From: a phage
Length of the DNA: 45,069 bases
Sequence record: PZ334583.1
Reading direction: 5' to 3' (one strand)
Part shown: positions 1 through 45,069 of the stretch, piece after piece
Layout: each line of letters begins with the position of its first letter
Position numbering within the stretch: the first letter of the stretch is position 1
Program-made: the position numbers and the translations under genes
Notes under the pieces: model-generated
Seen by the model: only the letters and a program-made list of their open reading frames with translations
What the model was told of the DNA's origin: nothing
The model's database searches: none

Positions 1-1899
1 ATGGCAAAGGCTAGAGAATCACAGGCAGAGGCATTAAAGCGGTGGGAAAACCTTAAAGAACTACAAGACACTTTTAAATATACAGCGGAAGGTTTGCTTC
101 TCTTTGCAGATACAGTTATCCATAACTTAATTGCAGGCAACCCTCATCTGATTCGTATGCAGGCTGATATCTTGAAGTTCCTATTTTACGGACACAAGTA
201 CCGCCTCATCGAAGCGCCTCGTGGTATCGCTAAGACAACACTATCAGCAATCTATACGGTATTCCGTATTATTCATGAACCGCATAAGCGTATTATGGTT
301 GTGTCCCAAAACGCCAAGCGAGCAGAGGAAATCGCAGGTTGGGTAGTTAAAATCTTCCGTGGCTTAGACTTTCTTGAGTTTATGCTGCCGGATATCTACG
401 CTGGGGACCGTGCATCCGTTAAGGCGTTTGAGATTCATTACACCCTACGTGGTAGTGATAAGTCTCCTTCTGTATCCTGTTACTCAATCGAAGCAGGTAT
501 GCAGGGTGCTCGTGCTGATATTATTCTAGCGGATGACGTAGAGTCGATGCAGAATGCTCGTACGGCAGCGGGCCGTGCCTTGCTTGAGGAGCTGACTAAG
601 GAGTTTGAATCTATCAACCAGTTTGGGGATATCATTTACCTTGGTACACCTCAGAACGTAAACTCTATCTACAACAACCTACCTGCTCGTGGTTACTCTG
701 TTCGTATCTGGACTGCGCGTTACCCTTCAGTAGAGCAAGAGCAATGTTATGGCGACTTCCTTGCACCTATGATTGTTCAAGATATGAAGGACAACCCAGC
801 ACTTCGCTCAGGGTACGGGTTGGATGGTAATAGTGGTGCACCTTGTGCCCCTGAAATGTATGATGATGAAGTCCTGATTGAGAAGGAAATCTCTCAGGGT
901 GCTGCTAAGTTCCAGCTTCAGTTCATGCTTAACACTCGCATGATGGATGCTGACAGATACCCATTACGCCTGAACAATCTAATCTTCACCTCGTTTGGTA
1001 CAGAGGAAGTCCCTGTGATGCCTACGTGGAGTAATGATTCCATAAACATCATTGGTGATGCACCTAAGTATGGTAACAAGCCTACGGATTTCATGTACAG
1101 ACCTGTAGCTCGCCCATATGAATGGGGTGCTGTCTCCCGCAAGATTATGTATATCGACCCTGCGGGTGGTGGTAAGAACGGAGATGAGACGGGTGTAGCC
1201 ATCGTATTCCTGCACGGCACATTCATTTATGTGTATCAGTGCTTTGGTGTACCTGGCGGATACCGAGAGTCGTCCCTGAATCGCATTGTGCAGGCCGCAA
1301 AGCAGGCGGGTGTTAAAGAGGTATTCATTGAGAAGAACTTTGGTCATGGCGCGTTTGAGGCGGTAATTAAGCCGTACTTTGAACGAGAGTGGCCTGTAAC
1401 TCTGGAAGAGGATTACGCCACCGGACAGAAAGAGTTGCGTATCATTGAGACGCTGGAGCCGCTCATGGCAGCACATAGGCTTATCTTCAATGCAGAGATG
1501 GTGAAGTCAGACTTTGAGTCGGTACAGCACTATCCGCTTGAACTACGCATGTCCTACAGTCTTTTCAATCAAATGTCGAACATAACGATTGAGAAGAACA
1601 GCCTCCGGCACGATGACCGCCTAGACGCCCTGTATGGCGCTATACGGCAATTAACTTCTCAGATAGACTATGACGAGGTTACACGGATTAATCGCCTCAG
1701 AGCGCAGGAGATGCGAGATTACATCCATGCTATGAACACACCTCATCTACGCAGGGCAATGCTATATGGGGATTACGGTACTGAGCGAAGAGTGACCAAC
1801 ACTTCCGTAGCGATGCAGCAGCGAGTTTACGGGCAGAACTACCGAAATAAATCGGCAAGCAGAAATACACTTTCTGCAAGGATTTCAAGGACTTATTAA
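1..1899 (+). CDS. terL: Terminase large subunit (T7 gp19-like); its ATG and first 14 nt are also present at 45056..45069
   Basis: 632-aa ORF; N-terminal sequence recognised as T7-group large terminase; position upstream of the tailspike genes as in SP6/K1-5-type genomes; RBS AAGGAG at 45042..45047. Confidence 0.93.
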   Translation: MAKARESQAEALKRWENLKELQDTFKYTAEGLLLFADTVIHNLIAGNPHLIRMQADILKFLFYGHKYRLIEAPRGIAKTTLSAIYTVFRIIHEPHKRIMVVSQNAKRAEEIAGWVVKIFRGLDFLEFMLPDIYAGDRASVKAFEIHYTLRGSDKSPSVSCYSIEAGMQGARADIILADDVESMQNARTAAGRALLEELTKEFESINQFGDIIYLGTPQNVNSIYNNLPARGYSVRIWTARYPSVEQEQCYGDFLAPMIVQDMKDNPALRSGYGLDGNSGAPCAPEMYDDEVLIEKEISQGAAKFQLQFMLNTRMMDADRYPLRLNNLIFTSFGTEEVPVMPTWSNDSINIIGDAPKYGNKPTDFMYRPVARPYEWGAVSRKIMYIDPAGGGKNGDETGVAIVFLHGTFIYVYQCFGVPGGYRESSLNRIVQAAKQAGVKEVFIEKNFGHGAFEAVIKPYFEREWPVTLEEDYATGQKELRIIETLEPLMAAHRLIFNAEMVKSDFESVQHYPLELRMSYSLFNQMSNITIEKNSLRHDDRLDALYGAIRQLTSQIDYDEVTRINRLRAQEMRDYIHAMNTPHLRRAMLYGDYGTERRVTNTSVAMQQRVYGQNYRNKSASRNTLSARISRTY

Positions 1900-1920
1900 T
1901 TACTGGACACTATAGAAGGA
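1898..1920 (+). promoter_or_regulatory. Phage RNAP promoter (SP6-like), putative +1 G at 1915
   Basis: aattactggacactatagaagga; matches the 13-copy consensus ATTTACYGGACACTATAGAAG; overlaps the terL stop. Confidence 0.8.
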
Positions 1921-2055
1921 AGGCCCAGATAATAAGATAAATAATAGGTAATATATAGGTTAACCTAGGTTATATAGGTATGCCTTAATATGGGTGTACT
2001 CCTGTACACCCTCTTCTTTACTACCTTACTATATTTACATAATAGGAGAGAGACA

Positions 2056-2337
2056 ATGGCTAATGATTATAGTAGTCAACCATTAACAGGTAAGTCTAAG
2101 AGAAAGCAGGTACAACCTGTAAGTGAAGAACTAATGCTTCCGGTAATCAAAAAAGAGGAAGCTAGTAAGAAAAGCAATGTCATTAATGATGCCACCAAAT
2201 CAGGTAAACAGAAAGGGGCCATGGTGTGCCTTGAAGTGGAAGGTGGTGTATTGGAGATTGCTATCGCGGTTGATGGCAAAGAAGATTCAGAGTGGAAGTT
2301 AGTAACAGTGGAACCAGCTGTTATTAAACCAGTTTAA
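2056..2337 (+). CDS. Hypothetical late protein, paralog A of a tandem pair
   Basis: ATG 2056 with RBS AGGAG 2044..2048; shares the motif SGKQKGAMVxLE...IAxA...W with the next ORF. Confidence 0.6.
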   Translation: MANDYSSQPLTGKSKRKQVQPVSEELMLPVIKKEEASKKSNVINDATKSGKQKGAMVCLEVEGGVLEIAIAVDGKEDSEWKLVTVEPAVIKPV

Positions 2338-2355
2338 GATAAGGAGGAAGATTAC

Positions 2356-2649
2356 ATGGCTAAATATGGTACTACAGGTTCTGTTACTGGTCAGGCTTTT
2401 CGAGTAAAAGCAGTACAAACTATTGCAACGGCAATTCCTATGCCTGTTGTTAAGGAAGTAGACCTTAAGAAGAAAGACCACCCTATCAACATCAAACACT
2501 TATCAGGTAAACAGAAAGGTGCAATGGTTGCTCTTGAGAAAACTGACACAACCATGCATATTGCTGTTGCACGTGGCAGTGAACCCACAGACCCATGGGA
2601 TGTAACTGGTATGGAAGGTGACGCTGTTACTCCGGCAGGTGGAGAATAA
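2356..2649 (+). CDS. Hypothetical late protein, paralog B of a tandem pair
   Basis: ATG 2356 preceded by AAGGAGGAAG; contains LSGKQKGAMVALE, paralogous to 2056..2337. Confidence 0.65.
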   Translation: MAKYGTTGSVTGQAFRVKAVQTIATAIPMPVVKEVDLKKKDHPINIKHLSGKQKGAMVALEKTDTTMHIAVARGSEPTDPWDVTGMEGDAVTPAGGE

Positions 2650-2993
2650 TGCTTAACAAATACTTCAAGCGTAAAGAGTTCGCTTGCCGTTGTGGGTGCG
2701 GTACATCCACTGTTGATGCTGAATTACTACAGGTAGTCACAGATGTGCGTGAGCACTTTGGTTCTCCTGTAGTTATCACTTCGGGGCACCGCTGTGCTAA
2801 GCACAATGCTAATGTAGGAGGAGCTAAGAACTCCATGCATCTTACTGGTAAGGCTGCTGACATTAAAGTTACTGGTATTGGGCCAATGGAGGTTCGTGCA
2901 TACCTGTGCAATAAATACCCCGATAAATATGGTATTGGTGCTTATCCTACTTTCACTCATATTGATGTGAGGGATAATAAAGCACGATGGTAA
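2649..2993 (+). CDS. Endolysin, peptidase M15 family (putative L-alanyl-D-glutamate or D-Ala-D-Ala peptidase)
   Basis: 114 aa; motifs FKRKEFACRCGCG, SGHRC..HN, MHLTGKAADI typical of zinc M15 cell-wall peptidases; TAATG overlap with the upstream gene. Confidence 0.8.
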   Translation: MLNKYFKRKEFACRCGCGTSTVDAELLQVVTDVREHFGSPVVITSGHRCAKHNANVGGAKNSMHLTGKAADIKVTGIGPMEVRAYLCNKYPDKYGIGAYPTFTHIDVRDNKARW

Positions 2994-3101
2994 GATGCAT
3001 TGAATGGTGTGAGCGCATGGTTGCTAAGGCTTCAGAGGAAGGTAATTATGAAGATTGGCAGAACTACTCAACTTTATTAGCACAATGGAAAGGGAGGTGC
3101 A

Positions 3102-3251
3102 ATGAAAAAGCTGTTCAAATCTAAGAAGGTTGTAGGTGCACTAGTTGCATTGGCAATTGCTCTTGTTTCTGTAGGTCTTGGTGTAGACCTTGGCTCTGGC
3201 ACGGAATCCTCTGTGACAGATGTGGTCTGCCAAGTGATCACCTGTGAATAA
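3102..3251 (+). CDS. Small membrane protein (49 aa) in the lysis cluster
   Basis: ATG 3102 with RBS GGGAGG; N-terminal KK followed by hydrophobic helix VVGALVALAIALVSVGLG; not in the ORF track (<60 aa). Confidence 0.4.
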   Translation: MKKLFKSKKVVGALVALAIALVSVGLGVDLGSGTESSVTDVVCQVITCE

Positions 3252-3465
3252 GTTTCTAGAAGTTCTGGCAGGTCTTATTGGCCTGCTTGTCTCTGCTAAG
3301 AAGAAACAAGAAGAGAAGGAGGCACAAAGTGAAGCGAATCATGTTAGTGACAACCCTTCTGATTGGTTCGCTGACCACTTCCGGGTGTCAGCAGGCGTTA
3401 CCAGAGAAAGCAATGGTGAAACCTCTGAGGCCGACGCTGACGGAAGTTTACGAGGTAGACGATAA
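3244..3465 (+). CDS. Putative i-spanin-like protein (N-terminal TM helix then charged region)
   Basis: GTG start; FLEVLAGLIGLLVSA then KKKQEEKEAQ; overlaps the lipoprotein ORF in another frame (Rz/Rz1-like arrangement); short for an Rz, weak RBS. Confidence 0.3.
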   Translation: MNKFLEVLAGLIGLLVSAKKKQEEKEAQSEANHVSDNPSDWFADHFRVSAGVTRESNGETSEADADGSLRGRR

Positions 3466-3538
3466 GGTCTGCTTTAGTAAGCCTGACGCTACAAAATTAG
3501 GTTTGTATATTCTTTCGCTGGAACGCGGATATAATTAA
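3329..3538 (+). CDS. Putative o-spanin (Rz1-like outer-membrane lipoprotein)
   Basis: RBS AAGGAGG 3314..3320 then GTG 3329 (or ATG 3341); lipobox LTTSGC; Pro-containing mature region with a second Cys; overlaps 3244..3465 in a different frame. Confidence 0.45.
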   Translation: MKRIMLVTTLLIGSLTTSGCQQALPEKAMVKPLRPTLTEVYEVDDKVCFSKPDATKLGLYILSLERGYN

Positions 3539-3567
3539 TACATAGCTTTATGTATCAGTGTCTTACG

Positions 3568-3590
3568 ATTTACTGGACACTATAGAAGAG
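3568..3590 (+). promoter_or_regulatory. Phage RNAP promoter, putative +1 G at 3585
   Basis: gatttactggacactatagaagag, perfect consensus, upstream of tailspike 1. Confidence 0.85.
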
Positions 3591-3669
3591 ATAAGATAGC
3601 GCCGTTCTTTTGAGCGGCCTATTACTAGCCAATCTTCATAGGGAGGGTTGGAAAGTAATAGGAGATAGT

Positions 3670-5568
3670 ATGGCTAAATTAACCAAACCTAATACTGAAG
3701 GAATCTTGCATAAAGGACAATCTTTGTATGAGTACCTTGATGCGAGAGTTTTAACATCAAAGCCGTTTGGTGCTGCAGGTGACGCCACTACTGATGATAC
3801 GGAGGTTATAGCTGCTTCATTAAACTCTCAGAAAGCTGTCACAGTCTCAGATGGTGTATTCTCTAGCTCTGGTATTAATAGTAATTACTGTAACTTAGAC
3901 GGTAGGGGTAGTGGCGTGCTAAGTCACCGTTCCAGTACAGGTAACTACTTAGTATTTAACAATCTACGTGCAGGTCGCTTAAGTAATATTACGGTAGAAA
4001 GTAATAAGGCGACTGATACAACTCAGGGACAGCAGGTATCTCTTGCTGGTGGAAGTGATGTTACTATAAGTGACGTTAACTTCTCAAACGTTAAAGGTAC
4101 TGGTTTCAGTTTAATAGCATGCCCTAATGGTGAGCAACCTAACGGGCTTATGATTAAAGGCATTCGAGGTAGCTACTCCGGCTATGCTACTAATAAGGCC
4201 GCTGGATGCGTACTTGCTGACTCCTCAGTTAACTCTCTCATAGATAACGTCATTGCTAAGAGCTATCCTCAGTTTGGAGCTGTAGAGCTGAAAGGTACAG
4301 CCAGTTATAACATAGTAAGTAATGTTATAGGGGCAGATTGCCAACATGTAACTTACAACGGCACTGAAGAGGTAATAGCTCCTTCTAATAACCTTATCAA
4401 GGGTGTGATGGCTAATAATCCTAAGTATGCAGCGGTTGTTGCAGGCAAAGGAAGTACGAACTTAATCTCAGACGTGCTCGTAGATTACTCAACTTCTGAT
4501 GCTAGGCAGGCTCATGGTGTTACCGTAGAAGGGTCTGATAACGTCATAAATAATGTTCTTATGTCAGGATGTGATGGTACTAACTCTTTAGGACAAAGGC
4601 AGACTGCTACAATTGCACGCTTTATAGGTACAGCTAATAACAACTATGCGTCTGTATTTCCTAGCTACAGTGCTACAGGTGTTATTACTTTCGAATCCGG
4701 CTCTACCCGTAACTTCGTAGAGGTAAAGCACCCTGGCAGGAGAAATGACCTTCTCAGTTCTGCTAGTACTATTGACGGTGAAGCTACTATTGACGGCACT
4801 AATAATAGTAACGTAGTGCACGCACCCGCCTTAGGGCAGTACATAGGTAGTATGTCAGGTAGGTTCGAATGGCGGATTAAGTCCATGTCACTACCTTCAG
4901 GCGTTCTTACTTCGGCTGATAAGTACAGAATGCTTGGGGATGGTGCTGTGTCATTCGCTGTAGGTGGGGGCACTTCTTCTCAAGTTCGCCTATTTACTTC
5001 TGATGGTACTTCTCGGACAGTGTCCCTCACCAACGGTAACGTGCGTCTTTCTACCAGTAGCACAGGATATTTGCAGTTAGGTTCTGATGCAATGACCCCA
5101 GATAGTACTGGTACATACGCATTAGGTTCCGCCAGTAGAGCATGGTCTGGCGGTTTTACTCAATCAGCATTCACTGTTGTCTCAGATGCTAGGGATAAAA
5201 CAGAGCCCCTTATTATCTCAGATGCTTTACTGGATGCTTGGTCTGAAGTTGACTTTGTGCAGTTTCAGTACTTGGACCGAATTGAGGAGAAGGGTGCAGA
5301 CTCAGCTAGATGGCACTTCGGTATCATCGCTCAGCGAGCTAAGGAGGCTTTCGAACGTCACGGTATAGATGCACACCGCTACGGCTTCTTGTGCTTCGAC
5401 AGTTGGGATGATGTATACGAGGAAGATGCCAATGGCTCTCGTAAACTGATTACACCAGCAGGTTCCCGCTACGGTATTCGTTACGAGGAAGTACTGATAT
5501 TAGAGGCTGCATTGATGCGACGGACTATTAAGCGTATGCAGGAAGCACTAGCTGCCATTCCTAAGTAA
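3670..5568 (+). CDS. Tailspike 1: beta-helix capsule depolymerase-like with C-terminal intramolecular chaperone (peptidase S74) domain
   Basis: ATG 3670 (MAKLTKPNTEG...) with RBS GGAG; Ser/Thr/Gly/Asn-rich repetitive body typical of a beta-helix; C-terminus VSDARDKTEP...WHFGIIAQ...GIRYEEV matches the auto-cleaving chaperone domain of endosialidase and K5-lyase tailspikes. Confidence 0.9.
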   Translation: MAKLTKPNTEGILHKGQSLYEYLDARVLTSKPFGAAGDATTDDTEVIAASLNSQKAVTVSDGVFSSSGINSNYCNLDGRGSGVLSHRSSTGNYLVFNNLRAGRLSNITVESNKATDTTQGQQVSLAGGSDVTISDVNFSNVKGTGFSLIACPNGEQPNGLMIKGIRGSYSGYATNKAAGCVLADSSVNSLIDNVIAKSYPQFGAVELKGTASYNIVSNVIGADCQHVTYNGTEEVIAPSNNLIKGVMANNPKYAAVVAGKGSTNLISDVLVDYSTSDARQAHGVTVEGSDNVINNVLMSGCDGTNSLGQRQTATIARFIGTANNNYASVFPSYSATGVITFESGSTRNFVEVKHPGRRNDLLSSASTIDGEATIDGTNNSNVVHAPALGQYIGSMSGRFEWRIKSMSLPSGVLTSADKYRMLGDGAVSFAVGGGTSSQVRLFTSDGTSRTVSLTNGNVRLSTSSTGYLQLGSDAMTPDSTGTYALGSASRAWSGGFTQSAFTVVSDARDKTEPLIISDALLDAWSEVDFVQFQYLDRIEEKGADSARWHFGIIAQRAKEAFERHGIDAHRYGFLCFDSWDDVYEEDANGSRKLITPAGSRYGIRYEEVLILEAALMRRTIKRMQEALAAIPK

Positions 5569-5575
5569 GCAACAG

Positions 5576-5597
5576 GCAGTGCGTAAGCACTGCTTTT
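5576..5597 (+). terminator. Intrinsic terminator-like hairpin between the two tailspike genes
   Basis: gcagtgc-gtaa-gcactgc perfect 7-bp stem followed by tttt. Confidence 0.6.
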
Positions 5598-5653
5598 CAC
5601 GCAACTTTTCTTAAAGGTTATCACGGTGGTAGCCTTTCAGAAAAGGAGGTTAC

Positions 5654-7837
5654 ATGCTACAAAGATTAGGGGCAATGTTTGTTCGGTATAAAAATAAAGT
5701 AGGTAATGCTATCGAGCGTACACTACAAAGTAAATTACAGGATGTAGTCAGTGTAAAGGACTATGGCGCCATTGGTGATGGGGTATATCGTTCACTTGGT
5801 GATAAATTTACCACGTTAAGTATCGCACAAGTAGTATACCCACATGCTGAAAGTTTAACTCAATCGCAAGATTGGGCGGCTATTCAGGCTGCACTTAATT
5901 CTCACTCAAAAGTGTACATTCCAGCAGGTAGATACATGCTATCTGATACCATTGAGATGAGCGGAGGTCAAACTCTGCAAGGTGACGGTATTGACTCTTG
6001 GGTTGCAGGTTATGCTGGGTTTGTACAAGATAGGCAAGGCACTCACCTTATAATGGTGGGAGATGGCAATAAGAAGTATACATTAGATCATGTATCTAAC
6101 TTCGATGTAGAAGGTGGTGTCATAGACAACCCAGCTAAGAGTGATTCTTATACTGCCACTGCACCTTCCCCTAATTACTCATTTACTAACTTCACTAATG
6201 CTAACGCCTCTGGTGCACAACGTGCTACATTGAAACCTTTCAGCGTAGCATTACGTTGCACAGGTCACGGTGGTGTTTACCTTCGTGACTTCCGTATTGT
6301 GCCTAATCACAGAGGGCAAGAAGGTTATAAGGATGAGTTGTCAACTGCATTAGGGGACGCATGGGATGTAGGTATTTGGCTGGAGAATACATCTGACTCA
6401 GTGTTATCTTCTGTGCAAGCAGTAGGTTACTGGCGCATTGCAGGTGTTATGAAGACTTGTATACCACAAGATGGTTCCTTTGTTGGTGGAGAGCGTGATA
6501 GGATATACAATTGCACATTACAAGGTTATCGTGGCTTCTTAGCACGTTCGCATGATACTTACCAAGTAGAAGAAGTATCAGGTAACACTGTATCGATTAA
6601 GTGGTCTGCATCTCACACTTTCGAACCTTCTGGTAAAGTTCGTATCCAAGGGAAAGACCGTAGTTATACTAGCCTGTCTGTATCTGGTGACAAATTAGTT
6701 TTCACTGGTATTGACGATGTATCAGATATTAATACCAAGAGCTATGTGAGAGTTTCAGGGTCTTCATTCGGAATGTCTGCTACTCAACTAAATAACACAT
6801 ACATCGCTGCATTAAACCATCATGCTCGCTTGCCAGCGACCTCTAATCTTTTAGATAATAGGTTTTCTACTTCGGCAGCTTGCTATGAAGTTGCAGGTGA
6901 ACCAATTCGTGCCATAAAATTATCTAACTGTACTGTCATTACTTGGGATGACATCTTAGGTATGACTGGTGGTATTAGGGACTTCCAGACGACAGATACT
7001 TACTTCGAGTCTCAGCCTTTCCGTACTTCTGTGCAAGGCTTGGCAAGCACCACACAACCTGCTGGTTCTCGCATGATTGCACTTCGTGGACGTCAAGGTT
7101 CTAAAACTACAGGCTATCAAGCTATCGGTTGTACTTATGGGCCGGGTGTAGACCTAAGCCCTCGTTATGAAAGCGATGTATCTCGTTACACAACTTCCGG
7201 TGGTATGTTCAATCCAAGAGAAGATTTGAACACAACTAAGCAGTTACCAATGAGGCAAGACGCTACTGAGCTATCTTCTACTTCTGGCTTATTCCTTACA
7301 CATGCTGTAGGTGGGAAGGCCTATGTTGGCGCTACCTCTGGTGATGCAACGCTTCAATCTAGAACTGGATCATTGAATATCCAATCAGGACTTCGTGTAC
7401 GCATTGGTGGCACTGATGGTAGTGGTTGGTATATTGCTGACAGTGCTAAGTTGACACCTACTGCTGACAATGCAAGGGCTTGTGGACAACCTAATGGACG
7501 ATGGACTGTTGTCTATGCTGTTAATGGTACAATCCAGACTTCTGATGGTAGATTCAAGGAAATCCTTGAGATTGAACAGGCAGAACTTGATGCTGGTCTT
7601 GAATTATCAGCAAACCTAATTAAGTATCGGTGGAATGGGGAAGATAAAATTCACTTTGGTTGCATAGCACAAGAAGTGATGTTAATCCTGGAGAAACATG
7701 GCCTAAACCCATTACAATATGATATGGTTCAGTATGATGAGGAGGCAGACATCTTTGGGGTAAACTATGCTGAACTCAACAGCTTCTGTATTGCAGCATT
7801 ATCGAGGAAGTTAAATGCCATTAATCAGATCAGTTAA
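5654..7837 (+). CDS. Tailspike 2: pectate-lyase-like beta-helix with C-terminal intramolecular chaperone (peptidase S74) domain
   Basis: 727 aa; RBS AAAGGAGG; VKDYGAIGDG motif (pectate_lyase_3-type beta-helix N-cap); C-terminus TSDGRFKE...IHFGCIAQ...GVNYAEL is the S74 chaperone. Confidence 0.9.
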   Translation: MLQRLGAMFVRYKNKVGNAIERTLQSKLQDVVSVKDYGAIGDGVYRSLGDKFTTLSIAQVVYPHAESLTQSQDWAAIQAALNSHSKVYIPAGRYMLSDTIEMSGGQTLQGDGIDSWVAGYAGFVQDRQGTHLIMVGDGNKKYTLDHVSNFDVEGGVIDNPAKSDSYTATAPSPNYSFTNFTNANASGAQRATLKPFSVALRCTGHGGVYLRDFRIVPNHRGQEGYKDELSTALGDAWDVGIWLENTSDSVLSSVQAVGYWRIAGVMKTCIPQDGSFVGGERDRIYNCTLQGYRGFLARSHDTYQVEEVSGNTVSIKWSASHTFEPSGKVRIQGKDRSYTSLSVSGDKLVFTGIDDVSDINTKSYVRVSGSSFGMSATQLNNTYIAALNHHARLPATSNLLDNRFSTSAACYEVAGEPIRAIKLSNCTVITWDDILGMTGGIRDFQTTDTYFESQPFRTSVQGLASTTQPAGSRMIALRGRQGSKTTGYQAIGCTYGPGVDLSPRYESDVSRYTTSGGMFNPREDLNTTKQLPMRQDATELSSTSGLFLTHAVGGKAYVGATSGDATLQSRTGSLNIQSGLRVRIGGTDGSGWYIADSAKLTPTADNARACGQPNGRWTVVYAVNGTIQTSDGRFKEILEIEQAELDAGLELSANLIKYRWNGEDKIHFGCIAQEVMLILEKHGLNPLQYDMVQYDEEADIFGVNYAELNSFCIAALSRKLNAINQIS

Positions 7838-7964
7838 GCAAAGTGCTGTACGCCAGAACACAGAAGAACCTATTCAATCAGGACGTAACCCTAAGCAGGC
7901 TTATGCCATTGCCAAGGATGTACAACGTCGTGCCATGAAGAAACCTTCTGCATCTTCTGCGTAA
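7815..7964 (+). CDS. Small basic ORF (49 aa) overlapping the tailspike 2 stop
   Basis: ATG 7815 with RBS GAGGAAG 7803..7809; MPLIRSVKQSAVRQNTEEPIQSGRNPKQAYAIAKDVQRRAMKKPSASSA; last ORF before the terminal non-coding region. Confidence 0.35.
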   Translation: MPLIRSVKQSAVRQNTEEPIQSGRNPKQAYAIAKDVQRRAMKKPSASSA

Positions 7965-7976
7965 GCAGGTTAATAT

Positions 7977-8020
7977 CTTAGTGTACACAAGGGCAGACCT
8001 AGGTTTGCTCTTAGTGTATT
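7977..8020. repeat. Right-flank array of CTTAGTG heptamer repeats (SRR-like)
   Basis: cttagtgtacacaagg...ctcttagtgtatttac; same heptamer family as the 8320..8920 array. Confidence 0.5.
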
Positions 8021-8034
8021 TACAATGGAGGTCT

Positions 8035-8050
8035 TATATATATATATATA
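8035..8050. repeat. (TA)8 dinucleotide repeat
   Basis: tatatatatatatata read directly. Confidence 0.9.
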
Positions 8051-8147
8051 CCTATGGAAGCAATAGTAAGTTGCCTATGCTTGTTGATAGGTTTCGTTAT
8101 AGGCTTAATAGTAAATCCTTAGTCCTGTACAAGGGTTAACCAAAGTC

Positions 8148-8162
8148 AAAAAAAAAAAAAAA
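8148..8162. repeat. A15 homopolymer
   Basis: 15 consecutive A read directly, followed by a GC-rich block ctcgccctcgccctcgcc. Confidence 0.9.
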
Positions 8163-8319
8163 TTTGATGTAGGCGTGTGTCAGCTCTCTCGCCCTCGCCC
8201 TCGCCGGGTTGCCCCCATAGGGTGGCCTGAGGGAATCCGTCTTCGACGGGCAGGGCTGATGTGCTCCTTGGATAGTACAAGGGAGGCGGAGGGAACGCCT
8301 AGGGAGGCCTAGGAATGGC

Positions 8320-8920
8320 TTAGTGGTGGACAAGGTGATTGCCTTAGTGAAGCCTCTTAGTGCATTCCTGAGGCCATTCAGGGCGTTTATGAGGTATTGA
8401 CAAGATGGAGGGGGGCGTGGGCTATCTGTTCGTTTCGTTCACTCCGCTTGCGCTACGTTCACTCGCTCACGTGTACCTTAGGCTATTCCTTTATGGATAG
8501 CTTAGGTTATAGCTTAGTGGCCTACCTTAGTTATAACCTTAGTGCATAGCTTAGTATCAGCTTAGTAGTGTACCTTAGTAAGTCTTAGTGTCTTCTCTTA
8601 GTGATTGCACATGCAAGCATGTAAGATGCCATTAGGTCGCGGTCGGTAGACCGCTAAAGAAGGAGAATAGTAATAAGATGCAGTAGGAGGAACACCAGAA
8701 GCCTAGCCAACCTAAGCTATCCTAGCTCTATATCTATTGCTTTTCCTTAGTCTAACACGTTAGACAACCTATCTTTTTCTTAGTGATGGTAACTTAGTGT
8801 TGACAAGATAATCTTAGTGTAATACTATGCATCACGTAGGCGGTGCTGAGGCACCTAGTAGCCAGCTAGTAAGGCATACGAAGAGACTAGCGCTTACATT
8901 GCTCTTTAACAATTTGCTTA
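8320..8920. repeat. Left-flank array of about 20 dispersed CTTAGTG / AGCTTAGT heptamer repeats (SRL-like), interspersed with host-type promoters
   Basis: ggcttagtgg, gccttagtga, cctcttagtg, tagcttaggttatagcttagtggcctaccttagttataaccttagtgcatagcttagtatcagcttagtagtgtaccttagtaagtcttagtgtcttctcttagtg, and further copies at 8780..8920. Confidence 0.7.
8800..8828 (+). promoter_or_regulatory. Candidate host sigma70 early promoter
   Basis: TTGACA (8800..8805), 17-nt spacer, TACTAT (8823..8828); sits in the early leader as the T7 A promoters do. Confidence 0.4.
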
Positions 8921-8971
8921 GTGTAACCTATGTATGCCGTGGTTAACTACTTATTGAATGAGGTATTAACT

Positions 8972-9151
8972 ATGACATTAAACAACCGTGAACTGTCCGT
9001 TATCTTCACTCTGTTGTGCTACATGATTCGTAACAACGAATTACTTACAGACGATGAGTTAGCCTTGTATCACCGCTTTCTTAACGAAGGTTGGACCGAT
9101 ACAGTTAATCAATACCGTAACATGATAGATGAGTTGAGGGAGGGTAAATAA
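8972..9151 (+). CDS. Early hypothetical protein (59 aa)
   Basis: ATG 8972 with GAGG 8 nt upstream; ORF-track frame 8930..9151. Confidence 0.5.
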   Translation: MTLNNRELSVIFTLLCYMIRNNELLTDDELALYHRFLNEGWTDTVNQYRNMIDELREGK

Positions 9152-9375
9152 TGTATCAACATGAGGTATTCTTTGAATCAGCTAGCGAAGCTATTCGCTT
9201 CCGTGATGATATGATGCAAGCTGGCGTAGGTGTTGATGTGTATCACTATTTGATAGATTACGACACTGAATATCACCGAGTTACCTTAGTGACTGAGTAT
9301 GATAACCAAGTCATCACTGAGTACTTAGGCAGTGAAGATTACGATTACGATGAAGTAATCACGACAAATCTCTAA
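9151..9375 (+). CDS. Early small highly acidic protein (74 aa), possible DNA-mimic-type anti-host factor
   Basis: RBS GGGAGGG; Asp/Glu/Tyr-rich (EYDNQVITEYLGSEDYDYDEV); TAATG overlap with the upstream gene. Confidence 0.6.
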   Translation: MYQHEVFFESASEAIRFRDDMMQAGVGVDVYHYLIDYDTEYHRVTLVTEYDNQVITEYLGSEDYDYDEVITTNL

Positions 9376-9383
9376 ATTAACTG

Positions 9384-9412
9384 TTGACAGCCACGGCATA
9401 CAAGGTTACATT
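9384..9412 (+). promoter_or_regulatory. Candidate host sigma70 early promoter
   Basis: TTGACA (9384..9389), 17-nt spacer, TACATT (9407..9412). Confidence 0.35.
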
Positions 9413-9504
9413 AAGCATCAAGACGGCGACGTCTTTAAACATCCCGCTCTTTAACAATATGGTTTGTGTCTTGATAGGCTAACTAACTAACTAAGGTAAT
9501 TATC

Positions 9505-9615
9505 ATGAAAGGTTTAATTTGTGTAGAACGTATGGTCAATGGTAAAATTGAAATATTACCACTGGAAAACCAATCTAGCTTCAAAGAGTGGTATGGCTGT
9601 TTCTCACTGATTTAA
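9505..9615 (+). CDS. Small early ORF (36 aa)
   Basis: ATG 9505 after a (CTAA)n three-frame stop element and AAGG; MKGLICVERMVNGKIEILPLENQSSFKEWYGCFSLI. Confidence 0.3.
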   Translation: MKGLICVERMVNGKIEILPLENQSSFKEWYGCFSLI

Positions 9616-9766
9616 GGCAAAGGCTGGCACTAGTCAGCCTATCAAGGCGCAAACCAAGCTCTTTAACAATTTGGATGGCAGCTTCTTAGTCTGGATAGGT
9701 TAAACCTAGGGGATTCTCTTGAGTCTCCTATAATGTAACCTAACTAACTAAATGAGGATTAATAAC

Positions 9767-10123
9767 ATGGCTATGTCTAATATGACTTACTCTCAGGTTT
9801 ACAACACCGCTCATGCTGCATTAGTTGAACGTATCTGGAATGATGCTATTGATTGTATTGATAACGCACATGATGCAATCCATGATGCGGCGGATAGTGC
9901 TGTACCAATCTATTATGCTGACATCTTCTCCGTGATGGCGAGTGAAGGAATTGATCATTTCTTCGAAGACTCCGACCTGATGCCAGACACTAAGGATGTA
10001 ACGGTAGTATTGCAAGCCCGTATCTATGAGCAACTCACAATTGATCTATGGGAACGTGTTCAGTATATGATTGTTGAATACATCAACTCCGCCGCATATT
10101 TAGAAGAAAAAGAGGAAGAATAA
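9767..10123 (+). CDS. ocr: Ocr-like DNA-mimic anti-restriction protein (T7 gene 0.3 homolog)
   Basis: MAMSNMTY...[29 protein letters not shown]...[13 protein letters not shown]...[15 protein letters not shown]...EEKEEE closely matches the T7 Ocr sequence as I recall it; acidic; early-region position. Confidence 0.85.
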
Positions 10124-10124
10124 G

Positions 10125-10238
10125 ATGGAAAAGTTATACAACTTTATCTTTTCAGACGGTGTAACCCTGAAGTGTTCCCTACGACTCGCACAAATTCGTG
10201 AGGAAGTACTAGGCACTACATACAAACTATTTAGCTGA
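10125..10238 (+). CDS. Small early ORF (37 aa)
   Basis: ATG 10125 directly after the ocr stop, RBS GAGGAAG; MEKLYNFIFSDGVTLKCSLRLAQIREEVLGTTYKLFS. Confidence 0.35.
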   Translation: MEKLYNFIFSDGVTLKCSLRLAQIREEVLGTTYKLFS

Positions 10239-10251
10239 CACTATAAGAGAA
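10229..10251 (+). promoter_or_regulatory. Variant phage promoter-like sequence (the +1 G is replaced by A)
   Basis: atttagctgacactataagagaa; the -17..-1 region is closer to the SP6 consensus than the main family, but the CTATAG initiation box reads CTATAA. Confidence 0.35.
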
Positions 10252-10314
10252 GGCTTAACAAGGCGTTGCTACGGTAGCGCCTGATTAAACTTTCACTTAC
10301 TAGGAGTTAAGACT

Positions 10315-10542
10315 ATGGATTTAGATAGCATCATTATGGCATTTGCTCTTATTGGCTTAAGCTGGTGCTCCTATCACCTTTACCGTGAGTTCTTATTTGA
10401 TAAAGCTAAACGCAAACTAAGAAAGGAAGGCGGTAATTACCTTTGTGTAAGAGGTGGGCTTGTAGAATACATTGCACCTAACGGCACGGAATGCGCCATT
10501 AGCAAAGATGCATTTATAGAAACGTGGCATTACATCAAGTAA
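10315..10542 (+). CDS. Early small membrane protein (75 aa)
   Basis: RBS AGGAG; N-terminal hydrophobic helix IIMAFALIGLSWCSYHLY. Confidence 0.55.
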   Translation: MDLDSIIMAFALIGLSWCSYHLYREFLFDKAKRKLRKEGGNYLCVRGGLVEYIAPNGTECAISKDAFIETWHYIK

Positions 10543-10605
10543 CTAGCCTATAGCCTACCTGAGTGGGCTATGTGATATTTACTTACACTATATAAGGTGA
10601 CTATT

Positions 10606-11490
10606 ATGACTACTGAAAACATCCTCCTGTCTGTCCGTGAAGCTGCAACCGCTGAGATTAAGCAGCATTTGGATAATATCGGCACTTCTTACATCAAAGT
10701 TGGCGCTTGTCTGAATGAATTACGCGGTGATTTCGAAGGTCAAAAAGACTTTTTAGCTTATGTAGAATCAGAGTTCGGCATCAAGAAAGCACAATGCTAC
10801 AAGCTGATGAGTGTAGCCCGTGTCTTTGAAGGAGACGAACGCTTTAAAGGTGTGGCTATGCGTGTAATGCTGGCGCTTGTTCCTTTCGCTGATGAAAATA
10901 TAATCATGGAGAAGGCAGCAGAACTCGCCGCAGATGGCAAGCTGGACACTAACGCCGTAAACGCCCTGATTGATCCTAAGAAAGAGACAAAGGCCGAGAT
11001 GGTACAATCTAAGGCTGAGGCGGTAAAACCGCAGGAGAACGCGACTGAGTCCGCAGAATTACAGGAAATGCAAGCGCCGCAGGTAGTGCCACCCGCGAGC
11101 GAGCAGGAGGCCGACGAATCAGCACCTTGGGAAGAGGAAAGCAAGCCGGAAGCGCCTAAGGCCGCGCCACTGGATAACACGGCTAACACCGAGAGTGCCG
11201 CTATTGCTGGCCTTCTGGCACAAATTAAAGCACTGACCGAGCAATTACAGGCAGCTAATGACCGCATTGCCTCCTTAAGCAGCGCACGCGAAAGCAAGAA
11301 AGCAGCCGCGCCTATGCTGCCGCAATTCAAATCTTCCTGCTTCTATGCTCGCTTAGGTTTAAGCGCTGAGGAGGCAACGAAGAAAACAGCAGTTAACAAG
11401 GCACGCCGCGAACTGGTTAAGCTAGGCTACGGCGAAGGCCATGAAGCATGGCCCTTAATCTCTGAGGCAGTAGAAGAATTAACTAAGTAA
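10606..11490 (+). CDS. Early protein (294 aa): N-terminal helical domain, acidic Ala/Pro/Glu-rich linker, basic C-terminal region
   Basis: ATG 10606 with AAGG RBS; low-complexity centre (PQVVPPASEQEADESAPWEEESKPEAPKAAP); immediately upstream of the RNAP gene. Confidence 0.7.
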   Translation: MTTENILLSVREAATAEIKQHLDNIGTSYIKVGACLNELRGDFEGQKDFLAYVESEFGIKKAQCYKLMSVARVFEGDERFKGVAMRVMLALVPFADENIIMEKAAELAADGKLDTNAVNALIDPKKETKAEMVQSKAEAVKPQENATESAELQEMQAPQVVPPASEQEADESAPWEEESKPEAPKAAPLDNTANTESAAIAGLLAQIKALTEQLQAANDRIASLSSARESKKAAAPMLPQFKSSCFYARLGLSAEEATKKTAVNKARRELVKLGYGEGHEAWPLISEAVEELTK

Positions 11491-11553
11491 CCTTATCGGT
11501 GGCATCTTCTTAGTTGTCACCTATTAAGGTTTCTTTCACTAGGAGTAAACAAG

Positions 11554-14181
11554 ATGCAAGACCTACACGCTATTCAACTTCAACTTGAAGAAGAAATGTT
11601 TAACGGCGGTATCCGTCGCTTTGAAGCGGACCAACAACGCCAGATTGCATCCGGTAATGAATCAGACACGGCATGGAATCGCCGCTTATTATCCGAGTTA
11701 ATCGCGCCAATGGCTGAAGGTATTCAGGCTTATAAGGAAGAGTACGAAGGCAAGCGCGGTCGTGCACCACGTGCATTGGCTTTCATTAACTGCGTAGAAA
11801 ATGAAGTGGCAGCGTATATCACGATGAAGATCGTAATGGATATGCTTAACACTGATGTAACCTTGCAAGCTATCGCTATGAATGTAGCTGACCGCATCGA
11901 AGACCAAGTGCGCTTCAGTAAACTAGAAGGCCATGCAGCTAAATATTTTGAGAAGGTCAAGAAGTCACTTAAGGCAAGTAAGACTAAATCATATCGCCAT
12001 GCGCACAACGTAGCGGTCGTGGCTGAGAAGTCAGTAGCTGACCGTGACGCTGATTTCTCTCGCTGGGAAGCGTGGCCTAAAGATACCTTGCTACAAATTG
12101 GTATGACCTTGCTAGAAATACTGGAAAATAGTGTATTCTTCAACAGGCAGCCTGTTTTCATCCGCACCTTGCGTACTAATGGCGGCAAACACGGTGTTTA
12201 CTACTTACAGACTAGTGAACACGTTGGCGAGTGGATAACCGCCTTCAAAGAGCACGTAGCGCAACTAAGCCCTGCATATGCACCTTGCGTTATTCCTCCG
12301 CGTCCGTGGGTTTCACCTTTCAACGGTGGGTTTCATACTGAGAAAGTAGCAAGTCGTATCCGCCTTGTTAAAGGCAACCGTGAGCACGTCCGTAAGTTAA
12401 CTAAAAAGCAAATGCCAGCGGTCTATAAGGCTGTTAACGCCTTACAAGCTACTAAGTGGCAGGTTAACAAGGAAGTATTGCAGGTAGTAGAAGATGTTAT
12501 TCGTCTAGACCTCGGTTATGGTGTACCTTCCTTTAAGCCGCTCATTGACCGCGAGAACAAACCAGCTAACCCTGTTCCTCTTGAGTTCCAACACCTGCGA
12601 GGCCGTGAACTGAAAGAAATGCTTACGCCGGAACAATGGCAAGCCTTTATCAACTGGAAAGGTGAATGTACTAAGCTGTACACCGCTGAAACTAAGCGCG
12701 GAAGCAAATCGGCGGCAACCGTTCGCATGGTTGGTCAGGCCCGTAAATATAGCCAGTTCGACGCAATCTACTTCGTGTATGCACTGGACAGCCGCAGCCG
12801 CGTCTACGCGCAATCTAGCACACTCTCACCGCAATCAAATGACTTGGGCAAGGCATTGCTCCGTTTTACCGAAGGGCAGCGTCTTGATAGCGCTGAGGCG
12901 CTTAAGTGGTTTTTGGTGAACGGGGCGAATAACTGGGGTTGGGATAAGAAAACTTTTGACGTGCGCACCGCTAACGTGCTGGATAGCGAATTTCAAGACA
13001 TGTGCCGCGACATTGCAGCCGATCCGCTGACCTTCACTCAATGGGTAAATGCTGATTCCCCTTACGGCTTCCTTGCATGGTGCTTTGAATATGCGCGTTA
13101 TCTGGATGCACTGGATGAAGGCACGCAAGACCAATTCATGACGCACCTACCCGTCCATCAAGACGGTAGTTGCTCTGGTATCCAGCACTATAGCGCGATG
13201 TTACGCGATGAAGTAGGTGCGAAAGCAGTAAACCTTAAGCCTTCTGACTCCCCTCAAGATATTTATGGCGCGGTTGCGCAGGTTGTTATCCAGAAGAATT
13301 ACGCCTACATGAATGCAGACGATGCAGAGACTTTCACATCTGGAAGCGTCACACTTACAGGTGCAGAACTGCGTAGCATGGCTAGTGCGTGGGATATGAT
13401 AGGAATCACTCGCGGCCTGACCAAAAAGCCCGTAATGACACTACCTTATGGCAGCACACGTCTAACCTGCCGTGAGTCAGTGATTGATTATATCGTTGAT
13501 TTAGAAGAAAAAGAGGCCCAACGGGCTATTGCGGAAGGGCGTACCGCCAATCCTGTACACCCTTTTGATAATGACCGTAAGGACAGCCTGACACCTAGCG
13601 CAGCTTATAACTATATGACAGCTTTAATCTGGCCTTCTATTTCGGAAGTGGTTAAAGCTCCTATAGTGGCAATGAAAATGATTCGTCAGCTTGCACGTTT
13701 CGCAGCTAAAAGGAATGAAGGCTTAGAGTACACCTTGCCTACTGGCTTCATCTTGCAACAAAAGATAATGGCGACAGATATGCTCCGCGTATCTACTTGC
13801 TTGATGGGCGAAATCAAGATGAGTCTACAGATTGAAACGGACGTAGTGGATGAAACGGCTATGATGGGCGCTGCTGCCCCTAACTTTGTGCACGGTCATG
13901 ATGCCAGTCACCTTATCTTAACGGTCTGCGACCTTGTTGATAAAGGGATTACATCTATCGCAGTAATTCATGATTCTTTTGGCACTCATGCAGGTCGTAC
14001 CGCAGACCTACGTGATAGTCTAAGGGCAGAAATGGTGAAGATGTATCAAGGCCATAACGCTCTGCAAAGCCTGTTAGATGAGCATGAAGAACGCTGGTTA
14101 GTAGACACCGGAATCCAAGTGCCAGAGCAAGGAGAGTTTGACCTTAACGAAATCTTAGTATCTGACTATTGCTTCGCATAA
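11554..14181 (+). CDS. Single-subunit DNA-dependent RNA polymerase (SP6/T7 family)
   Basis: 875 aa; [26 protein letters not shown]... and the catalytic C-terminus ...HDSFGTHA... recognised as SP6-type RNAP; RBS AGGAG. Confidence 0.97.
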
Positions 14182-14189
14182 TATTAATA

Positions 14190-14221
14190 GGCCATTCCTT
14201 CGGGAGTGGCCTTTTCTTTTT
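14190..14221 (+). terminator. Strong intrinsic terminator after the RNAP gene (early terminator analogue)
   Basis: ggccattcc-ttcg-ggagtggcc (UUCG tetraloop hairpin) followed by ttttcttttt. Confidence 0.8.
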
Positions 14222-14255
14222 ACCTACTACCGGTAACATTTCATTAACATAAAAT

Positions 14256-14271
14256 GTCTCACATGTGAGAC
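14256..14271. repeat. 16-bp perfect palindrome GTCTCACATGTGAGAC, copy 1, abutting promoter 14274
   Basis: exact sequence read; six copies in the genome. Confidence 0.9.
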
Positions 14272-14273
14272 TT

Positions 14274-14296
14274 ATTTACCGGACACTATAGGATAG
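14274..14296 (+). promoter_or_regulatory. Phage RNAP promoter (origin-associated; ATAGGATAG downstream variant)
   Basis: atttaccggacactataggatag. Confidence 0.7.
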
Positions 14297-14299
14297 CCG

Positions 14300-14430
14300 T
14301 CGGAGACGGGAAAGAAAGGGAAGATAAAGGATATAAAGGAAGTAATAGGTATTAAAGGTTATATAGGTTATCTAGGAATACCTATTACCTTCTTCCTTCC
14401 TCTTATTACTACTTAGAGGAAGGGCAGATC
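14300..14430. other. AT-rich, strand-asymmetric imperfect inverted repeat; candidate primary replication origin core
   Basis: purine-rich arm ggaaagaaagggaagataaaggatataaaggaagtaataggta..., pyrimidine-rich arm ...tacctattaccttcttccttcctcttatt; flanked by two palindrome-plus-promoter units; same position as the T7 primary origin. Confidence 0.4.
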
Positions 14431-14436
14431 TATGTT

Positions 14437-14452
14437 GTCTCACATGTGAGAC
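14437..14452. repeat. Palindrome GTCTCACATGTGAGAC, copy 2
   Basis: exact sequence read. Confidence 0.9.
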
Positions 14453-14457
14453 TTCGT

Positions 14458-14480
14458 ATTTACCGGACAGTATAGATAAG
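14458..14480 (+). promoter_or_regulatory. Degenerate phage promoter (ACAGTATAGATAAG)
   Basis: atttaccggacagtatagataag; C to G change in the core, may be weak or inactive. Confidence 0.4.
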
Positions 14481-14505
14481 ACTAATTTACTTTGGAGATT
14501 TAACC

Positions 14506-14634
14506 ATGCGTAACTTTGAGAAGATGACCCGTAAAGCTAACCGTTTTGACATGGAAGAAGGGCAGAAGAAAGGCAAGAAGCTGAATAAACCTGTCCGTGA
14601 CCGTGCATCTAAACGCGCTGCGTGGGAGTTCTAA
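14506..14634 (+). CDS. Small basic ORF (42 aa)
   Basis: ATG 14506 with GGAG 8 nt upstream; MRNFEKMTRKANRFDMEEGQKKGKKLNKPVRDRASKRAAWEF. Confidence 0.4.
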   Translation: MRNFEKMTRKANRFDMEEGQKKGKKLNKPVRDRASKRAAWEF

Positions 14635-14637
14635 GTT

Positions 14638-16626
14638 ATGGCTATTATTCAGAATGTACCGTGTCCTGCCTGTCAAAAGAATGGACATGATATTACTGGC
14701 AACCATCTTATGATATTTGAGGATGGCGCTGGTTACTGTAACCGTGGTCACTTCCATGATAACGGTAAACCTTATTACCACAAGCCGGAAGGTGGCATCG
14801 AGATAACCGAGTTACCTATTACTGGCAATATCAAATATACACCTTCTCAATTCAAAGAAATGGAGAAGGAAGGGAAGATAAGCGACCCTAAATTACGTGC
14901 CATCGCACTAGGTGGTATGCGTATGAAAGACCGTTGGGAGGTCATGAATGAGCAAGAAAGGGCAGACCAAGAAGCAGAGTGGAAGCTTGATGTTGAATGG
15001 TTCCTCACGCTTAAGCGTAAGAACCTTGTTTCCCGACACATTCGCGGCGACATTTGCGCATTGTATGATGTACGTGTCGGACACGATGAAGAGGGTAGAG
15101 TCTCGCGGCATTACTATCCACGCTTCGAGAAAGGTGAGCTAGTAGGAGCTAAGTGTCGCACATTACCTAAAGACTTTAAGTTTGGTCATTTAGGTAAACT
15201 CTTTGGTATGCAAGATCTTTTCGGGATGAATACTTTGTCTCACGTGTTAGACAAGGGAAGACGAAAGGATTGCTTGCTTATTGTGGGTGGGGAACTGGAT
15301 GCGCTAGCAGCGCAGCAGATGCTCCTTGATTCTGCCAAAGGTACTAAGTGGGAAGGACAACCATATCATGTGTGGTCTGTCAACAAGGGCGAGTCTTGCC
15401 TTGAAGAGATAGTGCAGAACCGTGAGCATATCGCCCAATTCAAGAAGATTATATGGGGTTTTGATGGAGATGAGGTAGGGCAGAAGCAGAATCAGCAAGC
15501 GGCTCGCCTGTTTCCTGGCAAATCCTATATCCTTGAATACCCCTCTGGTTGCAAAGATGCTAACAAGGCATTGATGGCTGGCAAGGCTAGAGAGTTTGTA
15601 GATGCATGGTTTAATGCCAAGTCATCTGATGAAGTCTTTGGTAGCCAGATTAAATCTATCGCATCTCAAAGGGATAAGCTCAAGGCTGCACGTCCAGAGC
15701 AAGGACTATCATGGCCTTGGCCTAAGCTGAACAAGGTAACGCTAGGTATTCGTAAGAACCAACTTATCATTGTAGGCGCAGGCTCTGGTGTAGGTAAGAC
15801 TGAGTTCCTTCGTGAAGTAGTTAAGCACCTCATTGAAGAACACGGTGAATCTGTAGGCATCATTTCTACAGAAGACCCGATGGTCAAGGTGTCCCGTGCT
15901 TTTATCGGCAAGTGGATTGATAAGCGTATTGAGTTACCGCCAACCAACGACCCGAAAGAAGATGGATACCGTGAGGTGTTCGACTACACCGAGGAAGAAG
16001 CTAACGCCGCCATTGATTATGTAGCCGATACAGGGAAGCTGTTTGTAGCTGACCTAGAAGGTGACTACTCGATGGAGAAGGTAGAGCAGACCTGCCTTGA
16101 GTTTGAGGCTATGGGTATTTCCAATATCATCATTGATAACTTAACGGGGATTAAATTAGATGAGCGTGCTTTTGGTGGGAAGGTTGGTGCACTTGATGAA
16201 TGCGTCAAGCGGATTGGTACTATCAAAGACCGACACCCGGTTACTATATTCCTTGTATCACACCTTACACGTCCTCCGGCAAACCGGACCCAACACGAAG
16301 AAGGTGGCGAAGTTATCCTTTCTGACTTCCGAGGCTCAGGCGCTATCGGATTCTGGGCATCTTACGCCTTGGGGATTGAGCGTAATACAAGAGCTGAAAC
16401 GCTTGACGAAAGGACTACCACGTACATCTCATGTGTCAAAGACCGCGACCAAGGAATATTTTCCGGTACTCGTATAATGCTTAAAGGTGATATTGCTACT
16501 GGTCGCTTACGTGAACCAGAGCAAAGATCTCGACCGTTTGATACTGGTGCTCCAAAAGAACAAACTGTACCAGAAGAAGTGATTGATAAAGGAGGTTTTA
16601 TTGCTGACGAAGTTGAAGAGTTTTGA
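14638..16626 (+). CDS. DNA primase/helicase (T7 gp4-like) with acidic C-terminal tail ending in Phe
   Basis: N-terminal Cys4 zinc ribbon (CPACQ...CNRGH), Walker A GAGSGVGKTEF, C-terminus ...FIADEVEEF; RBS GGGAG. Confidence 0.95.
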   Translation: MAIIQNVPCPACQKNGHDITGNHLMIFEDGAGYCNRGHFHDNGKPYYHKPEGGIEITELPITGNIKYTPSQFKEMEKEGKISDPKLRAIALGGMRMKDRWEVMNEQERADQEAEWKLDVEWFLTLKRKNLVSRHIRGDICALYDVRVGHDEEGRVSRHYYPRFEKGELVGAKCRTLPKDFKFGHLGKLFGMQDLFGMNTLSHVLDKGRRKDCLLIVGGELDALAAQQMLLDSAKGTKWEGQPYHVWSVNKGESCLEEIVQNREHIAQFKKIIWGFDGDEVGQKQNQQAARLFPGKSYILEYPSGCKDANKALMAGKAREFVDAWFNAKSSDEVFGSQIKSIASQRDKLKAARPEQGLSWPWPKLNKVTLGIRKNQLIIVGAGSGVGKTEFLREVVKHLIEEHGESVGIISTEDPMVKVSRAFIGKWIDKRIELPPTNDPKEDGYREVFDYTEEEANAAIDYVADTGKLFVADLEGDYSMEKVEQTCLEFEAMGISNIIIDNLTGIKLDERAFGGKVGALDECVKRIGTIKDRHPVTIFLVSHLTRPPANRTQHEEGGEVILSDFRGSGAIGFWASYALGIERNTRAETLDERTTTYISCVKDRDQGIFSGTRIMLKGDIATGRLREPEQRSRPFDTGAPKEQTVPEEVIDKGGFIADEVEEF

Positions 16627-17089
16627 GGCAGCAGGCTATACCATCAAGGAAGATGGTACTATCCTTAACCCTAAAGGTGTAATACGCAAGCCCACGCCTT
16701 TAGGAAAGAAAGTAAAGTATTTATATGTAACTTGGAGACATCAAGGTCGAACAGTGACAGAACTTGTACACCGACTGGTTGCTTGTAAGTACATACCCAA
16801 CCCACAGGGTTTACCAGAAGTTCATCATAAAGACTTTAATCCTCTTAATTGTCATAAGGATAATCTTGAATGGACAGATGGGAAAACCAATTGTGAGTAT
16901 AGCTATTCACGAGTAGAGACTGCACTTGCACGAAAGGCTACTTTGCTGTCACCTGATGGAATTAAACATGATGTGTTTAATGTTCGTAAGTTCTGCCGTA
17001 AACATAGCCTCAATCCACCTAGCATATTTGAAGTGCTCAGTGGTAAGCGTAAATCACACAAAGGTTGGGCTATTTACCGGACACTATAG
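16601..17089 (+). CDS. HNH homing-type endonuclease, paralog 1
   Basis: motifs VHHKDFNPLNCHKDNLEW (HNH), paralogous to 44626..45069; strong RBS AAGGAGG 16589..16595; start codon uncertain (TTG 16601 or 16613; ORF-track frame begins at 16583); 3' end contains promoter 17072. Confidence 0.75.
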   Translation: MLTKLKSFEAAGYTIKEDGTILNPKGVIRKPTPLGKKVKYLYVTWRHQGRTVTELVHRLVACKYIPNPQGLPEVHHKDFNPLNCHKDNLEWTDGKTNCEYSYSRVETALARKATLLSPDGIKHDVFNVRKFCRKHSLNPPSIFEVLSGKRKSHKGWAIYRTL

Positions 17090-17094
17090 AAGAG
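17072..17094 (+). promoter_or_regulatory. Phage RNAP promoter embedded in the 3' end of the HNH gene
   Basis: atttaccggacactatagaagag. Confidence 0.8.
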
Positions 17095-17145
17095 ACTAAC
17101 TTCGATGAAGAAAGTGAGTTCTGATTAGTGTATTTATCAGGGCTT

Positions 17146-17161
17146 GTCTCACATGTGAGAC
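17146..17161. repeat. Palindrome GTCTCACATGTGAGAC, copy 3 (extended stem cttgtctcacatgtgagacagg)
   Basis: exact sequence read; 30-bp context nearly identical to the copy at 39815. Confidence 0.9.
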
Positions 17162-17200
17162 AGGCTCTTATTAAGTACATTAAATAACTGGAGATTGATT

Positions 17201-17884
17201 ATGTATAAATTAGTATTGAATGTAGGTGATTATGTTCGTAACATCAATGAAGCCTCACGTCGTTATCGTTGCCGTGGTGTAGTGGATCGTGTAAGTGAGA
17301 ACATGTATCATGTAGAATATGAGGATGGTATTAAGGCTTCTTACCACAAGAAAACAGCACATAAATATCTTGAAAAGGTTGTAGAGATAAACAATCAATG
17401 TAAGTGCATACATGATGAGCTTTGCGATAAGTGTGCTCGCCAGATGCATAAGATGCTATTATACCCTTTTCGCTATTGTGCTGGCCCTCAAACACTAGCA
17501 GAGTACATGGCAGAAAAGAAAACCACACTCAAGAAAGAGCGTCGCAATGTAATCACTGGTAAGACTCAAAGTGAGATGATTAAGCAATGTGGCACTGCAC
17601 TAGGTGTTACGCAGTTTAACACTCGTGCTCTTGGTAAATCCACAGGACAAGCTATGGTAAAGATCGGCGAAGCCATGATGCATCCAAATGTACCTGTACG
17701 AATCAGGGATGTTGACCATGCAATCACAGAACACGGTACGCAACGACGTGTAATTAATAAGCATTTTGCCGACACTATAGAAGGTATTATTCGTAAGCAA
17801 GGGTTGAAAGGTCTTCATATCTTGAATGATGAAGAGTTACTGTACCTCCCTATTGTTACTGAAGAAACCTACGTGAATATCTAA
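17201..17884 (+). CDS. Hypothetical protein (227 aa), Cys-containing N-terminal region
   Basis: ATG 17201 with RBS GGAG; contains internal promoter-like sequence at 17762. Confidence 0.7.
   Translation: MYKLVLNVGDYVRNINEASRRYRCRGVVDRVSENMYHVEYEDGIKASYHKKTAHKYLEKVVEINNQCKCIHDELCDKCARQMHKMLLYPFRYCAGPQTLAEYMAEKKTTLKKERRNVITGKTQSEMIKQCGTALGVTQFNTRALGKSTGQAMVKIGEAMMHPNVPVRIRDVDHAITEHGTQRRVINKHFADTIEGIIRKQGLKGLHILNDEELLYLPIVTEETYVNI
17762..17784 (+). promoter_or_regulatory. Intragenic variant phage promoter-like sequence
   Basis: attttgccgacactatagaaggt; core GACACTATAGAAG intact, upstream specificity region diverged. Confidence 0.4.
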
Positions 17885-17894
17885 GGAGTTAATC

Positions 17895-18113
17895 ATGACT
17901 AAAGTATTAATTTATATGCGTGGACCTCATAAATGCTATGCAGTTGTAGCACCAAATGGTGTTAAGCCCTATAGTACTTCAAAAGGATTGGCATTAATAG
18001 GTGCTAGTAGTAGTGCAAGTTTCCAAATGGAACTTTTTGGTCATTGGAATGAAAGGCAATTCCGTGAGGATTTTAAAGTCATTGGCAGCTTCATGGTGAA
18101 ACATGCAGAATAA
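17895..18113 (+). CDS. Hypothetical protein (72 aa)
   Basis: RBS AAGGAG; ORF track. Confidence 0.55.
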   Translation: MTKVLIYMRGPHKCYAVVAPNGVKPYSTSKGLALIGASSSASFQMELFGHWNERQFREDFKVIGSFMVKHAE

Positions 18114-18126
18114 ACATAGTCTTAAA

Positions 18127-18279
18127 ATGTTCGATGGTCATGAAGACCTGCAAGCCAAGATTACTAACCAAGCCTTCCTGTTCGCACAGTTAACTATGGC
18201 TGAGGCCAAGAAGAATAGTCTCACTCGTGAACAGGTTATCAAGGAAAGTGAAGTGAAACGTAAGATTCGCAGTCGATAA
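18127..18279 (+). CDS. Small ORF (50 aa; or 58 aa from ATG 18103)
   Basis: MFDGHEDLQAKITNQAFLFAQLTMAEAKKNSLTREQVIKESEVKRKIRSR; followed by the terminator hairpin at 18286. Confidence 0.3.
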   Translation: MFDGHEDLQAKITNQAFLFAQLTMAEAKKNSLTREQVIKESEVKRKIRSR

Positions 18280-18285
18280 GTCAAG

Positions 18286-18314
18286 GGTTGTCTCACGTGT
18301 GAGACAGCCTTTTA
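18286..18314 (+). terminator. Terminator built on palindrome copy 4 (variant centre CACGTGTG)
   Basis: ggttgtctcacgtgtgagacagcc followed by ttttat; palindrome core 18290..18305. Confidence 0.6.
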
Positions 18315-18336
18315 TCATGTTGATTGGAGGTGCATT

Positions 18337-18444
18337 ATGCCACGTGATTATGATTCTGATTGGGACTACTATGACTCAATGAATCCAAAACCAGAACGTT
18401 CAGATGATTACTACGAAACAGAGGCAATGTATGAAAACTATTAA
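18337..18444 (+). CDS. Small acidic ORF (35 aa)
   Basis: ATG 18337 with RBS GGAGG; MPRDYDSDWDYYDSMNPKPERSDDYYETEAMYENY. Confidence 0.35.
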   Translation: MPRDYDSDWDYYDSMNPKPERSDDYYETEAMYENY

Positions 18445-18649
18445 AGTCAGTAAGGTTTGCTCTTGCGGTAAAGGTTATCGCAGTCGTATTGATGGTAAGT
18501 GTGGACATTGTAGGTCTAAGAAAGAGGCTGCTTTGTTTGACAAGTACCACAATGAATTAGCCTATAACTACCCACATCTAACACCTAATTCTTTATTAGG
18601 GCTTGGTTATAGGGCTAAATACTTTGGAGCAATCTATGAAATCAATTGA
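18431..18649 (+). CDS. Small Cys-rich (zinc-ribbon-like) protein (72 aa)
   Basis: ATG 18431; CSCGKGYRSRIDGKCGHC; overlaps the DNAP start by 14 nt. Confidence 0.45.
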   Translation: MKTIKVSKVCSCGKGYRSRIDGKCGHCRSKKEAALFDKYHNELAYNYPHLTPNSLLGLGYRAKYFGAIYEIN

Positions 18650-21182
18650 TTGGAAGAAGGAGGCAGAAGGTCGTATCCTCGTGATGGATGCGGAAGCTAA
18701 AGGACTCCTTGACGCTATCCGATATGGACACCGTGAAGATGTGCATATCATTTGCTGCATGGATTTGCTTACTACCGAGGAGTTTCTCTTCTTTGACCCG
18801 TATGAGATGCGTGACCCTGAAGCAAGAGAACGCCTGAAGGAATGGGAAGGTCATCAAGATGGAACCTTGGTTGACGGTGTTAACTTCCTGAAGCATTGTG
18901 AAGCTATTGTGTCACAGAACTTCCTAGGGTATGACGGACTTCTCTTTGAGAAAGCATTCCCTGATATTTGGAAAGGCTTTAACTATACCGAGAAGCGCGG
19001 TAAGGGCAGACTTCGTGCTGACCTGTGTCCGGTGCGAGTCATGGATACGCTGGTGATGAGTCGCCTGTTAAACCCCGATAGACGCCTTCCTCCGCAAGCA
19101 TATGCCAAAGGTATGGGTAACGTCGCCCCTCACTCAATTGAGGCGCACGGCATCCGTATAGGTCGCTATAAACCGGAGAACGAGGACTGGTCTAAACTAA
19201 CTGACCACATGGTTCACCGTGTACGTGAGGACGTGGCGATTGGTCGTGACCTATTCCTCTGGCTATTTAACGGAGAATGGACGGAGCACAAACGCCGTGG
19301 CGTGAATAAACGCACTGGCCTAGGTATTGAGACAGCCTTCCACATGGAGTCCATTGTGGCGCTGGAGATGAGCCGTCAGGCCGAGCGCGGGTTCCGTCTG
19401 GACATCGACAAGGCTTTGGCCCGATGCGAAGAATTGGACGCTAAGATTGATGAGACAGTCGCAGCGTTCCGCCCTCACATGCCTATGCGTATCAAGTCTA
19501 AACCTTTTAAACCGGAAGAAAAGAATGAAGTATGCCAACGCGCAAATGAGTATGGAGCTAGCAACAATATACCTACTGTCCTTGACCCCTCACACTTTCT
19601 TCATGCCGAGAGACGAGGAGATCGCAAGACAGTATGGAGTGTCACTACTAAGTCTGGTGATTGGTCGGCTAGTGTCAAGAAAGATTTTCCTCACCTTAGA
19701 GGAAACCGTAATGACACGCCAAGCATCAAGTGGATTGGCGCTTACTCGCCTGTTACTTTCGAAGAGATCCCCTTGGGTAACAGGGATACAGTTAAGCAAG
19801 TGCTCTATGAGTATGGATGGAAAGGTGTTGAATTTAACGATACCGAGCAAGCTCATCTCGATGAGCACGGAGTGTTACCAAAACCTTGGAGTGGTAAGAT
19901 AAATGAAAAGTCCCTCACTTTATGGCAAGAAAGAGCCGCACGTGAAGGTAAAACAGTCCCTGATTGGTGCTTGGGTATCGCTGCATGGTACATACTCGTA
20001 TCCCGTCGTGGTCAGATACTCAACCGTGGTGACGTTGAAGCCTTCAACGAGAAGGGAACGTGGCCCTCGCAGGCTGGTGTACGAAAGTGTCGCGGCCTTG
20101 TACCTGTAGCATTCAACAAGGAGCTAGGAATCAATGCGCAGCAATACTACGAGAGGTACGGATGTTGGCCTACGTCTGACAAAGATGACGGAGAGTGGCG
20201 TGTTCCAGCTGTTGCTATTAGCATTGGCACTTCTACGTTCCGTATGCGTCATCGTAACGTGGTTAATATTCCTGCCCGTGGCTTGTATCCTTTACGTGAT
20301 TTATTCATAGCAGGGAAAGGCAAGCTAATCCTTGGTTGTGACGGTGCAGGTCTTGAACTGCGTGTCCTGTCTCACTTCATGAATGACCCTGAGTACCAAG
20401 AGATTGTACTGCACGGTGATATTCATACGCATAACCAGATGAAGGCTGGTCTTCCTAAGCGTGATATGGCGAAGACGTTTATATACGCCTTCCTCTATGG
20501 CTCTGGTATAGCCAACCTTGCAGCAGTATGTGGTGTTACTGAGGAAGAAATGAAGGAAGTTGTGGCAAGATTCGAGATTGAACTGCCGTCTCTTGCACGT
20601 CTTCGTGAGAATGTTATCGCACAAGGTAACAAGTTTGGCTACCTGCAAGCACCTGATGGGCATTGGGGTCGCATCCGCATGTCTGGTGGTGAACTTAAAG
20701 AGCACACGATGCTTAACGTATTACTCCAGATGACTGGCTCTTTGTGTATGAAATATGCATTAGTCAAGGCATTTGCAGTAATGCGCAAGGAAGGTGTAGC
20801 CTTGGATGCTATGGGAAATCCTTGTGGTGTGGCTAACGTGCATGATGAAATCCAGATGGAAGTTCCTGAAGAGGAGGTCTTGTATCTTAACTACGACCTA
20901 CCTTTCACCTTAGATGGGTTCGAAACAGAGAAGGCTGCCGTGAAGGCAGTGTTCGATGCAGAGGAGAAACGTGTTCATGTGGATTCTGAAGGACGTATGT
21001 GGTCTGCTGCAAACCTCGTCAGTGTTGATGCTGATGCTGGTGTATTGCATTGCCAGCGCCGTTATCACCGTGCAGGTCATATCATTGCCGACGCCATGAC
21101 TTGGGCAGGGCAGTATCTGAAGATGCGTTGCCCGATGGCAGGCGAGTATAAGATTGGCGCAAGCTGGAAGGAAACACACTGA
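18636..21182 (+). CDS. DNA polymerase, family A (T7 gp5-like) with 3'-5' exonuclease domain
   Basis: 848 aa from ATG 18636 (RBS GGAG); exo motif ILVMDAEAKGL; polymerase motifs incl. RDMAKTFIYAFLYGSG and HDEIQ. Confidence 0.95.
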   Translation: MKSIDWKKEAEGRILVMDAEAKGLLDAIRYGHREDVHIICCMDLLTTEEFLFFDPYEMRDPEARERLKEWEGHQDGTLVDGVNFLKHCEAIVSQNFLGYDGLLFEKAFPDIWKGFNYTEKRGKGRLRADLCPVRVMDTLVMSRLLNPDRRLPPQAYAKGMGNVAPHSIEAHGIRIGRYKPENEDWSKLTDHMVHRVREDVAIGRDLFLWLFNGEWTEHKRRGVNKRTGLGIETAFHMESIVALEMSRQAERGFRLDIDKALARCEELDAKIDETVAAFRPHMPMRIKSKPFKPEEKNEVCQRANEYGASNNIPTVLDPSHFLHAERRGDRKTVWSVTTKSGDWSASVKKDFPHLRGNRNDTPSIKWIGAYSPVTFEEIPLGNRDTVKQVLYEYGWKGVEFNDTEQAHLDEHGVLPKPWSGKINEKSLTLWQERAAREGKTVPDWCLGIAAWYILVSRRGQILNRGDVEAFNEKGTWPSQAGVRKCRGLVPVAFNKELGINAQQYYERYGCWPTSDKDDGEWRVPAVAISIGTSTFRMRHRNVVNIPARGLYPLRDLFIAGKGKLILGCDGAGLELRVLSHFMNDPEYQEIVLHGDIHTHNQMKAGLPKRDMAKTFIYAFLYGSGIANLAAVCGVTEEEMKEVVARFEIELPSLARLRENVIAQGNKFGYLQAPDGHWGRIRMSGGELKEHTMLNVLLQMTGSLCMKYALVKAFAVMRKEGVALDAMGNPCGVANVHDEIQMEVPEEEVLYLNYDLPFTLDGFETEKAAVKAVFDAEEKRVHVDSEGRMWSAANLVSVDADAGVLHCQRRYHRAGHIIADAMTWAGQYLKMRCPMAGEYKIGASWKETH

Positions 21183-21298
21183 TGGATAGGCTTGACATTG
21201 TTTGCCTATTCTTCACTTTCTTTCTTACACTCCTTATGCTTGCTTGTTATGGGAGTATGAGACTAGATATACCTGATGAAGAAGAGGGTTACGACTAA
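21182..21298 (+). CDS. Tiny hydrophobic protein (38 aa)
   Basis: ATG overlapping the DNAP stop (ATGA); MDRLDIVCLFFTFFLTLLMLACYGSMRLDIPDEEEGYD. Confidence 0.35.
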   Translation: MDRLDIVCLFFTFFLTLLMLACYGSMRLDIPDEEEGYD

Positions 21299-21396
21299 TG
21301 CAAACTGCTTTTATTATTCTTGGTATCATATTATTTATGGTAGTACTCTGGGCCTTCTCTGGCATTGACCCGGATTGTGATGGTAACTACGACTGA
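21298..21396 (+). CDS. Tiny hydrophobic protein (32 aa)
   Basis: TAATG overlap; MQTAFIILGIILFMVVLWAFSGIDPDCDGNYD; similar architecture to the preceding ORF (TM helix then acidic ...YD end). Confidence 0.3.
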   Translation: MQTAFIILGIILFMVVLWAFSGIDPDCDGNYD

Positions 21397-21406
21397 GTTA
21401 TACTCA

Positions 21407-21430
21407 AGGTCACTTACGAGTGGCCTTTAT
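21407..21430 (+). terminator. Weak terminator-like hairpin
   Basis: aggtcac-ttacga-gtggcct then ttat. Confidence 0.35.
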
Positions 21431-21464
21431 GGATAACTTATCCCTACTTATTTTGTCTAACATG

Positions 21465-21487
21465 ATTTACTGGACACTATAGAAGGA
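21465..21487 (+). promoter_or_regulatory. Phage RNAP promoter followed by an AT-rich TAGGT-repeat leader
   Basis: atttactggacactatagaagga; downstream ctaggtttataaggtagtataggtaattaag. Confidence 0.85.
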
Positions 21488-21551
21488 AAGCCTAGACAAT
21501 CTAGGTTTATAAGGTAGTATAGGTAATTAAGTAAATATAGGAGATATAAAC

Positions 21552-21929
21552 ATGTCTATGGTAACTACTCTGGTATTTGTAGCTCAATACTTTCGTGGTC
21601 TGGCTAATAAGTTCAAGTCCAAGGCTATCAAAGCTATTGAGTCTCGCATCGAGGCAGTACAGGCAGAGCAGGTTAAAGTTGAAGAACATCGTAGTTCTAA
21701 AATGATTGACTGCCATAACCGCTACTATGCATCTCGTGATGACCTTAATGCACGCCAAGTCAAAGAGGTTGAAGAGATGCTGGCACGTCACCAGCAAGAG
21801 CGCGACAGTCTGAAAGCTGAATTTGAAGAGAACAAGGCATCCATCGCCCTTGTACATCAAGCCGCATCTGACAGCCTGAAGAAAGAGATTGTTATGCTGG
21901 AAATTGAGTTAGACAACCTGACCAAATAA
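21552..21929 (+). CDS. Hypothetical coiled-coil protein (125 aa)
   Basis: RBS AGGAG; heptad-like charged helical sequence. Confidence 0.65.
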   Translation: MSMVTTLVFVAQYFRGLANKFKSKAIKAIESRIEAVQAEQVKVEEHRSSKMIDCHNRYYASRDDLNARQVKEVEEMLARHQQERDSLKAEFEENKASIALVHQAASDSLKKEIVMLEIELDNLTK

Positions 21930-21950
21930 TTACTGGACACTATAGAACAA
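21928..21950 (+). promoter_or_regulatory. Phage RNAP promoter
   Basis: aattactggacactatagaacaa; overlaps the stop of the upstream gene. Confidence 0.8.
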
Positions 21951-22091
21951 TAGGTCGGCTTAGTTCGGCCTATGATTGTAAAGTGTTGAACCTTATTGTG
22001 CATCTTGCACAACCCGATGCTATATCGGGCTTTCTAGTGAGTACATGCTTGTGCTCAGTACAAAGCTAACTGACAATAGGAGACTAAATAA

Positions 22092-22898
22092 ATGGCACGT
22101 GGTGATTTTGATTTTGGTGCTCAGGTTACTAAGGCTGAAGGTAAAGTATTTAAGAACCCTGAAGTTGGTGATCATGAAGCAGTAATCTCTGGCATCATTC
22201 ATGTTGGTTCCTTCCAAGATATTTTTAAGAAAGGTAATACCACTGAGGTTAAGAAGCCAGCAAACTTTGTTCTTGTTAAGATTATCCTGATGGGTGACGA
22301 CGACAAGAATGAAGATGATTCTCGCATGGAACAGTGGATGGCTGTGCCTCTGAAGTCTGGTGACAAGGCAACCTTGACTAAGTTCCTGAATGCAGTTGAC
22401 CCTAAAGAGCTGCTTGGTGGTTTCGATGACTTCATCGGTGAATGCCTGACTGCAACTATGGTTGGCTCTGGCGACAAGAATGATGATGGTACTTTCAAGT
22501 ATGTTAACTGGAAAGGCTTTGGCGGTATGCCTGATAAGTTGAAGAAGCTTGTACTGGCTCAGGTAGAAGAGGAAGGTCTGTCTATGACAGGTCATATCAC
22601 CTTCGACAAGCTGACCAAAGAAATCCTTGATGACATCCCAGCTAACTTGGTGCGTCAATACTTCCTTAATGAAACACCTCGTGGTAAGAACCTGTCTGTT
22701 GCTGGTTCTCACGTAGAAGCAATCATTAAAGCTGCTCGTGAAGAAGACCCAGAGTGGAAGAAAGCCAAGAAGAAAGATGACGAGGATGCTACTCCAGCTA
22801 ATCGTAAATCTATGGATACTGGTGAGTCTGTTCCACAGGAAGTACCTGAAGCAGAAGATACTCCTGCACCGGAGATGGATGAGGACGCGGAATATTAA
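22092..22898 (+). CDS. Putative single-stranded DNA-binding protein (gp2.5-like) with acidic C-terminal tail
   Basis: 268 aa; Lys-rich body, acidic C-terminus PEMDEDAEY; codon usage of a highly expressed gene; function inferred from composition and position only. Confidence 0.4.
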   Translation: MARGDFDFGAQVTKAEGKVFKNPEVGDHEAVISGIIHVGSFQDIFKKGNTTEVKKPANFVLVKIILMGDDDKNEDDSRMEQWMAVPLKSGDKATLTKFLNAVDPKELLGGFDDFIGECLTATMVGSGDKNDDGTFKYVNWKGFGGMPDKLKKLVLAQVEEEGLSMTGHITFDKLTKEILDDIPANLVRQYFLNETPRGKNLSVAGSHVEAIIKAAREEDPEWKKAKKKDDEDATPANRKSMDTGESVPQEVPEAEDTPAPEMDEDAEY

Positions 22899-22907
22899 GG
22901 AGAAAGG

Positions 22908-23126
22908 ATGAAAGTACAAATCGTAACCCTGCACTGCAAGAAAGGTATCACAACGCTCGGAGGTAGCACTTTCCACTCTTTCTCCGAAGGGGAGATTTAT
23001 GCTGACCTGCACTACATCTGGCGCGACGGACAGCACGTGGTGAACTACAGCGACCCAGCTACGGGGAAACGCCACGGCGTATCGCTTCCTGCGCATGACA
23101 TTGCTCAGGTGAACACAGTTTTATAA
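22908..23126 (+). CDS. Hypothetical protein (72 aa)
   Basis: RBS AAGGAGAAAGG; ORF track. Confidence 0.6.
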   Translation: MKVQIVTLHCKKGITTLGGSTFHSFSEGEIYADLHYIWRDGQHVVNYSDPATGKRHGVSLPAHDIAQVNTVL

Positions 23127-23127
23127 A

Positions 23128-23143
23128 GTCTCACATGTGAGAC
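23128..23143. repeat. Palindrome GTCTCACATGTGAGAC, copy 5, 15 nt upstream of promoter 23159
   Basis: exact sequence read. Confidence 0.9.
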
Positions 23144-23158
23144 AAATCGGTGTCCGGT

Positions 23159-23181
23159 ATTTACTGGACACTATAGAAGAG
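23159..23181 (+). promoter_or_regulatory. Phage RNAP promoter
   Basis: atttactggacactatagaagag, perfect consensus. Confidence 0.85.
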
Positions 23182-23230
23182 AAGAATTTTAATCGGCGAT
23201 AATGCCACAACTAACAAAGGAGAATTTAAT

Positions 23231-23608
23231 ATGTTCAAGATTGAAACTATCGTAAACCGTGTTGTTAAAGGTGCTGCTCTGGTATCCGTTGAGTCTTTCA
23301 TTATCGTCGATGAAGCTGATCAACTGGTAGCTGGTACTAAGGCTTACGATACCCGTGAAGAAGCTCAGGCTAAGATTGACAGCATGGGTAACTTCGCTGC
23401 TGGTCTGGAGTTCGCTCGCGCTTGCTTCCCTGAGCAGGCTGACAAAGCTCAGATTGGTAAGGCCAATATCGTAGCTGAGTATCTGGATTGGATTGCTGCT
23501 GGTAAGCCGGTGAAAGAAGTTAAGGCTGCTGAAGAAGCTGAAGCTCCGGCAGTAGAAGAAGTAGCTGCACCGGTAGATGCTCCGGTAAGCGAAGAAGAAG
23601 AGTTTTAA
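23231..23608 (+). CDS. Highly expressed small protein (125 aa) with acidic C-terminal tail ending ...SEEEEF
   Basis: RBS AAGGAG; Ala-rich; the C-terminal acidic tail with terminal Phe mirrors that of the primase-helicase. Confidence 0.75.
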   Translation: MFKIETIVNRVVKGAALVSVESFIIVDEADQLVAGTKAYDTREEAQAKIDSMGNFAAGLEFARACFPEQADKAQIGKANIVAEYLDWIAAGKPVKEVKAAEEAEAPAVEEVAAPVDAPVSEEEEF

Positions 23609-23620
23609 TTGATGCCCTGT

Positions 23621-23646
23621 CTGCCTTAGTGTAGGCAGGGTCTTTT
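23621..23646 (+). terminator. Terminator-like hairpin
   Basis: ctgcct-tagtgt-aggcag followed by ggtctttt. Confidence 0.45.
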
Positions 23647-23672
23647 GCGTAATAGTTATTGGAGAATGAATT

Positions 23673-23969
23673 ATGCCGACTATTGAATCTCGTTTACGCG
23701 CTGACTATAATAGATACTTTAGCCGCTTACATAGGGATTATATGACACACGTTACAGTATGGTTAGATGATGGGATATTCTTAGTGTATGAGTATTTACA
23801 TGATACGGGTGACCGCTATGACCCTAGTTCCCTCCAAGTAGCAAAGTCTATTGTAGAGCGCATCTTGAAGGAGTGGCCTACATGCGACCAAACTTCGACT
23901 TCGGAGCTACAGTATCGGAAGACAATAATCTCATCCTGTGGCCAACTGAAGGTAATAGAATCGCTTTAA
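23673..23969 (+). CDS. Hypothetical protein (98 aa)
   Basis: RBS GGAG; 3' end overlaps the exonuclease gene by about 88 nt in another frame, so the true extent is uncertain. Confidence 0.5.
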   Translation: MPTIESRLRADYNRYFSRLHRDYMTHVTVWLDDGIFLVYEYLHDTGDRYDPSSLQVAKSIVERILKEWPTCDQTSTSELQYRKTIISSCGQLKVIESL

Positions 23970-24910
23970 TAGACGCTGACATGTTACCTTACATCGTCGG
24001 GTACACTATCAGTGACATGACTTATGTGCGAGCCACAACTCGTGTTAAGTCAGGGCAAGTCCCCTCAATTAAAGACACACCTGAGTGTAAGCAAGCGTGT
24101 GACCGTGTGAACTCCTTGCTTAACTCTTGGGTGTATGCAGCAGAGTGTGATGCAGCTAAGCTATTCATGACGAAATCAGAAGCTAACTTCCGTGTCCGCC
24201 TCGCATTCACAAAGCCTTATAAGGGTCAACGTAAGACCGAGAAGCCTCCGTTCTTCTATGAATTGCGAGAGCATCTCTTAGAGGTTCATGGTGCAATATT
24301 GGCAGATGGAGAAGAGGCTGATGACCTCATGAGCATTGCACAATGGGACAGCCACCGCCGCTTCCAGCAAGATACAGGTAACGAGTTCCCTATCGGTAGT
24401 CCAGAGCATAAAGCATTCTCTGATACTTGCATCGTTTCCTTAGATAAGGATTTGATGATTGTTCCCGGTTGGCATCTTCAGCCGGGTCAAGAGAAGAAAT
24501 GGGTAGAGCCTATGGGTTGGCTTGAGTTACGCCGTAAGGCTAATGGTCAGGTTAAAGACCTTAAAGGTGCTGGCCTCATGTTTCATTATGCACAGATGAT
24601 TATTGGTGATGATATTGATAACTATGCTGGCATACCTGGACGTGGTGCTAAATACGCCTATGATCTTCTCAAAGATTGTAAGACAGAGAAAGAGTTGTAC
24701 ATGGCAGTGCTTGGTGCTTACAAGGCTAAGTTCGGACATGGACAAGTTAAGATTAAGAATTACCGAGGTGGTTATCGTATCGGCAAGGCTTTTGACCTGA
24801 TGCTCGAATGTGGTCGCCTAGCTCACATGGCAAGATTCAAAGGTGATATATGGCGAGCCGATAAGAACCCAATCTTGTGGGGAGATGATGCGGAATGGTT
24901 AGCAAATTAA
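23882..24910 (+). CDS. 5'-3' exonuclease (T7 gp6-like)
   Basis: ATG 23882 with RBS AAGGAG; IALIDADML and SLDKDLMIVPGW correspond to the T7 gene 6 motifs ILVMDGDWL and SCDKDFKTIP. Confidence 0.88.
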   Translation: MRPNFDFGATVSEDNNLILWPTEGNRIALIDADMLPYIVGYTISDMTYVRATTRVKSGQVPSIKDTPECKQACDRVNSLLNSWVYAAECDAAKLFMTKSEANFRVRLAFTKPYKGQRKTEKPPFFYELREHLLEVHGAILADGEEADDLMSIAQWDSHRRFQQDTGNEFPIGSPEHKAFSDTCIVSLDKDLMIVPGWHLQPGQEKKWVEPMGWLELRRKANGQVKDLKGAGLMFHYAQMIIGDDIDNYAGIPGRGAKYAYDLLKDCKTEKELYMAVLGAYKAKFGHGQVKIKNYRGGYRIGKAFDLMLECGRLAHMARFKGDIWRADKNPILWGDDAEWLAN

Positions 24911-25305
24911 AATCATCGGAGGTAGCAGCTTATAAGAGGGAATTGCTAGAGAAGCAAGGATGGAAGTGCCCCCTATGTGGCGGCAGTCTCAAGGCTGTTA
25001 CTCCTATAAACCGTGTACTTGACCATGACCATGAGACAGGATTCTGCCGTGCTGTTGTATGCCGAGGTTGCAATGGTGCAGAAGGAAAGATTAAGGGTGT
25101 TATCTCTGGTTATGGTAAGGCTGGTAACAACCGTTACTTCCAGCTTCAATGGTTAGAGCGACTATATGAATACTGGAAGCTACATAGTACGCCTCAGACA
25201 GATAAGTTATATCACAAACATCAAACGGAGGCAGAGAAGCGCGAGGCTAAGAACCGTAAGGCACGCCTTGCTTATGCAAGAAAGAAGGAGGTTAAAGTTG
25301 GGTAA
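24895..25305 (+). CDS. Endonuclease VII-type Holliday junction resolvase
   Basis: CPLCGGSL...DHDHETGFCRAVVCRGCN zinc-binding signature of the T4 endo VII family. Confidence 0.8.
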   Translation: MVSKLKSSEVAAYKRELLEKQGWKCPLCGGSLKAVTPINRVLDHDHETGFCRAVVCRGCNGAEGKIKGVISGYGKAGNNRYFQLQWLERLYEYWKLHSTPQTDKLYHKHQTEAEKREAKNRKARLAYARKKEVKVG

Positions 25306-26305
25306 GCTTCGCAGCTTGTACAAAGACTCCGAGGTACTTGATGCAATCGAGCAAGCTACCGACGAGAAAGGTAATGTTAATTACAATGAGATGGCACGTG
25401 TATTATCGTGTCACCCTGTGGGTAAGAAGATTACCCGCCAGTTGGCTCGATACTGGCACGGTCAATTCAAGAAGACCAAGAAGAATGGTGATTATTACCA
25501 GACCCTTCTGCAAGAAGATAAGCGTATCAAAGAAGAGCGTAAGCTCAGGACTCCTGACCGCTACGAGGATTTGGCTATTGTACCATTGCCTGACTCGCCT
25601 CATCGAAGTGTACTGGTAATCCCTGATACTCATGCACCTTATGAGCATCCAGATACCTTAGAGTTCCTTGCAGCAGTCGCGGCACGTTACCGTCCAGATA
25701 CAGTGGTTCACTTAGGAGATGAGGCAGATAAACACGCCCTCTCCTTCCATGACTCTGACCCGAATCTGGATAGCGCTGGCATGGAGCTAGAGAAGGCTCG
25801 TGTCTTCATGCACAAGTTGCACAAGATGTTCCCTGTGATGCGCCTGTGTCATTCTAATCACGGCTCTATGCACTTCCGTAAGGCAAGCGCCAAGGGTATT
25901 CCAGTGCAATATCTTCGCACCTACCGTGAAGTTTTCTTCCCAAATGGAGGTGGCGACCAGTGGGATTGGCAGCATACACATGTTCTTGAGTTGCCGAATG
26001 GCGAACAAGTGGCATTCAAGCATCAACCTGCTGGCTCTGTCCTAGCAGATGCAGCGCATGAGCGTATGAACCTTGTGTGTGGTCACTTGCACGGTAAGAT
26101 GTCTGTGGAGTACGCACGTAATACACATGAACAGTATTGGGCTGTGCAAGGTGGCTGCTTAATTGATGAGTCATCCCGTGCATTTGCCTATGGGCGTGAG
26201 TCTAAATACAAGCCAGCATTAGGTTGTGTGGTTATTCTGGAGGGTGTACCTCATATTGTCCCGATGCAAACCAATAGCGACAACCGTTGGATTGGCAAGA
26301 TTTAG
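25298..26305 (+). CDS. Calcineurin-like metallophosphoesterase
   Basis: motifs VIPDTHAPY, HLGDEADKH, CHSNHG, GHLHG; start taken as TTG 25298 after RBS AAGGAGG (alternative ATG 25391). Confidence 0.75.
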   Translation: MGKLRSLYKDSEVLDAIEQATDEKGNVNYNEMARVLSCHPVGKKITRQLARYWHGQFKKTKKNGDYYQTLLQEDKRIKEERKLRTPDRYEDLAIVPLPDSPHRSVLVIPDTHAPYEHPDTLEFLAAVAARYRPDTVVHLGDEADKHALSFHDSDPNLDSAGMELEKARVFMHKLHKMFPVMRLCHSNHGSMHFRKASAKGIPVQYLRTYREVFFPNGGGDQWDWQHTHVLELPNGEQVAFKHQPAGSVLADAAHERMNLVCGHLHGKMSVEYARNTHEQYWAVQGGCLIDESSRAFAYGRESKYKPALGCVVILEGVPHIVPMQTNSDNRWIGKI

Positions 26306-26322
26306 TTGACACTATAGAACAA
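26300..26322 (+). promoter_or_regulatory. Phage RNAP promoter (AGTTG variant, closest to the SP6 consensus)
   Basis: atttagttgacactatagaacaa; overlaps the phosphoesterase stop. Confidence 0.75.
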
Positions 26323-26405
26323 AGGGCTAGGTAAGACTTTATCGGCTGGCGTATCCAAATGATATTGCACTAGCCCTTGATTGTATAGTGAATGGAGGAT
26401 TCAAT

Positions 26406-26909
26406 ATGTCACACTATGAATGTAAGAAGTGTCATAAGCGTTATGATTACTGTACTTGTGGTCAAGAGAAAACATCTTTTAAAGTTGGAGACAAGGTATT
26501 TCGTAATGAAAAAGATTCTATTCCTTGGAATCAATTCTGCAAAGAAGCTGGTATTGACCCTGATAGCCCTGTAACCATAGATGATATTGATGGCATTAAC
26601 TTGTGCTTTCGTGAGGTGAGGGGTACAGGTTGGGATTCCAAAAAATTCAAACTTGCATCTGATAAGTTAGACAACAATATGGTAACTCAGCCTAAGCACT
26701 ACGAGTTCTTTGATGGTGTAGAGGCAATCACTATCATTGCCCGCAGTATGACTGAAAAGCAATTCGCTGGGTACTGCATGGGTAATGCCCTTAAGTATCG
26801 CCTGCGTGCAGGTAAGAAGTTCAATACTGAAGAAGACTTGAAGAAGGCAGACTATTATAAAGAGTTATTCCAGAAGCATCGTCACGAATGTATTGATGAG
26901 GATATTTAA
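26406..26909 (+). CDS. Hypothetical protein with N-terminal Cys cluster and DUF3310-like C-terminal region
   Basis: ATG 26406 with RBS GGAGG; CKKCHKRYDYCTCG; PKHYEFFDGVEAITIIARSMTEKQFAGYCMGNALKYRLRAGKK. Confidence 0.7.
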   Translation: MSHYECKKCHKRYDYCTCGQEKTSFKVGDKVFRNEKDSIPWNQFCKEAGIDPDSPVTIDDIDGINLCFREVRGTGWDSKKFKLASDKLDNNMVTQPKHYEFFDGVEAITIIARSMTEKQFAGYCMGNALKYRLRAGKKFNTEEDLKKADYYKELFQKHRHECIDEDI

Positions 26910-26910
26910 T

Positions 26911-27084
26911 ATGGAAGGTAAACTGTATAGAGGGTACTTCGGTAACTTATATAAAGTAAGCTCTCGCGGTTTTGTATTGACCTCTGATGATGAAGGTGCA
27001 ATGTGGCACCTAAGTGCATATGGTTCTAACTTAGCACACTTTAAAGAGGCAATAGTCAAAGGTGTGATGAAGGAGGTGAAATGA
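26911..27084 (+). CDS. Small hypothetical protein (57 aa)
   Basis: ATG 26911 with GAGGA upstream; in-frame part of track ORF 26893..27084. Confidence 0.4.
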   Translation: MEGKLYRGYFGNLYKVSSRGFVLTSDDEGAMWHLSAYGSNLAHFKEAIVKGVMKEVK

Positions 27085-28028
27085 ACATCTTCCAATTCCT
27101 AGGTCTTCCAGAAGACCACCGCAATCATCCATTCATGCTGGTGAAGCATCGCGGTGAAGTTCCTGAGAAGAAACTTACTTTTCCATGTTATGCACAGGTG
27201 AAACGAGATGGAATATTCAGTGCTGTTGTGGTGCGCAAGGATGGTGCTGTTGCCATCTTTGGTCGTACTGGTAAGAAGCTCGCAAATGTTGAATCCTTGG
27301 AAAAGACATTTAGTGTATTTCCTGTCGGGTTGTATCTTGGTGAGTTGCAATCTATGGCTGTTGATGTTTATCTTGAAGCTCTGTCAGGAGTGGTAAACCC
27401 TAATCGTACAGAGCCACTTGACTTCATAGGCCAGCAGATTAAAGACAACCTGTATATCGACTTCTTCGATATGTTAACTATTAAGGCATTCCATGATGGA
27501 TTCACTGATGTTTCTTATCTCAAACGTTACGATGCTTTACATCGCCGCATCGGCGCTCATCTTAGCGGGTACAACGCTATCCTTCCTATTACTCCTTGCC
27601 ATAATGAGCGAGAAGTTGAAGCGTTTGCGCAAGAGCAGATAGACGCAGGCCGAGAAGGTGCGGTATTTAAACTTGACGTGGAGTACGAAAGTGGGCACAA
27701 GGGCTATCGTCAAACGAAGATCGTTCGTATGGTATCTTACGACCTAACCTGTATTGGGTGGGAGGAAGGAAAAGGTAAGTATAAAGGTAAAGTAGCTAAC
27801 CTCATTTTCAAATGGAAAGGAGGCAAGTCTGTTAAGGCTATGCTGGGTCGTGGCTGGTCACATGAGGATGCAGCCCAAATGTATCACGATATTAAGCACG
27901 GTGGCGAACTGAACGTCATTGGGAAGATCTTCGCTGTCAAGGCGTTGCAGGAATCTAGCAAGGGAGTCCTGAGACTTCCCAAGGTTTCTGAATTACGCCA
28001 CGATAAGGAGGTTCCTGATGTTTATTGA
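27081..28028 (+). CDS. ATP-dependent DNA ligase
   Basis: 315 aa; adenylation motif AQVKRDGIF (KxDG); RBS GGAGG. Confidence 0.85.
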   Translation: MNIFQFLGLPEDHRNHPFMLVKHRGEVPEKKLTFPCYAQVKRDGIFSAVVVRKDGAVAIFGRTGKKLANVESLEKTFSVFPVGLYLGELQSMAVDVYLEALSGVVNPNRTEPLDFIGQQIKDNLYIDFFDMLTIKAFHDGFTDVSYLKRYDALHRRIGAHLSGYNAILPITPCHNEREVEAFAQEQIDAGREGAVFKLDVEYESGHKGYRQTKIVRMVSYDLTCIGWEEGKGKYKGKVANLIFKWKGGKSVKAMLGRGWSHEDAAQMYHDIKHGGELNVIGKIFAVKALQESSKGVLRLPKVSELRHDKEVPDVY

Positions 28029-28143
28029 TTTGAACGAAAAACAGCTTGAATTGTTAATAGAAGCCATTGAGCAATACTATTACATGTGGGGCTATCAGTC
28101 AGAAGAATTAGACTCCTTATATTCACAACTAAAAGGAGGTTAA
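28018..28143 (+). CDS. Small ORF (41 aa)
   Basis: ATG 28018 with RBS AAGGAGG; MFIDLNEKQLELLIEAIEQYYYMWGYQSEELDSLYSQLKGG. Confidence 0.4.
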   Translation: MFIDLNEKQLELLIEAIEQYYYMWGYQSEELDSLYSQLKGG

Positions 28144-28145
28144 TT

Positions 28146-28343
28146 ATGTCTTTTGATTCTATGAAGGCAACTCGTGCAGTTGAGGTAGCAGAAGCTATCT
28201 TTGAAACTTTATCCTGTGGCATGGAAGTGCCATATACTTTACTTGCTGATGCAGAAGAACTTGGTCTTTCTGTAGAAGCTATCCAAGAGAAGGTTGACGA
28301 ATTATATGGTACAGACGAAGAAGAAACCGACGATTTCATTTGA
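28146..28343 (+). CDS. Small acidic protein (65 aa)
   Basis: ATG 28146 with RBS AAAGGAGG; ends ...EEETDDFI. Confidence 0.5.
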   Translation: MSFDSMKATRAVEVAEAIFETLSCGMEVPYTLLADAEELGLSVEAIQEKVDELYGTDEEETDDFI

Positions 28344-28347
28344 AGGA

Positions 28348-28476
28348 ATGGAGATGCTTGAGATGATTCTCAAGCCTTCTTCTCCGAAGGTGACTAAGAC
28401 TCATGAAGAGCTAGTCGTTGATGAAGTGAAGCGTTACATCATGGATTGTGTCAGAGCACAACTGGTGGTTCAATGA
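28348..28476 (+). CDS. Small ORF (42 aa), start uncertain
   Basis: MEMLEMILKPSSPKVTKTHEELVVDEVKRYIMDCVRAQLVVQ; weak RBS spacing. Confidence 0.25.
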   Translation: MEMLEMILKPSSPKVTKTHEELVVDEVKRYIMDCVRAQLVVQ

Positions 28477-28934
28477 TACGTCCAGCTTCCTTCCTAGATA
28501 TTCCTGAGATTATAAACCTTGGGAATAAATATGTGGAAGAGGAAGTCAAGGTTGTAGCCCACCACTCAGCCTCATGGAATGCAGAACAAAGTGCACATAA
28601 CCTTTGTGCATCTCTTAGTAGAGAAGATTTATTCCTATGGGTTGCTGTAGATGAAGGGCAGATTGTAGGGTTCCTGTGGGCTGGCTATCACGAGTTGGCC
28701 CCTTGGACACCTGTAAGAGTTGCCTCTGACATTCTCTTTTATATTATACCAGAGAAGCGAGGAACACTACTTGGTATGCGTCTCATCAAAGCCTTAAAGC
28801 AATGGGCTAGTGATAATGAATGCTCTGAGGTTCGCCTGTCTATCGCCTCTGGTATTAATGAAGAACGTGTCGGACGTATGTATAAGCGACTTGGCTTTGA
28901 ACCGTTTGGCACTGTGTACAACCTGAAGTTCTAA
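28473..28934 (+). CDS. GNAT-family N-acetyltransferase
   Basis: 153 aa from ATG 28473; acetyl-CoA binding signature QIVGFLWAGY...RGTLLGMRLIKALKQWA...RMYKRLGFEP. Confidence 0.8.
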   Translation: MIRPASFLDIPEIINLGNKYVEEEVKVVAHHSASWNAEQSAHNLCASLSREDLFLWVAVDEGQIVGFLWAGYHELAPWTPVRVASDILFYIIPEKRGTLLGMRLIKALKQWASDNECSEVRLSIASGINEERVGRMYKRLGFEPFGTVYNLKF

Positions 28935-28943
28935 GGAGATAAC

Positions 28944-29153
28944 ATGGGTGTTGTAAAGAAAGCATTTAAGGCTATCGGTCTTGCTCAAGATGCACCACGT
29001 ATTGAAGCCAAAGTACCAGCACAGCAGCTTGAGCGTAAGCCTGAGACTGAAGCTGAAGATATTCAAATTGGTGCAGATGGTGATGATGCGACTGCATCTG
29101 CAAAAGGTAAGCGCGGCCTTGTCCGTCCGGTAGCTTCTAGCTTGAAGGTGTGA
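28944..29153 (+). CDS. Small protein (69 aa) upstream of the portal gene
   Basis: RBS AAGGAG; ORF track. Confidence 0.55.
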   Translation: MGVVKKAFKAIGLAQDAPRIEAKVPAQQLERKPETEAEDIQIGADGDDATASAKGKRGLVRPVASSLKV

Positions 29154-29154
29154 T

Positions 29155-30705
29155 ATGAAACAGAGCACAGATTTGGAGTATGGAGGTAAGCGGTCTAAGA
29201 TACCTAAGCTATGGGAGAAATTCTCCACTAAACGTAGCTCTTTCCTTGATAGGGCGAAGCATTACTCCAAATTAACCTTGCCCTATCTGATGAATGACAA
29301 AGGTGATAACGAGACTTCGCAGAATGGATGGCAAGGTGTAGGTGCTCAGGCAACTAATCATCTAGCCAACAAGCTAGCGCAAGTACTATTCCCTGCACAG
29401 CGTTCCTTCTTCCGTGTAGACTTAACTGCACAAGGTGAGAAGGTTCTTAATCAGCGTGGCCTGAAGAAGACAGAGCTAGCTACCATCTTCGCTCAAGTGG
29501 AAACACGGGCAATGAAAGAGTTAGAGCAACGTCAATTCCGGCCTGCTGTAGTAGAAGCATTTAAGCATCTTATTGTTGCTGGCAGCTGTATGCTATACAA
29601 GCCGAGCAAAGGTGCAATCAGTGCTATCCCAATGCATCACTATGTAGTTAACCGTGATACCAATGGCGACCTGTTAGACATTATCTTACTGCAAGAGAAG
29701 GCCTTACGCACCTTTGACCCAGCTACACGTGCTGTAGTTGAGGTCGGCTTGAAAGGTAAGAAATGCAAGGAAGATGACAGCGTTAAGCTGTACACACATG
29801 CTAAGTATCTTGGTGATGGGTTTTGGGAACTCAAGCAATCTGCTGATGATATCCCTGTGGGTAAGGTGAGTAAAATCAAATCAGAAAAGCTACCTTTCAT
29901 CCCATTAACTTGGAAGCGAAGCTATGGTGAGGATTGGGGTCGCCCTCTTGCAGAGGATTACTCCGGTGATTTATTCGTTATCCAATTCTTATCTGAAGCG
30001 GTTGCCCGTGGTGCTGCGCTGATGGCAGATATCAAGTACCTGATTCGTCCTGGTGCTCAAACTGATGTTGACCACTTTGTTAACTCTGGCACTGGTGAGG
30101 TTGTCACTGGTGTAGAAGAAGACATCCATATTGTACAGTTAGGTAAGTACGCAGACCTCACACCTATTAGCGCGGTTCTAGAGGTATACACTCGCCGTAT
30201 CGGTGTTGTCTTCATGATGGAGACAATGACACGCCGTGACGCCGAACGTGTTACTGCTGTAGAAATCCAGCGAGATGCGTTAGAGATTGAGCAGAACATG
30301 GGTGGTGTATACTCCCTCTTTGCTACTACTATGCAATCGCCAGTAGCGATGTGGGGTCTGCTGGAGGCAGGGGAGTCCTTCACTAGTGACTTAGTGGACC
30401 CTGTGATTATCACAGGTATTGAAGCTTTAGGACGCATGGCTGAGTTGGATAAACTGGCTAACTTTGCTCAGTATATGTCACTGCCATTACAATGGCCTGA
30501 GCCTGTCCTAGCTGCTGTGAAATGGCCTGACTATATGGATTGGGTGCGTGGTCAAATCTCTGCTGAACTGCCGTTCCTTAAATCGGCTGAAGAGATGGCA
30601 CAAGAACAGGAAGCACAGATGCAAGCACAGCAAGCACAGATGCTTGAAGAAGGTGTGGCTAAGGCCGTGCCGGGTGTAATTCAACAAGAACTTAAGGAGG
30701 CGTAA
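29155..30705 (+). CDS. Portal (head-to-tail connector) protein, T7 gp8-like
   Basis: 516 aa; first gene of the canonical portal-scaffold-capsid order. Confidence 0.93.
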   Translation: MKQSTDLEYGGKRSKIPKLWEKFSTKRSSFLDRAKHYSKLTLPYLMNDKGDNETSQNGWQGVGAQATNHLANKLAQVLFPAQRSFFRVDLTAQGEKVLNQRGLKKTELATIFAQVETRAMKELEQRQFRPAVVEAFKHLIVAGSCMLYKPSKGAISAIPMHHYVVNRDTNGDLLDIILLQEKALRTFDPATRAVVEVGLKGKKCKEDDSVKLYTHAKYLGDGFWELKQSADDIPVGKVSKIKSEKLPFIPLTWKRSYGEDWGRPLAEDYSGDLFVIQFLSEAVARGAALMADIKYLIRPGAQTDVDHFVNSGTGEVVTGVEEDIHIVQLGKYADLTPISAVLEVYTRRIGVVFMMETMTRRDAERVTAVEIQRDALEIEQNMGGVYSLFATTMQSPVAMWGLLEAGESFTSDLVDPVIITGIEALGRMAELDKLANFAQYMSLPLQWPEPVLAAVKWPDYMDWVRGQISAELPFLKSAEEMAQEQEAQMQAQQAQMLEEGVAKAVPGVIQQELKEA

Positions 30706-31625
30706 TGTCTTTCTCATTTACTGAACCGTCAACCACTTACCCTACTGCTGAAGAGGGTCCGGTAGAAACCAAGGAGGTAACAACTGATGCTGCTACTACT
30801 GATGCTCCTGCTGACGCTGGCACTGCTGTACAAGATGACAATGCTGGTGCACAACCTACTGAAGACACCGGAGGAGAAGCTTCTGGACAGCCTTCAGAAA
30901 AAGGAGACAATGGCGGAGAGAATGGTGAACCTAAGCCAGATGATACCGCGACCGACACTGAGGAAGTGCAATACTTCTTCGGAGAACATGAAGTAACAGT
31001 AGACATCCCACAGGATGTAACTGACAGCCTTAAAGAGAAAGGCATTGATGCCAAGCAGGTTGCCAAGGAACTCTATTCCAAAGGTGGCAAGTTTGAACTG
31101 TCAGATGCAACCAAGCAGAAATTGTATGACGCTTTTGGCAAGTTTGCGGTAGATGCTTACCTGTCAGGTCTTAAGGCTCAAAATGAAGCCTTCTTCCTGA
31201 AAGAAGCCAACGCAGCTAAAGAGCTGGAAGCAGCTAACACCCAACGCTTCTCTGATGTTTCTAAGGAAATTGGTGGCGAAGAAGGTTGGTCCCGTCTTGA
31301 GGAGTGGGCGCTTGAAACGCTATCCGATGACGAACTAATGGCATTCAATGCGGTGATGGAATCTGGCAACCAGTACCTCCAGCAGTACGCTGTGCGTGAA
31401 CTGGAGAGCCGCCGTAAGGCTGCACAGGGTGATGATAAGCCATCCCTGATTGAGCCATCAGCACCTGCTAAGGCTAATGAAGAGAATGGCCCACTGACGC
31501 GAGATCAGTACGTTCAAGCAATCGCAACTCTTAGCCAGAAGTACGGCAATGACCGTAAAGCTATGGCAGAAGCTCAGGCTAAACTGGACGCCCGTCGCCG
31601 TGCTGGCATGGCTCGCGGTATCTAA
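30705..31625 (+). CDS. Scaffolding protein (gp9-like)
   Basis: 306 aa, very acidic, Ala/Glu/Asp-rich; RBS AAGGAGG; sits between portal and capsid. Confidence 0.85.
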   Translation: MSFSFTEPSTTYPTAEEGPVETKEVTTDAATTDAPADAGTAVQDDNAGAQPTEDTGGEASGQPSEKGDNGGENGEPKPDDTATDTEEVQYFFGEHEVTVDIPQDVTDSLKEKGIDAKQVAKELYSKGGKFELSDATKQKLYDAFGKFAVDAYLSGLKAQNEAFFLKEANAAKELEAANTQRFSDVSKEIGGEEGWSRLEEWALETLSDDELMAFNAVMESGNQYLQQYAVRELESRRKAAQGDDKPSLIEPSAPAKANEENGPLTRDQYVQAIATLSQKYGNDRKAMAEAQAKLDARRRAGMARGI

Positions 31626-31631
31626 TTCAGT

Positions 31632-31654
31632 ATTTACTGGACACTATAGAAGGG
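31632..31654 (+). promoter_or_regulatory. Phage RNAP promoter for the capsid gene, with 5' leader hairpin
   Basis: atttactggacactatagaaggg followed by gggagaa-aag-ttctccc. Confidence 0.88.
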
Positions 31655-31704
31655 AGAAAAGTTCTCCCTAGTTATCAATTTGATTTATAAGGAGATTATA
31701 ATAC

Positions 31705-32913
31705 ATGTCTACACCGAATACTCTGACTAACGTTGCTGTATCTGCATCCGGTGAGGTTGACAGCCTTCTCATTGAGAAGTTTAATGGTAAGGTCAATGAG
31801 CAGTACCTGAAAGGTGAGAACATTCTGTCCTACTTTGATGTACAGACTGTTACTGGCACTAACACAGTGAGCAACAAATATTTGGGCGAAACTGAGTTGC
31901 AGGTGCTAGCACCGGGTCAGTCTCCTAATGCCACCCCTACTCAGGCGGATAAAAACCAGTTGGTAATTGATACCACTGTCATTGCTCGTAACACTGTGGC
32001 TCACATCCACGATGTACAAGGTGACATCGATAGCCTGAAACCAAAACTGGCTATGAACCAAGCCAAGCAACTGAAACGTCTGGAAGACCAGATGGCAATT
32101 CAGCAGATGCTGTTAGGCGGTATTGCTAACACCAAGGCCAAACGTAACAAGCCGCGTGTTAAAGGGCATGGCTTCTCTATCAACGTTAACGTAACTGAGA
32201 GTGAAGCACTGGCTAACCCTCAGTATGTTATGGCTGCGGTAGAGTATGCTCTGGAGCAACAGCTTGAGCAGGAAGTGGACATCTCTGATGTAGCTATCAT
32301 GATGCCGTGGAAGTTCTTCAATGCTCTGCGTGATGCAGACCGAATTGTAGATAAGACTTACACTATCAGCCAGTCTGGTGCAACCATTAATGGCTTCGTT
32401 CTCTCTTCTTATAACTGCCCTGTGATCCCGTCTAACCGATTCCCTACCTTCGCTCAGACTCAGGCTCACCACCTGTTGTCTAATGAAGATAACGGCTATC
32501 GTTATGACCCTATCGCAGAGATGAATGGTGCAGTTGCTGTTCTGTTCACTGCCGACGCACTGCTGGTGGGTCGTACCATTGAAGTGACTGGTGACATCTT
32601 CTATGAGAAGAAAGAGAAGACTTATTACATTGACACCTTCATGGCTGAGGGTGCAATCCCTGACCGTTGGGAGGCAGTGTCTGTAGTTACCACTAAACGT
32701 AATGCATCTACTGGTGCTGCTGAAGGTTCTGGTGATGATCACGCAACCGTACTGGCTCGTGCACAGCGTAAGGCTGTATATGTCAAAACCGAAGGTGCTG
32801 CGGCTGCATTCTCTGCTGCCCCAGCAGGTATCCAAGCGGAAGACCTTGTAGCGGCGGTACGTGCTGTAATGGCAAATGACATCAAGCCGACTGCAATGAA
32901 ACCTGCTGAGTAA
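31705..32913 (+). CDS. Major capsid protein (gp10-like)
   Basis: 402 aa; RBS AAGGAG; strong codon bias; own promoter upstream and terminator downstream. Confidence 0.95.
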   Translation: MSTPNTLTNVAVSASGEVDSLLIEKFNGKVNEQYLKGENILSYFDVQTVTGTNTVSNKYLGETELQVLAPGQSPNATPTQADKNQLVIDTTVIARNTVAHIHDVQGDIDSLKPKLAMNQAKQLKRLEDQMAIQQMLLGGIANTKAKRNKPRVKGHGFSINVNVTESEALANPQYVMAAVEYALEQQLEQEVDISDVAIMMPWKFFNALRDADRIVDKTYTISQSGATINGFVLSSYNCPVIPSNRFPTFAQTQAHHLLSNEDNGYRYDPIAEMNGAVAVLFTADALLVGRTIEVTGDIFYEKKEKTYYIDTFMAEGAIPDRWEAVSVVTTKRNASTGAAEGSGDDHATVLARAQRKAVYVKTEGAAAAFSAAPAGIQAEDLVAAVRAVMANDIKPTAMKPAE

Positions 32914-32920
32914 TACCTAT

Positions 32921-32957
32921 GCCCTATCTACCTTGCGTAGGTAGGGTTATTTTTTGT
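32921..32957 (+). terminator. Terminator after the capsid gene (T-phi analogue)
   Basis: gccctatctacc-ttgcg-taggtagggtt imperfect hairpin followed by attttttg. Confidence 0.65.
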
Positions 32958-32968
32958 TAGGAGGATTC

Positions 32969-33706
32969 ATGCCTGTAATTAGACAAACCAGTAAAGTAGG
33001 ACACATGATGGAAGATGTGGCCTTCCAGATTATTGATAGTAAACTTGAAGCGGTCAACCTGTGTATGCGAGCTATTGGTCGTGAGGGTGTGGATTCTCTC
33101 GACTCAGGGGACTTGGACGCAGAAGATGCAAGCAAGATGATCGACATCGTATCCCAGCGGTTCCAGTACAACAAAGGAGGTGGCTGGTGGTTCAATCGTG
33201 AACCAAACTGGCAGATTGCACCTGATACCAATGGTGAAGTCAATCTGCCTAACAACTGCCTAGCAGTATTGCAGTGTTATGCTTTGGGTGAGAAGAAAGT
33301 ACCCATGACTATGCGTGCAGGTAAGCTTTACTCCACATGGAGTCACACCTTTGATATGCGCAAGCATGTTAATGCTAATGGCATGATTCGTCTTACCTTA
33401 CTCACCTTACTACCTTACGAGCATCTACCTACAAGTGTAATGCAGGCTATTGCCTATCAAGCTGCTGTAGAGTTTATTGTGTCTAAGGATGCAGATCAGA
33501 CTAAGCTAGCCACTGCGCAGCAGATAGCCACTCAGCTTCTTATGGATGTACAATCTGAGCAAATGTCACAGAAGCGATTAAACATGCTGGTACATAACCC
33601 CACTCAGCGTCAGTTTGGTATCATGGCTGGTGGCTCTCAGAATGTACCTGCTTACTCTCATTCACCTTATGAAAGTTGGGCGCTCCGTCCGTGGGAGGAT
33701 CGTTAA
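32969..33706 (+). CDS. Tail tubular protein A (gp11-like)
   Basis: ATG 32969 with RBS AGGAGG; position and size. Confidence 0.85.
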   Translation: MPVIRQTSKVGHMMEDVAFQIIDSKLEAVNLCMRAIGREGVDSLDSGDLDAEDASKMIDIVSQRFQYNKGGGWWFNREPNWQIAPDTNGEVNLPNNCLAVLQCYALGEKKVPMTMRAGKLYSTWSHTFDMRKHVNANGMIRLTLLTLLPYEHLPTSVMQAIAYQAAVEFIVSKDADQTKLATAQQIATQLLMDVQSEQMSQKRLNMLVHNPTQRQFGIMAGGSQNVPAYSHSPYESWALRPWEDR

Positions 33707-36108
33707 TGGAAGTACAAGGTTCATTAGGTAGACAAATCCAAGGGATTAGCCAGCAGCCGCCAGCGGTACGCTTGGATGGTCAGTGCACAGCTATGGTTAA
33801 TATGATACCTGATGTAGTGAATGGTACCCAATCACGCATGGGTACAACTCATATTGCGAAGATACTTGATGCGGGGACTGATGACATGGCTACTCATCAT
33901 TATCGCAGAGGTGATGGTGATGAAGAGTATTTCTTCACGTTGAAGAAAGGACAAGTTCCTGAGATATTTGATAAGTATGGGCGCAAATGTAATGTGACTT
34001 CACAAGATGCACCTATGACCTACCTCTCTGAGGTTGTTAATCCAAGGGAAGATGTGCAATTCATGACGATAGCTGATGTTACTTTCATGCTTAATCGTAG
34101 GAAAGTAGTTAAAGCTAGTAGCAGGAAGTCACCTAAAGTTGGAAACAAAGCCATTGTGTTTTGTGCGTATGGTCAATATGGTACATCTTATTCCATTGTA
34201 ATTAATGGGGTCAACGCTGCTAGTTTTAAAACACCGGATGGTGGAAGTGCAGACCATGTTGAACAAATTCGAACTGAACGTATCACTTCTGAATTGTACT
34301 CTAAGTTGCAGCAATGGAGCGGTGTGAGTGACTATGAAATACAAAGAGACGGTACTAGTATATTTATCGAGAGACGGGATGGTGCTAGCTTTACAATAAC
34401 AACCACCGATGGTGCAAAAGGTAAGGACTTAGTGGCTATCAAGAATAAAGTTAGCTCTACTGACCTACTCCCTTCTCGTGCACCTGCTGGTTATAAAGTA
34501 CAAGTGTGGCCTACTGGCAGCAAACCTGAGTCTCGTTACTGGCTGCAAGCTGAGCCTAAAGAGGGAAACCTTGTGTCTTGGAAAGAAACAATAGCTGCTG
34601 ATGTATTACTTGGGTTTGATAAAGGCACAATGCCTTACATTATTGAACGTACAGATATCATCAACGGCATAGCTCAATTCAAGATAAGACAAGGTGATTG
34701 GGAAGATCGTAAAGTAGGGGATGACTTGACTAACCCTATGCCCTCTTTTATTGATGAGGAAGTACCCCAGACAATAGGTGGAATGTTCATGGTGCAGAAC
34801 CGCCTATGTTTTACAGCAGGTGAAGCGGTTATTGCTTCTCGTACATCATACTTCTTCGATTTCTTTCGTTATACGGTTATCTCTGCATTGGCAACTGACC
34901 CATTTGATATTTTCTCAGATGCTAGTGAAGTCTACCAGCTAAAACATGCAGTGACCTTAGATGGCGCTACCGTGTTGTTCTCTGATAAGTCACAATTCAT
35001 ACTGCCAGGAGATAAGCCTTTAGAGAAGTCAAATGCATTGCTTAAGCCTGTTACAACATTTGAAGTGAACAATAAAGTGAAGCCAGTAGTAACTGGTGAA
35101 TCGGTAATGTTTGCCACTAATGATGGTTCTTACTCTGGTGTACGAGAGTTCTATACAGACTCTTATAGTGACACTAAGAAGGCACAAGCAATCACAAGTC
35201 ATGTGAATAAACTCATCGAAGGTAACATTACCAACATGGCAGCAAGCACCAATGTCAACAGGTTACTTGTCACTACCGATAAGTATCGTAACATAATCTA
35301 CTGCTACGATTGGTTATGGCAAGGAACAGACCGTGTACAATCAGCATGGCATGTATGGAAGTGGCCTATAGGTACAAAGGTGCGAGGTATGTTTTATTCT
35401 GGTGAATTACTTTACCTGCTCCTTGAGCGAGGGGATGGCGTATATCTGGAGAGGATGGACATGGGTGATGCACTAACCTACGGTTTGAATGACCGCATCA
35501 GAATGGATAGGCAAGCAGAGTTAGTCTTCAAGTATTTTAAAGCAGAAGATGAATGGGCGTCTGAACCTCTTCCTTGGACTCCTACTAACCCAGAACTTTT
35601 AGATTGCATCTTAATCGAGGGTTGGGATTCATATATTGGTGGCTCTTTCTTATTCAAGTACAACCCTAGTGACAATACTTTGTCTACAACCTTTGATATG
35701 TATGATGACAGTCATGTAAAAGCGAAGGTTATTGTTGGTCAGATTTACCCTCAAGAGTTTGAACCTACACCTGTGGTTATCAGAGACAATCAAGACCGTG
35801 TATCCTATATTGATGTACCAGTTGTAGGATTGGTTCACCTTAATCTTGACATGTACCCCGATTTCTCCGTAGAAGTTAAGAATGTGAAGAGTGGTAAAGT
35901 ACGTAGAGTATTAGCGTCAAACCGTATAGGTGGTGCTCTCAATAATACAGTAGGCTATGTTGAACCGAGAGAAGGTGTCTTCAGATTTCCACTGAGAGCT
36001 AAGAGCACGGATGTTGTTTATCGTATTATTGTAGAGTCACCCCACACATTCCAGCTTCGTGATATTGAGTGGGAAGGGAGCTACAATCCAACCAAAAGGA
36101 GGGTCTAA
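33706..36108 (+). CDS. Tail tubular protein B (gp12-like)
   Basis: 800 aa from ATG 33706 (TAATG overlap, RBS GGGAGGA); N-terminus ...IQGISQQPPAVRLDGQ matches the conserved gp12 GISQQP motif. Confidence 0.9.
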   Translation: MEVQGSLGRQIQGISQQPPAVRLDGQCTAMVNMIPDVVNGTQSRMGTTHIAKILDAGTDDMATHHYRRGDGDEEYFFTLKKGQVPEIFDKYGRKCNVTSQDAPMTYLSEVVNPREDVQFMTIADVTFMLNRRKVVKASSRKSPKVGNKAIVFCAYGQYGTSYSIVINGVNAASFKTPDGGSADHVEQIRTERITSELYSKLQQWSGVSDYEIQRDGTSIFIERRDGASFTITTTDGAKGKDLVAIKNKVSSTDLLPSRAPAGYKVQVWPTGSKPESRYWLQAEPKEGNLVSWKETIAADVLLGFDKGTMPYIIERTDIINGIAQFKIRQGDWEDRKVGDDLTNPMPSFIDEEVPQTIGGMFMVQNRLCFTAGEAVIASRTSYFFDFFRYTVISALATDPFDIFSDASEVYQLKHAVTLDGATVLFSDKSQFILPGDKPLEKSNALLKPVTTFEVNNKVKPVVTGESVMFATNDGSYSGVREFYTDSYSDTKKAQAITSHVNKLIEGNITNMAASTNVNRLLVTTDKYRNIIYCYDWLWQGTDRVQSAWHVWKWPIGTKVRGMFYSGELLYLLLERGDGVYLERMDMGDALTYGLNDRIRMDRQAELVFKYFKAEDEWASEPLPWTPTNPELLDCILIEGWDSYIGGSFLFKYNPSDNTLSTTFDMYDDSHVKAKVIVGQIYPQEFEPTPVVIRDNQDRVSYIDVPVVGLVHLNLDMYPDFSVEVKNVKSGKVRRVLASNRIGGALNNTVGYVEPREGVFRFPLRAKSTDVVYRIIVESPHTFQLRDIEWEGSYNPTKRRV

Positions 36109-36854
36109 TGGCTATAGGTTCAGCCGTTATGGCTGGTATGTCTTCTATTGGTAGTATGTTTGCAGGTAGCGGTGCAGCAGCCGCTGCTGGTGGTACTGCC
36201 GCAGCAGCAGGAGGGACAGCCGCCGCAGGTGGCGGAGGTTTGCTTGGCTCCCTTGGTAGTTTCTTAGGAGGTTCTTCTGCTGGCTTCTCTAATGCAGGAC
36301 TGCTTAGTGCAGGTATGCAAGGTCTTGGTCTTCTAGGCAATCTTTTTGGTGGAAGCGATGAAGCCAAAGCTATGAAGAAAGCTCAGGAGGAGCAATGGCG
36401 GCAGCAGTTAATTGCTACACAAGAAGCATATAAGACAGTGGCAGATGCAGAACGCTCTGCTGCTAAACAGTATCATGCGGATGCAATAAGCAATCAGGCT
36501 TCACTACTGCAGCAGAGAGCACAGGTTGCATTGCTTGCTGGTGCTACTGGTACTGGTGGTAACTCTGTGTCTTCTATGCTGAATGACTTAGCAGCAGAAG
36601 GCGGAAGGAACCAGAGTACAATTATCGATAACTATGAGAATCAGAAGATTAACTTCACCAACCAGCTTAAGTCCATCCAACGTGGTGGTCAGATGCAGAT
36701 GCGTGAGTTTAAGAAACCTTCTGCCGTGAGCACCTTGGTGCAAGGTATACCGAGTCTGGCATCTGCCTATGTAACAGGTAGTAAGTCCGGCATGGCTTTA
36801 GGTAAAGCTTTAACTGATTCTCGTACATATTCATCTGGAACAAGAGGTATTTAA
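36108..36854 (+). CDS. Internal virion protein A (gp14-like), Gly/Ala-rich N-terminus
   Basis: ATG 36108 (TAATG overlap, RBS AAAGGAGGG). Confidence 0.75.
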   Translation: MAIGSAVMAGMSSIGSMFAGSGAAAAAGGTAAAAGGTAAAGGGGLLGSLGSFLGGSSAGFSNAGLLSAGMQGLGLLGNLFGGSDEAKAMKKAQEEQWRQQLIATQEAYKTVADAERSAAKQYHADAISNQASLLQQRAQVALLAGATGTGGNSVSSMLNDLAAEGGRNQSTIIDNYENQKINFTNQLKSIQRGGQMQMREFKKPSAVSTLVQGIPSLASAYVTGSKSGMALGKALTDSRTYSSGTRGI

Positions 36855-39802
36855 TGGCAATTGAGCGACAAGCAGTACAAGGTCTGCCACAAGTGCAGGC
36901 CACTTCTCCTAATGTCATGACCTTTGCACCTCAGCGAGTTGGAGGTGTGGAGGCTGGCGTAGCTTCTACCTCCGGTAGTCGATTTATCGAAGACCTTATT
37001 CGAGCAGCCAGTAGTGTAGCTGATGTAACCACTGGTATCCTTAATCAAAAGATTGAGGAAGATAAGGTTGTTCAAATGGAACGGGCATATAACGGATTAA
37101 TGCCTTCTGAGGATGCAACTCGTGGTGGCGCTCGTGCTAACATGCTTGTCAAAGCTCAACTGCTAGCTAATGATGAAGCAGCACGAATGAAAGACATGGC
37201 TACTCGTTTCCAAGGAACGGATGACGAGTGGACACAACTTATGGTTGACTCTCGTAATGAGATGCAGAATAAGCTGTTCCAGCAATACCCTGAGTTGCAA
37301 GGTGACAAAGATACTATGCGTATGGTCACTAATGTCTTCCAAGAACAGCAGCCTCAGATTTGGGCGACACGAACCCAGCATAAACTTGACCGTGAACAAG
37401 CAGACCGTGAGGATACCTTTGACGGGCGAGTGGCTTCTACTTGGGATTCTAATATTGACCCTGAAGCATCTGGCTATGCTTTACAGGAACGAATCCGCGA
37501 AGGTCTTACTCAAGGATTACTACCTGAACAGATGCACAAGAAGTTAGTCCAGCGAGCAATTTCACTTGCACAAGGCGGTGATGTTAGCATGGCTGAAGCC
37601 CTGAAGTATGTGAAGGACGATAAGGGTGTTTCTGTTTATGCTAAGAATCCACAGCTTATCACAGCCATCACTAGTGGTAATGCAGTTTGGGCTAGGAATA
37701 ATGTAGCTGATGTAACTCGTATGTCTTTCGAAGTTAAAGAATCCTACCTTGCAGGTGATTTAACTGATGAAGAATTGTTGGAACGAGCACAGCACATTAA
37801 TAATCTGACAGGTAACTCTGTCTTCTCTAATCCAGAGCTAGAGGCACTGATGCGCCAACGGGCTAAGCAGAATGCAGAGCTAGGTGCAATGCAGGATATG
37901 CGACGTGAGCTTTACTCCGACCGCCTGACTGGCTTCCAAGGTAAGACTGATAAAGAGAAGAAGGCTTACATTGATGTTATCAAACAGGATAGCCAACTTT
38001 ATGCAGACCAGCAAATCAAACAACGTGGCTTGGACCCTTACAGTCAAGAGGCTGAAGCTATTCGTGGTGCAGTGGAAGTGCAGCGCCTGCAATTCATGAA
38101 CTCCAAAGGCTTAGTGGATGATACCTTTGAGTCTCGTATCAAAGCCATGGAATCTATGCTATCGCCTGAGCACTTTGCCAAGGGCGAACCACAGGAGTTG
38201 ATGACTATTCGCCAGTTGTGGGAACAGTTGCCAGAAGAGAGCCGAGGTGTCTTTGGTGACACGGTGAATGGCTACATGGATAACTACAACACTGCACTAC
38301 AAATGGGAGAGACACCTTTGCAGGCTGCAAGGTTTGCGCGTGAAGCACAGCAGAAATTCTCTCGTACTGAGAAGGAAACCAAGAAGTTCAACTCAGCTAT
38401 TGGAGATGCACTGGATGAGGTATCTGGTGCTGGCTGGTTTGATGGTAAAACCGAAGTGTCAGACTTAGGTAAAGCTATTGCGGAAGAAGAGTTACGAGCT
38501 AAGGCCAATATGTTGTGGTCTAGTGGTATGCGTAACATGGATTCTATCAAGAAGGCTTTAATTACTTGGGGCAATAAACGCTACACTCAAACAGAGGATG
38601 CAAAGACTTCCGGTGGCTATTTCATTAAAGGTGATTACACTTCTGCATCTGATATGCTTATGTCAGTTGGGAAAGGCGTAAACCCTACCGATGTACCTCT
38701 GGCGCTTGGTAGGTATGTAGAAACACAGATGCCAGAATTGAAGAAGGAGCTTCAAGAGTGGGAAACTAAAGATGATATATACATTGATTACAATGAACAG
38801 AAAGGTACTTTCGTGATTCGTGCTGGTGCAGCAGGTCGCCCTCTTTCTGGAGTAATCCCTGTAACCTCTTTAGATACCACTTCACTACTAGATTCTGCCT
38901 ATCAGAAGAAAGTAGAGGAACGAGATAAAGGCGAGTATGTTCACCCTTATCGTACAGATATTGGTGCACAAGAGCCTATGCCAGCTAAACCCACTGCCAA
39001 AGATATTGGTAAATTTGGACTAGCTAACTTCCTCATGTCTTCTGCTTTTGCTTCTGGTGAGAATCTGCCTTCTAACTTCGAGATTAACTATCGAGGTAAT
39101 ATGCAACAATTCTATGACAAGCTAGCTATGGATGAGAATAAAGATAAAGTTGGCTTTAATAAGGCAACTGGAACCTTTACTCCATATAAAGATGCTCACG
39201 GTGAGTCTATCGGTTACGGTCATTTCTTAACGGAAGAAGAGAAGAGAAACGGGTATATTAAGATTGGTGATGAACTAGTTCCCTATCGAGGGTCTATGTC
39301 TCAGCTTACAGAGAGCAAGGCTCGCGCTCTTATGGAGCAAGATGCCAAGAAGCATGTGCCTCCTACTCGTGACTGGAAGATTCCGTTTGACCAGATGCAT
39401 CCTGCACAGCAACGTGGTTTGATGGATTTAACCTACAATTTAGGTAAAGGTGGAATCCAGAACTCACCGCGTGCTCTTGCTGCATTCAAAGCTGGTAAGC
39501 TTACGGAAGGCTTTATCGAAATGCTGGGCACTGCATCAAGTGAAGGTAAACGTATTCCGGGCCTACTGAAGCGACGCGCTGAGGCATACAATATGGCAGC
39601 TGCTGGTGGTGTACCTAAGATCACAGAAGTGGAGACGAGGGAAGATGGCTCTATGTGGGTTAAGTTTGGTGGACCTATGCCAGCAGGCTCTGTTTCTGCG
39701 TGGACGCATAAACGTATTGGAGCCGATGGCTGGTATCAGGTTTATGAGGCTGCACCTACCAAGTTAGCTAAAGACTCTAAGGTAGGTAAAGTTAAATTGT
39801 AG
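36854..39802 (+). CDS. Internal virion protein B (gp15-like) with C-terminal lysozyme-like peptidoglycan hydrolase domain
   Basis: 982 aa; C-terminal region ...GESIGYGHFLTEEE...QQRGLMDLTYNLGKGG...GKRIPGLLKRRAEAYNMA resembles phage lysozyme-type muramidases. Confidence 0.8.
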   Translation: MAIERQAVQGLPQVQATSPNVMTFAPQRVGGVEAGVASTSGSRFIEDLIRAASSVADVTTGILNQKIEEDKVVQMERAYNGLMPSEDATRGGARANMLVKAQLLANDEAARMKDMATRFQGTDDEWTQLMVDSRNEMQNKLFQQYPELQGDKDTMRMVTNVFQEQQPQIWATRTQHKLDREQADREDTFDGRVASTWDSNIDPEASGYALQERIREGLTQGLLPEQMHKKLVQRAISLAQGGDVSMAEALKYVKDDKGVSVYAKNPQLITAITSGNAVWARNNVADVTRMSFEVKESYLAGDLTDEELLERAQHINNLTGNSVFSNPELEALMRQRAKQNAELGAMQDMRRELYSDRLTGFQGKTDKEKKAYIDVIKQDSQLYADQQIKQRGLDPYSQEAEAIRGAVEVQRLQFMNSKGLVDDTFESRIKAMESMLSPEHFAKGEPQELMTIRQLWEQLPEESRGVFGDTVNGYMDNYNTALQMGETPLQAARFAREAQQKFSRTEKETKKFNSAIGDALDEVSGAGWFDGKTEVSDLGKAIAEEELRAKANMLWSSGMRNMDSIKKALITWGNKRYTQTEDAKTSGGYFIKGDYTSASDMLMSVGKGVNPTDVPLALGRYVETQMPELKKELQEWETKDDIYIDYNEQKGTFVIRAGAAGRPLSGVIPVTSLDTTSLLDSAYQKKVEERDKGEYVHPYRTDIGAQEPMPAKPTAKDIGKFGLANFLMSSAFASGENLPSNFEINYRGNMQQFYDKLAMDENKDKVGFNKATGTFTPYKDAHGESIGYGHFLTEEEKRNGYIKIGDELVPYRGSMSQLTESKARALMEQDAKKHVPPTRDWKIPFDQMHPAQQRGLMDLTYNLGKGGIQNSPRALAAFKAGKLTEGFIEMLGTASSEGKRIPGLLKRRAEAYNMAAAGGVPKITEVETREDGSMWVKFGGPMPAGSVSAWTHKRIGADGWYQVYEAAPTKLAKDSKVGKVKL

Positions 39803-39819
39803 TACCTAACTCAAGGCTT

Positions 39820-39835
39820 GTCTCACATGTGAGAC
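39820..39835. repeat. Palindrome GTCTCACATGTGAGAC, copy 6, between internal virion protein genes
   Basis: exact sequence read; extended context ggcttgtctcacatgtgagacaggtctttat. Confidence 0.9.
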
Positions 39836-39866
39836 AGGTCTTTATGATAGGCACTATGGAGGAACT

Positions 39867-42800
39867 ATGGAACAAGATATTAAGACTAATTGGGCTGGAT
39901 ATGTCCAGTCTACTCCTGAGCCGTTTTCTATTGAGGCGGCTCCGGTATCGGCTCCTACGATACGCCAGCGTAATGAGTTACAAGAGCAAGTTCTTGAAGC
40001 TAAAGCTGGTGCTGATATCTTAGGTGCTGTAGGTGCTGCCTTCCAGAATGAGTGGTTGGCATTCGGAGGCAAGCGGTGGTATGACCGTGCCACTGCTGAT
40101 TTCACACCTCAACCAGACTTCGAGATACAACCTGAGCAACGTGAAGCACTACGTTTCAAATATGGTACAGATATGATGCAGACAATCACTGAGGGTGTTC
40201 GTTCTGAGGATGAATTGAACTTCCGTATTCAGAATGCTGATGAAGACCTTGAGCGCAATAAGCGCATTGCTCAGGCTGGCTGGGTTGGCTCTGTGGCGAC
40301 GATTGGCGCTGCTGTGCTTGACCCTGTGGGATGGGTTGCCTCTATTCCAACCGGTGGTGCCGCTAAAGTTGGACTCGTAGGCCGTGCTGTGCGTGGCGCT
40401 ATCGCCGCTGGCGTAAGTAATGCCGCTATTGAATCCGTATTGGTCCAAGGTGACATGACTCGTGATTTAGATGACATTATGGTAGCACTAGGTTCCGGTA
40501 TGGCTATGGGTGGCGTTATTGGAGCTGTAGCGCGTGGTAGGGCCACTAAGCTCAGTGAGCAAGGAGATGACAGGGCTGCGAGCATTGTGCGCAGTGCAGA
40601 CGCAGGGGACCGCTATGTGCGTGCTGTTGCTGATGATAGTATCGGTGCGATGCGTGTTAAGGGTGAAGAGGTACTCACTGAGGGTGCATTTGATATCTCT
40701 AGCAAAGGTGAAGATTTGCTGAAAACCCTACAGCGGGAAGGTAATGCAATTGATATGACCCCTCGCCGCTGGGCCGGAACTCTGTCTGCCCTTGGTACTG
40801 TCGTACATTCCTCTCAGGATGCAAGTGTACGCGGCCTTGGTGCTCGCCTGTTTGAGTCCCCCCAAGGCTTAGGTATGCAGAAGGCATCTGCTAGTCTCAT
40901 GCAGAATACTAACTTGAACCGTCTGAAATCTGCTGATATGAATCGTTTCAACGATGGGTTCGATTTATGGCTCAAAGAGAATAATATCAATCCGGTTGCA
41001 GGTCATACTAACTCTCACTATGTGCAGCAATATAATGAGAAGGTATGGGAAGCTGTACGCATCGGTATGGATGAGTCTACGCCTAAGTCTATCCGTATGG
41101 CAGCAGAGGGGCAGCAAGCTATGTATCGTGAAGCATTAGCATTACGTCAACGCTCTGGTGAATCTGGGTTTGAAAAGGTTAAAGCAGATGATAAGTACAT
41201 GCCTGATATTTTTGACAGTATGAAGGCTCGTCGTCAATTCAGTATGCACGATAAAGAGGACATCATTGAGTTATTCTCTCGTGCATACCAGAATGGTTCT
41301 CGTAAGGTTCCAAAGGAAGTGGCTGATGATATTGCACGAGCACAAGTAAACCGCGTTGCTGATGCCACCTTGACCGGACAGCTTAGCTTTGAAAAGGCTA
41401 TGTCTGGTCAAACCAAAGCAGAATATGAAGCACTAATGCGCAAAGCAGGCTTTAGTGATGAAGAGATTGAAAAGATGGTAGAAGCTCTGGATAATAAAGA
41501 AACCAGAGATAATATCTCTAACCGAGCTAAGATGAGTTTAGGCTTAGATGTTACTCAAGAGTACAATGGCATTCGTATGCGTGACTTTATGAACACTAAC
41601 GTGGAAGAGTTAACAGATAACTATATGAAGGAAGCGGCAGGTGGTGCTGCCTTGGCTCGTCAAGGTTTCTCTACCTATCAGGCTGCACTTAATGCAATTG
41701 ATCTTGTAGAGCGAAATGCACGAAATGCAGCTAAAGATACAAAAGCACACGCACAATTTGAAGCGGAGTCGGCTAAGATCCGTCAATCAGAGCCTGATTA
41801 CAAGAAGGCACAAGAGAAGATTGAAGAGTTAAAGAAGCGACTTAAATTGAAAGAGAAAGATGAAGCAGCTGGTCTGGCTATTGATGAAGAAATCCGTCAG
41901 ATGCGAGAAGGGCTTCGCTTGATTATGGGTAAATCTATCGATTCAAACCCACAAGATTTGTCTACTAAAATGCTGCGTCGTGGGCGTGACATTACAGGTG
42001 TACTTCGCTTAGGTCAGATGGGCTTCGCACAGCTAGGTGAACTTGCTAACTTCATGGGTGAGTTTGGTATTGCTGCCACCACTATGGCTTTAGGTAAGCA
42101 ATTCCGCTTCACCTCTAAGGCGTTGCGTAATGGCGATGGCTTCTTCCGAGATAAGAACCTTGCCGAAGTCGAGCGTATGGTTGGTTATATTGGGGAAGAT
42201 AACTGGCTAACAACCAAGGGTGCACGTCCAGATGAGTTCGGAGATGTAACCACAGTAAGAGGGATGATGGCTCACTTTGACCAATCCATGAACTCAATAC
42301 GTCGTGCTCAAACCAACCTATCACTCTTCCGCATGGCACAGGGTTCTCTGGAGCGAATGACCAATAGGCAAATAGCTTTGTCTTTCATTGACCACCTTGA
42401 AGGCAAGAAGATTATTCCTCAGAAGAAACTGGAGGAACTTGGTCTTACTCAGGAGTTCATGACTAACCTACAGAAGCACTATGATGCTAACTCTAAAGGT
42501 TCTGGCTTGCTTGGCTTTGATACAATGCCTTATGCCATGGGTGAAACTTTAGCTAATGCTATTCGTCGTAAGTCAGGTCTAATTATCCAACGTAACTTCA
42601 TTGGTGATGAAGGTATCTGGATGAACAAAGCACTAGGTAAGACATTTGCACAGCTTAAGTCATTCTCTCTTGTATCTGGTGAGAAGCAATTTGGTCGAGG
42701 GATTCGCCACGATAAAATTGGTCTTGCTAAGAAGACAGCTTATGGTTTTGCTTTGGGTTCAATAGTGTATGCGGCAAAAGCCTATGTGAACTCTATTGGT

Positions 42801-43175
42801 CGAGAAGACCAAGATGAATATTTGGAAGAGAAGTTATCGCCTAAAGGGTTGGCCTTTGGTGCAATGGGTATGATGAGTACAACTGCTGTATTTAGTCTAG
42901 GTGGAGATTTCTTAGGTGGCCTAGGTGTTCTACCTTCTGAGTTAGTACAATCCCGTTATGAGGCTGGCTTTCAGACTAAGGGTTTGATAGACCAAATACC
43001 ACTAGTAGGTGTTGGTCAAGATGCATATCGTTTAGCAGATTCTATAACTAAATACGCAGAGGGTGATACAGAAGGTGTAGATGTGGCACGTAGGGCTTTA
43101 CGCTTAGTGCCTCTAGCTAATGTAATAGGAATCCAGAACGCATTGCGTTATGGCTTAGATGAACTGGAGGATTAA
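39867..43175 (+). CDS. Internal core / ejection protein C (gp16-like)
   Basis: 1102 aa; largest virion protein; position after gp15-like. Confidence 0.85.
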   Translation: MEQDIKTNWAGYVQSTPEPFSIEAAPVSAPTIRQRNELQEQVLEAKAGADILGAVGAAFQNEWLAFGGKRWYDRATADFTPQPDFEIQPEQREALRFKYGTDMMQTITEGVRSEDELNFRIQNADEDLERNKRIAQAGWVGSVATIGAAVLDPVGWVASIPTGGAAKVGLVGRAVRGAIAAGVSNAAIESVLVQGDMTRDLDDIMVALGSGMAMGGVIGAVARGRATKLSEQGDDRAASIVRSADAGDRYVRAVADDSIGAMRVKGEEVLTEGAFDISSKGEDLLKTLQREGNAIDMTPRRWAGTLSALGTVVHSSQDASVRGLGARLFESPQGLGMQKASASLMQNTNLNRLKSADMNRFNDGFDLWLKENNINPVAGHTNSHYVQQYNEKVWEAVRIGMDESTPKSIRMAAEGQQAMYREALALRQRSGESGFEKVKADDKYMPDIFDSMKARRQFSMHDKEDIIELFSRAYQNGSRKVPKEVADDIARAQVNRVADATLTGQLSFEKAMSGQTKAEYEALMRKAGFSDEEIEKMVEALDNKETRDNISNRAKMSLGLDVTQEYNGIRMRDFMNTNVEELTDNYMKEAAGGAALARQGFSTYQAALNAIDLVERNARNAAKDTKAHAQFEAESAKIRQSEPDYKKAQEKIEELKKRLKLKEKDEAAGLAIDEEIRQMREGLRLIMGKSIDSNPQDLSTKMLRRGRDITGVLRLGQMGFAQLGELANFMGEFGIAATTMALGKQFRFTSKALRNGDGFFRDKNLAEVERMVGYIGEDNWLTTKGARPDEFGDVTTVRGMMAHFDQSMNSIRRAQTNLSLFRMAQGSLERMTNRQIALSFIDHLEGKKIIPQKKLEELGLTQEFMTNLQKHYDANSKGSGLLGFDTMPYAMGETLANAIRRKSGLIIQRNFIGDEGIWMNKALGKTFAQLKSFSLVSGEKQFGRGIRHDKIGLAKKTAYGFALGSIVYAAKAYVNSIGREDQDEYLEEKLSPKGLAFGAMGMMSTTAVFSLGGDFLGGLGVLPSELVQSRYEAGFQTKGLIDQIPLVGVGQDAYRLADSITKYAEGDTEGVDVARRALRLVPLANVIGIQNALRYGLDELED

Positions 43176-44137
43176 TGAGTTATACTTTCACAGAACATAT
43201 AGCCAACGGCACGCAAGTAACCTATCCCTTTAGCTTTGCTGGTAGGGATAAAGGTTATCTTCGTGCCTCAGATGTGATAGTGGAGTCTCTTCAAGGTAAC
43301 ACTTGGATTGAGGTTACATCTGGCTGGCAACTAACTGGCACGCACCAGATTACTTTTGATGTAGCACCAGTTGCAGGTTTGAAGTTCCGTATTAGAAGGG
43401 AAGTACAAAAGGAGTATCCATACGCTGAGTTTGACCGTGGTGTTACCTTGGATATGAAGTCTTTAAATGGTTCTTTCATTCATATACTGGAGATTACACA
43501 GGAGTTACTTGACGGGTTTTATCCAGAAGGATACTTCATTAAACAGGATGTAAGCTGGGGCGGCAATAAGATTACTGATTTGGCTGATGGCACAAATCCG
43601 GGAGATGCAGTAAATAAAGGGCAGCTTGATGCCATCGACAAGAAGCATACAGATTGGAACGCCAAACAGGACATTGAGATTGCTGGCCTTAAGGCTGGTA
43701 TGACTTCTGGTATTGCGCACAGAACTGTTCCTTGGTACACGATAGCCCAAGGTGGTGAGATTTCCGTAAAACCACCTTATGAATTTCAAGATGCACTAGT
43801 TTTCCTTAATGGGGTGTTGCAGCACCAAATTGTAGGCGCATACTCTATAAGCAACAACACTATCACTTTCGCAGAGCCGCTTGTGGCGGGTACAGAGGTG
43901 TATGTGCTGATTGGTAGTCGTGTGGCTACATCTGAACCTAATATTCAGTTAGAGTTGAACTTTGACTTAGTAGAAGGCCAACAAGTAGTACAGATTGGCT
44001 CTGCATTTAAGTACATTGAGGTCTACCTTGATGGATTATTACAACCTAAACTTGCTTATCAGGTAGACGGTGACATTGTTACTTTCTCAGAGGGAGTGCC
44101 AGAATGCCGGATGACTGCTAAGATTATCACAGCATAA
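43175..44137 (+). CDS. Tail-fibre N-terminal-domain adaptor protein (gp17 N-domain-like) that docks the tailspikes
   Basis: 320 aa; N-terminal region resembles the T7 gp17 N-terminal domain (GDAVNKGQLD motif); no receptor-binding domain of its own. Confidence 0.8.
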   Translation: MSYTFTEHIANGTQVTYPFSFAGRDKGYLRASDVIVESLQGNTWIEVTSGWQLTGTHQITFDVAPVAGLKFRIRREVQKEYPYAEFDRGVTLDMKSLNGSFIHILEITQELLDGFYPEGYFIKQDVSWGGNKITDLADGTNPGDAVNKGQLDAIDKKHTDWNAKQDIEIAGLKAGMTSGIAHRTVPWYTIAQGGEISVKPPYEFQDALVFLNGVLQHQIVGAYSISNNTITFAEPLVAGTEVYVLIGSRVATSEPNIQLELNFDLVEGQQVVQIGSAFKYIEVYLDGLLQPKLAYQVDGDIVTFSEGVPECRMTAKIITA

Positions 44138-44146
44138 GGAGGTAGG

Positions 44147-44341
44147 ATGATTAACTCCGAACTGGTAGATAGTGGTGTGAAGCTTGCGCCACCTGCACTC
44201 GTATCAGGTGGGTACTTCCTCGGTATCAGTTGGGATAATTGGGTGTTAATAGCAACATTCATTTATACCGTGTTGCAAATTGGGGACTGGTTTTATAATA
44301 AGTTCAAGATTTGGAGGGAGAAGCGTGAGCGTACACAATAA
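44147..44341 (+). CDS. Holin, class II (T7 gp17.5-like)
   Basis: 64 aa; RBS AAGGAGG; FIYTVLQIGDWFYNKF corresponds to IAYTVVQIGAKVVDKM of T7 gp17.5; basic C-terminus. Confidence 0.8.
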   Translation: MINSELVDSGVKLAPPALVSGGYFLGISWDNWVLIATFIYTVLQIGDWFYNKFKIWREKRERTQ

Positions 44342-44624
44342 ACATGCAGCTACAGAGGATGAGGTTGGCATTCTGCATGGTGCTATTACCAAAATCTTCA
44401 ATAAGAAAGCACAGGCAATACTGGACACTATAGAAGAAGACCCTGATGCAGCATTACATTTAGTGCCTGGTAAGGACATTGGTGCAATGTGTAAGTGGGT
44501 TCTTGATAACGGCATTACCGCCACACCTGCTGCACAGCAGGAAGAGTCCAAGTTATCTAAGCGCCTCAAGGCTATCCGAGAGGCATCCAGTGGCAAGATT
44601 ATTCAGTTTACAAAAGAGGAGTGA
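44325..44624 (+). CDS. Putative terminase small subunit (gp18-like)
   Basis: about 99 aa from GTG 44325 (RBS GGAGGG 44313..44318); immediately upstream of terL as in T7; contains a promoter-like sequence. Confidence 0.5.
   Translation: MSVHNKHAATEDEVGILHGAITKIFNKKAQAILDTIEEDPDAALHLVPGKDIGAMCKWVLDNGITATPAAQQEESKLSKRLKAIREASSGKIIQFTKEE
44416..44438 (+). promoter_or_regulatory. Near-consensus phage promoter embedded in the small-terminase coding sequence
   Basis: caatactggacactatagaagaa; would drive the HNH gene and terL. Confidence 0.6.
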
Positions 44625-44625
44625 T

Positions 44626-45069
44626 ATGCATAGATGGTGTGAATCTCAAGGTTATACCATCTTACCTTCTGGTGTCATCCTTTCAAAGGGTGGCACCCCT
44701 CTCAAACCATTCAAGGCGGGTAGGGGTTATTTAGCAGTTAAAATTAAAAATAAAGAAGGTAAATGGCGTAATGTCTATGTTCATCAATTAGTGGCTTATA
44801 AGTATTTACCTAAAACTAATAATGAAGTAAACCACAAAGACGGCGATAAGCACAACAATGATGTTAGCAACTTGGAGTGGGTAACAAGAAGCGAGAATAA
44901 CTATTTAAAATGCAATGGAAATGATAGGAGTGCCTTAAATAGCTATTTAGCAAGATTAAAAGATTGCTTCTTGCAAGGTAAGGGTGTAGCAGAAACCGCT
45001 AGACTTACTGGTAAAAGTGAACCAAGAGTTTCTTCTCTCTTTAAGGAGTGGCGAAATGGCAAAGGCTAG
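44626..45069 (+). CDS. HNH homing-type endonuclease, paralog 2, inserted between the terminase subunit genes
   Basis: 147 aa from ATG 44626 (RBS AGAGGAG); HNH motif EVNHKDGDKHNNDVSNLEW; paralogous to 16601..17089; stop TAG at 45067..45069 overlaps the terL start. Confidence 0.8.
   Translation: MHRWCESQGYTILPSGVILSKGGTPLKPFKAGRGYLAVKIKNKEGKWRNVYVHQLVAYKYLPKTNNEVNHKDGDKHNNDVSNLEWVTRSENNYLKCNGNDRSALNSYLARLKDCFLQGKGVAETARLTGKSEPRVSSLFKEWRNGKG

Follow-up and report, generated by a model that had tools for sequence, protein, structure and literature searches.

The early region of the phage genome in record PZ334583.1 (45,069 nucleotides, the whole of which is here called the window) raises the question of whether the genes directly upstream of the single-subunit RNA polymerase (RNAP) gene are an anti-host cluster, as the first-pass annotation of this DNA proposed, or whether some of them belong to the phage core. 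The window represents the genome of a Vectrevirus in permuted form, with 97.6% DNA identity to phage EEc4 and 96 related records. Positions 8972-11490 carry an ordinary early operon from the left end of a K1-5/K1E/SP6-type coliphage, with genes 1-6. This end of the T7-supergroup phage is the one that host RNAP transcribes; the original finding as written is largely ordinary. According to our analysis, the last gene of this K1-5/K1E-type early operon may encode a dimeric core factor (gp6) that combines an HTH domain with a degenerate J-domain and acts at the hand-over from host to phage, a reading to which we assign a probability of about 0.5. The genes are as follows:

8972..9151, + strand: gene 1, 59-aa protein (phrog_9275), GAGG 9 nt upstream
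9151..9375, + strand: gene 2, 74-aa acidic Tyr-rich protein (phrog_6403), predicted ferredoxin-like beta-alpha-beta-beta-alpha-beta fold
9505..9615, + strand: 36-aa accessory ORF without a PHROG, TAAGGT Shine-Dalgarno (SD) sequence upstream at the right spacing, annotated in some relatives only
9767..10123, + strand: gene 3, Ocr DNA mimic, 118 aa, Pfam PF08684 (E 1.9e-40), phrog_2568 (ocr-like anti-restriction)
10125..10238, + strand: gene 4, 37-aa conserved microprotein (phrog_11746), from sequence comparison
10315..10542, + strand: gene 5, 75-aa protein (phrog_21597), hydrophobic N-terminus followed by KAKRKLRK, labelled gp5 in K1E
10606..11490, + strand: gene 6, 294-aa conserved core protein (phrog_4571), HTH, acidic linker, coiled coil and J-like domain
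11554..14181, + strand: gene 7, single-subunit RNAP, 875 aa, invariable downstream neighbour of gene 6

All the ORFs listed by the first-pass annotation are present where they were placed, on the + strand, each with an SD-like sequence 7-13 nt 5' of its start; an alternative start of gene 1 at 8930 lacks an SD. Databases label genes 1-6 of K1-5, K1E and SP6 "hypothetical". Apart from obvious mis-annotations ("endolysin", "VLTF-4", "protein kinase"), no database record assigns them a function. The match of Ocr to PF08684 (137.9 bits, profile positions 1-97 of 101) applies to 9767-10123 only, and the five small proteins, scanned against Pfam, NCBIfam and PHROG, matched nothing beyond PHROGs without annotation and sequences at noise level. 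The first-pass annotation had allowed that the products might turn out to be housekeeping early proteins such as a kinase or an RNAP inhibitor; no ORF of the interval matched either family in the same scans. In the full-text literature covered, a Tn-seq preprint included, neither gp6 nor its neighbours nor boxA sites of these phages are described; earlier remarks on them may exist.

The genes fall into three groups, which are as follows: (i) a known anti-restriction gene (Ocr), (ii) patchy accessory genes (gp2, the 36-aa ORF and gp5), and (iii) genes conserved across genera (gp1, gp4 and gp6). A tblastn search recovered gp1 in 102 phage records, SP6 gene 1 among them at 69% identity, while gp4 was found at an identity of at least 60% in 135 phage records, with Escherichia, Klebsiella, Salmonella, Proteus, Citrobacter and Raoultella as hosts, and a full-length gp6 match in 214. 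The accessory genes are present in 65 (gp2), about 35-38 (the 36-aa ORF, 35 of them Vectrevirus plus a homologue in another genus) and only 32 phage records (gp5, all Vectrevirus-like). Such patchiness is usual for accessory host-interaction genes, and each of the small accessory proteins most likely inhibits a single host or defence target.

The gene for gp6 is separated by 63 nt from the RNAP gene, which lies directly 3' of it in 41 of 43 IMG/VR loci and in every annotated relative inspected, and this position is fixed across at least two subfamilies. The protein is 94-97% identical to gene 6 of K1-5 and K1E and 65% identical to that of SP6; its family comprises 131 clusters at 50% identity, with all 112 of the 112 tested belonging to phrog_4571. 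A search of 185,579 species genomes of bacteria and archaea found no relative, and gp6 is confined to SP6-like phages, where its gene always immediately precedes that of the RNAP. Because of this cross-genus conservation and fixed synteny, gp6 is a core gene and not an accessory anti-defence gene; conservation across genera of gp6, gp4 and gp1, together with the fixed position of gp6, is the signature of core genes and not of variable anti-defence cargo. Of the earlier anti-host-cluster view, the presence of Ocr and of accessory genes that are patchy even among close relatives stands, but it does not extend to gp1, gp4 and gp6.

It is possible, if doubtful, that the whole interval is nevertheless a cassette of independent anti-defence and host-takeover inhibitors, with gp2 as a second mimic beside Ocr and gp6 as another accessory inhibitor. 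The contrast in record counts between the accessory genes and gp6 would suit such a cassette, as would the composition of gp2, which was rightly described as Asp/Glu/Tyr-rich: with 17 D/E, 3 K/R and 9 Tyr, its 74 residues have a net charge of -14, about as dense as in Ocr. The N-terminal half of gp2 is variable and its C-terminal 25 residues are nearly invariant, a pattern that also fits a cassette. Against it stand the conservation of gp1, gp4 and gp6, the synteny of gp6 with the RNAP gene, and the predicted structure of gp2. The structure prediction and fold search that had been proposed for these proteins gave an AF2 model for gp2 (pLDDT 83) with a generic ferredoxin-like fold, whose best Foldseek matches are PII, GlnK, CutA and ACT proteins (E ~1e-3), and no known mimic or anti-defence protein is among its 50 best PDB fold matches. 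No Pfam, NCBIfam or PDB sequence match was found for gp2. Its counterpart in SP6 has a modest negative charge and is not notably acidic; the two share 21% identity (pairwise E 2e-6 without compositional correction) and were accepted as members of the same PHROG, a kinship that adds nothing on function. In sum, gp2 has the charge density of a DNA mimic but neither homology nor a fold match to a known one in the sequence and fold searches, and the suggestion of a second DNA or protein mimic, with charge as the one point in its favour, is not borne out.

The transcription signals of the region bear on when these genes would be expressed:

8800..8828, + strand: sigma-70 promoter-like site TTGACA-17-TACTAT, first early candidate, 10/12 consensus, consensus match only
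8901..8913, + strand: boxA copy 1 (GCTCTTTAACAAT), exact match to GYTCTTTAANA
9384..9412, + strand: sigma-70 promoter-like site TTGACA-17-TACATT, second early candidate, 10/12 consensus
9446..9458, + strand: boxA copy 2, exact consensus match
9658..9670, + strand: boxA copy 3, exact consensus match
10229..10249, + strand: phage-RNAP promoter-like site (ATTTAGCTGACACTATAAGAG) with the recurrent core TTAnnnnACACTATA, preceding the 75-aa gene
10549..10572, + strand: terminator-like hairpin after gene 5, 10-bp stem then T-rich tail, pattern match only
10578..10592, + strand: second phage-promoter-like core (TTTACTTACACTATA), differing from the recurrent core by one mismatch; gene 6 follows 14 nt later

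The total of sigma-70-like sites in the region is not above that of shuffled sequences. The gamma-proteobacterial boxA consensus is GYTCTTTAANA (PMC5725501), and none of 100 shuffles reached the three copies counted in the window. Copies 1 and 2 begin 73 and 34 nt past the -10 hexamers of the promoter-like sites that score best, one site each, and of the boxA matches across 43 related loci, 91 are on the + strand against 2 on the opposite one. The GCTCTTTAACAAT contexts were also considered as RNase III-type structures, for which their folding energies are no better than those of shuffles (z 0.06 to 0.40); boxA sites in single-stranded form explain them better. Between 7800 and 11700, scans for Rfam families and for tRNAs returned nothing. 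With one mismatch allowed, the phage-type core TTAnnnnACACTATA occurs 14 times on the + strand of the window, 13 of them beyond the site at 10229-10249, against 1.3 expected on both strands, and SP6 has an equivalent phage-promoter-like site at the end of gene 4. Since phage-RNAP promoter-like sites precede both of them, the genes for gp5 and gp6 are probably not early-only.

The first-pass annotation had held that no product of the interval could be assigned a function from sequence. For gp6 this statement fails, as profile and fold comparison, with structure prediction, resolved a DUF3102/ParB-KorB-like HTH domain and a degenerate J-domain in the following layout:

10633..10980, + strand: residues 10-125, DUF3102/ParB-KorB-like HTH domain of six helices, with KKAQCYKLMSVARVF as putative recognition helix, K61 invariant
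10984..11178, + strand: residues 127-191, disordered acidic Ala/Glu/Pro/Gln linker with internal AP[WF][DE] motif, pLDDT ~30
11179..11301, + strand: residues 192-232, long amphipathic helix of about four heptads, a/d positions I-L-I-L-L-A-I-L
11311..11487, + strand: residues 236-294, invariant PxLPQF then J-like domain (helices I-III), HPD loop replaced by G274-Y275-G276-x-x-H279

The AlphaFold2 model has two confident domains with a disordered stretch between them, then the long helix and the small C-domain. It agrees with the helical N-domain and acidic Ala/Pro/Glu-rich linker described at first; the C-terminus, then called basic, is just mildly so (about +1 to +3). The linker has a net charge of -10 and is acidic in 99 of 120 representatives; 35 of the 120 carry the AP[WF][DE] motif. 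In Pfam gp6 itself matches neither DUF3102 nor DnaJ, which makes the two domain assignments transitive, via the family, and structural, via the predicted model. A search of the PDB with the gp6 sequence gave noise-level matches only, and the whole gp6 profile found nothing significant among PDB sequences.

Support for the HTH assignment comes from Pfam DUF3102 (PF11300), which matches 34 of 112 family representatives (best E 1.5e-7), from a relative that UniRef names a DUF3102 domain-containing protein, and from the fold of the modelled N-domain, which resembles the solved DNA-binding domains of ParB and KorB. The best fold match of this domain is the protein-binding domain of Raf1. The HTH starts at residue 10, and a ParB/Srx CTPase N-domain was absent from gp6 in the Pfam and NCBIfam scans and in the model. 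With a net charge of -4 to -6, the N-domain is unusual for a DNA binder.

The modelled C-domain of gp6 forms the antiparallel hairpin of helices II and III with a flanking helix I that defines a J-domain, and helix IV is absent. Pfam DnaJ (PF00226) matches 13 of 112 family representatives and, at E <=0.05, 28 of 63 isolated C-domains; two relatives exceed its gathering threshold of 27.8 bits (47.2 and 28.2 bits), one of them with HPD and the other with NPD. The profile of window-type C-domains aligns to the DnaJ-matching sister C-domains with a probability of 99.8% (E 1.7e-27), and against PDB sequences it places DnaJ second (E 0.6). In an hhalign comparison with E. coli DnaJ, helices I, II and III are in the correct register and the KYHPDRN of DnaJ falls in a gap. 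The HPD tripeptide is essential for J-domain function. In gp6 the loop reads LGYGEGHEAW, and HPD is found in just 1 of 117 family representatives. The loop at this position varies by clade (GYGxGH, YTAATN, HYxPExN, HHPD), a variation that speaks against canonical Hsp70 activation as what the family conserves. Phages of Vibrio, of Pseudomonas and of enterobacteria all have the GYGxGH version unchanged.

With an HTH domain and a coiled coil in one protein, gp6 could instead be a KorB-like transcriptional regulator that sits as a coiled-coil dimer on phage or host operators and effects host-RNAP shut-off or the early-to-middle timing, the J-like domain being only structural or for oligomerisation. 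We regard this as unlikely, even if the fold of the N-domain, the coiled coil and the place of gene 6, which adjoins the RNAP gene downstream of host-type and phage-type promoters, all fit. So does the lack of RNAP inhibitor or kinase matches among the ORFs of the interval; SP6-like phages as a group are not known to have homologues of T7 gp0.7 and gp2. A regulator of this kind is opposed by the acidity of its N-domain, by the invariance of GYGxGH across phages of such different hosts, which suggests a specific partner of the C-domain, and by the lack of a conserved repeated operator. The only repeated palindrome in the genome, the 16-bp GTCTCACATGTGAGAC with five copies, three of them just upstream of phage promoters, was rejected as an operator of gp6. 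At the orthologous SP6 sites its changes are of the RNA type (C-G to A-U and U-A to U-G, compensatory or G-U), these sites lie in longer stems followed by U-runs, with the look of RNA hairpins, and Proteus phage Premi has gp6 without having the motif. No DNA target of gp6 was found, the sole candidate in the genome behaving as an RNA hairpin.

The coding status of the small ORFs was judged by codon comparison with relatives. For gp4, the differences from SP6, Proteus and Klebsiella phages comprise 13-19 synonymous and 6-9 non-synonymous codons (19 and 9 for Klebsiella phage Kp_H01), which makes for strong coding evidence. It is improbable that some of the tiny ORFs, the 36-aa one above all, are chance frames in leader or intergenic RNA. 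The 36-aa frame lies between two boxA elements, lacks a PHROG and is unannotated in EEc4, AAPEc6, K1-5 and further records, and against its one distant homologue the synonymous and non-synonymous codon differences are nearly equal (11 and 10). But this homologue, in the early region of Enterobacter phage EV136_1 (Kayfunavirus), a phage of another subfamily, is 73-75% identical (73% over 37 aligned codons), shares the first 14 residues and has its own SD, and the SD of the 36-aa ORF is itself correctly spaced. The 75-aa gp5 had been called a membrane protein; its hydrophobic N-terminus (mean Kyte-Doolittle hydropathy 1.42 over residues 1-19) followed by KAKRKLRK makes an N-terminal membrane anchor probable.

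That gp6 is a genuine DnaK-stimulating J-domain co-chaperone, like phage RB43 Rki or the polyomavirus T antigens, is very unlikely, as the J-domain fold and register, the retained basic residues of helix II (KARRELVK) and the two relatives above the Pfam threshold are outweighed: helix IV is missing, and gp6 lacks HPD, as do 116 of 117 family representatives.

We return to gp6 as a proposed core factor of the hand-over. The host RNAP would start at the two strong sigma-70-like promoters and then pass three rrn-type boxA sites, and two phage-type promoters precede genes 5 and 6. As a dimer, gp6 may then serve in the transfer of transcription and replication from host to phage, with its HTH domain on DNA or a DNA-like partner. 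We posit that the degenerate J-domain may dock a host partner or act as a decoy for it, the DnaK/DnaJ system being the likeliest one, and would not give the usual stimulation of the Hsp70 ATPase. The biochemical role of gp6 may be that of a DNA-tethered adaptor or decoy. It is a speculative extension, and one that we consider rather improbable, that gp6 represents a new class of host-takeover factor, a DNA-tethered HPD-less J-decoy whose GYGxGH loop blocks or captures DnaK/DnaJ or another partner at the infecting genome, and an obligatory partner of SP6-type RNAPs throughout the group.

Phages like SP6 and K1-5 serve in therapy and are the source of a standard laboratory RNA polymerase, and the gene that invariably precedes the SP6-type polymerase gene is without a recorded function. 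Recognition of an HTH and a degenerate J-domain makes this "hypothetical protein" testable for DNA binding, for DnaK/DnaJ contact and for the role of GYGxGH, and shows that the early region of a T7-type phage contains more than accessory anti-defence genes. The occurrence of boxA across the phage group further suggests that host rRNA antitermination is borrowed to reach the phage's own RNAP gene, which, if so, would be a simple and targetable dependency.

Compared with K1-5, K1E and SP6 (Molineuxvirinae), the gene set and order are identical, with gp1, gp2, Ocr, gp4 and gp5 all matched; there is no substantive difference, and the present genome adds the 36-aa ORF, which about one third of relatives have. 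The putative boxA sites resemble those of boxA/Nus-factor antitermination in rrn operons in that GCTCTTTAACA fits the published consensus exactly and that the sites are strand-specific and downstream of promoters. They differ in lying in early operons of virulent phages, where a lambda N-like protein is not evident. T7 gene 0.7, which encodes a protein kinase involved in host shut-off, sits immediately upstream of T7 gene 1. Gene 6 has only this position in common with it, each being the final early gene ahead of that for the RNAP; gp6 shows no sequence or fold similarity to its product and no kinase match.

In relation to ParB/Spo0J/Noc and RK2 KorB, gp6 is without the ParB/Srx CTPase N-domain and the ParB C-terminal dimerisation domain; unlike ParB, KorB and DUF3102 proteins, its domain is net acidic and without an identified palindromic target, and the alpha-domain of Raf1, which binds protein, resembles it just as closely. 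Next to DnaJ, CbpA and DjlA, and to the HPD-less Tim16/Pam16, it has an invariant GYGxGH in place of HPD and no helix IV, and it adds the preceding conserved PxLPQF and a fusion to an HTH and a coiled coil; the domain is found in phages only. CbpA of E. coli and the large T antigen of polyomaviruses combine a J-domain with a DNA-binding function. Their domain order, DNA-binding folds and intact HPD set them apart from gp6, with no homology beyond the J fold, but both unite a J-type module and DNA association in one polypeptide, as we propose for gp6.

The window comprises the complete, circularly permuted genome of a K1-5/K1E-type coliphage (Vectrevirus, Molineuxvirinae). Its region 8800-11600 matched 96 phage records by megablast, the best of which was Escherichia phage EEc4 (97.6% identity, 100% query coverage). 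The ORFs named by the first-pass annotation in the early block (8972-11490) were all found in their places, and a ribosome-binding element (GAGG, AGGAG or AAGGT) lies 7-13 nt 5' of every start codon. The early genes, numbered as in K1-5, K1E and SP6 (gp1 being the product of gene 1, and so on), and the RNA polymerase gene that follows are:

8972-9151, gp1, 59 aa
9151-9375, gp2, 74 aa
9505-9615, 36-aa ORF
9767-10123, Ocr, 118 aa (PF08684, E 1.9e-40)
10125-10238, gp4, 37 aa
10315-10542, gp5, 75 aa
10606-11490, gp6, 294 aa
11554-14181, RNA polymerase

Ocr excepted, the ORFs of the block are named "hypothetical protein" in annotated relatives, and the original K1-5, K1E and SP6 records give them no more than the gene numbers 1 to 6, the RNA polymerase gene being number 7. 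The finding as first written was mostly a description of a known, numbered block of unknown function. The statement that none of its products can be assigned held for the small ORFs, where family searches returned only Ocr and function-unknown PHROGs (for the 36-aa ORF, direct searches gave no match at all), but not for gp6, which was resolved into domains. Public records carry wrong product names for gp6 relatives ("endolysin", "andolysin", "late transcription factor VLTF-4", "periplasmatic protein"), and the Ocr homologue of phage KMB14 is mislabelled "protein kinase". Between the tail-spike genome end and the early region lie two non-coding runs, (TA)8 at 8035-8050 and A15 at 8148-8162. The physical left genome end is expected near 8190, window 8800 aligning with EEc4 position 611. 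A dense array of CTTAGTG/CTTAGTA heptamers (about 8300-8830), 5' of the first early promoter, is presumably the counterpart of the arrays of short repeats that border the terminal repeat in genomes of the T7 group.

Full-length relatives of gp6 were found by tblastn in 214 phage records, the phage hosts being Escherichia, Klebsiella, Salmonella, Proteus, Erwinia, Pectobacterium, Vibrio, Pseudomonas, Marinomonas, Shewanella and Edwardsiella. When 1.84 billion cluster representatives were searched exhaustively with HMMER, no more than 131 clusters came up, almost all of them sharing one architecture from end to end; all 112 family members tested belong to phrog_4571 ("unknown function"). In all annotated relatives inspected, the RNA polymerase gene lies 3' of gp6 in the same orientation, and it follows gp6 likewise in 41 of 43 IMG/VR loci; of the two exceptions, one is a contig end and the other a partial, weak hit. 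No relative was detected in bacteria or archaea (185,579 species, one genome each). Synteny and absence from cellular genomes together mark gp6, at the level of sequence comparison, as a phage-restricted core gene in a fixed position. This pattern does not fit accessory anti-defence cargo, the role to which the early location had first pointed.

A structural model of gp6, built on a 51-sequence alignment, contains two confident domains:

residues 10-125, N-domain, six helices (pLDDT about 90)
residues 127-191, linker, disordered (pLDDT about 30)
residues 192-232, single long helix
residues 236-294, small C-domain (pLDDT about 92)

The layout originally described, with a helical part, an acidic linker and a C-terminal domain, is thereby recovered, except that the C-terminus is only mildly basic. 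The long helix carries an a/d heptad pattern (I-L-I-L-L-A-I-L) over about four heptads. An acidic linker is seen in 99 of 120 representatives, and an internal AP[WF][DE]-type motif within the linker in 35 of the 120; in the window this aromatic motif of the acidic disordered linker is SAPWEE (about 11125-11142), and in one family member it reads DIPFD, recalling the tip of the SSB C-terminal tail. Within the N-domain, which we assign to a DUF3102/ParB-KorB-like type, the segment EFGIKKAQCYKLMSVARVF shows two helices joined by a Gly-turn in the manner of the ParB HTH, with an invariant K61, and we read it as a putative HTH. Since gp6 lacks the ParB CTPase domain and its N-domain is net acidic, DNA binding is plausible rather than proven. 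We hold the architecture as described here to be probable, at roughly 0.85.

By eye, the C-domain (CFYARLGLSAEEATKKTAVNKARRELVKLGYGEGHEAWPLISEAVEEL) resembled a J-domain without HPD, and this resemblance was put to the test. Among the family's C-domains, those of 49 representatives, the window protein being one, are of a "GYG" type, the rest being of other types. Among the 63 non-GYG C-domains, 28 matched Pfam DnaJ at E <=0.05, two of them above the curated threshold; one family member (P0246) has a genuine HPD, another has NPD, and a few full-length members matched the NCBIfam DnaJ and DjlA models. The GYG-type profile aligned with that of the other types at 99.8% probability (E 1.7e-27). Against the J-domain of E. 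coli DnaJ, whose sequence was checked against PDB entries, helices I, II and III fell into the correct register with KYHPDRN opposite a gap (pairwise E 0.0018), the probability being low because the template was a single sequence. Taken together, the profile alignments and the DnaJ matches of relatives identify the C-domain as a probable diverged J-domain. At the HPD position the window protein has G276-E277-G278. G274, Y275, G276 and H279 do not vary among the versions from enterobacterial, Vibrio and Pseudomonas phages, and neither does a PxLPQF element just N-terminal to the J-like fold.

The gene 6 region is preceded by host-type and phage-type signals:

8800-8828, sigma-70-like site (10/12 consensus positions)
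9384-9412, sigma-70-like site (10/12 consensus positions)
8901-8913, 9446-9458 and 9658-9670, + strand, exact boxA copies (GCTCTTTAACAAT)
10229-10249, phage-type promoter preceding gene 5
10578-10592, variant phage promoter core preceding gene 6

The two sigma-70-like sites are the best of the region. The exact GCTCTTTAACAAT occurs nowhere else in the window genome and fits the gamma-proteobacterial boxA consensus GYTCTTTAANA (PMC5725501). In 43 related viral loci, which include Vibrio, Pseudomonas and Shewanella phages, 91 matches to this consensus lie on the coding strand, against two on the opposite one. Of the 43 loci, 38 carry it (boxA was noted among comparison loci L017-L057), and in 36 of these 38 every copy lies 5' of gene 6, two loci having one further copy in the RNA polymerase gene. 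Across the whole genomes of SP6 and Premi, the consensus is restricted to the early region (SP6, L015: 656 and 926; comparison locus L016: 103 and 826). The RNA around the sites is not unusually structured, as expected of a single-stranded NusB/NusE site. On the simplest reading, SP6-like phages would recruit the Nus antitermination complex of the host for early transcription; loaded onto host RNA polymerase, it would let the enzyme reach gene 7.

SP6 has an equivalent of the 10229-10249 promoter at the same place. Phage RNA polymerase promoters are marked by a recurrent core TTAnnnnACACTATA, mostly TTACTGGACACTATA, on the + strand at 1900, 3570, 10231, 10578, 14276, 14460, 17074, 17765, 21467, 21930, 23161, 26302, 31634 and 44418; the two copies within the early block (10231 and 10578) are sequence variants (TTAGCTG..., TTTACTT...). 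Between the promoter at 10229 and gene 5, a palindromic, hairpin-forming stretch (10238-10309), with a sub-threshold Rfam miRNA match on both strands, is probably the 5' leader stem-loop of the phage-promoter transcript.

A perfect 16-bp palindrome, GTCTCACATGTGAGAC, occurs in five intergenic copies (14256, 14437, 17146, 23128 and 39820), three of them 5-18 bp 5' of phage promoters. Its SP6 counterpart GTCTAACATGTTGGAC (L015 8547, 9383 and 30569) differs by changes from C-G to A-U and from U-A to U-G, and it lies within longer stems followed by U-runs. These elements resemble conserved RNA hairpins that have a CAUG loop and might be terminators or processing/stability elements, rather than protein operators. 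As a DNA target of gp6 the palindrome was rejected, given the compensatory or G-U-compatible changes, the longer stems with U-runs and its absence from a gp6-bearing Proteus phage.

Among the small ORFs, the surprise is the conservation of gp4. It is found in 135 phage records from six host genera at >=60% identity, with synonymous codon differences exceeding non-synonymous ones (17 vs 6 for a Proteus phage, 19 vs 9 for a Klebsiella phage), and is a real, strongly constrained microprotein. gp1 (102 records) is common to SP6 and Klebsiella phages, and alignment favours its start at 8972 over an upstream ATG at 8930. gp5 occurs in only 32 records; its hydrophobic N-terminal stretch followed by KAKRKLRK agrees with its description as a membrane protein. 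The 36-aa ORF, in only 38 records, has a homologue (73% identity over the codon alignment) in the early region of a Kayfunavirus, a member of another subfamily, where a ribosome-binding site of its own precedes it. A mobile accessory gene is therefore likelier than a chance frame. This homologue, unannotated at 851-958 of Enterobacter phage EV136_1 (L014, Studiervirinae), lies just 5' of the SAM hydrolase gene and indicates that tiny early genes may be exchanged between phage subfamilies.

gp2 is indeed rich in Asp, Glu and Tyr (17 Asp/Glu, 3 Lys/Arg, 9 Tyr). Only Vectrevirus-like phages have it (65 records, 49 protein clusters), with the last 25 residues almost invariant and a variable N-terminal half. 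Its AlphaFold2 model (pLDDT 83) has a ferredoxin-like beta-alpha-beta-beta-alpha-beta fold whose PDB neighbours, PII/GlnK, CutA, ACT and NikR domains (E about 1e-3), are a generic result, and the product of SP6 gene 2, a weak relative, lacks a strongly acidic character. The proposal of a second DNA mimic is thus left with charge as its argument.

While the architecture of gp6 is well supported, its function we infer. The picture of a coiled-coil dimer that carries HTH domain and J-like module at opposite ends suggests an adaptor, which would join DNA, or a complex bound to DNA, to some protein partner. The fixed place before the RNA polymerase gene, with host-type and phage-type promoters upstream, points to a possible action at the stage when transcription and replication pass from host to phage. 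The main rival is a KorB-like transcriptional role, to which the ParB/KorB-like N-domain lends itself and against which the net acidic charge of that domain speaks. We posit the adaptor mechanism only tentatively. Its obvious candidate partner would be the DnaK/DnaJ system, in view of the J-fold with its basic helix II, and of an HPD that is intact here and there. Because HPD has been lost and replaced clade by clade, the J-like module may dock, sequester or regulate its partner rather than stimulate ATPase. As far as the searchable literature and databases show, a scope outside which the two original genome papers fall, the domain-level reading of gp6 and the generality of the boxA sites have no earlier record; the genes themselves were already catalogued in K1-5, K1E and SP6. 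With the defining HPD missing, we do not class gp6 as a J-domain co-chaperone; we place it with J-like proteins such as Tim16.

Follow-up and report, generated by a model that had tools for sequence, protein, structure and literature searches.

The Ocr homodimer as a whole mimics ~20–24 bp of bent DNA. The literature on inhibition of type I restriction-modification (R-M) and of BREX by Ocr concerns the T7 protein, gp0.3 (PMC7261183, PMC3439906). ArdA from conjugative elements acts like Ocr, blocking type I R-M as a dimeric, acidic mimic of DNA (PMC2731889), although it is unrelated to Ocr in both sequence and fold. Ocr is also already known in phages of the K1-5/SP6 type: most annotated related records name the gene “protein Ocr” (as in EEc4, 6948 and vB_EcoP-101101UKE1) or “ocr-like anti-restriction”, and Ocr was discussed as conserved among Vectrevirus phages in a 2026 paper (PMC13005862). 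Because of this GenBank/RefSeq annotation and of that paper, the presence of Ocr is not a new finding, and the 45,069-nt stretch of phage DNA analysed here (PZ334583.1, hereafter the window) holds one more allele. The product of its region 9767–10123 is very probably a functional protein of the Ocr (T7 gp0.3) family, and the gene would be expressed as an immediate-early gene in a Vectrevirus (K1-5/K1E-like) phage. The additions made by the present analysis are modest, namely a low-charge allele lineage, an allele exchange that appears precise to the open reading frame (ORF), and a leader motif that reads as an rrn-type boxA common with T7.

AAPEc6 gp03 (YP_009786413.1) is encoded at the same locus, belongs to the same allele family and shares 89% aa identity with the window Ocr. 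K1-5 gene 3 and K1E gp3 represent another allele of the Ocr family, with the same leader upstream and the same 37-aa gene downstream, but the protein, of 110 aa, differs at its N-terminus and its C-terminal helix is shortened. SP6 gp5 (NP_853565.1, “ocr-like anti-restriction”) shares 58–66% aa identity with the window Ocr, depending on the alignment, is the fifth annotated gene and, unlike the window Ocr, has a full acidic tail. T7 gp0.3 (PDB 1S7Z; Pfam PF08684) has in common with the window Ocr the N-terminus MAMSNMTY, the predicted fold and the central acidic block, and one 17-residue segment of the T7 protein is conserved in the window. By its position, the window ocr would, like that of T7, be an early gene behind host-type promoters, and in both phages the leader has a boxA followed by a predicted hairpin and then by the Shine-Dalgarno sequence. 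T7 belongs to the Studiervirinae and has ocr as its first gene, whereas the window phage belongs to the Molineuxvirinae and does not.

The SP6/K1-5-type backbone proposed in an earlier, sequence-only reading of the window was borne out, the phage being assigned to Vectrevirus (K1-5/K1E group) within the Molineuxvirinae, with a single-subunit RNA polymerase (Table 1). The ocr locus was 93–98% identical to many Vectrevirus records, the best being OZ035817 (DIJ06P1) with 98.0% over 1.8 kb, and over 25 kb the window was ~96% identical at 88% coverage to its nearest records. By nucleotide identity, the window phage is a new isolate within an already known genus. The window is circularly permuted and opens with a 632-aa ORF, whose position suggests that it is the terminase gene. 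The left-end sequence of K1-5 maps to ~8190 in the window, which puts ocr ~1.58 kb from the left end (1,575 bp in K1-5). The same earlier reading had counted ocr as the fourth early gene; this holds if the 36-aa ORF, which precedes ocr together with two small annotated genes, is included, and does not hold by the numbering of the related records K1-5 and AAPEc6, in which ocr is gp3. In SP6 it is gp5, and in K44PH129C1 and pSL2 it comes fourth or fifth among the annotated CDSs, so that a non-first position of ocr is the norm of the subfamily and no peculiarity of the window phage. The gene is syntenic in Vectrevirus, Zindervirus (pSL2), Acadevirus and the unclassified Klebsiella Molineuxvirinae phage K44PH129C1, and it is found, unannotated, at the same place in Proteus phage PM85. 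The 36-aa ORF matched no family in Pfam or PHROG.

Table 1. Features of the early region of the window and of its surroundings, with positions counted from the first letter of the window.
Feature	Position	Strand	Remarks
Sigma-70-type promoter-like site, leftmost strong early candidate	8800–8828	+	TTGACA, 17 nt, TACTAT; 10/12 consensus
rrn-type boxA, copy 1	8901–8912	+	downstream of promoter-like site 8800
Sigma-70-type promoter-like site, nearest host candidate upstream of ocr	9384–9412	+	TTGACA, 17 nt, TACATT; 10/12 consensus
rrn-type boxA, copy 2	9446–9457	+	~30 nt downstream of promoter-like site 9384
(CTAA)4	9479–9494	+	upstream of 36-aa ORF
36-aa ORF	9505–9615	+	between (CTAA)4 and ocr leader; unannotated, also in K1-5 and AAPEc6
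rrn-type boxA, copy 3	9658–9669	+	GCTCTTTAACAA, in ocr leader
66-nt irregular hairpin (predicted), ocr leader	9686–9751	+	dG −27.1 kcal/mol, z=−4.0; between boxA copy 3 and Shine-Dalgarno
(CTAA)3	9740–9751	+	three-frame TAA; also 3′ arm of hairpin lower stem
Shine-Dalgarno GAGGA	9754–9758	+	read from sequence; 8 nt upstream of ATG 9767; conserved in K1-5 and AAPEc6
ocr CDS	9767–10123	+	118 codons + TAA; Ocr-family DNA-mimic protein
37-aa ORF directly 3′ of ocr	10125–10238	+	homologue of K1-5 gene 4; phrog_11746, E=3.5e-28
SP6-type phage RNA polymerase promoter-like sequence, leftmost	10229–10249	+	ATTTAGCTGACACTATAAGAG; downstream of ocr and 37-aa gene
Single-subunit RNA polymerase, 875 aa	11554–14181		K1-5/SP6-type backbone

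The mechanically called ORF that ends at 10123 opens at an ATG at 9752 and would give 123 aa, while translation from the ATG at 9767 opens with MAMSNMTY. The start of ocr was placed at 9767 because the Shine-Dalgarno sequence lies 8 nt upstream, because every ocr homologue starts at the equivalent Met (MAMSNMTY or similar), and because K1-5 carries a 1-nt indel between the two ATGs that shifts the upstream ATG to another frame. The ATG at 9752 was rejected as the start, since it overlaps the Shine-Dalgarno sequence, has no counterpart in homologues and is not in frame in K1-5. The 357-nt region encodes a product of 118 aa; the 119 aa given previously had included the stop codon.

The window protein belongs to the Ocr family by its sequence, by profile matches and by its predicted fold. 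The match to T7 Ocr over nearly the whole length, proposed in the sequence-only reading, was reproduced by alignment, residues 1–117 of the one protein aligning with residues 1–117 of the other with 75 of 117 identical (64%), and the peptide motifs quoted at that time are all present and align with T7 Ocr. A phmmer search against all PDB chains matched T7 Ocr alone (1s7z, E=8.2e-39, residues 1–117 to 1–117). The Pfam family PF08684, “DNA mimic ocr”, matched residues 3–99 with 137.9 bits (gathering score 25), leaving the acidic tail outside the match, and the PHROG match was phrog_2568, “ocr-like anti-restriction” (E=3e-44). An AlphaFold2 monomer model, built with 45 homologues as input, had a mean pLDDT of 85.2 and four predicted helices (8–25, 35–45, 50–58 and 76–117), i.e. 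an Ocr-type all-helical bundle with a long C-terminal helix. When this model was compared with the PDB by Foldseek, eight matches were obtained at E≤3e-7, all of them Ocr chains with TM values of 0.73–0.86, and the next match had E=1.9. The matched Ocr chains were either free or bound to BrxX/PglX, AriA (PARIS; T7 Ocr in PDB entry 8v45), a type I methyltransferase or RNA polymerase. No similarity to ArdA was detected, the PDB phmmer and Foldseek searches having matched Ocr entries alone. One 15-residue segment of the window Ocr is identical to T7 Ocr and presumably holds the dimer-interface residues F53 and A57, which we take to be the targets of Zavilgelsky’s interface mutants. A search of PMC7261183, PMC10149784 and PMC3439906 for the interface residues yielded a reference to the study of these mutants and no residue numbers.

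The window Ocr differs from T7 Ocr in charge. It contains 24 Asp+Glu vs 5 Lys+Arg residues, corresponding to a net charge of −19 and a pI of 4.06, as compared with 34 acidic residues and a net charge of −28 in T7 Ocr. Over 81 full-length homologues the median number of acidic residues was 34, and only 2 of the 81 had 24 or fewer; the Vectrevirus clade that carries the window allele type ranged from 22 to 30, with the window allele at the low-charge end. In mature T7 numbering, acidic residues were lost at positions 12, 16, 26, 29, 32, 64, 96, 98, 99, 106, 107, 109, 110 and 114 and gained at positions 28, 39 and 69. The losses cluster at aa 12–32, in the N-terminal helix, and at aa 96–114, in the C-terminal tail, which is far less acidic than that of T7 Ocr. 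In the central block (aa 59–91), seven of the eight acidic residues of T7 Ocr are kept (E59, D62, E66, D67, D73, D76 and E87), E64 being replaced by Phe and G69 by D, so that the block still totals eight.

According to mutagenesis of T7 Ocr, the aa 59–91 block, and D73 above all, is crucial for anti-type-I activity (Roberts et al. 2012, PMC3439906). The T7 protein stays fully active after neutralization of aa 12–26, aa 25–35 or aa 92–99 or after deletion beyond aa 99, and its fold copes with up to 17 substitutions; the combined Mut2+Mut4 variant already shows a mild defect (PMC3439906). Chemical modification work, as cited in PMC3439906, indicated that ~16 carboxylates have to be neutralized before the affinity for M.EcoKI drops to that of DNA, and the same paper notes ~15 conserved acidic positions, a number exceeded by the 24 of the window Ocr. 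Since the central block is kept and the net acidic loss relative to T7 Ocr is 10, as against ~16 carboxylates, the window Ocr is probably active, possibly with a lower affinity. The losses in the window Ocr join three regions that the T7 work tested only one or two at a time. Because these three-region losses are combined here, and in view of the Mut2+Mut4 defect, the affinity for type I enzymes may be below that of T7 Ocr. By analogy with the T7 protein, the window Ocr would block both type I R-M and BREX. The comparison with the AAPEc6 allele gave dN/dS=0.08 (dN=0.048, dS=0.60), and dN/dS 0.04 for codons 1–98; such long-term purifying selection supports a function of the window Ocr. The low-charge lineage can serve as a natural experiment on the amount of charge that DNA mimicry requires.

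The divergence between ocr alleles is confined to the ORF. Nucleotide identity between the window and K1-5 was 98.2% in the 5′ flank (9376–9766) and 94.9% in the 3′ flank (10124–10320) vs 55.1% in the ocr ORF; the corresponding values for AAPEc6 were 98.5%, 97.5% and 87.6%. The identity breaks at the start codon on one side and at the acidic tail and stop codon on the other. Judged by these profiles, ocr is an ORF-bounded exchangeable allele cassette. The synonymous divergence between alleles ranged from dS 0.60 to saturation, with pairwise dN/dS values of 0.04–0.08, and the AAPEc6 and window ocr differ by dS=0.60 although their flanks are near-identical. Since synonymous divergence is much greater than flank divergence and dN/dS is low, the alleles appear to be old and to have been moved by recombination. 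Positive selection was considered as the source of the ORF divergence and rejected on the same two observations.

A tblastn search found 46 phage records that carry the window allele type at an identity of at least 80%. Outside this group the nearest sequences were ~65–70% identical and came from T7, Yersinia phages, Serratia phage Pila and similar phages. The K1-5 allele type was found in 24 records at an identity of at least 90% and is ~85% identical to the Ocr of Kayfunavirus and other T7-supergroup phages. The window Ocr thus resembles T7 Ocr (64% aa identity) more closely than it does the K1-5 protein (46%). In a search of cluster representatives, the clusters nearest to the window Ocr were 95–96% identical in aa sequence and none of the representatives exceeded 96%. 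Its Vectrevirus relatives (AAPEc6, EEc4, 6948, vB_EcoP-101101UKE1 and DIJ06P1) have flanks 97–99% identical to those of the window. Vectrevirus phages are therapy candidates against K1 and ExPEC E. coli, and where strains have type I R-M, BREX or PARIS, knowledge of the Ocr allele that a phage carries may help to predict its host range.

If the locus works as a functional immediate-early ocr, the host RNA polymerase would transcribe the gene from sigma-70 promoters, the boxA in the leader would presumably load Nus factors and suppress Rho termination, and the long leader hairpin, whose end is the (CTAA)3 immediately ahead of the Shine-Dalgarno sequence, would serve as a presumed processing site. 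The product, predicted to be small, acidic and helical, would dimerise into a mimic of bent B-form DNA and in this way protect the incoming unmodified phage DNA. Promoter use, boxA function, hairpin cleavage, dimerisation and the targets bound are all inferred here from homology and sequence context. We regard it as unlikely that the protein, while a true Ocr homologue, has through its reduced charge shifted its target spectrum (e.g. weaker against type I R-M and still active against BREX or the host RNA polymerase) or been selected for evasion of Ocr-sensing defences such as PARIS (AriA/AriB). The low acidic count against the homologue median and in the clade as a whole, with the losses falling mostly in the N-terminal helix and in the C-terminal tail, would agree with such a shift, as would the binding of T7 Ocr by AriA (PDB 8v45) and the swapping of ocr alleles, of at least three deeply diverged classes, between near-identical Vectrevirus flanks, which fits a host-defence conflict; however, the protein retains the features found critical for anti-type-I activity, namely the central acidic block and D73, and the pairwise dN/dS values show no sign of positive selection.

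It is very improbable that the gene is a decaying or non-functional remnant carried in the early region. The reduced acidic charge and a C-terminal tail (A110, K115) unlike that of even the closest alleles could be taken as decay, but the ORF runs unbroken over its full length behind a good Shine-Dalgarno sequence, it is intact in the 46 phage records at an identity of at least 80%, the dN/dS of 0.08 at dS=0.60 amounts to long-term purifying selection, and the model folds confidently as Ocr. A similarity to Ocr that is merely compositional (acidic low complexity), for which no point in favour was found, has a negligible probability and is refuted by the phmmer, PF08684 and Foldseek matches to Ocr, by the 75 of 117 residues identical to T7 Ocr, the longest identical runs of which, of 31 and 15 residues, sit outside the acidic tail, and by a Pfam match that is obtained without that tail.

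A conserved motif had been pointed out before in the ocr leader. The motif proved real, GCTCTTTAACAA occurring at 8901, 9446 and 9658 vs 0.32 occurrences expected by chance. The boxA of the E. coli rrn operons is given as ugcucuuuaacaa (PMC2724277, Table 1), and the window copies are identical to it over 12 nt; at the level of sequence, the leader motif is an exact rrn-type boxA. The functional boxA consensus, GYTCTTTAANA (PMC5725501), was matched exactly at only three places across the 45-kb window, each on the + strand and in an early leader, between 8901 and 9668 (within 770 bp), with 0.27 expected. In T7, a boxA (CGCTCTTTAACAATCTGG) lies between promoter A3 and gene 0.3. All eight related loci compared had one to three consensus boxA copies around the early genes, within the stretches compared. 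In SP6 the ocr-proximal boxA is degenerate (GATCTTTAACAA), and the ocr leader shows the same order as in the window, i.e. promoter, boxA-like element, hairpin, TAA-rich tract and Shine-Dalgarno sequence. A literature search returned no description of boxA in SP6, K1-5 or T7-like phages, though an earlier description may exist. If the boxA copies act as proposed, host Nus/boxA antitermination would be part of the early programme in strictly lytic phages of both T7 and SP6 type.

As a whole, the scan for sigma-70 promoters showed no enrichment, with seven sites vs 6.6 in shuffled sequences, and the promoter evidence was restricted to the two 10/12 sites that are conserved in relatives (Table 1). 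The sequence of the promoter-like site at 9384 directly adjoins the ocr leader in SP6, K44PH129C1 and pSL2; in the window and in K1-5 the two are separated by a module (9446–9657) composed of a boxA, (CTAA)4, the 36-aa ORF and a small hairpin. This module is bounded by boxA copies and has the appearance of an insertion or of modules shuffled at boxA. The core of the phage promoter, GACACTATA, occurs in 13 copies on the + strand, with none between the left end (~8190) and ocr. Because the first phage-type promoter lies 3′ of ocr, the gene should be read by the host RNA polymerase only.

Taken together with the allele data, these features allow a joint reading that is tentative and, as a whole, unlikely, in which the early region would be modular with boxA and hairpin elements at its junctions, ocr would be an exchangeable, ORF-precise cassette of several ancient allele classes, and the low-charge class would be tuned to block type I R-M and BREX while evading Ocr-detecting defences such as PARIS. 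One of the ancient allele classes in this reading is common to the Kayfunavirus phages of the T7 supergroup.

Two-tier hairpins comparable to that of the window were also predicted in the ocr leaders of SP6 (z=−5.9), K44PH129C1 (z=−4.9) and pSL2 (z=−1.9). The lower stem is conserved (TAGGTT/AACCTA plus the CTAA tract), while the upper stems have unrelated sequences and are yet paired, a qualitative comparison of single-sequence folds. The T7 leader likewise has a hairpin between boxA and the Shine-Dalgarno sequence, which we take to be the R0.3 RNase III site. The 66-nt hairpin of the window is a candidate RNA-processing site of the RNase III type. With five ocr leaders as input, RNAalifold produced a weak consensus of −6.0 kcal/mol, the variable upper stems having been misaligned by MAFFT, and all statements on leader structure are therefore built on single-sequence folds and not on this consensus. 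A permissive Rfam scan of 7800–11600 assigned no known RNA family to the leader. Two matches to miRNA models at 10238–10309 (25 and 22 bits; gathering score 97) were sub-threshold and taken as chance.

The (CTAA)n element before ocr, proposed in the sequence-only reading as a three-frame stop, is present as (CTAA)3, with TAA at 9741, 9745 and 9749, i.e. in all frames. The TAA-rich tract may act as such a stop or as an unstructured region for ribosome loading. For the (CTAA)4 tract at 9479, no significant local fold was obtained (z=−0.04). In the leader of SP6 gp1, three-frame stops are kept through a different sequence, CTAACTAACTGAGG.

Comparison of the ocr gene (9767-10123) with its counterparts in K1-5 (L002:1575-1907) and AAPEc6 (L001:1341-1694) identified it as a divergence hotspot whose limits coincide exactly with the open reading frame. 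Nucleotide identity to K1-5 was 55% within the ORF and 98% and 95% in the flanks, while the comparison with AAPEc6 gave flank identities of 98.5% and 97.5% and a dS of 0.60 for ocr. Kayfunavirus Ocr shared ~85% identity with the K1-5 allele class, a level of similarity that implies exchange of ocr between subfamilies.

Further upstream, a module comprising a boxA, (CTAA)4, a 36-aa ORF and a small hairpin (GGCTGGCACTAGTCAGCC) occupies positions 9446-9657, between the sigma-70-type promoter-like site at 9384-9412 and the ocr leader, and is bordered by boxA copies. In contrast, the same promoter directly adjoins the ocr leader in SP6, Klebsiella phage K44PH129C1 and Zindervirus pSL2, and because of this arrangement boxA seems to mark the module junctions. 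The leader and trailer of SP6 gp1 were homologous to the ends of the module.

In total, the early leaders contained three exact copies of the rrn-type boxA, and the Nus consensus was matched in all T7-, SP6- and K1-5-type relatives examined (see table). This suggests that host Nus-factor antitermination may serve early transcription in the strictly lytic Autographiviridae, a use of which no account was found in the literature searched for boxA.

Sequence features of the phage and boxA matches in related phages
Feature	Sequence	Position	Strand	Remarks
Tailspike-like ORF, 652 aa	window	3610-5568	+	C-terminal Peptidase_S74 intramolecular chaperone domain
Tailspike-like ORF, 727 aa	window	5654-7837	+	C-terminal Peptidase_S74 intramolecular chaperone domain
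A15 run	window	8148-8162		directly before GC-rich stretch
rrn-type boxA, GCTCTTTAACAA	window	8901-8912, 9446-9457, 9658-9669	+	exact; fits Nus consensus GYTCTTTAANA
boxA consensus match	T7 (L003)	813-824		
boxA consensus matches	SP6 (L004)	656-666, 926-936		
boxA consensus matches	K1-5 (L002)	710, 1255, 1467		
SP6-type phage RNA polymerase promoter-like sequence	window	10229-10249	+	core G/TGACACTATA
SP6-type promoter cores	window	1905, 3575, 14281, 17079, 17770, 21472, 21935, 23166, 26307, 31639, 44423	+	G/TGACACTATA

Just past ocr lies the leftmost SP6-type promoter core counting from the genome end, with the promoter overlapping the end of the 37-aa ORF (10125-10238) directly downstream of ocr. 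A palindromic stretch (10238-10309) separates this promoter from a 75-aa gene; matches to an Rfam miRNA model on both of its strands were weak, at 25 bits far below the gathering score (97), and were taken as chance, and the stretch is probably merely a hairpin downstream of the promoter.

The sequence of a GC-rich stretch at ~8186-8330 was that of the K1-5 left end (TCGCCCTCGCCCTCGCCGGG...), which places the predicted physical genome ends at ~8190, presumably together with the terminal repeat. The window is a circularly permuted assembly, with position 1 at the start of a 632-aa ORF that we take to be the terminase gene. The ~950-bp non-coding region spanning the putative genome end (7977-8923) carries 13 copies of the heptamer CTTAGTG on the + strand, an array that resembles the short repeat arrays adjoining the T7 terminal repeats. 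Across the whole window the heptamer occurred 24 times versus 7.6 expected, and in the ocr leader hairpin CTTAG pairs with complement-like CTAAG/CTAA tracts.

The two consecutive tailspike-like ORFs, the longer of which also has a pectate-lyase-like N-terminal domain, correspond to the dual spikes that phages of the K1-5-like group typically carry.

Follow-up and report, generated by a model that had tools for sequence, protein, structure and literature searches.

The 324-bp spacer between the RNA polymerase gene and the gene 1.1 homologue of this phage (positions 14182..14505 of the 45,069-nucleotide stretch PZ334583.1, hereafter the window) is certainly a conserved control region, with a terminator and tandem promoters. 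By position and architecture, it is best explained as a 'middle-region entry' module of SP6-like phages, the counterpart of the phi1.1A-R1.1-phi1.1B segment of T7. The balance of evidence tilts slightly toward this module also being a T7-type transcription-primed origin of replication. The module is an ordinary kind of element for the T7 supergroup, and its unexplained conserved parts are a phased array of AGG units and a dispersed palindrome.

Genome context and layout of the spacer

Judging by nucleotide identity, the window is the circularly permuted genome of a K1-5/K1E-like Vectrevirus (Autographiviridae, Molineuxvirinae, SP6-like group), with 93–98% DNA identity to dozens of such phages over positions 13600..15200. 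Because the gene downstream of the spacer is a gene 1.1 homologue, the spacer is the positional counterpart of the T7 primary-origin spacer, in which phi1.1A (5848) and phi1.1B (5923) lie between genes 1 and 1.1. The left end of the genome was inferred from the offset to K1-5, and promoter A lies ~6.04 kb (~13.5%) from it. Reading rightward, the spacer contains the terminator, a palindrome, promoter A, a 5' stem-loop, the AGG array, a pyrimidine arm with hairpins, a second palindrome, and promoter B, followed by gene 1.1. The features and their flanking genes are as follows.

11554..14181, + strand: single-subunit phage RNA polymerase gene, the T7 gene 1 equivalent (Pfam RNA_pol, E 5.5e-90; RPOL_N, E 4.3e-32)
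14189..14221, + strand: intrinsic terminator; stem 14189..14212, AGGCCATTCC-TTCG-GGAGTGGCCT, then TTTCTTTTT to 14221 (10-bp stem, UUCG loop, T-tract)
14256..14271: palindrome copy 1, GTCTCACATGTGAGAC, ending 1 bp before promoter A
14273..14296, + strand: phage-polymerase promoter A (phi1.1A-like), TATTTACCGGACACTATAGGATAG, a match to the phage promoter consensus; +1 G at 14291
14297..14309, + strand: 5' stem-loop of the promoter A transcript, CCGUC-GGA-GACGG, identified by compensatory changes
14312..14381, + strand: phased array of seven ~9–10 bp AGG units, unit consensus ~GTAATAGGTAAT, identified by AGG spacing and TRF
14336..14394, + strand: long imperfect hairpin in the minimum-energy fold, array units 3–4 paired with the pyrimidine arm AATACCTATTACCTTCTT
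14395..14423, + strand: second hairpin, CCUUCCUCU / AGAGGAAGG, identified by minimum-energy fold and arm complementarity
14424..14426, + strand: GCA within a conserved GGGCAGA, the only top-strand 5'-GCA-3' between promoter A and gene 1.1; a trinucleotide, without statistical weight
14437..14452: palindrome copy 2, GTCTCACATGTGAGAC, ending 4 bp before promoter B
14457..14480, + strand: phage-polymerase promoter B (phi1.1B-like); +1 G at 14475, sole core difference C to G at -5
14506..14634, + strand: gene 1.1 homologue, 42 amino acids (Pfam Phage_1_1, E 8.2e-16; 56% identity to T7 gp1.1)
14638..16626, + strand: primase-helicase gene, directly after the gene 1.1 homologue

A preliminary description of this DNA had reported the terminator, palindromes, promoters, and an AT-rich inverted repeat, and had equated their layout with the position of T7 phi1.1A/B. 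All of these elements are present, far above chance expectation. The positional claim holds as well, with a Phage_1_1 homologue downstream and the T7 promoters in the same spacer.

Terminator and tandem promoters

The terminator consists of a G+C-rich hairpin followed by a U-tract, and its stem is maintained across relatives. The stem sequence varies among these with pairing kept, and the loop is TTCG or TCCG, followed by the T-tract. Among terminator-like sites between 8 and 24 kb it ranks second, with 10 pairs versus 11 for the top site at 23614..23641. It probably marks the end of early host-polymerase transcription.

The 24-mer of promoter A has three matches in the window versus 0 expected, and the 17-mer promoter core has 14, all on the + strand, versus 0.38 expected. 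A lineage-specific promoter occurs at the place of promoter A in every examined relative having the module. Promoter B had been described as degenerate. It does carry a one-base difference, the G at -5, but this variant is invariant in 16 Vectrevirus sequences. In the SP6-type and Klebsiella-phage lineages, a lineage-conserved TATTG replaces TATAG in promoter B, and all module-bearing lineages have a second promoter at this place, which in most cases deviates between -5 and -1 in a manner conserved within the lineage. Judged by this conservation, promoter B is a variant that has been kept, not a decayed copy. Both promoters are presumably active with the phage polymerase. A promoter-core search of the window found no phage promoter near the left end that would be the equivalent of phiOL.

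A palindrome dispersed through the genome

The 16-nt palindrome GTCTCACATGTGAGAC has eight matches in the window at three or fewer mismatches, versus 0.18 expected. Besides the two copies in the spacer, these are as follows.

8750: near the left end, just upstream of the first sigma-70-like early promoter
15237: within the primase gene
17146: intergenic, with an extended stem
18290: intergenic, with an extended stem
23128: 16 bp before another phage promoter
39820: intergenic, with an extended stem

The pairing of palindrome and promoter, previously taken as part of the origin block, is present at both promoters of the spacer. The palindrome is not origin-specific, however, because its eight copies are dispersed over the window, and SP6 has copies at the syntenic places. 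Only three of the eight adjoin promoters. The SP6 copies have other arms (GTCYAAC..GTTGGAC), and across other lineages the arms vary yet remain complementary (GTCCAAC/GTTGGAC and GTCTACA/TGTAGAC). The GTCTACA..TGTAGAC form is found directly upstream of both promoters in more distant lineages, down to 45% polymerase identity. Copy 2 is invariant in 16 Vectrevirus sequences and is absent in L025, L027, L028, and L029–31, which retain promoter B.

The copies at 17146, 18290, and 39820 lie inside 13–14 bp stems that include G.U pairs. The flanks of these copies differ between SP6 and the window phage yet still pair, which indicates a hairpin formed in a single strand. The palindromes adjoining promoters score as weak terminators, with the A+T-rich upstream edge of the promoter serving as the U-tract. 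The palindrome may punctuate transcription or RNA processing. Its sequence was not mentioned in any paper found by full-text literature search. Two other explanations of the palindrome were rejected. Strand-specific wobble was suggested by SP6, in which U.G mismatches dominate, but the 124 copies overall are mixed (TG 11, CA 7, CT 8, AG 7). The palindrome ends were also considered as T7-type primase sites (GTC), and this was ruled out since the recognition site of SP6 primase is GCA, as reportedly established by Tseng, Frick and Richardson in 2000.

The AGG array and its inverted partner

Both the purine-rich arm noted in the preliminary description and its inverted partner are real, and the arm can be refined to a phased array of seven units. 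The AGG trinucleotides lie at 14317, 14328, 14337, 14347, 14356, 14365, and 14374, giving spacings of 11, 9, 10, 9, 9, and 9, and TRF assigns a period of 9. No longer chain of this kind occurs in the genome; none of 100 genome shuffles exceeded five, and the best of 2000 local shuffles reached four. The pyrimidine arm is built from inverted copies of the AGG unit. The inverted-repeat arms 14336..14353 and 14377..14394 are 89% complementary, and the arms 14395..14408 and 14410..14423 are 86% complementary. Positions 14290..14349, approximately the first 60 nt of the promoter A transcript, are 82% purine, the highest of any 60-nt window genome-wide.

The array is preceded by the 5' stem-loop, for which 98.6% of cells are paired across 29 sequences and 10 cells are changed on both sides; none of 500 shuffles was as good. 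An equivalent of the second hairpin is present in the folds of SP6-type and L029-type loci. The GGGCAGA around the GCA at 14424..14426 does not vary among 16 Vectrevirus sequences and also occurs in SP6 and UAB78, and it is absent in BP12B and the Klebsiella-phage group. GCA is the trinucleotide recognized by SP6 primase, and this one may be a primase site on the displaced strand of an origin, though so short a match carries no statistical weight.

The TAGGT units resemble positions -15 to -10 of the SP6 promoter, and they were considered as decoy promoter half-sites. This was rejected, as the array stays AGG where promoters differ. An array serving as a CsrA sponge is a weak proposal, as GGA is not conserved.

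Conservation of the module among relatives

The order of the module is held in 36 distinct sequences whose polymerase C-termini are 72–100% identical, despite promoter specificity that differs by lineage. The 5' stem-loop has the consensus CCNUCGRAGANGG across relatives with the module, and the phasing of the array begins 7–9 nt after it in nine other lineages. One relative, L037, has an extra 10-bp array unit. A metagenomic phage with a polymerase C-terminus that is 49% identical (L053) has a period-9 TAGGnnTAC array in the same place. Together with L057, L062, and L067 (45–49% polymerase identity), it retains the terminator, a palindrome-preceded promoter, the purine-rich tract, and the second palindrome. 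L053 and L057 also retain promoter B and a gene 1.1-like ORF, and a different ORF follows the second palindrome in L062 and L067.

Duplex stability and sibling tracts

Duplex stability was calculated by nearest-neighbour parameters in windows of 60 or 100 bp, and the calculation was checked on T7. In T7, the four least stable windows directly follow phiOL, phi1.1B, phi6.5, and phiOR. In the phage studied here, the 100-bp scan ranks 1891..1990 as least stable, 14321..14420 as second, and 21493..21592 as fourth, each just after a phage promoter. The second of these, which has 30% G+C, is the tract of the spacer, and the AT-rich argument first made for an origin here is borne out by a scan that T7 validates. 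The other two correspond to the following features.

1899..1990, + strand: phage promoter and phased AGG/TAGGT AT-rich tract, directly after the terminase large-subunit gene (the phiOR position of T7)
21466..21552, + strand: phage promoter and AGG/TAGGT AT-rich tract, downstream of the DNA polymerase gene

The tract in the spacer had been likened to two others, at 1898..1990 and 21465..21545, and the similarity is real. These two, plus the cluster at 14326, are the top three WAGGWW clusters genome-wide. The AGG spacings are 11, 10, and 9 in the 1899 tract and 9 and 9 in the 21466 tract. In SP6, the counterparts of the three tracts rank first, fourth, and fifth least stable. The tracts at 1899 and 21466 would be sibling origin candidates.

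Comparison with known origins

The spacer shares its flanking genes with the T7 primary origin, being preceded by the RNA polymerase gene and followed by a gene 1.1 homologue. Also as in T7, two phage-polymerase promoters stand in tandem without an intervening ORF, and an extremely AT-rich tract of low stability lies less than 100 nt from a promoter. Similarly, the map position from the left end is ~13.5% here and ~15% in T7. The two spacers have no significant DNA similarity; their alignment scores 27 versus a shuffle maximum of 28. There are differences in architecture as well. The AT-rich tract is located between the promoters in the window, whereas in T7 it follows both. The tract here is a phased AGG repeat with an inverted complement, and a palindrome precedes each promoter, unlike in T7, which has no copies of the palindrome. 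The early terminator is within this spacer, whereas that of T7 occurs after gene 1.3. The counterpart of the T7 primary origin in this phage is a candidate origin.

The three tracts also resemble T7 phiOR, phi6.5, and phiOL, at which the genome's least stable DNA lies immediately past a phage promoter. T7 phiOR follows gene 19, and the window promoter at 1899 likewise follows the terminase large-subunit gene. Unlike the T7 secondary origins, which carry CTTAAG-like motifs, the tracts in the window carry phased AGG units.

Outside of T7-like phages, there is a likeness to R-loop-primed origins, namely ColE1 RNA II and the mitochondrial heavy-strand origin, which is primed by a T7-like polymerase. 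As in these, a purine-rich transcript lies over a pyrimidine template just after the promoter and is predicted to form a persistent RNA-DNA hybrid. The tract here is A+G-rich rather than G-rich, however, and has no G-quadruplex potential. The seven AGG units at 9–11 bp also have the form of several helically phased direct repeats, as in iteron-type plasmid and phage origins, which have 5–8 direct repeats at helical spacing and inverted copies adjoining an AT-rich region. Unlike iterons, the units are only 9–10 bp in length with a conserved core of 3–5 nt, and no initiator gene was found.

A possible transcription-primed origin

In T7, replication begins ~15% from the left end, at phi1.1A/B (PMC8373140; bioRxiv 10.1101/2024.10.01.616023), and phi1.1A/B, phiOR, and phi6.5 are named as the primary and secondary origins (PMC8373140). 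RNA of 10–60 nt from the T7 origin promoters is found at the 5' ends of nascent DNA (PMC8373140; bioRxiv 10.1101/2024.10.01.616023). The spacer has the elements of such an origin in phage promoters, AT-rich DNA of low stability downstream of a promoter, and a location between gene 1 and gene 1.1.

In the mechanism we propose, the intrinsic terminator would stop early host-polymerase transcription past the RNA polymerase gene, and the tandem promoters A (14291) and B (14475) would launch phage-polymerase transcription into gene 1.1 and the primase-helicase gene. The first product of promoter A would be a non-coding leader consisting of the 5' stem-loop, the purine-rich AGG array, and the pyrimidine arm, which would fold back on the array. 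This transcript may remain annealed in the easily melted array as a hybrid of purine RNA and pyrimidine DNA, and the phage DNA polymerase would extend it rightward. The primase-helicase would load onto the displaced purine strand and prime a leftward fork. The tracts at 1899 and 21466 may be further origins of the same type. The folding of the RNA and all of the replication steps in this scheme are predictions from the sequence, and the site at 14.3 kb may be the primary one among the three candidates.

Two further measures bear on this proposal. Over its first 60 nt, the promoter A transcript is the second most favourable 60-mer in the genome for an RNA/DNA hybrid as opposed to a DNA duplex. 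The same metric flags promoter A in SP6 but not T7 phi1.1A/B, and the result is suggestive only, because the primary origin of T7 itself is not flagged. Cumulative GC skew is monotonic across the genome, with a change point at 14303. This change point is given no weight because the method misplaces the origin of T7, giving 2.1 kb for an origin at 5.9 kb.

A full-text literature search found no paper on an SP6 or K1-5 origin, and genome papers on the relatives do not discuss the origin. A passage in PMC4837284 relays that Dobbins et al. 2004 located the origin of SP6 at its DNA polymerase gene; by that account, the 21466 tract would be favoured as the primary origin.

Transcription and RNA processing as the main alternative

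Every feature of the spacer is also explicable by transcription and RNA processing alone, and this is the main rival to an origin. The promoters would drive the DNA-metabolism genes, the hairpin at 14336..14394 would be an RNA processing or stability site like R1.1 of T7, and the AGG units would form a Shine-Dalgarno-like leader. Replication would start elsewhere, for example at 21466..21552 or 1899..1990. We consider this possible but doubtful.

The evidence from the long hairpin cuts both ways. Like the R1.1 RNase III site, it is long and imperfect and belongs to the transcript of the first promoter, ahead of the second, and its stem of ~17–18 bp fits the irregular hairpin of about two helical turns that characterizes RNase III sites. 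An RNA hairpin standing where T7 has R1.1 is an equally good reading of the inverted repeat. In 13 lineages, the hairpin is significant when the shuffled controls preserve the division into a purine half and a pyrimidine half (z -4.3 here, -2.4 to -7.7 in 12 others), and for 10 of the 13 the fold of the + strand is better than that of the - strand. Its sequence is, however, unrelated to that of R1.1, and the most distant bearers of the module lack it: L053, L057, L062, and L067 retain promoters, palindromes, and the purine tract, but their folds contain no stable long hairpin. An RNAalifold consensus across 29 sequences recovers the 5' stem-loop alone and not the long hairpin, because the repeats leave the register of the alignment ambiguous. 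Within Vectrevirus, the left arm has four substitutions, two of which preserve pairing through wobble and two of which disrupt it. The other two AGG tracts form no long hairpins, and an Rfam scan of the whole window matched no family.

An expression role also draws on the compensatory changes in the 5' stem-loop and on the 5' hairpins that occur downstream of several other phage promoters in the window. The actual ribosome-binding sites of the genome, such as ATAGGAG and TAAGGAG, resemble the array units. In SP6, the least stable window (12535..12634) is the counterpart of the 21466 tract, located after the DNA polymerase gene, and it is near this gene that the passage in PMC4837284 relays a proposed origin. 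What expression alone leaves unexplained is why the three tracts are the least stable DNA of the genome, like the T7 origins in T7.

Protein-binding and trans-acting RNA alternatives

The array and palindrome could instead belong to a cis-element system that has not been described before and that goes beyond a simple T7-style AT tract. The system would be either an origin assisted by hairpins or iterons, to which a phage protein such as a helicase loader or initiator is recruited, or a set of sequence-specific RNA hairpins that punctuate transcription. Both the AGG array and the GTC-N10-GAC elements are kept in SP6-like phages down to 45–49% polymerase identity and are absent from T7. We regard such a system as unlikely.

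It is slightly less likely still that the palindromes, the AGG units, or both are sites for a DNA-binding protein of the phage or its host, which would either switch promoters A and B or serve as an iteron-type initiator or helicase loader. The 9–11 bp spacing of the AGG units would place sites on one face of the helix and is conserved across lineages, and the pyrimidine arm supplies inverted copies of the unit. The 27-nt pyrimidine arm is, like palindrome 2, 100% invariant in 16 Vectrevirus sequences. The palindromes share one sequence within a genome and differ between genera, which fits co-evolution with a binding factor, and they stand directly upstream of both promoters even at 45% polymerase identity. 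Against this, no candidate binding protein was identified, and only three of the eight palindromes adjoin promoters. The three palindromes within G.U-containing stems with covarying flanks point to a hairpin in a single strand and not to a binding site in duplex DNA. T7-type origins, to our knowledge, need no initiator protein, and we know of no T7-like phage that encodes an initiator of the iteron type.

A discrete non-coding RNA of ~165 nt, running from promoter A to the hairpin of palindrome 2 and UUCGUAUUU and acting in trans through AGG/GGA (perhaps as a titrator of 30S subunits or of an RNA-binding protein), is very improbable. In its favour, there is no ATG between 14291 and 14430, palindrome 2 followed by TTCGTATTTA scores as terminator-like, and seven GGA and seven AGG motifs occur in 146 nt. 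Against it, the 6-bp stem is weak as a terminator, palindrome 2 is missing in L025 and L027–L031, and the units of other lineages are mostly AGGU rather than carrying a conserved GGA.

Implications for SP6-like phages

If the spacer is an origin, the T7 model of priming by the phage's own polymerase at tandem promoters extends to the SP6/K1-5 branch, which is used for phage therapy against the K1 capsule and is the source of SP6 polymerase. It would also provide a compact element of ~250 bp for phage-dependent replicons, as has been done with T7 phiOR (PMC8373140). The AGG array and the palindrome are concrete targets for mutation, which could reveal the requirements of such an origin other than a promoter and A+T-rich DNA.

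Duplex stability in T7 and in the window

Across the whole T7 genome (L116), the four least stable duplex windows (417..476, 5931..5990, 18561..18620, and 39248..39307) are exactly the tracts that follow the promoters phiOL, phi1.1B, phi6.5, and phiOR. The duplex-stability minimum is a simple predictor for T7-type origins. The T7 tracts have CTTAAG-like motifs in common, rather than AGG. The window's third least stable 100-bp stretch (44727..44826, 24% G+C) lies within a coding region and is not directly 3' of any phage promoter; a weak promoter-like site occurs ~300 bp upstream, at 44417.

Variation among relatives and the dispersed palindrome

The numbers of promoters and of array units differ among related phages. 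The locus L037 (2012..2239) has one additional 10-bp array unit, through duplication of CTAGGAATAC, and in L045 (780..1012) an insertion that separates the array from palindrome 2 carries a promoter-like copy, the third at this locus.

The 16-nt palindrome of the region recurs at sites scattered over the genome, and in a comparison of two genomes, SP6 and the window phage, syntenic sites are occupied by it.

Copies of the 16-nt palindrome
Window, further copies: 8750, 15237, 17146, 18290, 23128, 39820
SP6 (L035): 493, 7071, 8547, 9383, 14255, 17752, 30569

Three copies are enclosed by stems of 13–14 bp that include G.U pairs; the sequences flanking these copies are unlike in SP6 and the window phage, with pairing retained. 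In both phages, one copy is internal to the primase gene. No copies of the palindrome occur in T7.

Early terminator and left-end repeats

The stem of the early terminator (14190..14215, GGCCATTCC..GGAGTGGCCTTT) is a near-match to the upper stem of the T7 RNase III site R1.1 (L034, 264..290, GGTCATTC..GAGTGGCCTTT). Since SP6-type terminators have other stems, this likeness may be due to chance or to exchange between coliphages.

Two repeats, at 8280..8313 and 8471..8579, are located near the inferred left genome end; one is a tandem repeat of AGGGAGGCCT (x3.3) and the other a CTTAGT-type array with a period of 12/24/48. These are reminiscent of the short-repeat arrays beside the terminal repeats of T7. 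The 60-mer most favorable to an RNA/DNA hybrid genome-wide is 8277..8336.

Gene 1.1 and its surroundings

SP6 gene 9 (L002/L035, 6271..6468) is annotated as encoding 65 amino acids and as beginning 5' of the start site of promoter B. Given that the gene 1.1 homologue proper encodes 42 amino acids, the extra N-terminal residues are probably an annotation error.

In several relatives, HNH homing-endonuclease genes are inserted adjoining gene 1.1.

HNH homing-endonuclease insertions
UAB_Phi78 (L006), 893..1303: between promoter B and gene 1.1
BP12B (L005), from 1004: adjoining gene 1.1
L009, L016, L027, and L029 (related phages): 3' of gene 1.1

The surroundings of gene 1.1 are an insertion hot spot.

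Follow-up and report, generated by a model that had tools for sequence, protein, structure and literature searches.

Phages of the T7 supergroup are among the best-studied viruses, and their regulation is thought to depend almost wholly on RNA polymerase (RNAP) specificity, promoter strength, genome entry, and RNase III processing. The SP6/K1-5-type members are therapeutic phages for K1 E. coli, Klebsiella, and Salmonella, and biotechnology makes use of their RNAPs as tools. The systems closest to the one described here are the 12 OB operators of KorB, a global regulator of the ParB family in plasmid RK2, and chromosomal ParB-parS; for ParB and Noc, the joint change of helix residues and site bases has been demonstrated experimentally. 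In T4-type phages, stem-loops are found in PeSL cassettes, and Arbiol et al. 2010 are said to have described these as having variable sequences, an association with plastic regions, and a presumed role in promoting recombination.

Here, we analyzed a stretch of 45,069 nucleotides (record PZ334583.1, hereafter the window) from a K1E/K1-5-type Vectrevirus, in which a 16-bp palindrome recurs. The 16-mer itself was not found in the literature searched, and searches for ParB/parS in Autographiviridae, DUF3102, and SP6-like palindromes or terminators returned nothing pertinent; two 2004 SP6/K1-5 genome papers may mention hairpins. The comparison of sequences suggests that gp6 is most likely a previously unrecognized ParB/KorB-type protein of the SP6/K1-5-like phages and the palindrome its binding site, as both the sequence of the site and the helix predicted to read the DNA vary in step across many lineages.

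The palindrome in the window and in related phages

The scan of the window for the 16-mer GTCTCACATGTGAGAC detected five exact copies and one with a single mismatch (Table 1). These are the six copies of the original prediction, which had also placed all of them between genes and three of them just upstream of phage promoters, and both statements held. When up to three mismatches were allowed, eight matches were found against 0.18 expected, and none of 100 shuffles reached eight. The two additional relatives, at 8750 and 15237, had been missed before, and both are kept in K1E and K1-5. The context common to 17141 and 39815, claimed to be about 30 bp, was identical over 24 contiguous bases (GGCTT, the 16-mer, and AGG), a little shorter than stated.

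Table 1. Coordinates of the palindrome copies, the candidate reader, and a palindrome-free RNase III-type site in the window.
Feature	Positions	Strand	Context
Left-end copy GTCTAACACGTTAGAC	8750..8765		Compensating changes in both arms; near the left end of the genome
gp6, proposed reader, 294-aa early protein	10606..11490	+	Structure model and homologue comparison
Stand-alone exact 16-mer	14256..14271		Follows the RNAP gene and its terminator; 2 nt upstream of phage promoter 14274-14291
Stand-alone exact 16-mer	14437..14452		5 nt upstream of phage promoter 14458-14475
In-frame copy GTCTCACGTGTTAGAC	15237..15252		Inside the primase/helicase CDS, codons TCT CAC GTG TTA GAC
Exact 16-mer	17146..17161		Apical stem of RNase III-type hairpin 17125-17183; z −7.3
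Copy with centre GT, GTCTCACGTGTGAGAC, one mismatch	18290..18305		Apical stem of RNase III-type hairpin 18266-18329; z −3.7
Canonical T7-type RNase III site without the 16-mer, TCAAGGTCACTTACGAGTGGCCTTTATG	21404..21431	+	Scaffold with no palindrome at the tip
Stand-alone exact 16-mer	23128..23143		15 nt upstream of 23159-23176, the phage promoter that drives gp18
Exact 16-mer	39820..39835		Apical stem of RNase III-type hairpin 39799-39857; z −4.0

In the nine panel genomes, each related genus carried 4-10 copies of the palindrome GTC-nnnn-N2/3-nnnn-GAC at homologous places, with GTC...GAC as the invariant part, and the same 8-10 positions were conserved from Vectrevirus to Colwellvirinae. The arms were uniform inside one genome and different between genera (GTCTCAC, GTCCAAC, GTCTAAC/GTTGGAC, and GTCTAGT). 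The centre length, 2 or 3 nt, was genome-specific; PM85 combines both lengths in its genome, which a rigid dimer would not easily accommodate. The left-end copy was conserved in all nine genomes and adjoins a phage promoter in Era103 and PM85; in the window, a sigma70-like promoter (TTGACA at 8800, TACTAT at 8823) follows 34 nt downstream. Sites homologous to that at 14256 were found in SP6, K1-ULIP33, PM85, POP72, H01, and Era103, with lineage-specific arms, and the place equivalent to 15237 holds, in SP6, K1-ULIP33, POP72, and H01, the arm type of each lineage. In the window, the 15237 copy has a G-to-T change that avoids an in-frame TGA stop. At homologous positions, the other genera carry systematically related palindromes, the opposite of the unrelated hairpins that would have refuted the original proposal. 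Its central inference, sequence-specific recognition over a generic hairpin, is strongly supported.

Outside these phages, the exact 16-mer was not found in representative enterobacterial host genomes. An operator-plus-promoter cassette was present in 11% of complete E. coli genomes, and separate families of this 16-mer occur in two unrelated genomes, a Patescibacteria MAG and an FCPU426 MAG. Three copies also occur at the tips of long hairpins in a GC-rich prophage contig (L025); these were considered as a sign of a universal reader and judged a coincidence, as there are only 65,536 perfect 16-bp palindromes. The likenesses to restriction sites, a start-stop mini-ORF (AUGUGA), and the LexA, CRP, MatP, and SlmA sites were discarded because the geometry did not fit or the variants broke them.

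The early protein gp6 and its covariation with the arms

The conserved early gene for gp6 (phrog_4571 / DUF3102-like) has no assigned function. It was found in all motif-bearing phages examined and was absent from T7, KpV48, MR5, Ahp1, and Vibrio phage 1.204.O, five phages without a repeated palindrome. The homologue search started from gp6 gave only sequences at least 90% identical, and the search from a Vibrio homologue was used for modeling. The model predicts an N-terminal helix-turn-helix (HTH) domain resembling the ParB/KorB fold, followed by a disordered acidic linker, a coiled coil, and, at the C-terminus, a J-like domain; only about 45 residues, forming a single long helix, precede the HTH. 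No ParB/Srx CTPase N-domain was found in gp6, no GxxRxxA-type box was visible in its sequence, and sequence searches against the PDB with gp6, gp10, and gp16 gave no matches. The predicted DNA-reading helix comprises residues 61-74 (KAQCYKLMSVARVF). A dimeric DNA-binding protein had been one of three candidates put forward for the palindrome; it is now the favored one, and gp6, with its predicted HTH, is a concrete candidate for it.

Next, gp6 residues 63/65/66 were compared with the arms, and they mapped one-to-one onto nine arm types, in lineages that are phylogenetically related, so that the independent co-changes are few, perhaps 6-8. The combination QYK accompanies GTCTCAC in at least 7 lineages, QYN or QFN accompanies GTCCAAC, and QYH the mixture of arms in SP6. 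With tryptophan at the first of these positions, WYR pairs with GTCTAGT and WYK with GTCTAGC; the remaining pairs are YYR with GTCTACA, HYR with GTAACAC, QYR with GT(T/C)CCAC, and QSK with GTTTCAC. In agreement, blind look-ups for WYK, HYR, QYR, QSK, and one QYK case matched this map; the set excluded contig L269, which is too short. In control comparisons, RNAP, helicase, DNA polymerase, ligase, and capsid had no columns perfectly separating the TCAC from the CAAC genomes. Across 18 core proteins, 11 such columns were found, mostly conservative changes, with gp6 K66/N among them. The two perfectly correlated columns of gp6, against about 0.4 expected, are a suggestive, not overwhelming, excess in this sequence comparison.

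Other specifiers of the arm type were also considered. A host factor was rejected as the reader, since ECBP5 and K1-5 both infect E. coli and their arms differ. A signal specified by the RNAP was likewise rejected, as the arms do not go with the promoter type: Era103 and K1-5 have the same arms and different promoters, and SP6 and K1-5 have a common promoter type and different arms.

DNA site, RNA hairpin, or mobile element

The stand-alone copies (8750, 14256, 14437, 15237, and 23128) formed only a 6-bp hairpin with z of about −0.5, no better than shuffles, and the energies of the core hairpin were about −5 to −7 kcal/mol (−4.9 to −6.9). In copies with a single mismatch, 25 were wobble and 48 non-wobble, indicating no G·U bias. 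The copies inside the RNAP, helicase, and ligase genes lie at conserved places and encode different peptides (VSHVLD, VSNVLD, and VSRCET), and all genera have a copy upstream of the first promoters. Together, the missing G·U bias, the weak stand-alone folding, and the copies in coding regions and ahead of the first promoters argue that the core is read as DNA and not as an RNA helix. On the other hand, all imperfect copies of SP6 (six sites) and of L187 (three sites) have a sense-strand T·G, a pattern that is predicted by the hairpin model and for which the double-stranded DNA model must invoke mutation bias or tolerated half-sites. A plain terminator role, also suggested earlier, found no support: the stand-alone hairpins are weak, 23128 is followed by AAAUCGG, the G+C-rich stable hairpin and subsequent U run of intrinsic (class I) terminators were not observed, and the coding and left-end copies cannot serve as terminators. 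The Rfam scan of the window gave no relevant match.

The copies at 17146, 18290, and 39820 behaved differently from the stand-alone ones. They lie in hairpins whose upper and lower stems are separated by an asymmetric internal loop, the shape of T7-type RNase III sites, and whose flanks follow the consensus ACUCAAGG...CCUUUAUGAU, a scaffold not found at 8750, 14256, 14437, 15237, or 23128. The suggestion of a processing signal therefore applies to three of the six original copies, as predicted T7-type RNase III hairpins, and fails for the others. Within these hairpins, the 16-mer is an apical insert and the T7-like part lies elsewhere. The flanks at 39820 (ACTCAAGG...CTTTATGAT) agree with the T7 R-site consensus, and that at 18290 shows a compensatory C-G to G-C change with respect to the other two class-A copies. 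The palindrome is dispensable for such a structure, because the site at 21404 is normal and free of the 16-mer.

We regard it as unlikely that all copies are RNA hairpins, i.e., RNase III sites, mRNA-stabilizing 3' hairpins, or weak phage-RNAP terminators, which would owe their identity to descent, RNase III preference, or gene conversion. The folding of the three hairpins just described would be explained, as would their agreement with the T7 R-site consensus ACTCAAGG...CCTTTATGAT, the compensatory flank change, the G·U pairs of the flanks, which could form only in the sense RNA, and the T·G mismatches in SP6 and L187; the T7 R sites also resemble each other. Moreover, seven SP6 RNAP terminators have been counted, with the nearest start site 14 bp away (PMC11347151), suggesting that some of the hairpins have been annotated as terminators. 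However, the stand-alone hairpins are too short for RNase III, the mismatch counts and the copies in coding regions and upstream of the first promoters do not fit, the 21404 site does without the 16-mer, and a structural signal alone would not keep uniform arms, a genome-specific centre length, and covariation with gp6.

A reader other than gp6 is quite improbable: the phage RNAP, using the site as a pause or termination signal, the primase/helicase, recognizing the invariant 5'-GTC on both strands, or a small phage protein, with the gp6 correlation a phylogenetic coincidence. The GTC...GAC of the motif fits a primase triplet, GTC being that recognized by the T7 primase, the sites cluster in the replication and early-middle region, equivalent to the origin-associated promoters of T7, and gp6 has just the two perfect columns. 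Nevertheless, the SP6 primase is reported to recognize GCA and not GTC, the arm type does not follow RNAP promoter specificity in Era103, K1-5, and SP6, the RNAP, helicase, and DNA polymerase gave no correlated column, and the blind predictions from the gp6 helix succeeded. Least probable would be a mini-palindrome with no dedicated reader, mobile or homogenized in a REP/MITE-like manner, through spread with HNH homing endonucleases, or by gene conversion. HNH genes often adjoin copies (16583-17089 before 17146 in the window; in Era103, g12 runs at its end into a copy), the E. coli prophage copy has an HNH pseudogene as its neighbor, site 5 of K1-5 is of the foreign GTCCAAC type, implying that copies can be imported by recombination, and the unrelated genomes with their own families of the 16-mer also fit. 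Yet the motif is present whatever the HNH content, and its positions, in-frame coding ones among them, are conserved between genera and indeed between subfamilies, which leaves the proposed link to HNH endonucleases unsupported. In addition, gene conversion would not work efficiently on 16 bp, a phage would not keep eight targets of its own nuclease, and the variable copy number and position of REP/MITE-like elements, with no positional homology between genera, were not observed.

A proposed gp6-operator model and its relation to known systems

We consider it reasonably probable that the 16-mer is a parS/KorB-operator-like double-stranded DNA site of gp6, three copies of which also tip RNase III-type hairpins. 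In this model, each half-site, (T)GTCTCAC, would be read by one HTH of a gp6 dimer, and about eight sites would serve as marks on the phage chromosome: a single left-end site, two before the tandem promoters after the RNAP gene, one in the primase/helicase gene, one before the gp18 promoter, and three at the tips of the processing hairpins, where a palindrome may be tolerated without harm to the RNA structure. In gp6, the DNA-binding domain would be of the ParB/KorB type and would be joined to a coiled coil and a J-domain-like C-terminus. As to the consequence of binding, we prefer a KorB-like role at the early-to-middle boundary, where most sites are concentrated and gp6 would act as a global landmark, roadblock, or regulator; marking of the replication start, or recruitment of a partner via the J-like domain, would be about as likely. 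Against the gp6 reading count the missing CTPase domain, through which ParB and KorB exert effects at a distance, and the three copies clearly embedded in functional-looking RNA structures. A wider version, rather doubtful at present, is that SP6/K1-5-like phages and the related podophages of Vibrio, Pseudomonas, and Aeromonas share a hitherto undescribed chromosome-marking system, in which an early HTH protein of the ParB fold, with a J-like domain, loads on about 8-10 co-evolving parS-like sites, organizing or timing transcription and replication or recruiting host Hsp70 to phage DNA; the E. coli cassette would then be a prophage-borne sensor or decoy.

If the gp6 model is true, a protein-operator network co-evolving in the SP6/K1-5 branch and its marine relatives would represent a missing regulatory or organizational layer, and gp6 would gain a function. 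It would also offer a natural series of matched HTH/operator specificities, testable by swaps of one to three residues, and orthogonal operator-repressor pairs beside SP6-type promoters could make useful parts.

The three hairpin copies resemble the T7 RNase III sites (R0.3, R0.5, R1.1, R1.3, R4.7, and R18.5) in flanks, stem shape, and intercistronic placement. They differ in that the 16-mer adds 7 bp at the tip, giving an upper stem of 13-14 bp, where T7 has about 10 bp. Of the window's eight copies, five lack the R-site scaffold entirely, and T7 has no repeated palindrome of this kind. Like the phage copies, PeSL stem-loops lie right upstream of phage promoters and recur between genes, but the 16-mer is exact, its positions are conserved, and only 3 of the 12 phage promoters in the window have a copy. 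With chromosomal ParB-parS (TGTTTCACGTGAAACA) the likeness is closer: the phage half-site TGTCTCAC is one base off the parS half-site TGTTTCAC, the arm of Vibrio phage 15E36.1, GTTTCAC, is the canonical parS half-site itself, and, as in the ParB/Noc specificity switch, helix residues and site bases change together, here by sequence comparison. The phage half-sites are 2-3 bp further apart, however, and the phage has no ParA, CTPase, or spreading domain; a lytic phage needs no segregation. Compared with KorB, gp6 has a coiled coil and a J-like domain in place of the ParB/Srx CTPase N-domain, no KorA- or IncC-like partner was seen in the phage, the centre of the sites is R(N)Y, 2-3 bp long, and the replicon, a lytic T7-supergroup phage, relies on its own single-subunit RNAP for transcription. 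In both KorB and the window, nevertheless, a short perfect palindrome is repeated about 10 times per replicon, with some copies beside promoters, some far off, and some within genes.

Copies of the palindrome in the window and in related genomes

A Vectrevirus of the K1E/K1-5 type (Molineuxvirinae, Autographiviridae) is represented by the window, its genome being circularly permuted and having all genes on the + strand; many phages of this type are 93-97% identical to it. When the window was searched for the 16-mer GTCTCACATGTGAGAC at up to 3 mismatches, eight matches were found, against 0.18 expected from shuffles. The six intergenic copies of the original prediction were all recovered, five of them exact and one with a single mismatch, but two relatives, at the left end and inside the primase/helicase gene, had been overlooked. 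Three copies do lie a short way upstream of phage promoters (at 2, 5 and 15 nt), as had been claimed, and the 16-mer is present at just 3 of the 12 window promoters. The same eight sites were found in K1E and K1-5, with variation confined to the two central bases (AT, GT, AC). Most sites are concentrated around the early-to-middle boundary, within the left 40% of the genome, and sites also fall at positions corresponding to the origin-associated promoters phiOL and phi1.1A/B of T7.

Features of the window, with the predicted domains of gp6 given by residue
Feature	Position	Sequence	Remarks
(TA)n run	8035-8050		near inferred genome end, upstream of left-end copy
Left-end copy	8750	GTCTAACACGTTAGAC	additional relative of the 16-mer
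gp6 gene	10606-11490		phrog_4571; early region, directly upstream of RNAP gene
Copy	14256	GTCTCACATGTGAGAC	exact
Copy	14437	GTCTCACATGTGAGAC	exact
Copy	15237	GTCTCACGTGTTAGAC	additional relative, inside primase/helicase gene
HNH endonuclease gene	16583-17089		inserted between primase/helicase gene and class-A hairpin
Phage promoter	17072-17089		full promoter inside last HNH codons
Copy, class A	17146	GTCTCACATGTGAGAC	exact; fold z = -7.3
Copy, class A	18290		one mismatch; fold z = -3.7
Canonical T7-type RNase III site without palindrome	21404-21431	TCAAGGTCACTTACGAGTGGCCTTTATG	3' of DNA polymerase gene, before promoter 21465
gp16 gene	22092-22898		268 aa; ends ...EMDEDAEY
Copy	23128	GTCTCACATGTGAGAC	exact
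Promoter complement	23149-23171	GGTGTCCGG	between 16-mer and gp18 promoter
gp18 gene	23231-23608		125 aa; ends ...VSEEEEF
Copy, class A	39820	GTCTCACATGTGAGAC	exact; fold z = -4.0
gp6 N-domain	1-122		helical, confident (pLDDT 85-93)
gp6 linker	126-191		acidic, disordered
gp6 long helix	194-232		interpreted as coiled coil
gp6 C-domain	239-293		small

Whole genomes of SP6, Klebsiella phages K1-ULIP33 and H01, Proteus PM85, Pectobacterium POP72, Erwinia Era103, E. coli ECBP5 and Vibrio phi-A318 were compared. In agreement with the sequence-specific recognition that had been proposed, homologous places held GTC-nnnn-N2/3-nnnn-GAC palindromes, 4-10 copies per genome where about one was expected from mononucleotide shuffles. 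Each genome uses one type of arm, with compensating changes between genera; the GTCTCAC arm is that of Vectrevirus, Era103, phi-A318 and several metagenomic lineages. The centre is R(N)Y, and its length is set per genome: PM85 and phi-A318 have 3 nt, most others 2 nt. In Era103, PM85, POP72 and the IMG/VR contig L026, the palindrome adjoins promoters of very different sequence, so it is not part of promoter specificity. No comparable palindrome family was found in the T7 genome.

Several local arrangements were also recorded. K1-5 lacks the HNH gene at the place where the window carries it, and its site at 9570-9585, before the DNA polymerase region, has a foreign arm type (GTCCAACGTGTTGGAC) and differing downstream sequence, its other sites being GTCTCAC; this is, at sequence level, evidence for recombination with a GTCCAAC-type phage. 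In several metagenomic podophages (contigs L002, L010, L013, L023, L027, L029) the exact 16-mer follows the stop codon of the major capsid gene and precedes a strong intrinsic terminator, and copies directly adjoin the Shine-Dalgarno sequence (GTGAGAC-AAGGAG) in phi-A318, Era103 and contigs L007 and L023. The window segment GGTGTCCGG is complementary to the promoter specificity region CTGGACAC, and upstream complements with compensating sequence accompany the differing promoters of POP72 (CCGCCC/GGGCGG), PM85 (GGTGGTCT/AGACCAC) and phi-A318 (AGGGC/GCCCT), which suggests a conserved hairpin incorporating the promoter.

Covariation of the arms with gp6

The early protein gp6 was present, together with gp16, gp18 and a few small proteins, in 9/9 motif-bearing genomes and not in T7. 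It contains an HTH-like segment, EFGIKKAQCYKLMSVARVF, and in a first alignment the residue following QCY (position 66) tracked the arm type. This pattern was upheld in 39 more loci retrieved via gp6, with one class added: Q63/K66 went with GTCTCAC in Vectrevirus, Era103-like, phi-A318-like and Pseudomonas Alpheus-like phages and contigs L007 and L073, Q63/N66 with GTCCAAC without exception, and Y63/R66 with GTCTACA. Blind look-ups were also made, in which unseen helix variants were picked from the homologue list and the contigs fetched without prior knowledge of their motif. The arm obtained with Q63/S65/K66 is the canonical parS half-site.

Residues of the gp6 helix and the arms or sites found with them
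gp6 residues	Arm or site	Source
K66	GTCTCAC	window, Era103, phi-A318
N66	GTCCAAC	K1-ULIP33, POP72, H01, PM85
H66	GTC(T/C)AAC...GTTGGAC	SP6
R66	GTCTAGT	ECBP5
W63, K66	TGTCTAGC-ACT-GCTAGACA	blind
H63, R66	AGTAACAC-GC-GTGTTACT	blind
Q63, R66	GT(T/C)CCAC-RCY-GTGGGAC	blind
Q63, Y65, K66	GTCTCAC	blind, matching prediction
Q63, S65, K66	GTTTCAC-NNN-GTGAAAC	blind, n=6 copies

Columns perfectly splitting GTCTCAC from GTCCAAC genomes numbered zero in RNAP, helicase, DNAP, ligase and capsid, and 11 across 18 core proteins; these were mainly conservative changes, with gp6 K66/N among them. This near absence indicates that the GTCCAAC genomes are no clade excluding Vectrevirus, and therefore that residue and site changed jointly more than once. 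No repeated palindrome was found in five Autographiviridae without gp6 (T7, KpV48, MR5, Ahp1 and Vibrio 1.204.O). Recognition of the palindrome by another reader was considered improbable. Both gp16 and gp18 have an acidic C-terminal tail with an aromatic last residue, like T7 gp2.5 and gp4; judging by these tails, they are probably the SSB analogue and an accessory protein of the replisome.

The gp6 fold was modelled with AlphaFold2 from 63 diverse homologues. A Foldseek search with the model gave no significant match, KorB-operator and VirB-DNA complexes being among the weak ones. Homologues are labelled DUF3102 in UniRef, and the DUF3102 match in Pfam is weak only.

Proposed DNA site and RNA hairpins

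Four results point to a site read at the DNA level. First, some copies occupy conserved places within genes. The primase/helicase copy was found in five genera, with its own arm type in each. In Era103, POP72 and phi-A318 a copy in the RNAP gene keeps the palindrome while the peptide varies (VSHVLD, VSNVLD, VSRCET); a perfect palindrome would place TGA in the frame used, and coding copies have GTTAGAC. Second, in every genus the left-end copy precedes the first promoters. Third, single-mismatch copies, with duplicates removed and the sense strand taken, comprised 25 wobble-compatible changes, 19 pairing-breaking transitions and 29 transversions, a split close to neutral substitution, suggesting that pairing itself is not preserved. 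Fourth, the stand-alone copies show no significant structure as RNA. Contrary to this reading, the mismatches in SP6 (six sites) and contig L187 (three sites) are all T·G on the sense strand, a pattern that it accounts for only in part.

The processing signal that had been offered as one candidate fits the three class-A copies, where complementary flanks give a stem of 13-14 bp whose G·U pairs form in sense RNA only. In the fold, upper and lower stems are separated by an asymmetric internal loop. The flanking sequences, ACTCAAGG...C(C/T)TTTATGAT, correspond to the consensus of the T7 RNase III sites, taken straight from the T7 genome (R0.3, R0.5, R1.1, R1.3, R4.7, R18.5), and the palindrome-free site at 21404 shows, by its sequence, that the T7 processing-site design is common to this phage group. 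Class A is thus best read as a processing hairpin of the RNase III type, the 16-mer being inserted at its tip. This scaffold was absent at all five other window copies, which lie before promoters, at the left end and inside the helicase gene; as RNA each forms just a 6-bp hairpin (-5 to -7 kcal/mol), as weak as those of shuffled sequence (z ~ -0.5). Pure RNA hairpins were left as an unlikely account, though the least unlikely of the rivals. A later paper credits a count of seven SP6 terminators to the 2004 SP6/K1-5 genome papers (PMC11347151), so some of the hairpins have probably been recorded as terminators.

Occurrence elsewhere and proposed relation to ParB/KorB systems

The exact 16-mer was found in 37 IMG/VR stretches, mostly from Vectrevirus and other gp6-bearing podophages. 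When the centre was left free, gp6-type phage loci had AT, GT or AC only, and unrelated loci scattered centres. Representative bacterial genomes (596 Gbp) gave only 75 stretches, none in representative E. coli or Salmonella genomes. A few unrelated genomes have families of their own: a Patescibacteria MAG and an FCPU426 MAG (loci L199-L264, JAHISE01 contigs, and L266), and the GC-rich prophage contig L025:964-3019, in which long GC hairpins carry the 16-mer at their tips. These were judged a coincidence among 65,536 possible 16-bp palindromes, and L025 is best seen likewise because other unrelated genomes have such families. A mobile palindrome was given very little credence.

An unannotated cassette was observed in a lambdoid prophage of 596/5,426 complete E. 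coli genomes (L098:10713-10830; L188:2501-2671, chromosome NZ_CP095271.1), between terminase and lysis genes and beside an HNH pseudogene. Its parts are a 16-mer hairpin in extended form, GAGGCTT-GTCTCACACGTGAGAC-AAGCTTC, a promoter that matches the Vectrevirus type perfectly, ATTTACTGGACACTATAGAAGG, an RBS and a short ORF for a hydrophobic product, MFHSTSHQAVIMAASVCATDLFRFTLSLIHFYLTGSPLSF. The cassette might be a relic, or might serve as a sensor or decoy that the RNAP of an infecting phage fires.

On the simplest account, a gp6 dimer would bind the 16-mer as a dsDNA site resembling parS and the KorB operator, and the gp6 recognition helix would have co-evolved with the site family in at least three subfamilies of Autographiviridae. 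At RNase III hairpin tips the palindrome may be tolerated in a compact genome, or the hairpins may have grown around the sites. For the proposed binding, a KorB-like landmark, roadblock or regulator is favoured, and a role in replication or organisation seems about equally likely. The searchable literature, which does not include the 2004 genome papers, yielded no account of the motif and none of gp6 acting in a ParB-like way. We classify this as a candidate ParB/KorB-type HTH-operator system in lytic phages; whereas the known systems have a CTPase domain, gp6 lacks it and has a J-like domain fused instead.

Follow-up and report, generated by a model that had tools for sequence, protein, structure and literature searches.

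The genome described here carries two genes for HNH endonucleases, each lying close to a copy of a phage promoter, which raises the question of whether the promoters had any part in the arrival of these genes. The window, meaning the whole stretch of 45,069 nt that was analysed, is a complete, permuted genome of a Vectrevirus (K1-5/SP6-like) coliphage, and all the features discussed below lie on its + strand. A sequence-only reading had proposed that both HNH genes are physically coupled to promoter copies, which might be the homing target, have been carried along, or have been duplicated by the insertion. The explanation favoured here, to which we give a probability of roughly three in four, is that two independent free-standing I-HmuI-like HNH genes occupy two sporadic Vectrevirus sites, that the promoters are resident, and that the diverged tracts linked to the two genes are their probable targets.

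The first gene, HNH1 (16601..17089), begins at a TTG and stops at a TAG (17087-17089), and is predicted to be a free-standing homing endonuclease gene of the I-HmuI-like HNH type. The second, HNH2 (44626..45069), runs from an ATG to a TAG and is predicted to be a free-standing homing endonuclease gene of the HNH_3 type. No other HNH_3-type ORFs occur within the window. Both products match the profile phrog_59 (E = 2.7e-29 for HNH1 and 1.3e-29 for HNH2), and these profile matches place an HNH nuclease domain of the beta-beta-alpha-metal kind in each. Compared with I-HmuI (PDB 1U3E), HNH1 gives an alignment with E = 2.6e-8 that runs to near both C-termini, and HNH2 is matched over its N-terminal and HNH region. 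Against Pfam HNH_3, HNH2 scores 43.4 bits, over the curated cutoff of 24.8, whereas HNH1 scores 19.6 bits; since this falls under the cutoff, the activity of HNH1 is not assured. Residues H76, N88 and N97 are invariant in an alignment of the HNH1 orthologs. Each gene has translation signals of its own, namely the Shine-Dalgarno AAGGAGG (16589-16595) ahead of TTG 16601 for HNH1 and GAGGAG ahead of ATG 44626 for HNH2, and the genes flanking them keep their own stop and start codons. The two had been called paralogs, a term that fits their N-terminal and HNH parts, as the N-terminal 85 residues share ~40% identity (E = 2e-12 in a protein comparison), but not their C-terminal DNA-binding parts, which are different and unrelated.

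Among close relatives, both genes are sporadic. HNH1 has orthologs in PDP21P3, ULINTec6, NIC06P3, BP12B and GRNsp03, which are 77-97% identical in aligned amino acids (81% for ULINTec6 and 79% for BP12B by tblastn), and the insert is covered in about 4 of 104 matching records. The nearest allele, that of PDP21P3, reaches 97%; the allele in the window is new at the sequence level. HNH2 is present in about 18 of the 82 matching records, at 96-98% nucleotide identity, with VEc3 gp46 among its annotated orthologs; it is missing from K1-5, LL11, ULINTec6, T205P4 and most of the other matching records. Each gene is present or absent at one fixed position, and where it is absent the empty site is precise. 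A scan of IMG/VR with HNH1 returned BP12B itself as its only close relative and added no further junctions. Among the papers covered by a literature search, none dealt with the HNH1 or HNH2 junctions or with the positions of K1-5 promoters. The view of both as free-standing genes of the homing endonuclease type thus stands, and both are best described as ordinary members of that class, whose endonuclease activity and homing we infer from their sequences.

The promoters follow a different pattern, being constant where the HNH genes are not. The one at HNH1, ATTTACCGGACACTATAGAAGAG (17072..17094), is a perfect match to a 23-bp consensus (-17 to +6) of the kind used by SP6/K1-5-type single-subunit RNA polymerases. 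By analogy with SP6 promoters, its +1 was taken as the G of TATAG, which puts the inferred start at 17089, the last base of the HNH1 stop codon. Seven sites in the window have three or fewer mismatches to this sequence, against none expected by chance, and 12 sites with a conserved core were found, all on the + strand; besides the one at 17072-17094, two of the other 11 are perfect. Exactly 12 sites, at the same positions, are observed in each of eight whole Vectrevirus genomes, which carry between zero and three HNH genes. The helicase-tail promoter lies at the same place in the HNH-less phages K1-5, VEc3, LI10P3, T205P4, EC120, LL11 and SP6, as well as in PM93, and has a degenerate form in Era103. 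Its sequence changes with the polymerase of the genus, reading ATTTACCGG in Vectrevirus, ATTTAGGTG and AATTAGGTG in BP12B and SP6, respectively, and AATTAGAGACC in PM93. The BP12B sites match the SP6 promoter consensus.

The promoter-like site near HNH2, CAATACTGGACACTATAGAAGAA (44416..44438, inferred +1 at 44433), is embedded, as had been noticed, in the small-terminase gene; it has four mismatches to the consensus, all peripheral, and is read L-D-T-I-E-E in the terS frame. It is identical in the HNH2-less phages K1-5, LL11 and T205P4, and is absent from the terS genes of BP12B (AAVEE) and Era103 (GMIEE). Related phages without the HNH genes therefore have the same promoters in the same places, which is the first half of what the sequence-only reading had named as grounds for its own refutation, and both duplication of a promoter by the insertion and its carriage with the HNH gene are excluded by the empty sites and the constant count of 12. 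It follows from these alignments that both promoters are resident parts of a fixed 12-site set which would have been in place before the HNH genes arrived.

At the first site, the gene that receives the insert encodes the primase/helicase (14638..16626), recognized by Pfam DnaB_C and Toprim_2, by the translation of its tail, and by alignments with K1-5, VEc3 and SP6. In these alignments, the last ~58 codons differ from those of the HNH-less relatives, and the protein ends in a replacement acidic tail, ...IADEVEEF*. The first 26 nt of HNH1 (16601-16626) double, in another frame, as codons of this tail, and an acidic ...EF* helicase end overlapping the HNH start has been re-created in all three HNH1-linked alleles. 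Upstream of the overlap lies a diverged block of the helicase 3' end (16459..16600), inherited with HNH1, that shares ~58% identity with T205P4, K1-5 and LL11, while the preceding 750 nt are 96-100% identical. Read along the genome against HNH-less relatives, the site shows ~58% identity over 16459-16573, then a gap of 498 nt, and from 17072 on no mismatch to T205P4 across ~137 nt. Within the phage collection, the HNH1-linked block was matched at >75% identity only in PDP21P3, which also has HNH1, and in none of the HNH-less phages.

The downstream side of HNH1 records what was lost. The gene ends, as the sequence-only reading had observed, inside the consensus promoter, which supplies its last five codons and its stop codon, the latter at promoter positions -2 to +1. 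The segment 17072..17124 matches T205P4 without a mismatch, and T205P4 reads it as helicase codons; in the window it is what remains of the ancestral C-terminal tail of the helicase (..DTIEETNFDEESEF*), now untranslated 5' UTR past the promoter. It is followed by a long interrupted hairpin (17125..17183) ahead of the next gene (ATG 17201), within its 5' UTR, also found in SP6 and Era103 with wobble-compatible changes; the fold of 17089-17205 has an MFE of -35.5 kcal/mol (z = -4.3). A palindrome mentioned in the earlier reading falls within this hairpin. A scan of 16400-17400 for sigma-70 promoters and intrinsic terminators gave no match.

To account for this anatomy, it is proposed that HNH1 entered the genome directly ahead of the helicase-tail promoter, so that its ORF would run into the promoter and take the TAG found there as its stop. 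This junction is shared between genera: the HNH1 ortholog of BP12B ends in an SP6-type promoter and uses a different TAG of that promoter as its stop. The first 26 nt of the gene would supply, out of frame, the substitute acidic ...EEF C-terminus of the helicase, with the old tail turned into an untranslated leader; a function for that tail is suggested by analogy with T7 gp4. The adjacent promoter would be unable to express HNH1, because its inferred start is the last base of the gene, and transcription presumably occurs within the helicase message, from promoters further upstream. A promoter in the last codons of a gene is not unusual here, as, of the 12 sites in the window, six show overlap with ORFs and four with a stop codon. 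The apparent coupling of promoters and HNH genes is mostly the ordinary outcome of insertion into a tightly packed genome. The possibility that the HNH1 cassette moved recently from Zindervirus to Vectrevirus was also considered and rejected, with HNH1 77% and the helicase block 73% identical between the window and BP12B, against 81-86% for the backbone. HNH1 and its linked block thus diverge more than the helicase backbone, and HNH1 is therefore old at this site.

The exact position of the junction invites another explanation, in which HNH1 would recognize or cleave the promoter itself, or the promoter combined with the unique helicase-tail sequence to its left, and its insertion would be a classic homing event. 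On its right, the insert meets the 23-bp promoter exactly at the promoter's first base, in Vectrevirus and Zindervirus alike; HNH genes also show a modest enrichment beside promoters, and in Era103 three HNH genes are flanked by promoters. I-HmuI, to which HNH1 aligns over its whole length, makes its nick a few bases away from its insertion site, and most of its binding is to the downstream side. However, the promoter beside HNH1 is intact and perfect, and 11 more sites, two of them perfect, lie in the same genome; an enzyme that recognized promoters would turn on its own carrier. What separates HNH-plus from HNH-minus alleles is sequence upstream of the promoter, no promoter lies near seven of the clade's 12 distinct HNH sites, and the C-terminal DNA-binding parts of HNH1 and HNH2 are not alike. 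HNH2, moreover, was inserted 190 nt away from its supposed promoter, with its diverged tract on the far side. A role of the promoter as homing target is accordingly disfavoured on the sequence comparisons, and we regard it as quite improbable.

The second site has a different architecture. The gene terS, for the small terminase subunit (44325..44624, GTG start), is identified by Pfam DNA_Packaging_2 (E = 3e-16) and by homology to K1-5 gp42, and the ATG of HNH2 at 44626 lies one base past its stop. Two elements of terL lie in the 3' end of HNH2, its Shine-Dalgarno (45043-45048) and its first 14 nt. These 14 nt, ATGGCAAAGGCTAG (45056..45069), are a copy of window positions 1-14 and form the true terL start, overlapping the HNH2 stop. 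Relatives with HNH2 have a single copy of this stretch, in a span of 1350 nt against 1364 nt in the window, and 45056-45069 is for that reason a duplication at the window's ends. The overlap of HNH2 with the terL start, asserted earlier, is accordingly real only once the window is circularised; in the linear record, the last 14 nt simply repeat the first 14. In HNH-less K1-5, terS and terL overlap by one base, a comparison that bears out the statement that HNH2 splits the terS-terL pair, whose two genes normally overlap. The position of HNH2 directly downstream of a promoter survives only in part: it does lie downstream, but 193 nt separate the inferred +1 from its ATG and the promoter is part of another gene, so that the relation is one of proximity, not coupling.

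Divergence at this site is confined to the 5' end of terL. Nucleotides 1-95 of terL (window 1..95) share ~70% identity with K1-5, LL11, ULINTec6 and T205P4, whereas the sequence on either side is 92-100% identical per 50-nt bin to K1-5, LL11 and T205P4. ULINTec6 is more diverged overall than these three. The profile therefore runs from a promoter bin with 50 of 50 positions identical, through the HNH2 gap and the ~70% stretch, to 98-100% beyond it. The proposal is that HNH2 entered precisely at the junction, after the terS stop and before the terL ATG, where it would have taken over a Shine-Dalgarno of terS and provided a new one for terL.

This location, with apparent translational coupling to both neighbours, might suggest that HNH2 is no selfish element but a packaging accessory working with terS and terL, as are the HNH proteins encoded beside the terminase genes of HK97-like cos phages. 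HNH2 lies beside terminase genes, as expected of an HK97 gp74-like packaging factor, but it lacks the conservation that would be expected in all group members that use the terminase: it is missing from K1-5, LL11, ULINTec6, T205P4 and most matching records, in which terS overlaps terL. The phage mutPK1A2 has a different, truncated HNH gene (45% identity) at the terS-terL junction, which looks like turnover of homing endonucleases, and Era103, a related phage of the Molineuxvirinae, is annotated with direct terminal repeats rather than cos ends. An accessory role is thus rejected on distribution, as highly unlikely.

What the two sites have in common is a diverged tract of ~100 nt in a neighbouring essential gene, linked to HNH1 at the helicase 3' end, upstream of the insert, and to HNH2 at the terL 5' end, downstream of it. 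Flanking tracts of this kind are consistent with co-conversion or target immunity, and the sequences point to 16459..16600 and 1..95 as candidate homing-target or immunity regions, more likely to play that part than the promoters. Under the preferred explanation, the enzymes probably cut HNH-less genomes within these tracts, where the carrier would be immune, and the genes may spread by repair of double-strand breaks or nicks during mixed infections. The diverged tracts could instead reflect relaxed constraint; HNH-less phages, too, vary most among themselves in the helicase tail block, where K1-5 and VEc3 share ~85% identity as judged by eye.

The association of HNH genes with promoters was also assessed across the Molineuxvirinae. 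In five annotated genomes, six of 12 HNH genes are promoter-adjacent compared with 46 of 254 other genes (Fisher p = 0.015). When distinct sites are counted instead, 5 of 12 qualify, compared with 18% among other genes (binomial p = 0.05). Promoters may accordingly have some influence on the places where HNH genes land. The addition of PM93 contributed one more HNH site, without an adjacent promoter, and the test was stopped there, the remaining candidate sites being non-independent. In a further explanation, the promoter is not cut but would act as a short conserved recombination boundary, or patch of homology, at which HNH cassettes and neighbouring modules are exchanged. The foreign block stops exactly at 17071/17072. 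The HNH1 alleles of the window and PDP21P3, 97% identical in amino acids, are joined to two different downstream alleles, a K1-5-type relic in the window and a VEc3-type relic with a 162-nt ORF in PDP21P3. Similarity of BP12B to SP6 and to the window is lost a few bases past the promoter. Nuclease genes are reported in a published survey at boundaries of genetic exchange between phages (PMC10448857). Nevertheless, a stretch that does not vary among Vectrevirus genomes offers no means of placing breakpoints within it, the sharp edge could be no more than the end of the inserted DNA, and selection to keep a native promoter would give the same picture. Such exchange is a tentative possibility; it is compatible with the preferred explanation and would add to it.

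A broader claim, that conserved phage-polymerase promoters are preferred HNH landing sites or exchange boundaries in SP6-like phages (Molineuxvirinae), appears unlikely. Such a preference may arise in two ways, either because the enzymes read part of the promoter or because the promoter is a portable homology patch. If true, it would explain why the HNH1 junction falls exactly at promoter -17 in two genera, why one HNH1 allele occurs with two downstream alleles, and why five of 12 sites abut a promoter.

Under the favoured explanation of two independent sporadic genes, the attractive association of promoters and HNH genes is mostly incidental, with the promoters as fixed backbone and the HNH genes as ordinary sporadic selfish elements. 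HNH1 would illustrate a low-cost entry of a selfish gene into the 3' end of an essential helicase gene, the acidic C-terminus being re-encoded out of frame and the stop borrowed. The helicase 3' end and the terL 5' end offer two concrete candidate target tracts in therapeutic K1-5-like coliphages, and such elements could bias the inheritance of markers in phage cocktails.

Among known systems, I-HmuI of SPO1 (PDB 1U3E, phrog_59) has the same organisation of N-terminal and HNH domains as HNH1 and HNH2, and shares its C-terminal DNA-binding region with HNH1 up to a ...HKGW/Y motif near the C-terminus, whereas the C-terminus of HNH2 resembles a sigma region-4 or HTH_23 helix-turn-helix. A group I intron carries the I-HmuI gene, whereas HNH1 and HNH2 are free-standing, between or overlapping other genes. 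Annotated HNH genes of Vectrevirus and Zindervirus (VEc3 gp46, AAPEc6, KMB47, ULINTec6 UCR91822 and BP12B gp11) occupy the same sites. The terminase-associated HNH genes of HK97-like phages likewise lie beside terS and terL, but HNH2 is unconserved in its clade and resides in a genome type with terminal repeats. In T4-type phages, the free-standing homing endonuclease genes of the Seg and Mob families encode enzymes that cut an essential gene next to them, and a co-converted flanking tract is inherited along with the endonuclease gene. HNH1 and HNH2 resemble them in occurring sporadically, at a fixed position between genes or at a gene's end, with precise empty sites, and in their linkage to a short diverged tract of an adjacent essential gene. 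The catalytic family differs, HNH_3 here and GIY-YIG in Seg, and HNH1, unlike the Seg and Mob genes, replaces the C-terminal tail of the helicase through an out-of-frame overlap and takes its stop codon from a promoter.

The promoters of this genome form a fixed set. Seven sites lie within 3 mismatches of the 23-mer promoter ATTTACCGGACACTATAGAAGAG at 17072-17094, against none in shuffled sequence, and a core-based rule gives 12 sites, all in the same orientation. Exactly 12 sites were found in 8/8 whole Vectrevirus genomes, which carry 0, 1, 2 or 3 HNH genes; since this count is constant whatever the HNH content, the suggestion that the promoter was carried along or duplicated by the insertions is excluded. 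If SP6 promoters are taken as the guide, with the G of TATAG as +1, the start for 17072-17094 falls at 17089, the final base of the stop codon of HNH1 (16601-17089), so this promoter would be unable to transcribe that gene. It is normal in this genome for a gene to end in a promoter: 6 of the 12 promoters overlap ORFs and 4 a stop codon. The two coding-embedded promoters share one reading frame and both encode D-T-I-E-E (17080-17094 within the helicase tail in relatives lacking HNH1; 44424-44438 in the small terminase gene, terS).

Megablast queries with 16000-18000 and with the terS-HNH2-terL junction each matched about 80-100 records from Vectrevirus (K1-5-like; Autographiviridae, Molineuxvirinae) and some from Zindervirus (SP6-like). 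The same promoter stands in the same place in HNH-less K1-5, VEc3, LI10P3, T205P4 and EC120, where it forms primase/helicase codons (...VPDLPDTIEETxFDEESEF, then stop). The helicase tail also contains an SP6-type promoter in SP6 (1905-1935, here and below in the numbering of the sequence compared), an own version in Proteus phage PM93 (about 9854-9880) and a degenerate copy in Era103 (9861-9883). The promoter thus occupies the last primase/helicase codons across four Molineuxvirinae genera, each matching the genus-specific sequence apart from the degenerate Era103 copy, and from its presence in Vectrevirus, SP6, PM93 and Era103 it is ancestral to the subfamily. The physical coupling of HNH1 to a promoter, proposed in the sequence-only reading, is therefore real only as adjacency: the promoter was there before the gene and is present in relatives lacking it.

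Across 750 nt upstream of a diverged block, the window is 96-100% identical to T205P4, K1-5 and LL11; identity to these phages falls to about 58% at 16459-16573, a 498-nt insertion follows, and from 17072 about 137 nt match T205P4 at every position. As the identity profile drops at 16459 and resumes at 17072, the foreign block is 16459-17071, with its right edge at the promoter's first base. It supplies a new helicase end (...IADEVEEF, stop 16624-16626), and HNH1, preceded by AAGGAGG (16589-16595), runs from a TTG at 16601, 26 nt ahead of that stop and in a different frame, to the TAG at 17087-17089. The old tail, 17072-17124, is kept without mismatch as an untranslated leader. The two further HNH1-linked alleles likewise give the helicase a new end, each with another sequence: ...GADETQEF in Salmonella phage BP12B and ...LNEETSEF in NIC06P3 and ULINTec6. 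In T7, gp4 has an acidic C-terminal tail whose last residue is Phe and which makes contact with DNA polymerase; with gp4 as model, we infer that the insertion may be tolerated because an acidic ...EF tail is restored.

Downstream of the promoter, the leader of the next gene (ATG 17201) holds a long interrupted hairpin at 17125-17183 (fold of 17089-17205: MFE -35.5 kcal/mol, z = -4.3), kept in SP6 with wobble-compatible changes and in a shorter version in Era103; this element may act in RNase III-type processing or in stabilisation. An ORF of roughly 144-162 nt, whose product looks like a small membrane protein, directly follows the helicase tail in VEc3 (1127-1288), PDP21P3, NIC06P3 and ULINTec6; the window (between 17124 and 17125) and K1-5 lack it, and it is a second indel polymorphism at this junction. 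In ULINTec6 a further HNH gene (7674-8174), which the record annotates as a phage intron, interrupts the primase/helicase gene (6404-9170); with the HNH1 ortholog this makes two HNH genes in or at that gene.

The BP12B ortholog of HNH1 (79% by tblastn, 82% by alignment) sits at the same junction, GGTTGGACT abutting ATTTA. There the promoter is of SP6 type, ATTTAGGTGACACTATAG, and the ortholog stops at the TAG of ATTTAGG, not that of TATAG. HNH1 (77% identical) and the linked helicase block (73%) have diverged further between the window and BP12B than the helicase backbone has (81-86%), which makes HNH1 an old occupant of this site; recent inter-genus import is ruled out by the same values. The window's helicase-block allele exceeds 75% identity only in PDP21P3, which also carries HNH1. 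That HNH1 is 97% identical, but it adjoins another downstream allele, a VEc3-type relic of old helicase-tail codons plus the 162-nt ORF, which indicates recombination at or near the promoter boundary.

At the second site, HNH2 (44626-45069) lies exactly between terS (Pfam DNA_Packaging_2) and terL in the window and VEc3, and the claim that it splits this pair holds: the genes overlap by one base (TGATG) in HNH2-less K1-5 and LL11. The HNH2 ATG begins one base past the terS stop, its last 14 nt are terL's first 14, and AAGGAG at 45043-45048 provides a new Shine-Dalgarno for terL. The window is a complete, permuted genome with its first base at the terL ATG, and its last 14 nt, ATGGCAAAGGCTAG at 45056-45069, copy positions 1-14. 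HNH2-carrying relatives have a single copy (megablast and alignment; span 1350 nt versus 1364 nt in the window), so the repeat is a duplication at the window's end; in the real genome the HNH2 stop codon falls in terL codons 4-5. The repeat appears to have arisen artificially when the genome was circularised or re-oriented at the start of terL, the place where this gene and the HNH2 stop overlap.

Coupling of HNH2 to a promoter is not meaningful. The terS site (44416-44438; 4 mismatches to consensus, at the edges only) has its presumed +1 193 nt 5' of the HNH2 ATG, and its 50-nt bin is 50/50 identical to HNH2-less K1-5, LL11 and T205P4. Against the same phages terL nt 1-95 show about 70% identity and the sequence beyond 98-100%, so the HNH2-linked diverged tract lies on the far side from the promoter. 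The terS site appears to be specific to Vectrevirus, its DTIEE being AAVEE in BP12B and GMIEE in Era103, which suggests a real promoter, though one independent of HNH2. In mutPK1A2 the terS-terL junction (794-1224) is occupied by another HNH ORF, truncated to 110 aa and 45% identical to HNH2, with a 37-aa ORF after it; it may be a decaying endonuclease gene.

These patterns make it unlikely that the promoter is the target of the HNH enzymes: the HNH1-side copy is intact, 11 more sites (2 of them perfect) exist in the same genome, the C-terminal DNA-binding regions of HNH1 and HNH2 differ, and the differences between HNH-plus and HNH-minus alleles fall upstream of the promoter in the case of the helicase tail, and on the insert's far side from it at terS-terL. 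A possible HNH1 target is unique helicase sequence with the promoter's left edge, split by the insertion. In five annotated genomes (K1-5, LL11, ULINTec6, BP12B and Era103), 6/12 HNH genes against 46/254 other genes were promoter-adjacent, defined as a promoter ≤60 nt upstream or at the gene 3' end (Fisher p = 0.015, the counts not being independent); by distinct HNH sites, with PM93 added, it was 5/12 (binomial p = 0.05). This enrichment is weak and post hoc, and other Vectrevirus HNH sites are separated from the nearest promoter by 155 nt to 4 kb. We propose as candidate explanation that these compact genomes have few gaps between non-overlapping genes that tolerate insertion, and that junctions with promoters are among them; that promoters are genuine landing sites or exchange boundaries for HNH genes seems rather improbable. 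Three HNH genes of Era103 (757-1280, 9861-10407 and 13655-14016) each abut a phage promoter, 40-45 nt upstream in two and overlapping the stop codon in one. PDP21P3 has a weak HNH-like ORF (24354-24842; E = 2.6e-6 to LL11 gp17) at a site empty in the window.

The two HNH proteins are homologous, as had been proposed, with 40% identity over the first 85 residues, and the window holds no further ORF of their type. Both match phrog_59 and I-HmuI (PDB 1U3E). The alignment of HNH1 with I-HmuI extends to its C-terminal ...HKGW motif, whereas the HNH2 C-terminus resembles a sigma region-4/HTH_23 helix-turn-helix. The genes are ordinary free-standing HNH homing endonuclease genes of sporadic distribution, and close relatives already have annotated examples of the kind (VEc3 gp46, ULINTec6 UCR91822); the re-encoding of the helicase tail by overlap and the stop codon taken from a promoter are neat touches in a known kind of system, not a new one.

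Follow-up and report, generated by a model that had tools for sequence, protein, structure and literature searches.

Acidic C-terminal tails with aromatic tips on three proteins of an SP6/K1E-type phage replication module, and a possible shared docking code

An SP6/K1E-type phage encodes, in its replication module, three proteins whose C-termini show an acidic run capped by an aromatic residue, and they are the only ones of this kind in the window (the whole stretch of 45,069 nucleotides that was analyzed, PZ334583.1): the primase-helicase (...DEVEEF), a 268-aa protein (...DEDAEY), and a 125-aa protein (...SEEEEF). These tails are real and non-random. They also bear the marks of selection, because their tips are conserved in relatives while the linkers that precede them drift, and because the tips co-vary. 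[quoted passage not shown]

The three tails and their conservation in relatives

The window represents a genome of the genus Vectrevirus, in the K1E/K1-5/SP6 group, and phages of this genus are widely used as therapeutic phages. The genes and regulatory elements of its replication module described below all lie on the plus strand. A C-terminus was counted as acidic and aromatic when at least four of the seven residues preceding a terminal F, Y, or W were D or E, and 52 plus-strand ORFs were screened. The same pattern is found at 11 of 12,431 internal positions in 42 genes, so that 0.037 such C-termini would be expected by chance; three were observed (Poisson P = 8e-6). The sequence-only reading had listed the ends of these three proteins, and the translations reproduce them exactly.

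The primase-helicase (14638..16626, 662 aa) is of the T7 gp4 type: a Toprim primase domain is fused to a DnaB/RecA-type helicase domain (Pfam Toprim_2, E 3e-4, and DnaB_C, E 1.8e-14), comparison with PHROGs gives phrog_239, DNA primase/helicase (E 8e-185), and phmmer links the protein to T7 gp4 (E 3e-25). Its translation terminates in ...KGGFIADEVEEF, and the acidic tail, EEVIDKGGFIADEVEEF (16573..16623, tip ...EEF), belongs to a region downstream of a conserved SFDTG motif that is variable in sequence. The T7 polymerase has basic sites to which the tails of gp4 and gp2.5 bind. The helicase here, homologous to gp4 and with a similar tail, would by analogy dock on the polymerase as well. An ORF for a putative HNH homing endonuclease (16583..17089), with weak Pfam matches to HNH_3 and to an I-HmuI NUMOD-like domain, overlaps the 3' end of the helicase gene. 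It is missing from most close relatives, whose coverage of the query is only 93%, and the ~20 final residues of the helicase are unlike the tail sequence of the relatives.

The loci compared comprised 30 from IMG/VR, 6 metagenome contigs, and 12 annotated genomes, the last ranging from Escherichia phages to phages of Vibrio, Pseudomonas, Ralstonia, Marinomonas, and Aeromonas. Across them the order helicase, DNA polymerase, SSB candidate, small (125-aa) protein, exonuclease is kept, and at loci long enough to hold all three tail-bearing genes, all three tips are acidic and aromatic with few exceptions. An acidic residue followed by F or Y closes the helicase at 25 of the 27 loci having its 3' end; SP6 (...QEFNG) and locus L033 (...DEFT) are the other two. 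Among metagenomic homologues, the aromatic tip is missing from the SSB of L041 (...DEEV) and from the small proteins of L036 (...VEVA) and L043 (...SSTD).

Furthermore, the tips tend to match within a genome. In the K1E/SP6 clade, ...EEF is common to the small protein and the helicase, and the SSB ends in ...AEY; in Ralstonia phage Reminis, ...ADEEF ends both the SSB and the helicase. The tips read ...SEY, ...AEY, and ...EEY at L027-29 and ...GASY, ...EATY, and ...DAAY in Aeromonas phage MJG. The similarity of helicase and SSB tips in several lineages recalls that of T7's own ...DTDF and ...DGDF. In a permutation test over 17 self-chosen lineages, uncorrected for phylogeny, tip identity within genomes was greater than after shuffling, with p of ~2e-4 to 4e-4 for helicase and SSB and of ~2e-3 to 2e-2 for helicase and small protein.

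The candidate single-stranded-DNA-binding protein

The sequence-only reading had left it unclear which of the two smaller tail-bearing proteins was the SSB and had proposed fold prediction as a check. As far as predicted structures can decide, that check settles the matter in favor of the 268-aa protein (22092..22898; SP6 gp18/K1E gp16, phrog_862), which has a predicted OB fold, while the 125-aa protein has none. The predicted structure contains a five-stranded OB barrel like those of known ssDNA binders. The barrel is divergent, and to it are added an extra helical subdomain and a disordered acidic tail of ~45 residues. This tail (residues 223-268, 22758..22895) has a net charge of -8, falls below pLDDT 50 at residues 229-253, and ends in EMDEDAEY, the full translation terminating in ...APEMDEDAEY. 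A Tyr or Phe after acidic residues is present in 28 of 28 homologues, down to 33% identity; it occupies the last position in 26, and in the other two a single Ser follows it. On the strength of the predicted fold and tail, the 268-aa protein is probably the SSB of the phage, and ssDNA binding would be its activity.

Like gp2.5 of T7, this protein joins an OB domain to a disordered, acidic tail whose terminal residue is aromatic; unlike gp2.5, it has the extra helical subdomain, and Tyr is usually last. No sequence relationship was detected: hhalign of a 28-sequence profile against T7 gp2.5 gave a probability of 0.08%, and gp2.5 was not among the matches when the family profile was searched against PDB sequences. 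Nor was gp2.5 (PDB 1je5) the top-ranked structure for the OB fold. The closest folds are instead PrgE and DUF669-like phage OB folds. PrgE of plasmid pCF10 (PDB 8s4s) shares only 15% identity with the 268-aa protein and is about half its size, the phage protein adding the helical subdomain and the long tail. Foldseek against BFVD returned DUF669-annotated proteins at E 2e-5 to 1e-4, but none of 38 family members scanned matched Pfam DUF669. The 268-aa protein itself has no Pfam match, and hhalign of the family against the N4 SSB was not significant.

If the assignment is correct, it would give a candidate SSB to more than 200 sequenced genomes that lack an annotated one (the SP6/K1E/K1-5 group and many marine and plant-pathogen relatives), and that candidate would be a divergent OB fold that is unnamed in Pfam, NCBIfam, and PHROGs. 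A phage-RNAP promoter lies upstream of the gene (21929..21950, ATTACTGGACACTATAGAACAA, 3 mismatches relative to the window consensus). Between the SSB gene and the small-protein gene lies a 72-aa ORF (22908..23126; phrog_5791, unknown function), which was not recovered at the same position in distant relatives; the ORFs called there vary in number and size.

The 125-aa protein and the candidate receptor

The 125-aa protein (23231..23608; SP6 gp20, phrog_4429) belongs to a family present in 213 phage records and annotated as "hypothetical" in all of them; the SSB family is present in 216, with an almost identical genus distribution, as expected for a core gene. AF2 (pLDDT 79) predicts a beta-hairpin (residues 3-26) followed by three helices (residues 42-51, 55-65, and 71-89). 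This globular domain (residues 1-95) is mildly acidic, with a net charge of -3. It is followed by a disordered linker of ~30 residues rich in A, E, P, and V (residues 96-125, 23516..23605, pLDDT <50), whose net charge is -10 and whose tip is SEEEEF; the translation terminates in ...APVSEEEEF. Among homologues the linker is hypervariable in both sequence and length, and the EExF tip is retained in most of them, down to 31% identity. Comparison of the predicted fold with the PDB gave no convincing match. The N-terminal part was also compared with the small DUF1508/UPF0339 (YegP-like) domain, through the Pfam DUF1508 model and UPF0339 structures, which gave no clear assignment to it. Neither an OB fold nor another known ssDNA-binding fold was found in this way, and by its predicted structure the protein is not an SSB.

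The sequence-only reading had also called this protein highly expressed, a claim for which the sequence offers support: the gene is preceded by a consensus promoter of its own and by a strong ribosome-binding site, is followed by a terminator, and shows a codon bias unmatched in the genome. The phage-RNAP promoter (23160..23181, TTTACTGGACACTATAGAAGAG) has no mismatches to the consensus and matches the site at 3569 exactly, AAAGGAG forms the ribosome-binding site, and a terminator-like hairpin follows the gene directly (23614..23648; 11-bp stem with 6 GC pairs, then CTTTTG; dG -18.3 kcal/mol, z -2.9). The fraction of E. coli-preferred codons, from a list taken from general knowledge, is 0.746, the highest of 42 genes, compared with 0.674 for the capsid gene. 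Thus, judged by these signals, the protein is probably abundant, its apparent expression far exceeding that of the helicase or the polymerase.

The role of the T7 tails and of their terminal Phe has been described (PMC12339929; bioRxiv 10.64898/2026.02.22.705581). The three tails here, with their conserved tips, fit a docking code of this kind. In such a scheme, three proteins would carry the same short docking motif at the C-terminus, made up of a flexible acidic tail with Phe or Tyr at its tip, and the tails would most likely compete for, or share, a single phage-encoded receptor. The most probable receptor would be the family A DNA polymerase (18603..21182; ~849-859 aa, as the start codon is not fixed; Pfam DNA_pol_A, E 5e-23), through a basic thumb insertion. 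As in T7 gp5, with which the palm and fingers share 35% identity, this insertion sits at the position of the thioredoxin-binding domain; it contains basic stretches and is partly and only approximately alignable (HAERRGDRK...SVKKDFPHLRGNRN versus T7 HPRTGKPLPK...KKPKNKAQREGRE).

The T7 model does not carry over whole, however. The suggestion that the same code operates here is borne out insofar as the tails are real, appear to be selected, and fit such a code, but the front basic patch of the T7 polymerase is not conserved. In a MAFFT alignment of 17 polymerases, K587/K589/R590/R591 are absent from the polymerase of this phage, and the T7 segment ...QQVKWKRRW is an insertion found only in T7; SP6-like polymerases have instead a conserved DG[HR]WGRIR motif followed mostly by a basic residue. 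These polymerases have no such insertion, and hence no patch within it, so that homology to T7 cannot be used to identify the receptor. In addition, a third protein, which does not look like a DNA-binding protein, has the same tip. T7 has no counterpart of it: the stretch of the T7 genome between gene 1.6 and gene 5.5 gave no match to the 125-aa protein.

The small protein would then be a third client of the hub, presenting the same tip on its ~30-residue flexible linker, and it might act as an adaptor or regulator that either uses its tail as a tether to the replisome or titrates the docking site. Its description as a small polymerase-binding factor is plausible by analogy with T7. A more specific proposal, which must be considered speculative and rather unlikely, is that SP6 gp20-type proteins are an unrecognized, dedicated replisome subunit across a large branch of the Autographiviridae, encoded by the phage and of the adaptor or processivity type, with EExF seated in the same basic site of the thumb insertion that would also read the tails of the helicase and the SSB, giving a three-client hub; if so, this subunit could possibly substitute for the host thioredoxin used by T7. 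More generally, the docking code would be older and wider than T7, having been kept though both the fold family of the SSB and the docking patch of the polymerase changed, and it would extend to a small protein that seems to be very abundant, whose predicted fold has no convincing PDB match, and that has no T7 equivalent. Should that protein dock on the polymerase or on the SSB, it would offer a new handle on partner exchange in small replisomes.

Other readings of the 125-aa protein

The level at which the 125-aa protein appears to be expressed sits uneasily with simple competition for a site on the polymerase; an abundant partner such as the SSB would fit it better. In one alternative reading, the protein would serve the SSB, and not the polymerase, as a stoichiometric partner or regulator, keeping a soluble pool of SSB or tuning its cooperativity; its tail would lie in the ssDNA-binding cleft of the OB fold, like the T7 gp2.5 tail, or its globular domain would do the binding. 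At every locus examined, either no ORF or only one to three small ones stand between the two genes. Their families share a genus distribution and are found together in ~213-216 phage records, and both genes are highly codon-optimized (ranks 1 and 5 for the small protein and the SSB) and have a promoter each. Work by Marintcheva and Richardson is also said to have found that acidic tails compete with ssDNA for the cleft of gp2.5. However, the tip of the small protein co-varies with that of the helicase at least as well as with that of the SSB, and in the K1E/SP6 clade it is of the helicase type, ...EEF, where the SSB has ...AEY. This reading is judged improbable.

A second possibility is that the 125-aa protein is directed at the host. 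The C-terminal tip of bacterial SSB (SSB-Ct, ...DDDIPF) is a hub motif with a dozen or more partners, and these partners are conserved in the proteobacterial hosts of these phages. A phage tail that mimicked it might titrate exonuclease I, RecQ, PriA, or the chi subunit and so protect or favor phage DNA. The probable abundance of the protein would suit this role, as would the acidic tail, the terminal Phe, and the long flexible linker, since SSB-Ct likewise has an acidic disordered linker and a C-terminal Phe, the latter recognized through its ring and carboxylate in the pockets of partner proteins. Furthermore, the distant SSB homologue of L033 ends in ...NDDVPF, near the bacterial sequence, indicating that the two codes lie close together. 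On the other hand, the tips here are E-E-x-F/Y and lack the hydrophobic-Pro-Phe (Ile-Pro-Phe) signature: Pro at position -2 was present in none of the small-protein tips examined (the tip here is S-E-E-E-E-F). The third tail extends from a 95-residue non-OB domain, and the protein bearing it is, by its predicted fold, not an SSB. Its gene belongs to the syntenic core of the replication module and is no variable accessory. In addition, when the tips of the phage's own helicase and SSB change in a lineage, the small-protein tip changes with them (in L027-29 and MJG, for instance, from F to Y), a pattern that speaks for a receptor encoded by the phage. A host target is accordingly considered quite unlikely.

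It seems highly improbable that the 125-aa protein serves as the SSB, or as a second one, and that the 268-aa protein has another job; the acidic tail with its terminal Phe, the apparent high expression, and the location in the replication module would suit such a role, and there is a precedent in small, non-OB phage SSBs (PMC4889955), but the predicted folds point the other way. Finally, acidic disordered tails are common, and a fourth small ORF (28086..28343) is also acidic-ended, its final residue not being conserved; nevertheless, that the shared tails are a mere compositional coincidence, low-complexity ends with no specific function, is scarcely credible, given the excess of such C-termini over the chance expectation, the retention of the tip among relatives of 31-33% identity despite linker divergence, and the co-variation of tips within genomes.

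Three acidic C-termini and their conservation

Three proteins of the replication region end in acidic residues followed by an aromatic residue: the primase-helicase (14638..16626; ...GGFIADEVEEF), a 268-aa protein (22092..22898; ...PEMDEDAEY) corresponding to SP6 gp18 and K1E gp16, and a 125-aa protein (23231..23608; ...PVSEEEEF) corresponding to SP6 gp20, here called the small protein. In all three cases, translation agrees with the acidic, aromatic-tipped ends described in the sequence-only reading. Only these three among the 52 plus-strand ORFs have a terminal aromatic preceded, within seven positions, by four or more acidic residues. Internally, the motif was counted 11 times in 12,431 positions, so that for 42 genes chance predicts 0.037 C-termini of this kind; the observed three thus give a Poisson P of 8e-6.

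Three lines of sequence evidence, namely conservation, breadth, and co-variation, argue that the tails are functional motifs. [quoted passage not shown] In the small-protein family, the disordered linker preceding the tip is hypervariable in both sequence and length, and E-E-x-F is kept at the tip in most members. In the helicase, a conserved SFDTG motif is followed by approximately 25 variable residues, and the end reads [D/E]-x-[D/E]-E-F. The last ~20 residues of the window's own helicase are unlike those of its close relatives, coinciding with an overlapping HNH ORF, and the tip is still EEF.

The set used to assess breadth consisted of 30 IMG/VR loci found by searching with the SSB alignment, 6 metagenome contigs with distant small-protein homologues, and 12 annotated genomes, which reach Colwellvirinae and unclassified Autographiviridae and span phages of Vibrio, Pseudomonas, Ralstonia, Marinomonas, Aeromonas, Edwardsiella, and Erwinia. 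Across the whole set, the genes follow the order helicase, polymerase, SSB, small protein, exonuclease, and acidic, aromatic ends are present on all three proteins, bar a few exceptions. In a few cases, one or two residues follow the aromatic (the SP6 helicase, ...QEFNG; a metagenome locus, L033, ...DEFT and ...EEFE), and three tip exceptions each come from single metagenomic contigs.

Furthermore, the tips change together within genomes. In Aeromonas phage MJG, the helicase, SSB, and small protein end in ...EGASY, ...EEATY, and ...EDAAY, respectively; in three related loci (L027-29), in ...EESEY, ...EGAEY, and ...EAEEY; in Ralstonia phage Reminis, in ...ADEEF, ...ADEEF, and (...TEGAF); and in the Vibrio phages, in ...QEF, ...EQEF, and ...EEF. 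In L033, Phe is next to last in both the helicase and the small protein, and the SSB ends in (...DDVPF). A permutation test on 17 hand-chosen lineages, using a statistic that ignores phylogeny, showed the last 3-4 residues to be more alike within than between genomes, with p of 2e-4 to 4e-4 for helicase-SSB, 2e-3 to 2e-2 for helicase-small protein, and 0.015-0.07 for SSB-small protein. The test is supportive, short of being conclusive.

Several individual ends deserve mention. The SP6 helicase (3257-5242 in the SP6 genome) ends in ...NTQEFNG, two residues past the Phe at which its nearest relatives end (...NTQEF); the NG extension may be a genuine variant, in which the Phe carboxylate rule is buried, or may instead reflect a sequencing or stop-codon difference. 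On the L033 contig (Logan SRR22936148), where the helicase ends in ...DEFT and the small protein in ...EEFE, the SSB homologue (9177-9929) ends in ...PNDDVPF, near the bacterial SSB tip DDDIPF, and in this lineage the SSB tail may have switched to reading host SSB partners. In the window, a small ORF at 28086-28343, whose true start is probably an internal ATG near 28146, also ends in an acidic tail, ...YGTDEEETDDFI. Its acidic run is kept in ~30 relatives, and the last residues vary (...DDFI, ...DYQY, ...ETDD, ...DSE); consequently, its product does not follow the strict tip rule.

The SSB candidate and the small protein

The sequence-only reading had left unclear which of the two proteins is the SSB. 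Neither gave a usable match in Pfam, NCBIfam, or PDB-sequence searches, and PHROGs places them in phrog_862 (268-aa) and phrog_4429 (125-aa), both of 'unknown function'. An NGO0469 'replication initiation' match in the family searches (E 0.0015, score far under the cutoff) was discounted. For the 268-aa family, 47 homologues were collected and 28 aligned, down to 33% identity. The AlphaFold2 model built on this alignment is confident (pLDDT 79, pTM 0.72) and consists of a beta barrel (26-144), a helical subdomain (148-218), and disorder from ~229 to the end. A Foldseek comparison with predicted viral structures returned 73 proteins at E <= 1e-3; those named are uncharacterised, mostly phage proteins, some annotated DUF669. 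In a proposal by Kazlauskas et al. (PMC4889955), DUF669 and the phage N4 SSB are strongly diverged SSBs, each with an OB fold and an acidic tail. It is the 268-aa protein for which the AlphaFold2 and Foldseek results predict an OB fold and which would bind ssDNA.

Kinship with T7 gp2.5 was rejected, as hhalign of the SSB-family profile against gp2.5 was not significant; the alignment with N4 SSB was likewise not significant, and the DUF669 model had no match among the scanned family members. These results have led to the view that the 268-aa protein is a candidate OB-fold SSB of its own sequence family, outside the gp2.5 family, and its model suggests that it lies nearest in structure to the PrgE/DUF669 kind. 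In PrgE, the closest solved structure, a flexible N-terminal arm contacts the neighbouring monomer on DNA; by analogy, residues 1-18 of the SSB candidate (22092-22145) may be a cooperativity arm. This segment, which AlphaFold predicts to be disordered, carries a motif invariant in the SSB family (F6, G9, A10, and G17; FDFGA).

The 268-aa family is found by tblastn in 216 phage records, and the 40 listed give it as 'hypothetical protein', by a bare gp number (K1E gp16, SP6 gp18), or unannotated. No gene is named SSB in a PHROG-annotated Molineuxvirinae genome, and a literature search did not find a published SSB assignment for SP6-like phages. Within the broad class 'OB fold plus acidic tail', the SSB candidate appears to be a new member that had no annotation and that falls in no named sequence family.

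Homologues of the small protein were gathered by a near-neighbour search and an exhaustive search of cluster representatives (24 clusters, down to ~31% identity), with a wider set taken from contig look-ups and tblastn matches. The AlphaFold2 model on 26 sequences (pLDDT 79) has a beta-hairpin (3-26) and three helices (42-51, 55-65, 71-89), residues from ~95 to the end being without confident structure; an OB fold is not seen. Hints of kinship with DUF1508, itself of no known function, were too weak to retain, and a reading as a DNA mimic was set aside given a net charge of only -3 on the globular domain. The family occurs in 213 phage records with genus counts nearly equal to those of the 268-aa family, so the small protein behaves like a core component of this replication module rather than a variable accessory gene. 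A literature search did not find a gp20-like protein described, and the small protein is without known counterpart.

The small protein had also been called highly expressed. Its gene is preceded by a promoter, TTTACTGGACACTATAGAAGAG (23160-23181), that matches the phage-promoter consensus of the window without mismatch; this consensus has 9 sites in the window versus none expected by chance, and its core agrees with the classical SP6 promoter. The ribosome-binding site is AAAGGAG, and an 11-bp hairpin with a T-run lies directly 3' of the gene. In the fraction of E. coli-preferred codons, the gene tops all 42 (0.746); the major capsid gene (0.674) ranks 3, the SSB 5, the polymerase 24, and the helicase 26. 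The signals themselves are thus present, and high expression is a reasonable reading of them. The gene closes a block of unusually codon-optimised genes (21466-23648), each 3' of a phage promoter (21466, 21929, 23160), that encodes in order a 125-aa coiled-coil protein, the SSB, a 72-aa ORF, and the small protein itself. The coiled-coil protein (21552-21929, plus strand) has a hydrophobic N-terminus; its PHROGs label, 'polysaccharide chain length determinant', probably reflects coiled-coil similarity only.

A possible shared receptor

In T7, gp2.5 and gp4 dock on basic sites of the polymerase through their acidic, Phe-ended tails, and gp2.5 without its terminal Phe loses the polymerase interaction, its ssDNA binding being unaffected (PMC12339929; bioRxiv 10.64898/2026.02.22.705581). 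On the simplest reading of the present data, this logic is at work here as well and one phage-encoded receptor would read all three tips, which would explain why they drift together. The obvious candidate is the family A DNA polymerase (18603..21182), but its docking site cannot simply be carried over from T7. For T7 gp2.5 without its terminal Phe, suppressors have reportedly been obtained in the polymerase.

The T7 front basic patch (K587/K589/R590/R591) was rejected as the docking site because it lies in a T7-specific insertion absent from 16/16 SP6-like polymerases aligned. Near that position, these polymerases have a conserved DG[HR]WGRIR motif followed mostly by a basic residue. A thumb insertion, around residues 330-380, sits where T7 has its thioredoxin-binding domain, whose loops, according to work of the Richardson laboratory, reportedly have a role in tail docking; the insertion is partly alignable, has basic stretches, and appears to be the best candidate docking site. 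Once docked, the small protein would, we infer from its apparent abundance, serve stoichiometrically as an adaptor, reservoir, regulator, or chaperone of the docking site rather than catalytically.

A serious alternative is that the partner of the small protein is the SSB, not the polymerase. The small protein seems to be present in far greater amounts than the polymerase, and the SSB in amounts equal to its own; an acidic tail could also fit the ssDNA cleft of the SSB, as it does in gp2.5. A further alternative, that the small protein is directed at the host as a mimic of the bacterial SSB tail, is weakened both by the phage-specific co-variation of the tips and by the lack of the Ile-Pro-Phe signature.

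With docking on the polymerase, the mechanism would be the one familiar from T7, and the helicase here is an ordinary gp4 homologue. What would be new is a third client, the small protein, where T7 has two tail-bearing replisome proteins only, together with an SSB of another fold family and another candidate receptor surface.

Genome type and neighbouring genes

By megablast, 14638-23608 matches 139 phage records, the best being Escherichia phage EC120 (97.5% identity). Many matches carry the name Vectrevirus, and one relative is assigned to Autographiviridae, Molineuxvirinae, Vectrevirus. These matches and relatives identify the window, at the sequence level, as a K1E/K1-5/SP6-type podophage genome. 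The plus strand carries all genes; their order runs from RNA polymerase (11554..14181) through primase-helicase, DNA polymerase, and a number of small genes to 5'-3' exonuclease and endonuclease VII.

The HNH homing-endonuclease-like ORF (16583-17089, plus strand, 168 aa), which shares 44 nt with the 3' end of the helicase gene (16583-16626), is missing in most close relatives; in the relative ULINTec6, a different HNH gene interrupts the helicase gene itself. A 98-aa ORF (23673-23969, plus strand; phrog_10319, with the label 'DNA repair protein') runs into the listed start of the exonuclease ORF (GTG at 23873). The true exonuclease start is probably slightly downstream, because relatives annotate the gene ~9 nt shorter (1029 vs 1038 nt). 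The 315-aa ORF at 27081-28028 (plus strand), 5' of the small ORF with the variable acidic end, is probably a ligase, from a relative's annotation.

Two database errors were also noted. Vibrio phage Vc1 (KJ502657.1) is filed under Drexlerviridae although it has in full the gene order of an SP6-like member of Autographiviridae, single-subunit RNA polymerase included, and the primase-helicase of Ralstonia phage Reminis (MN478376.1), Rem33, is annotated 'DNA-directed RNA polymerase'.
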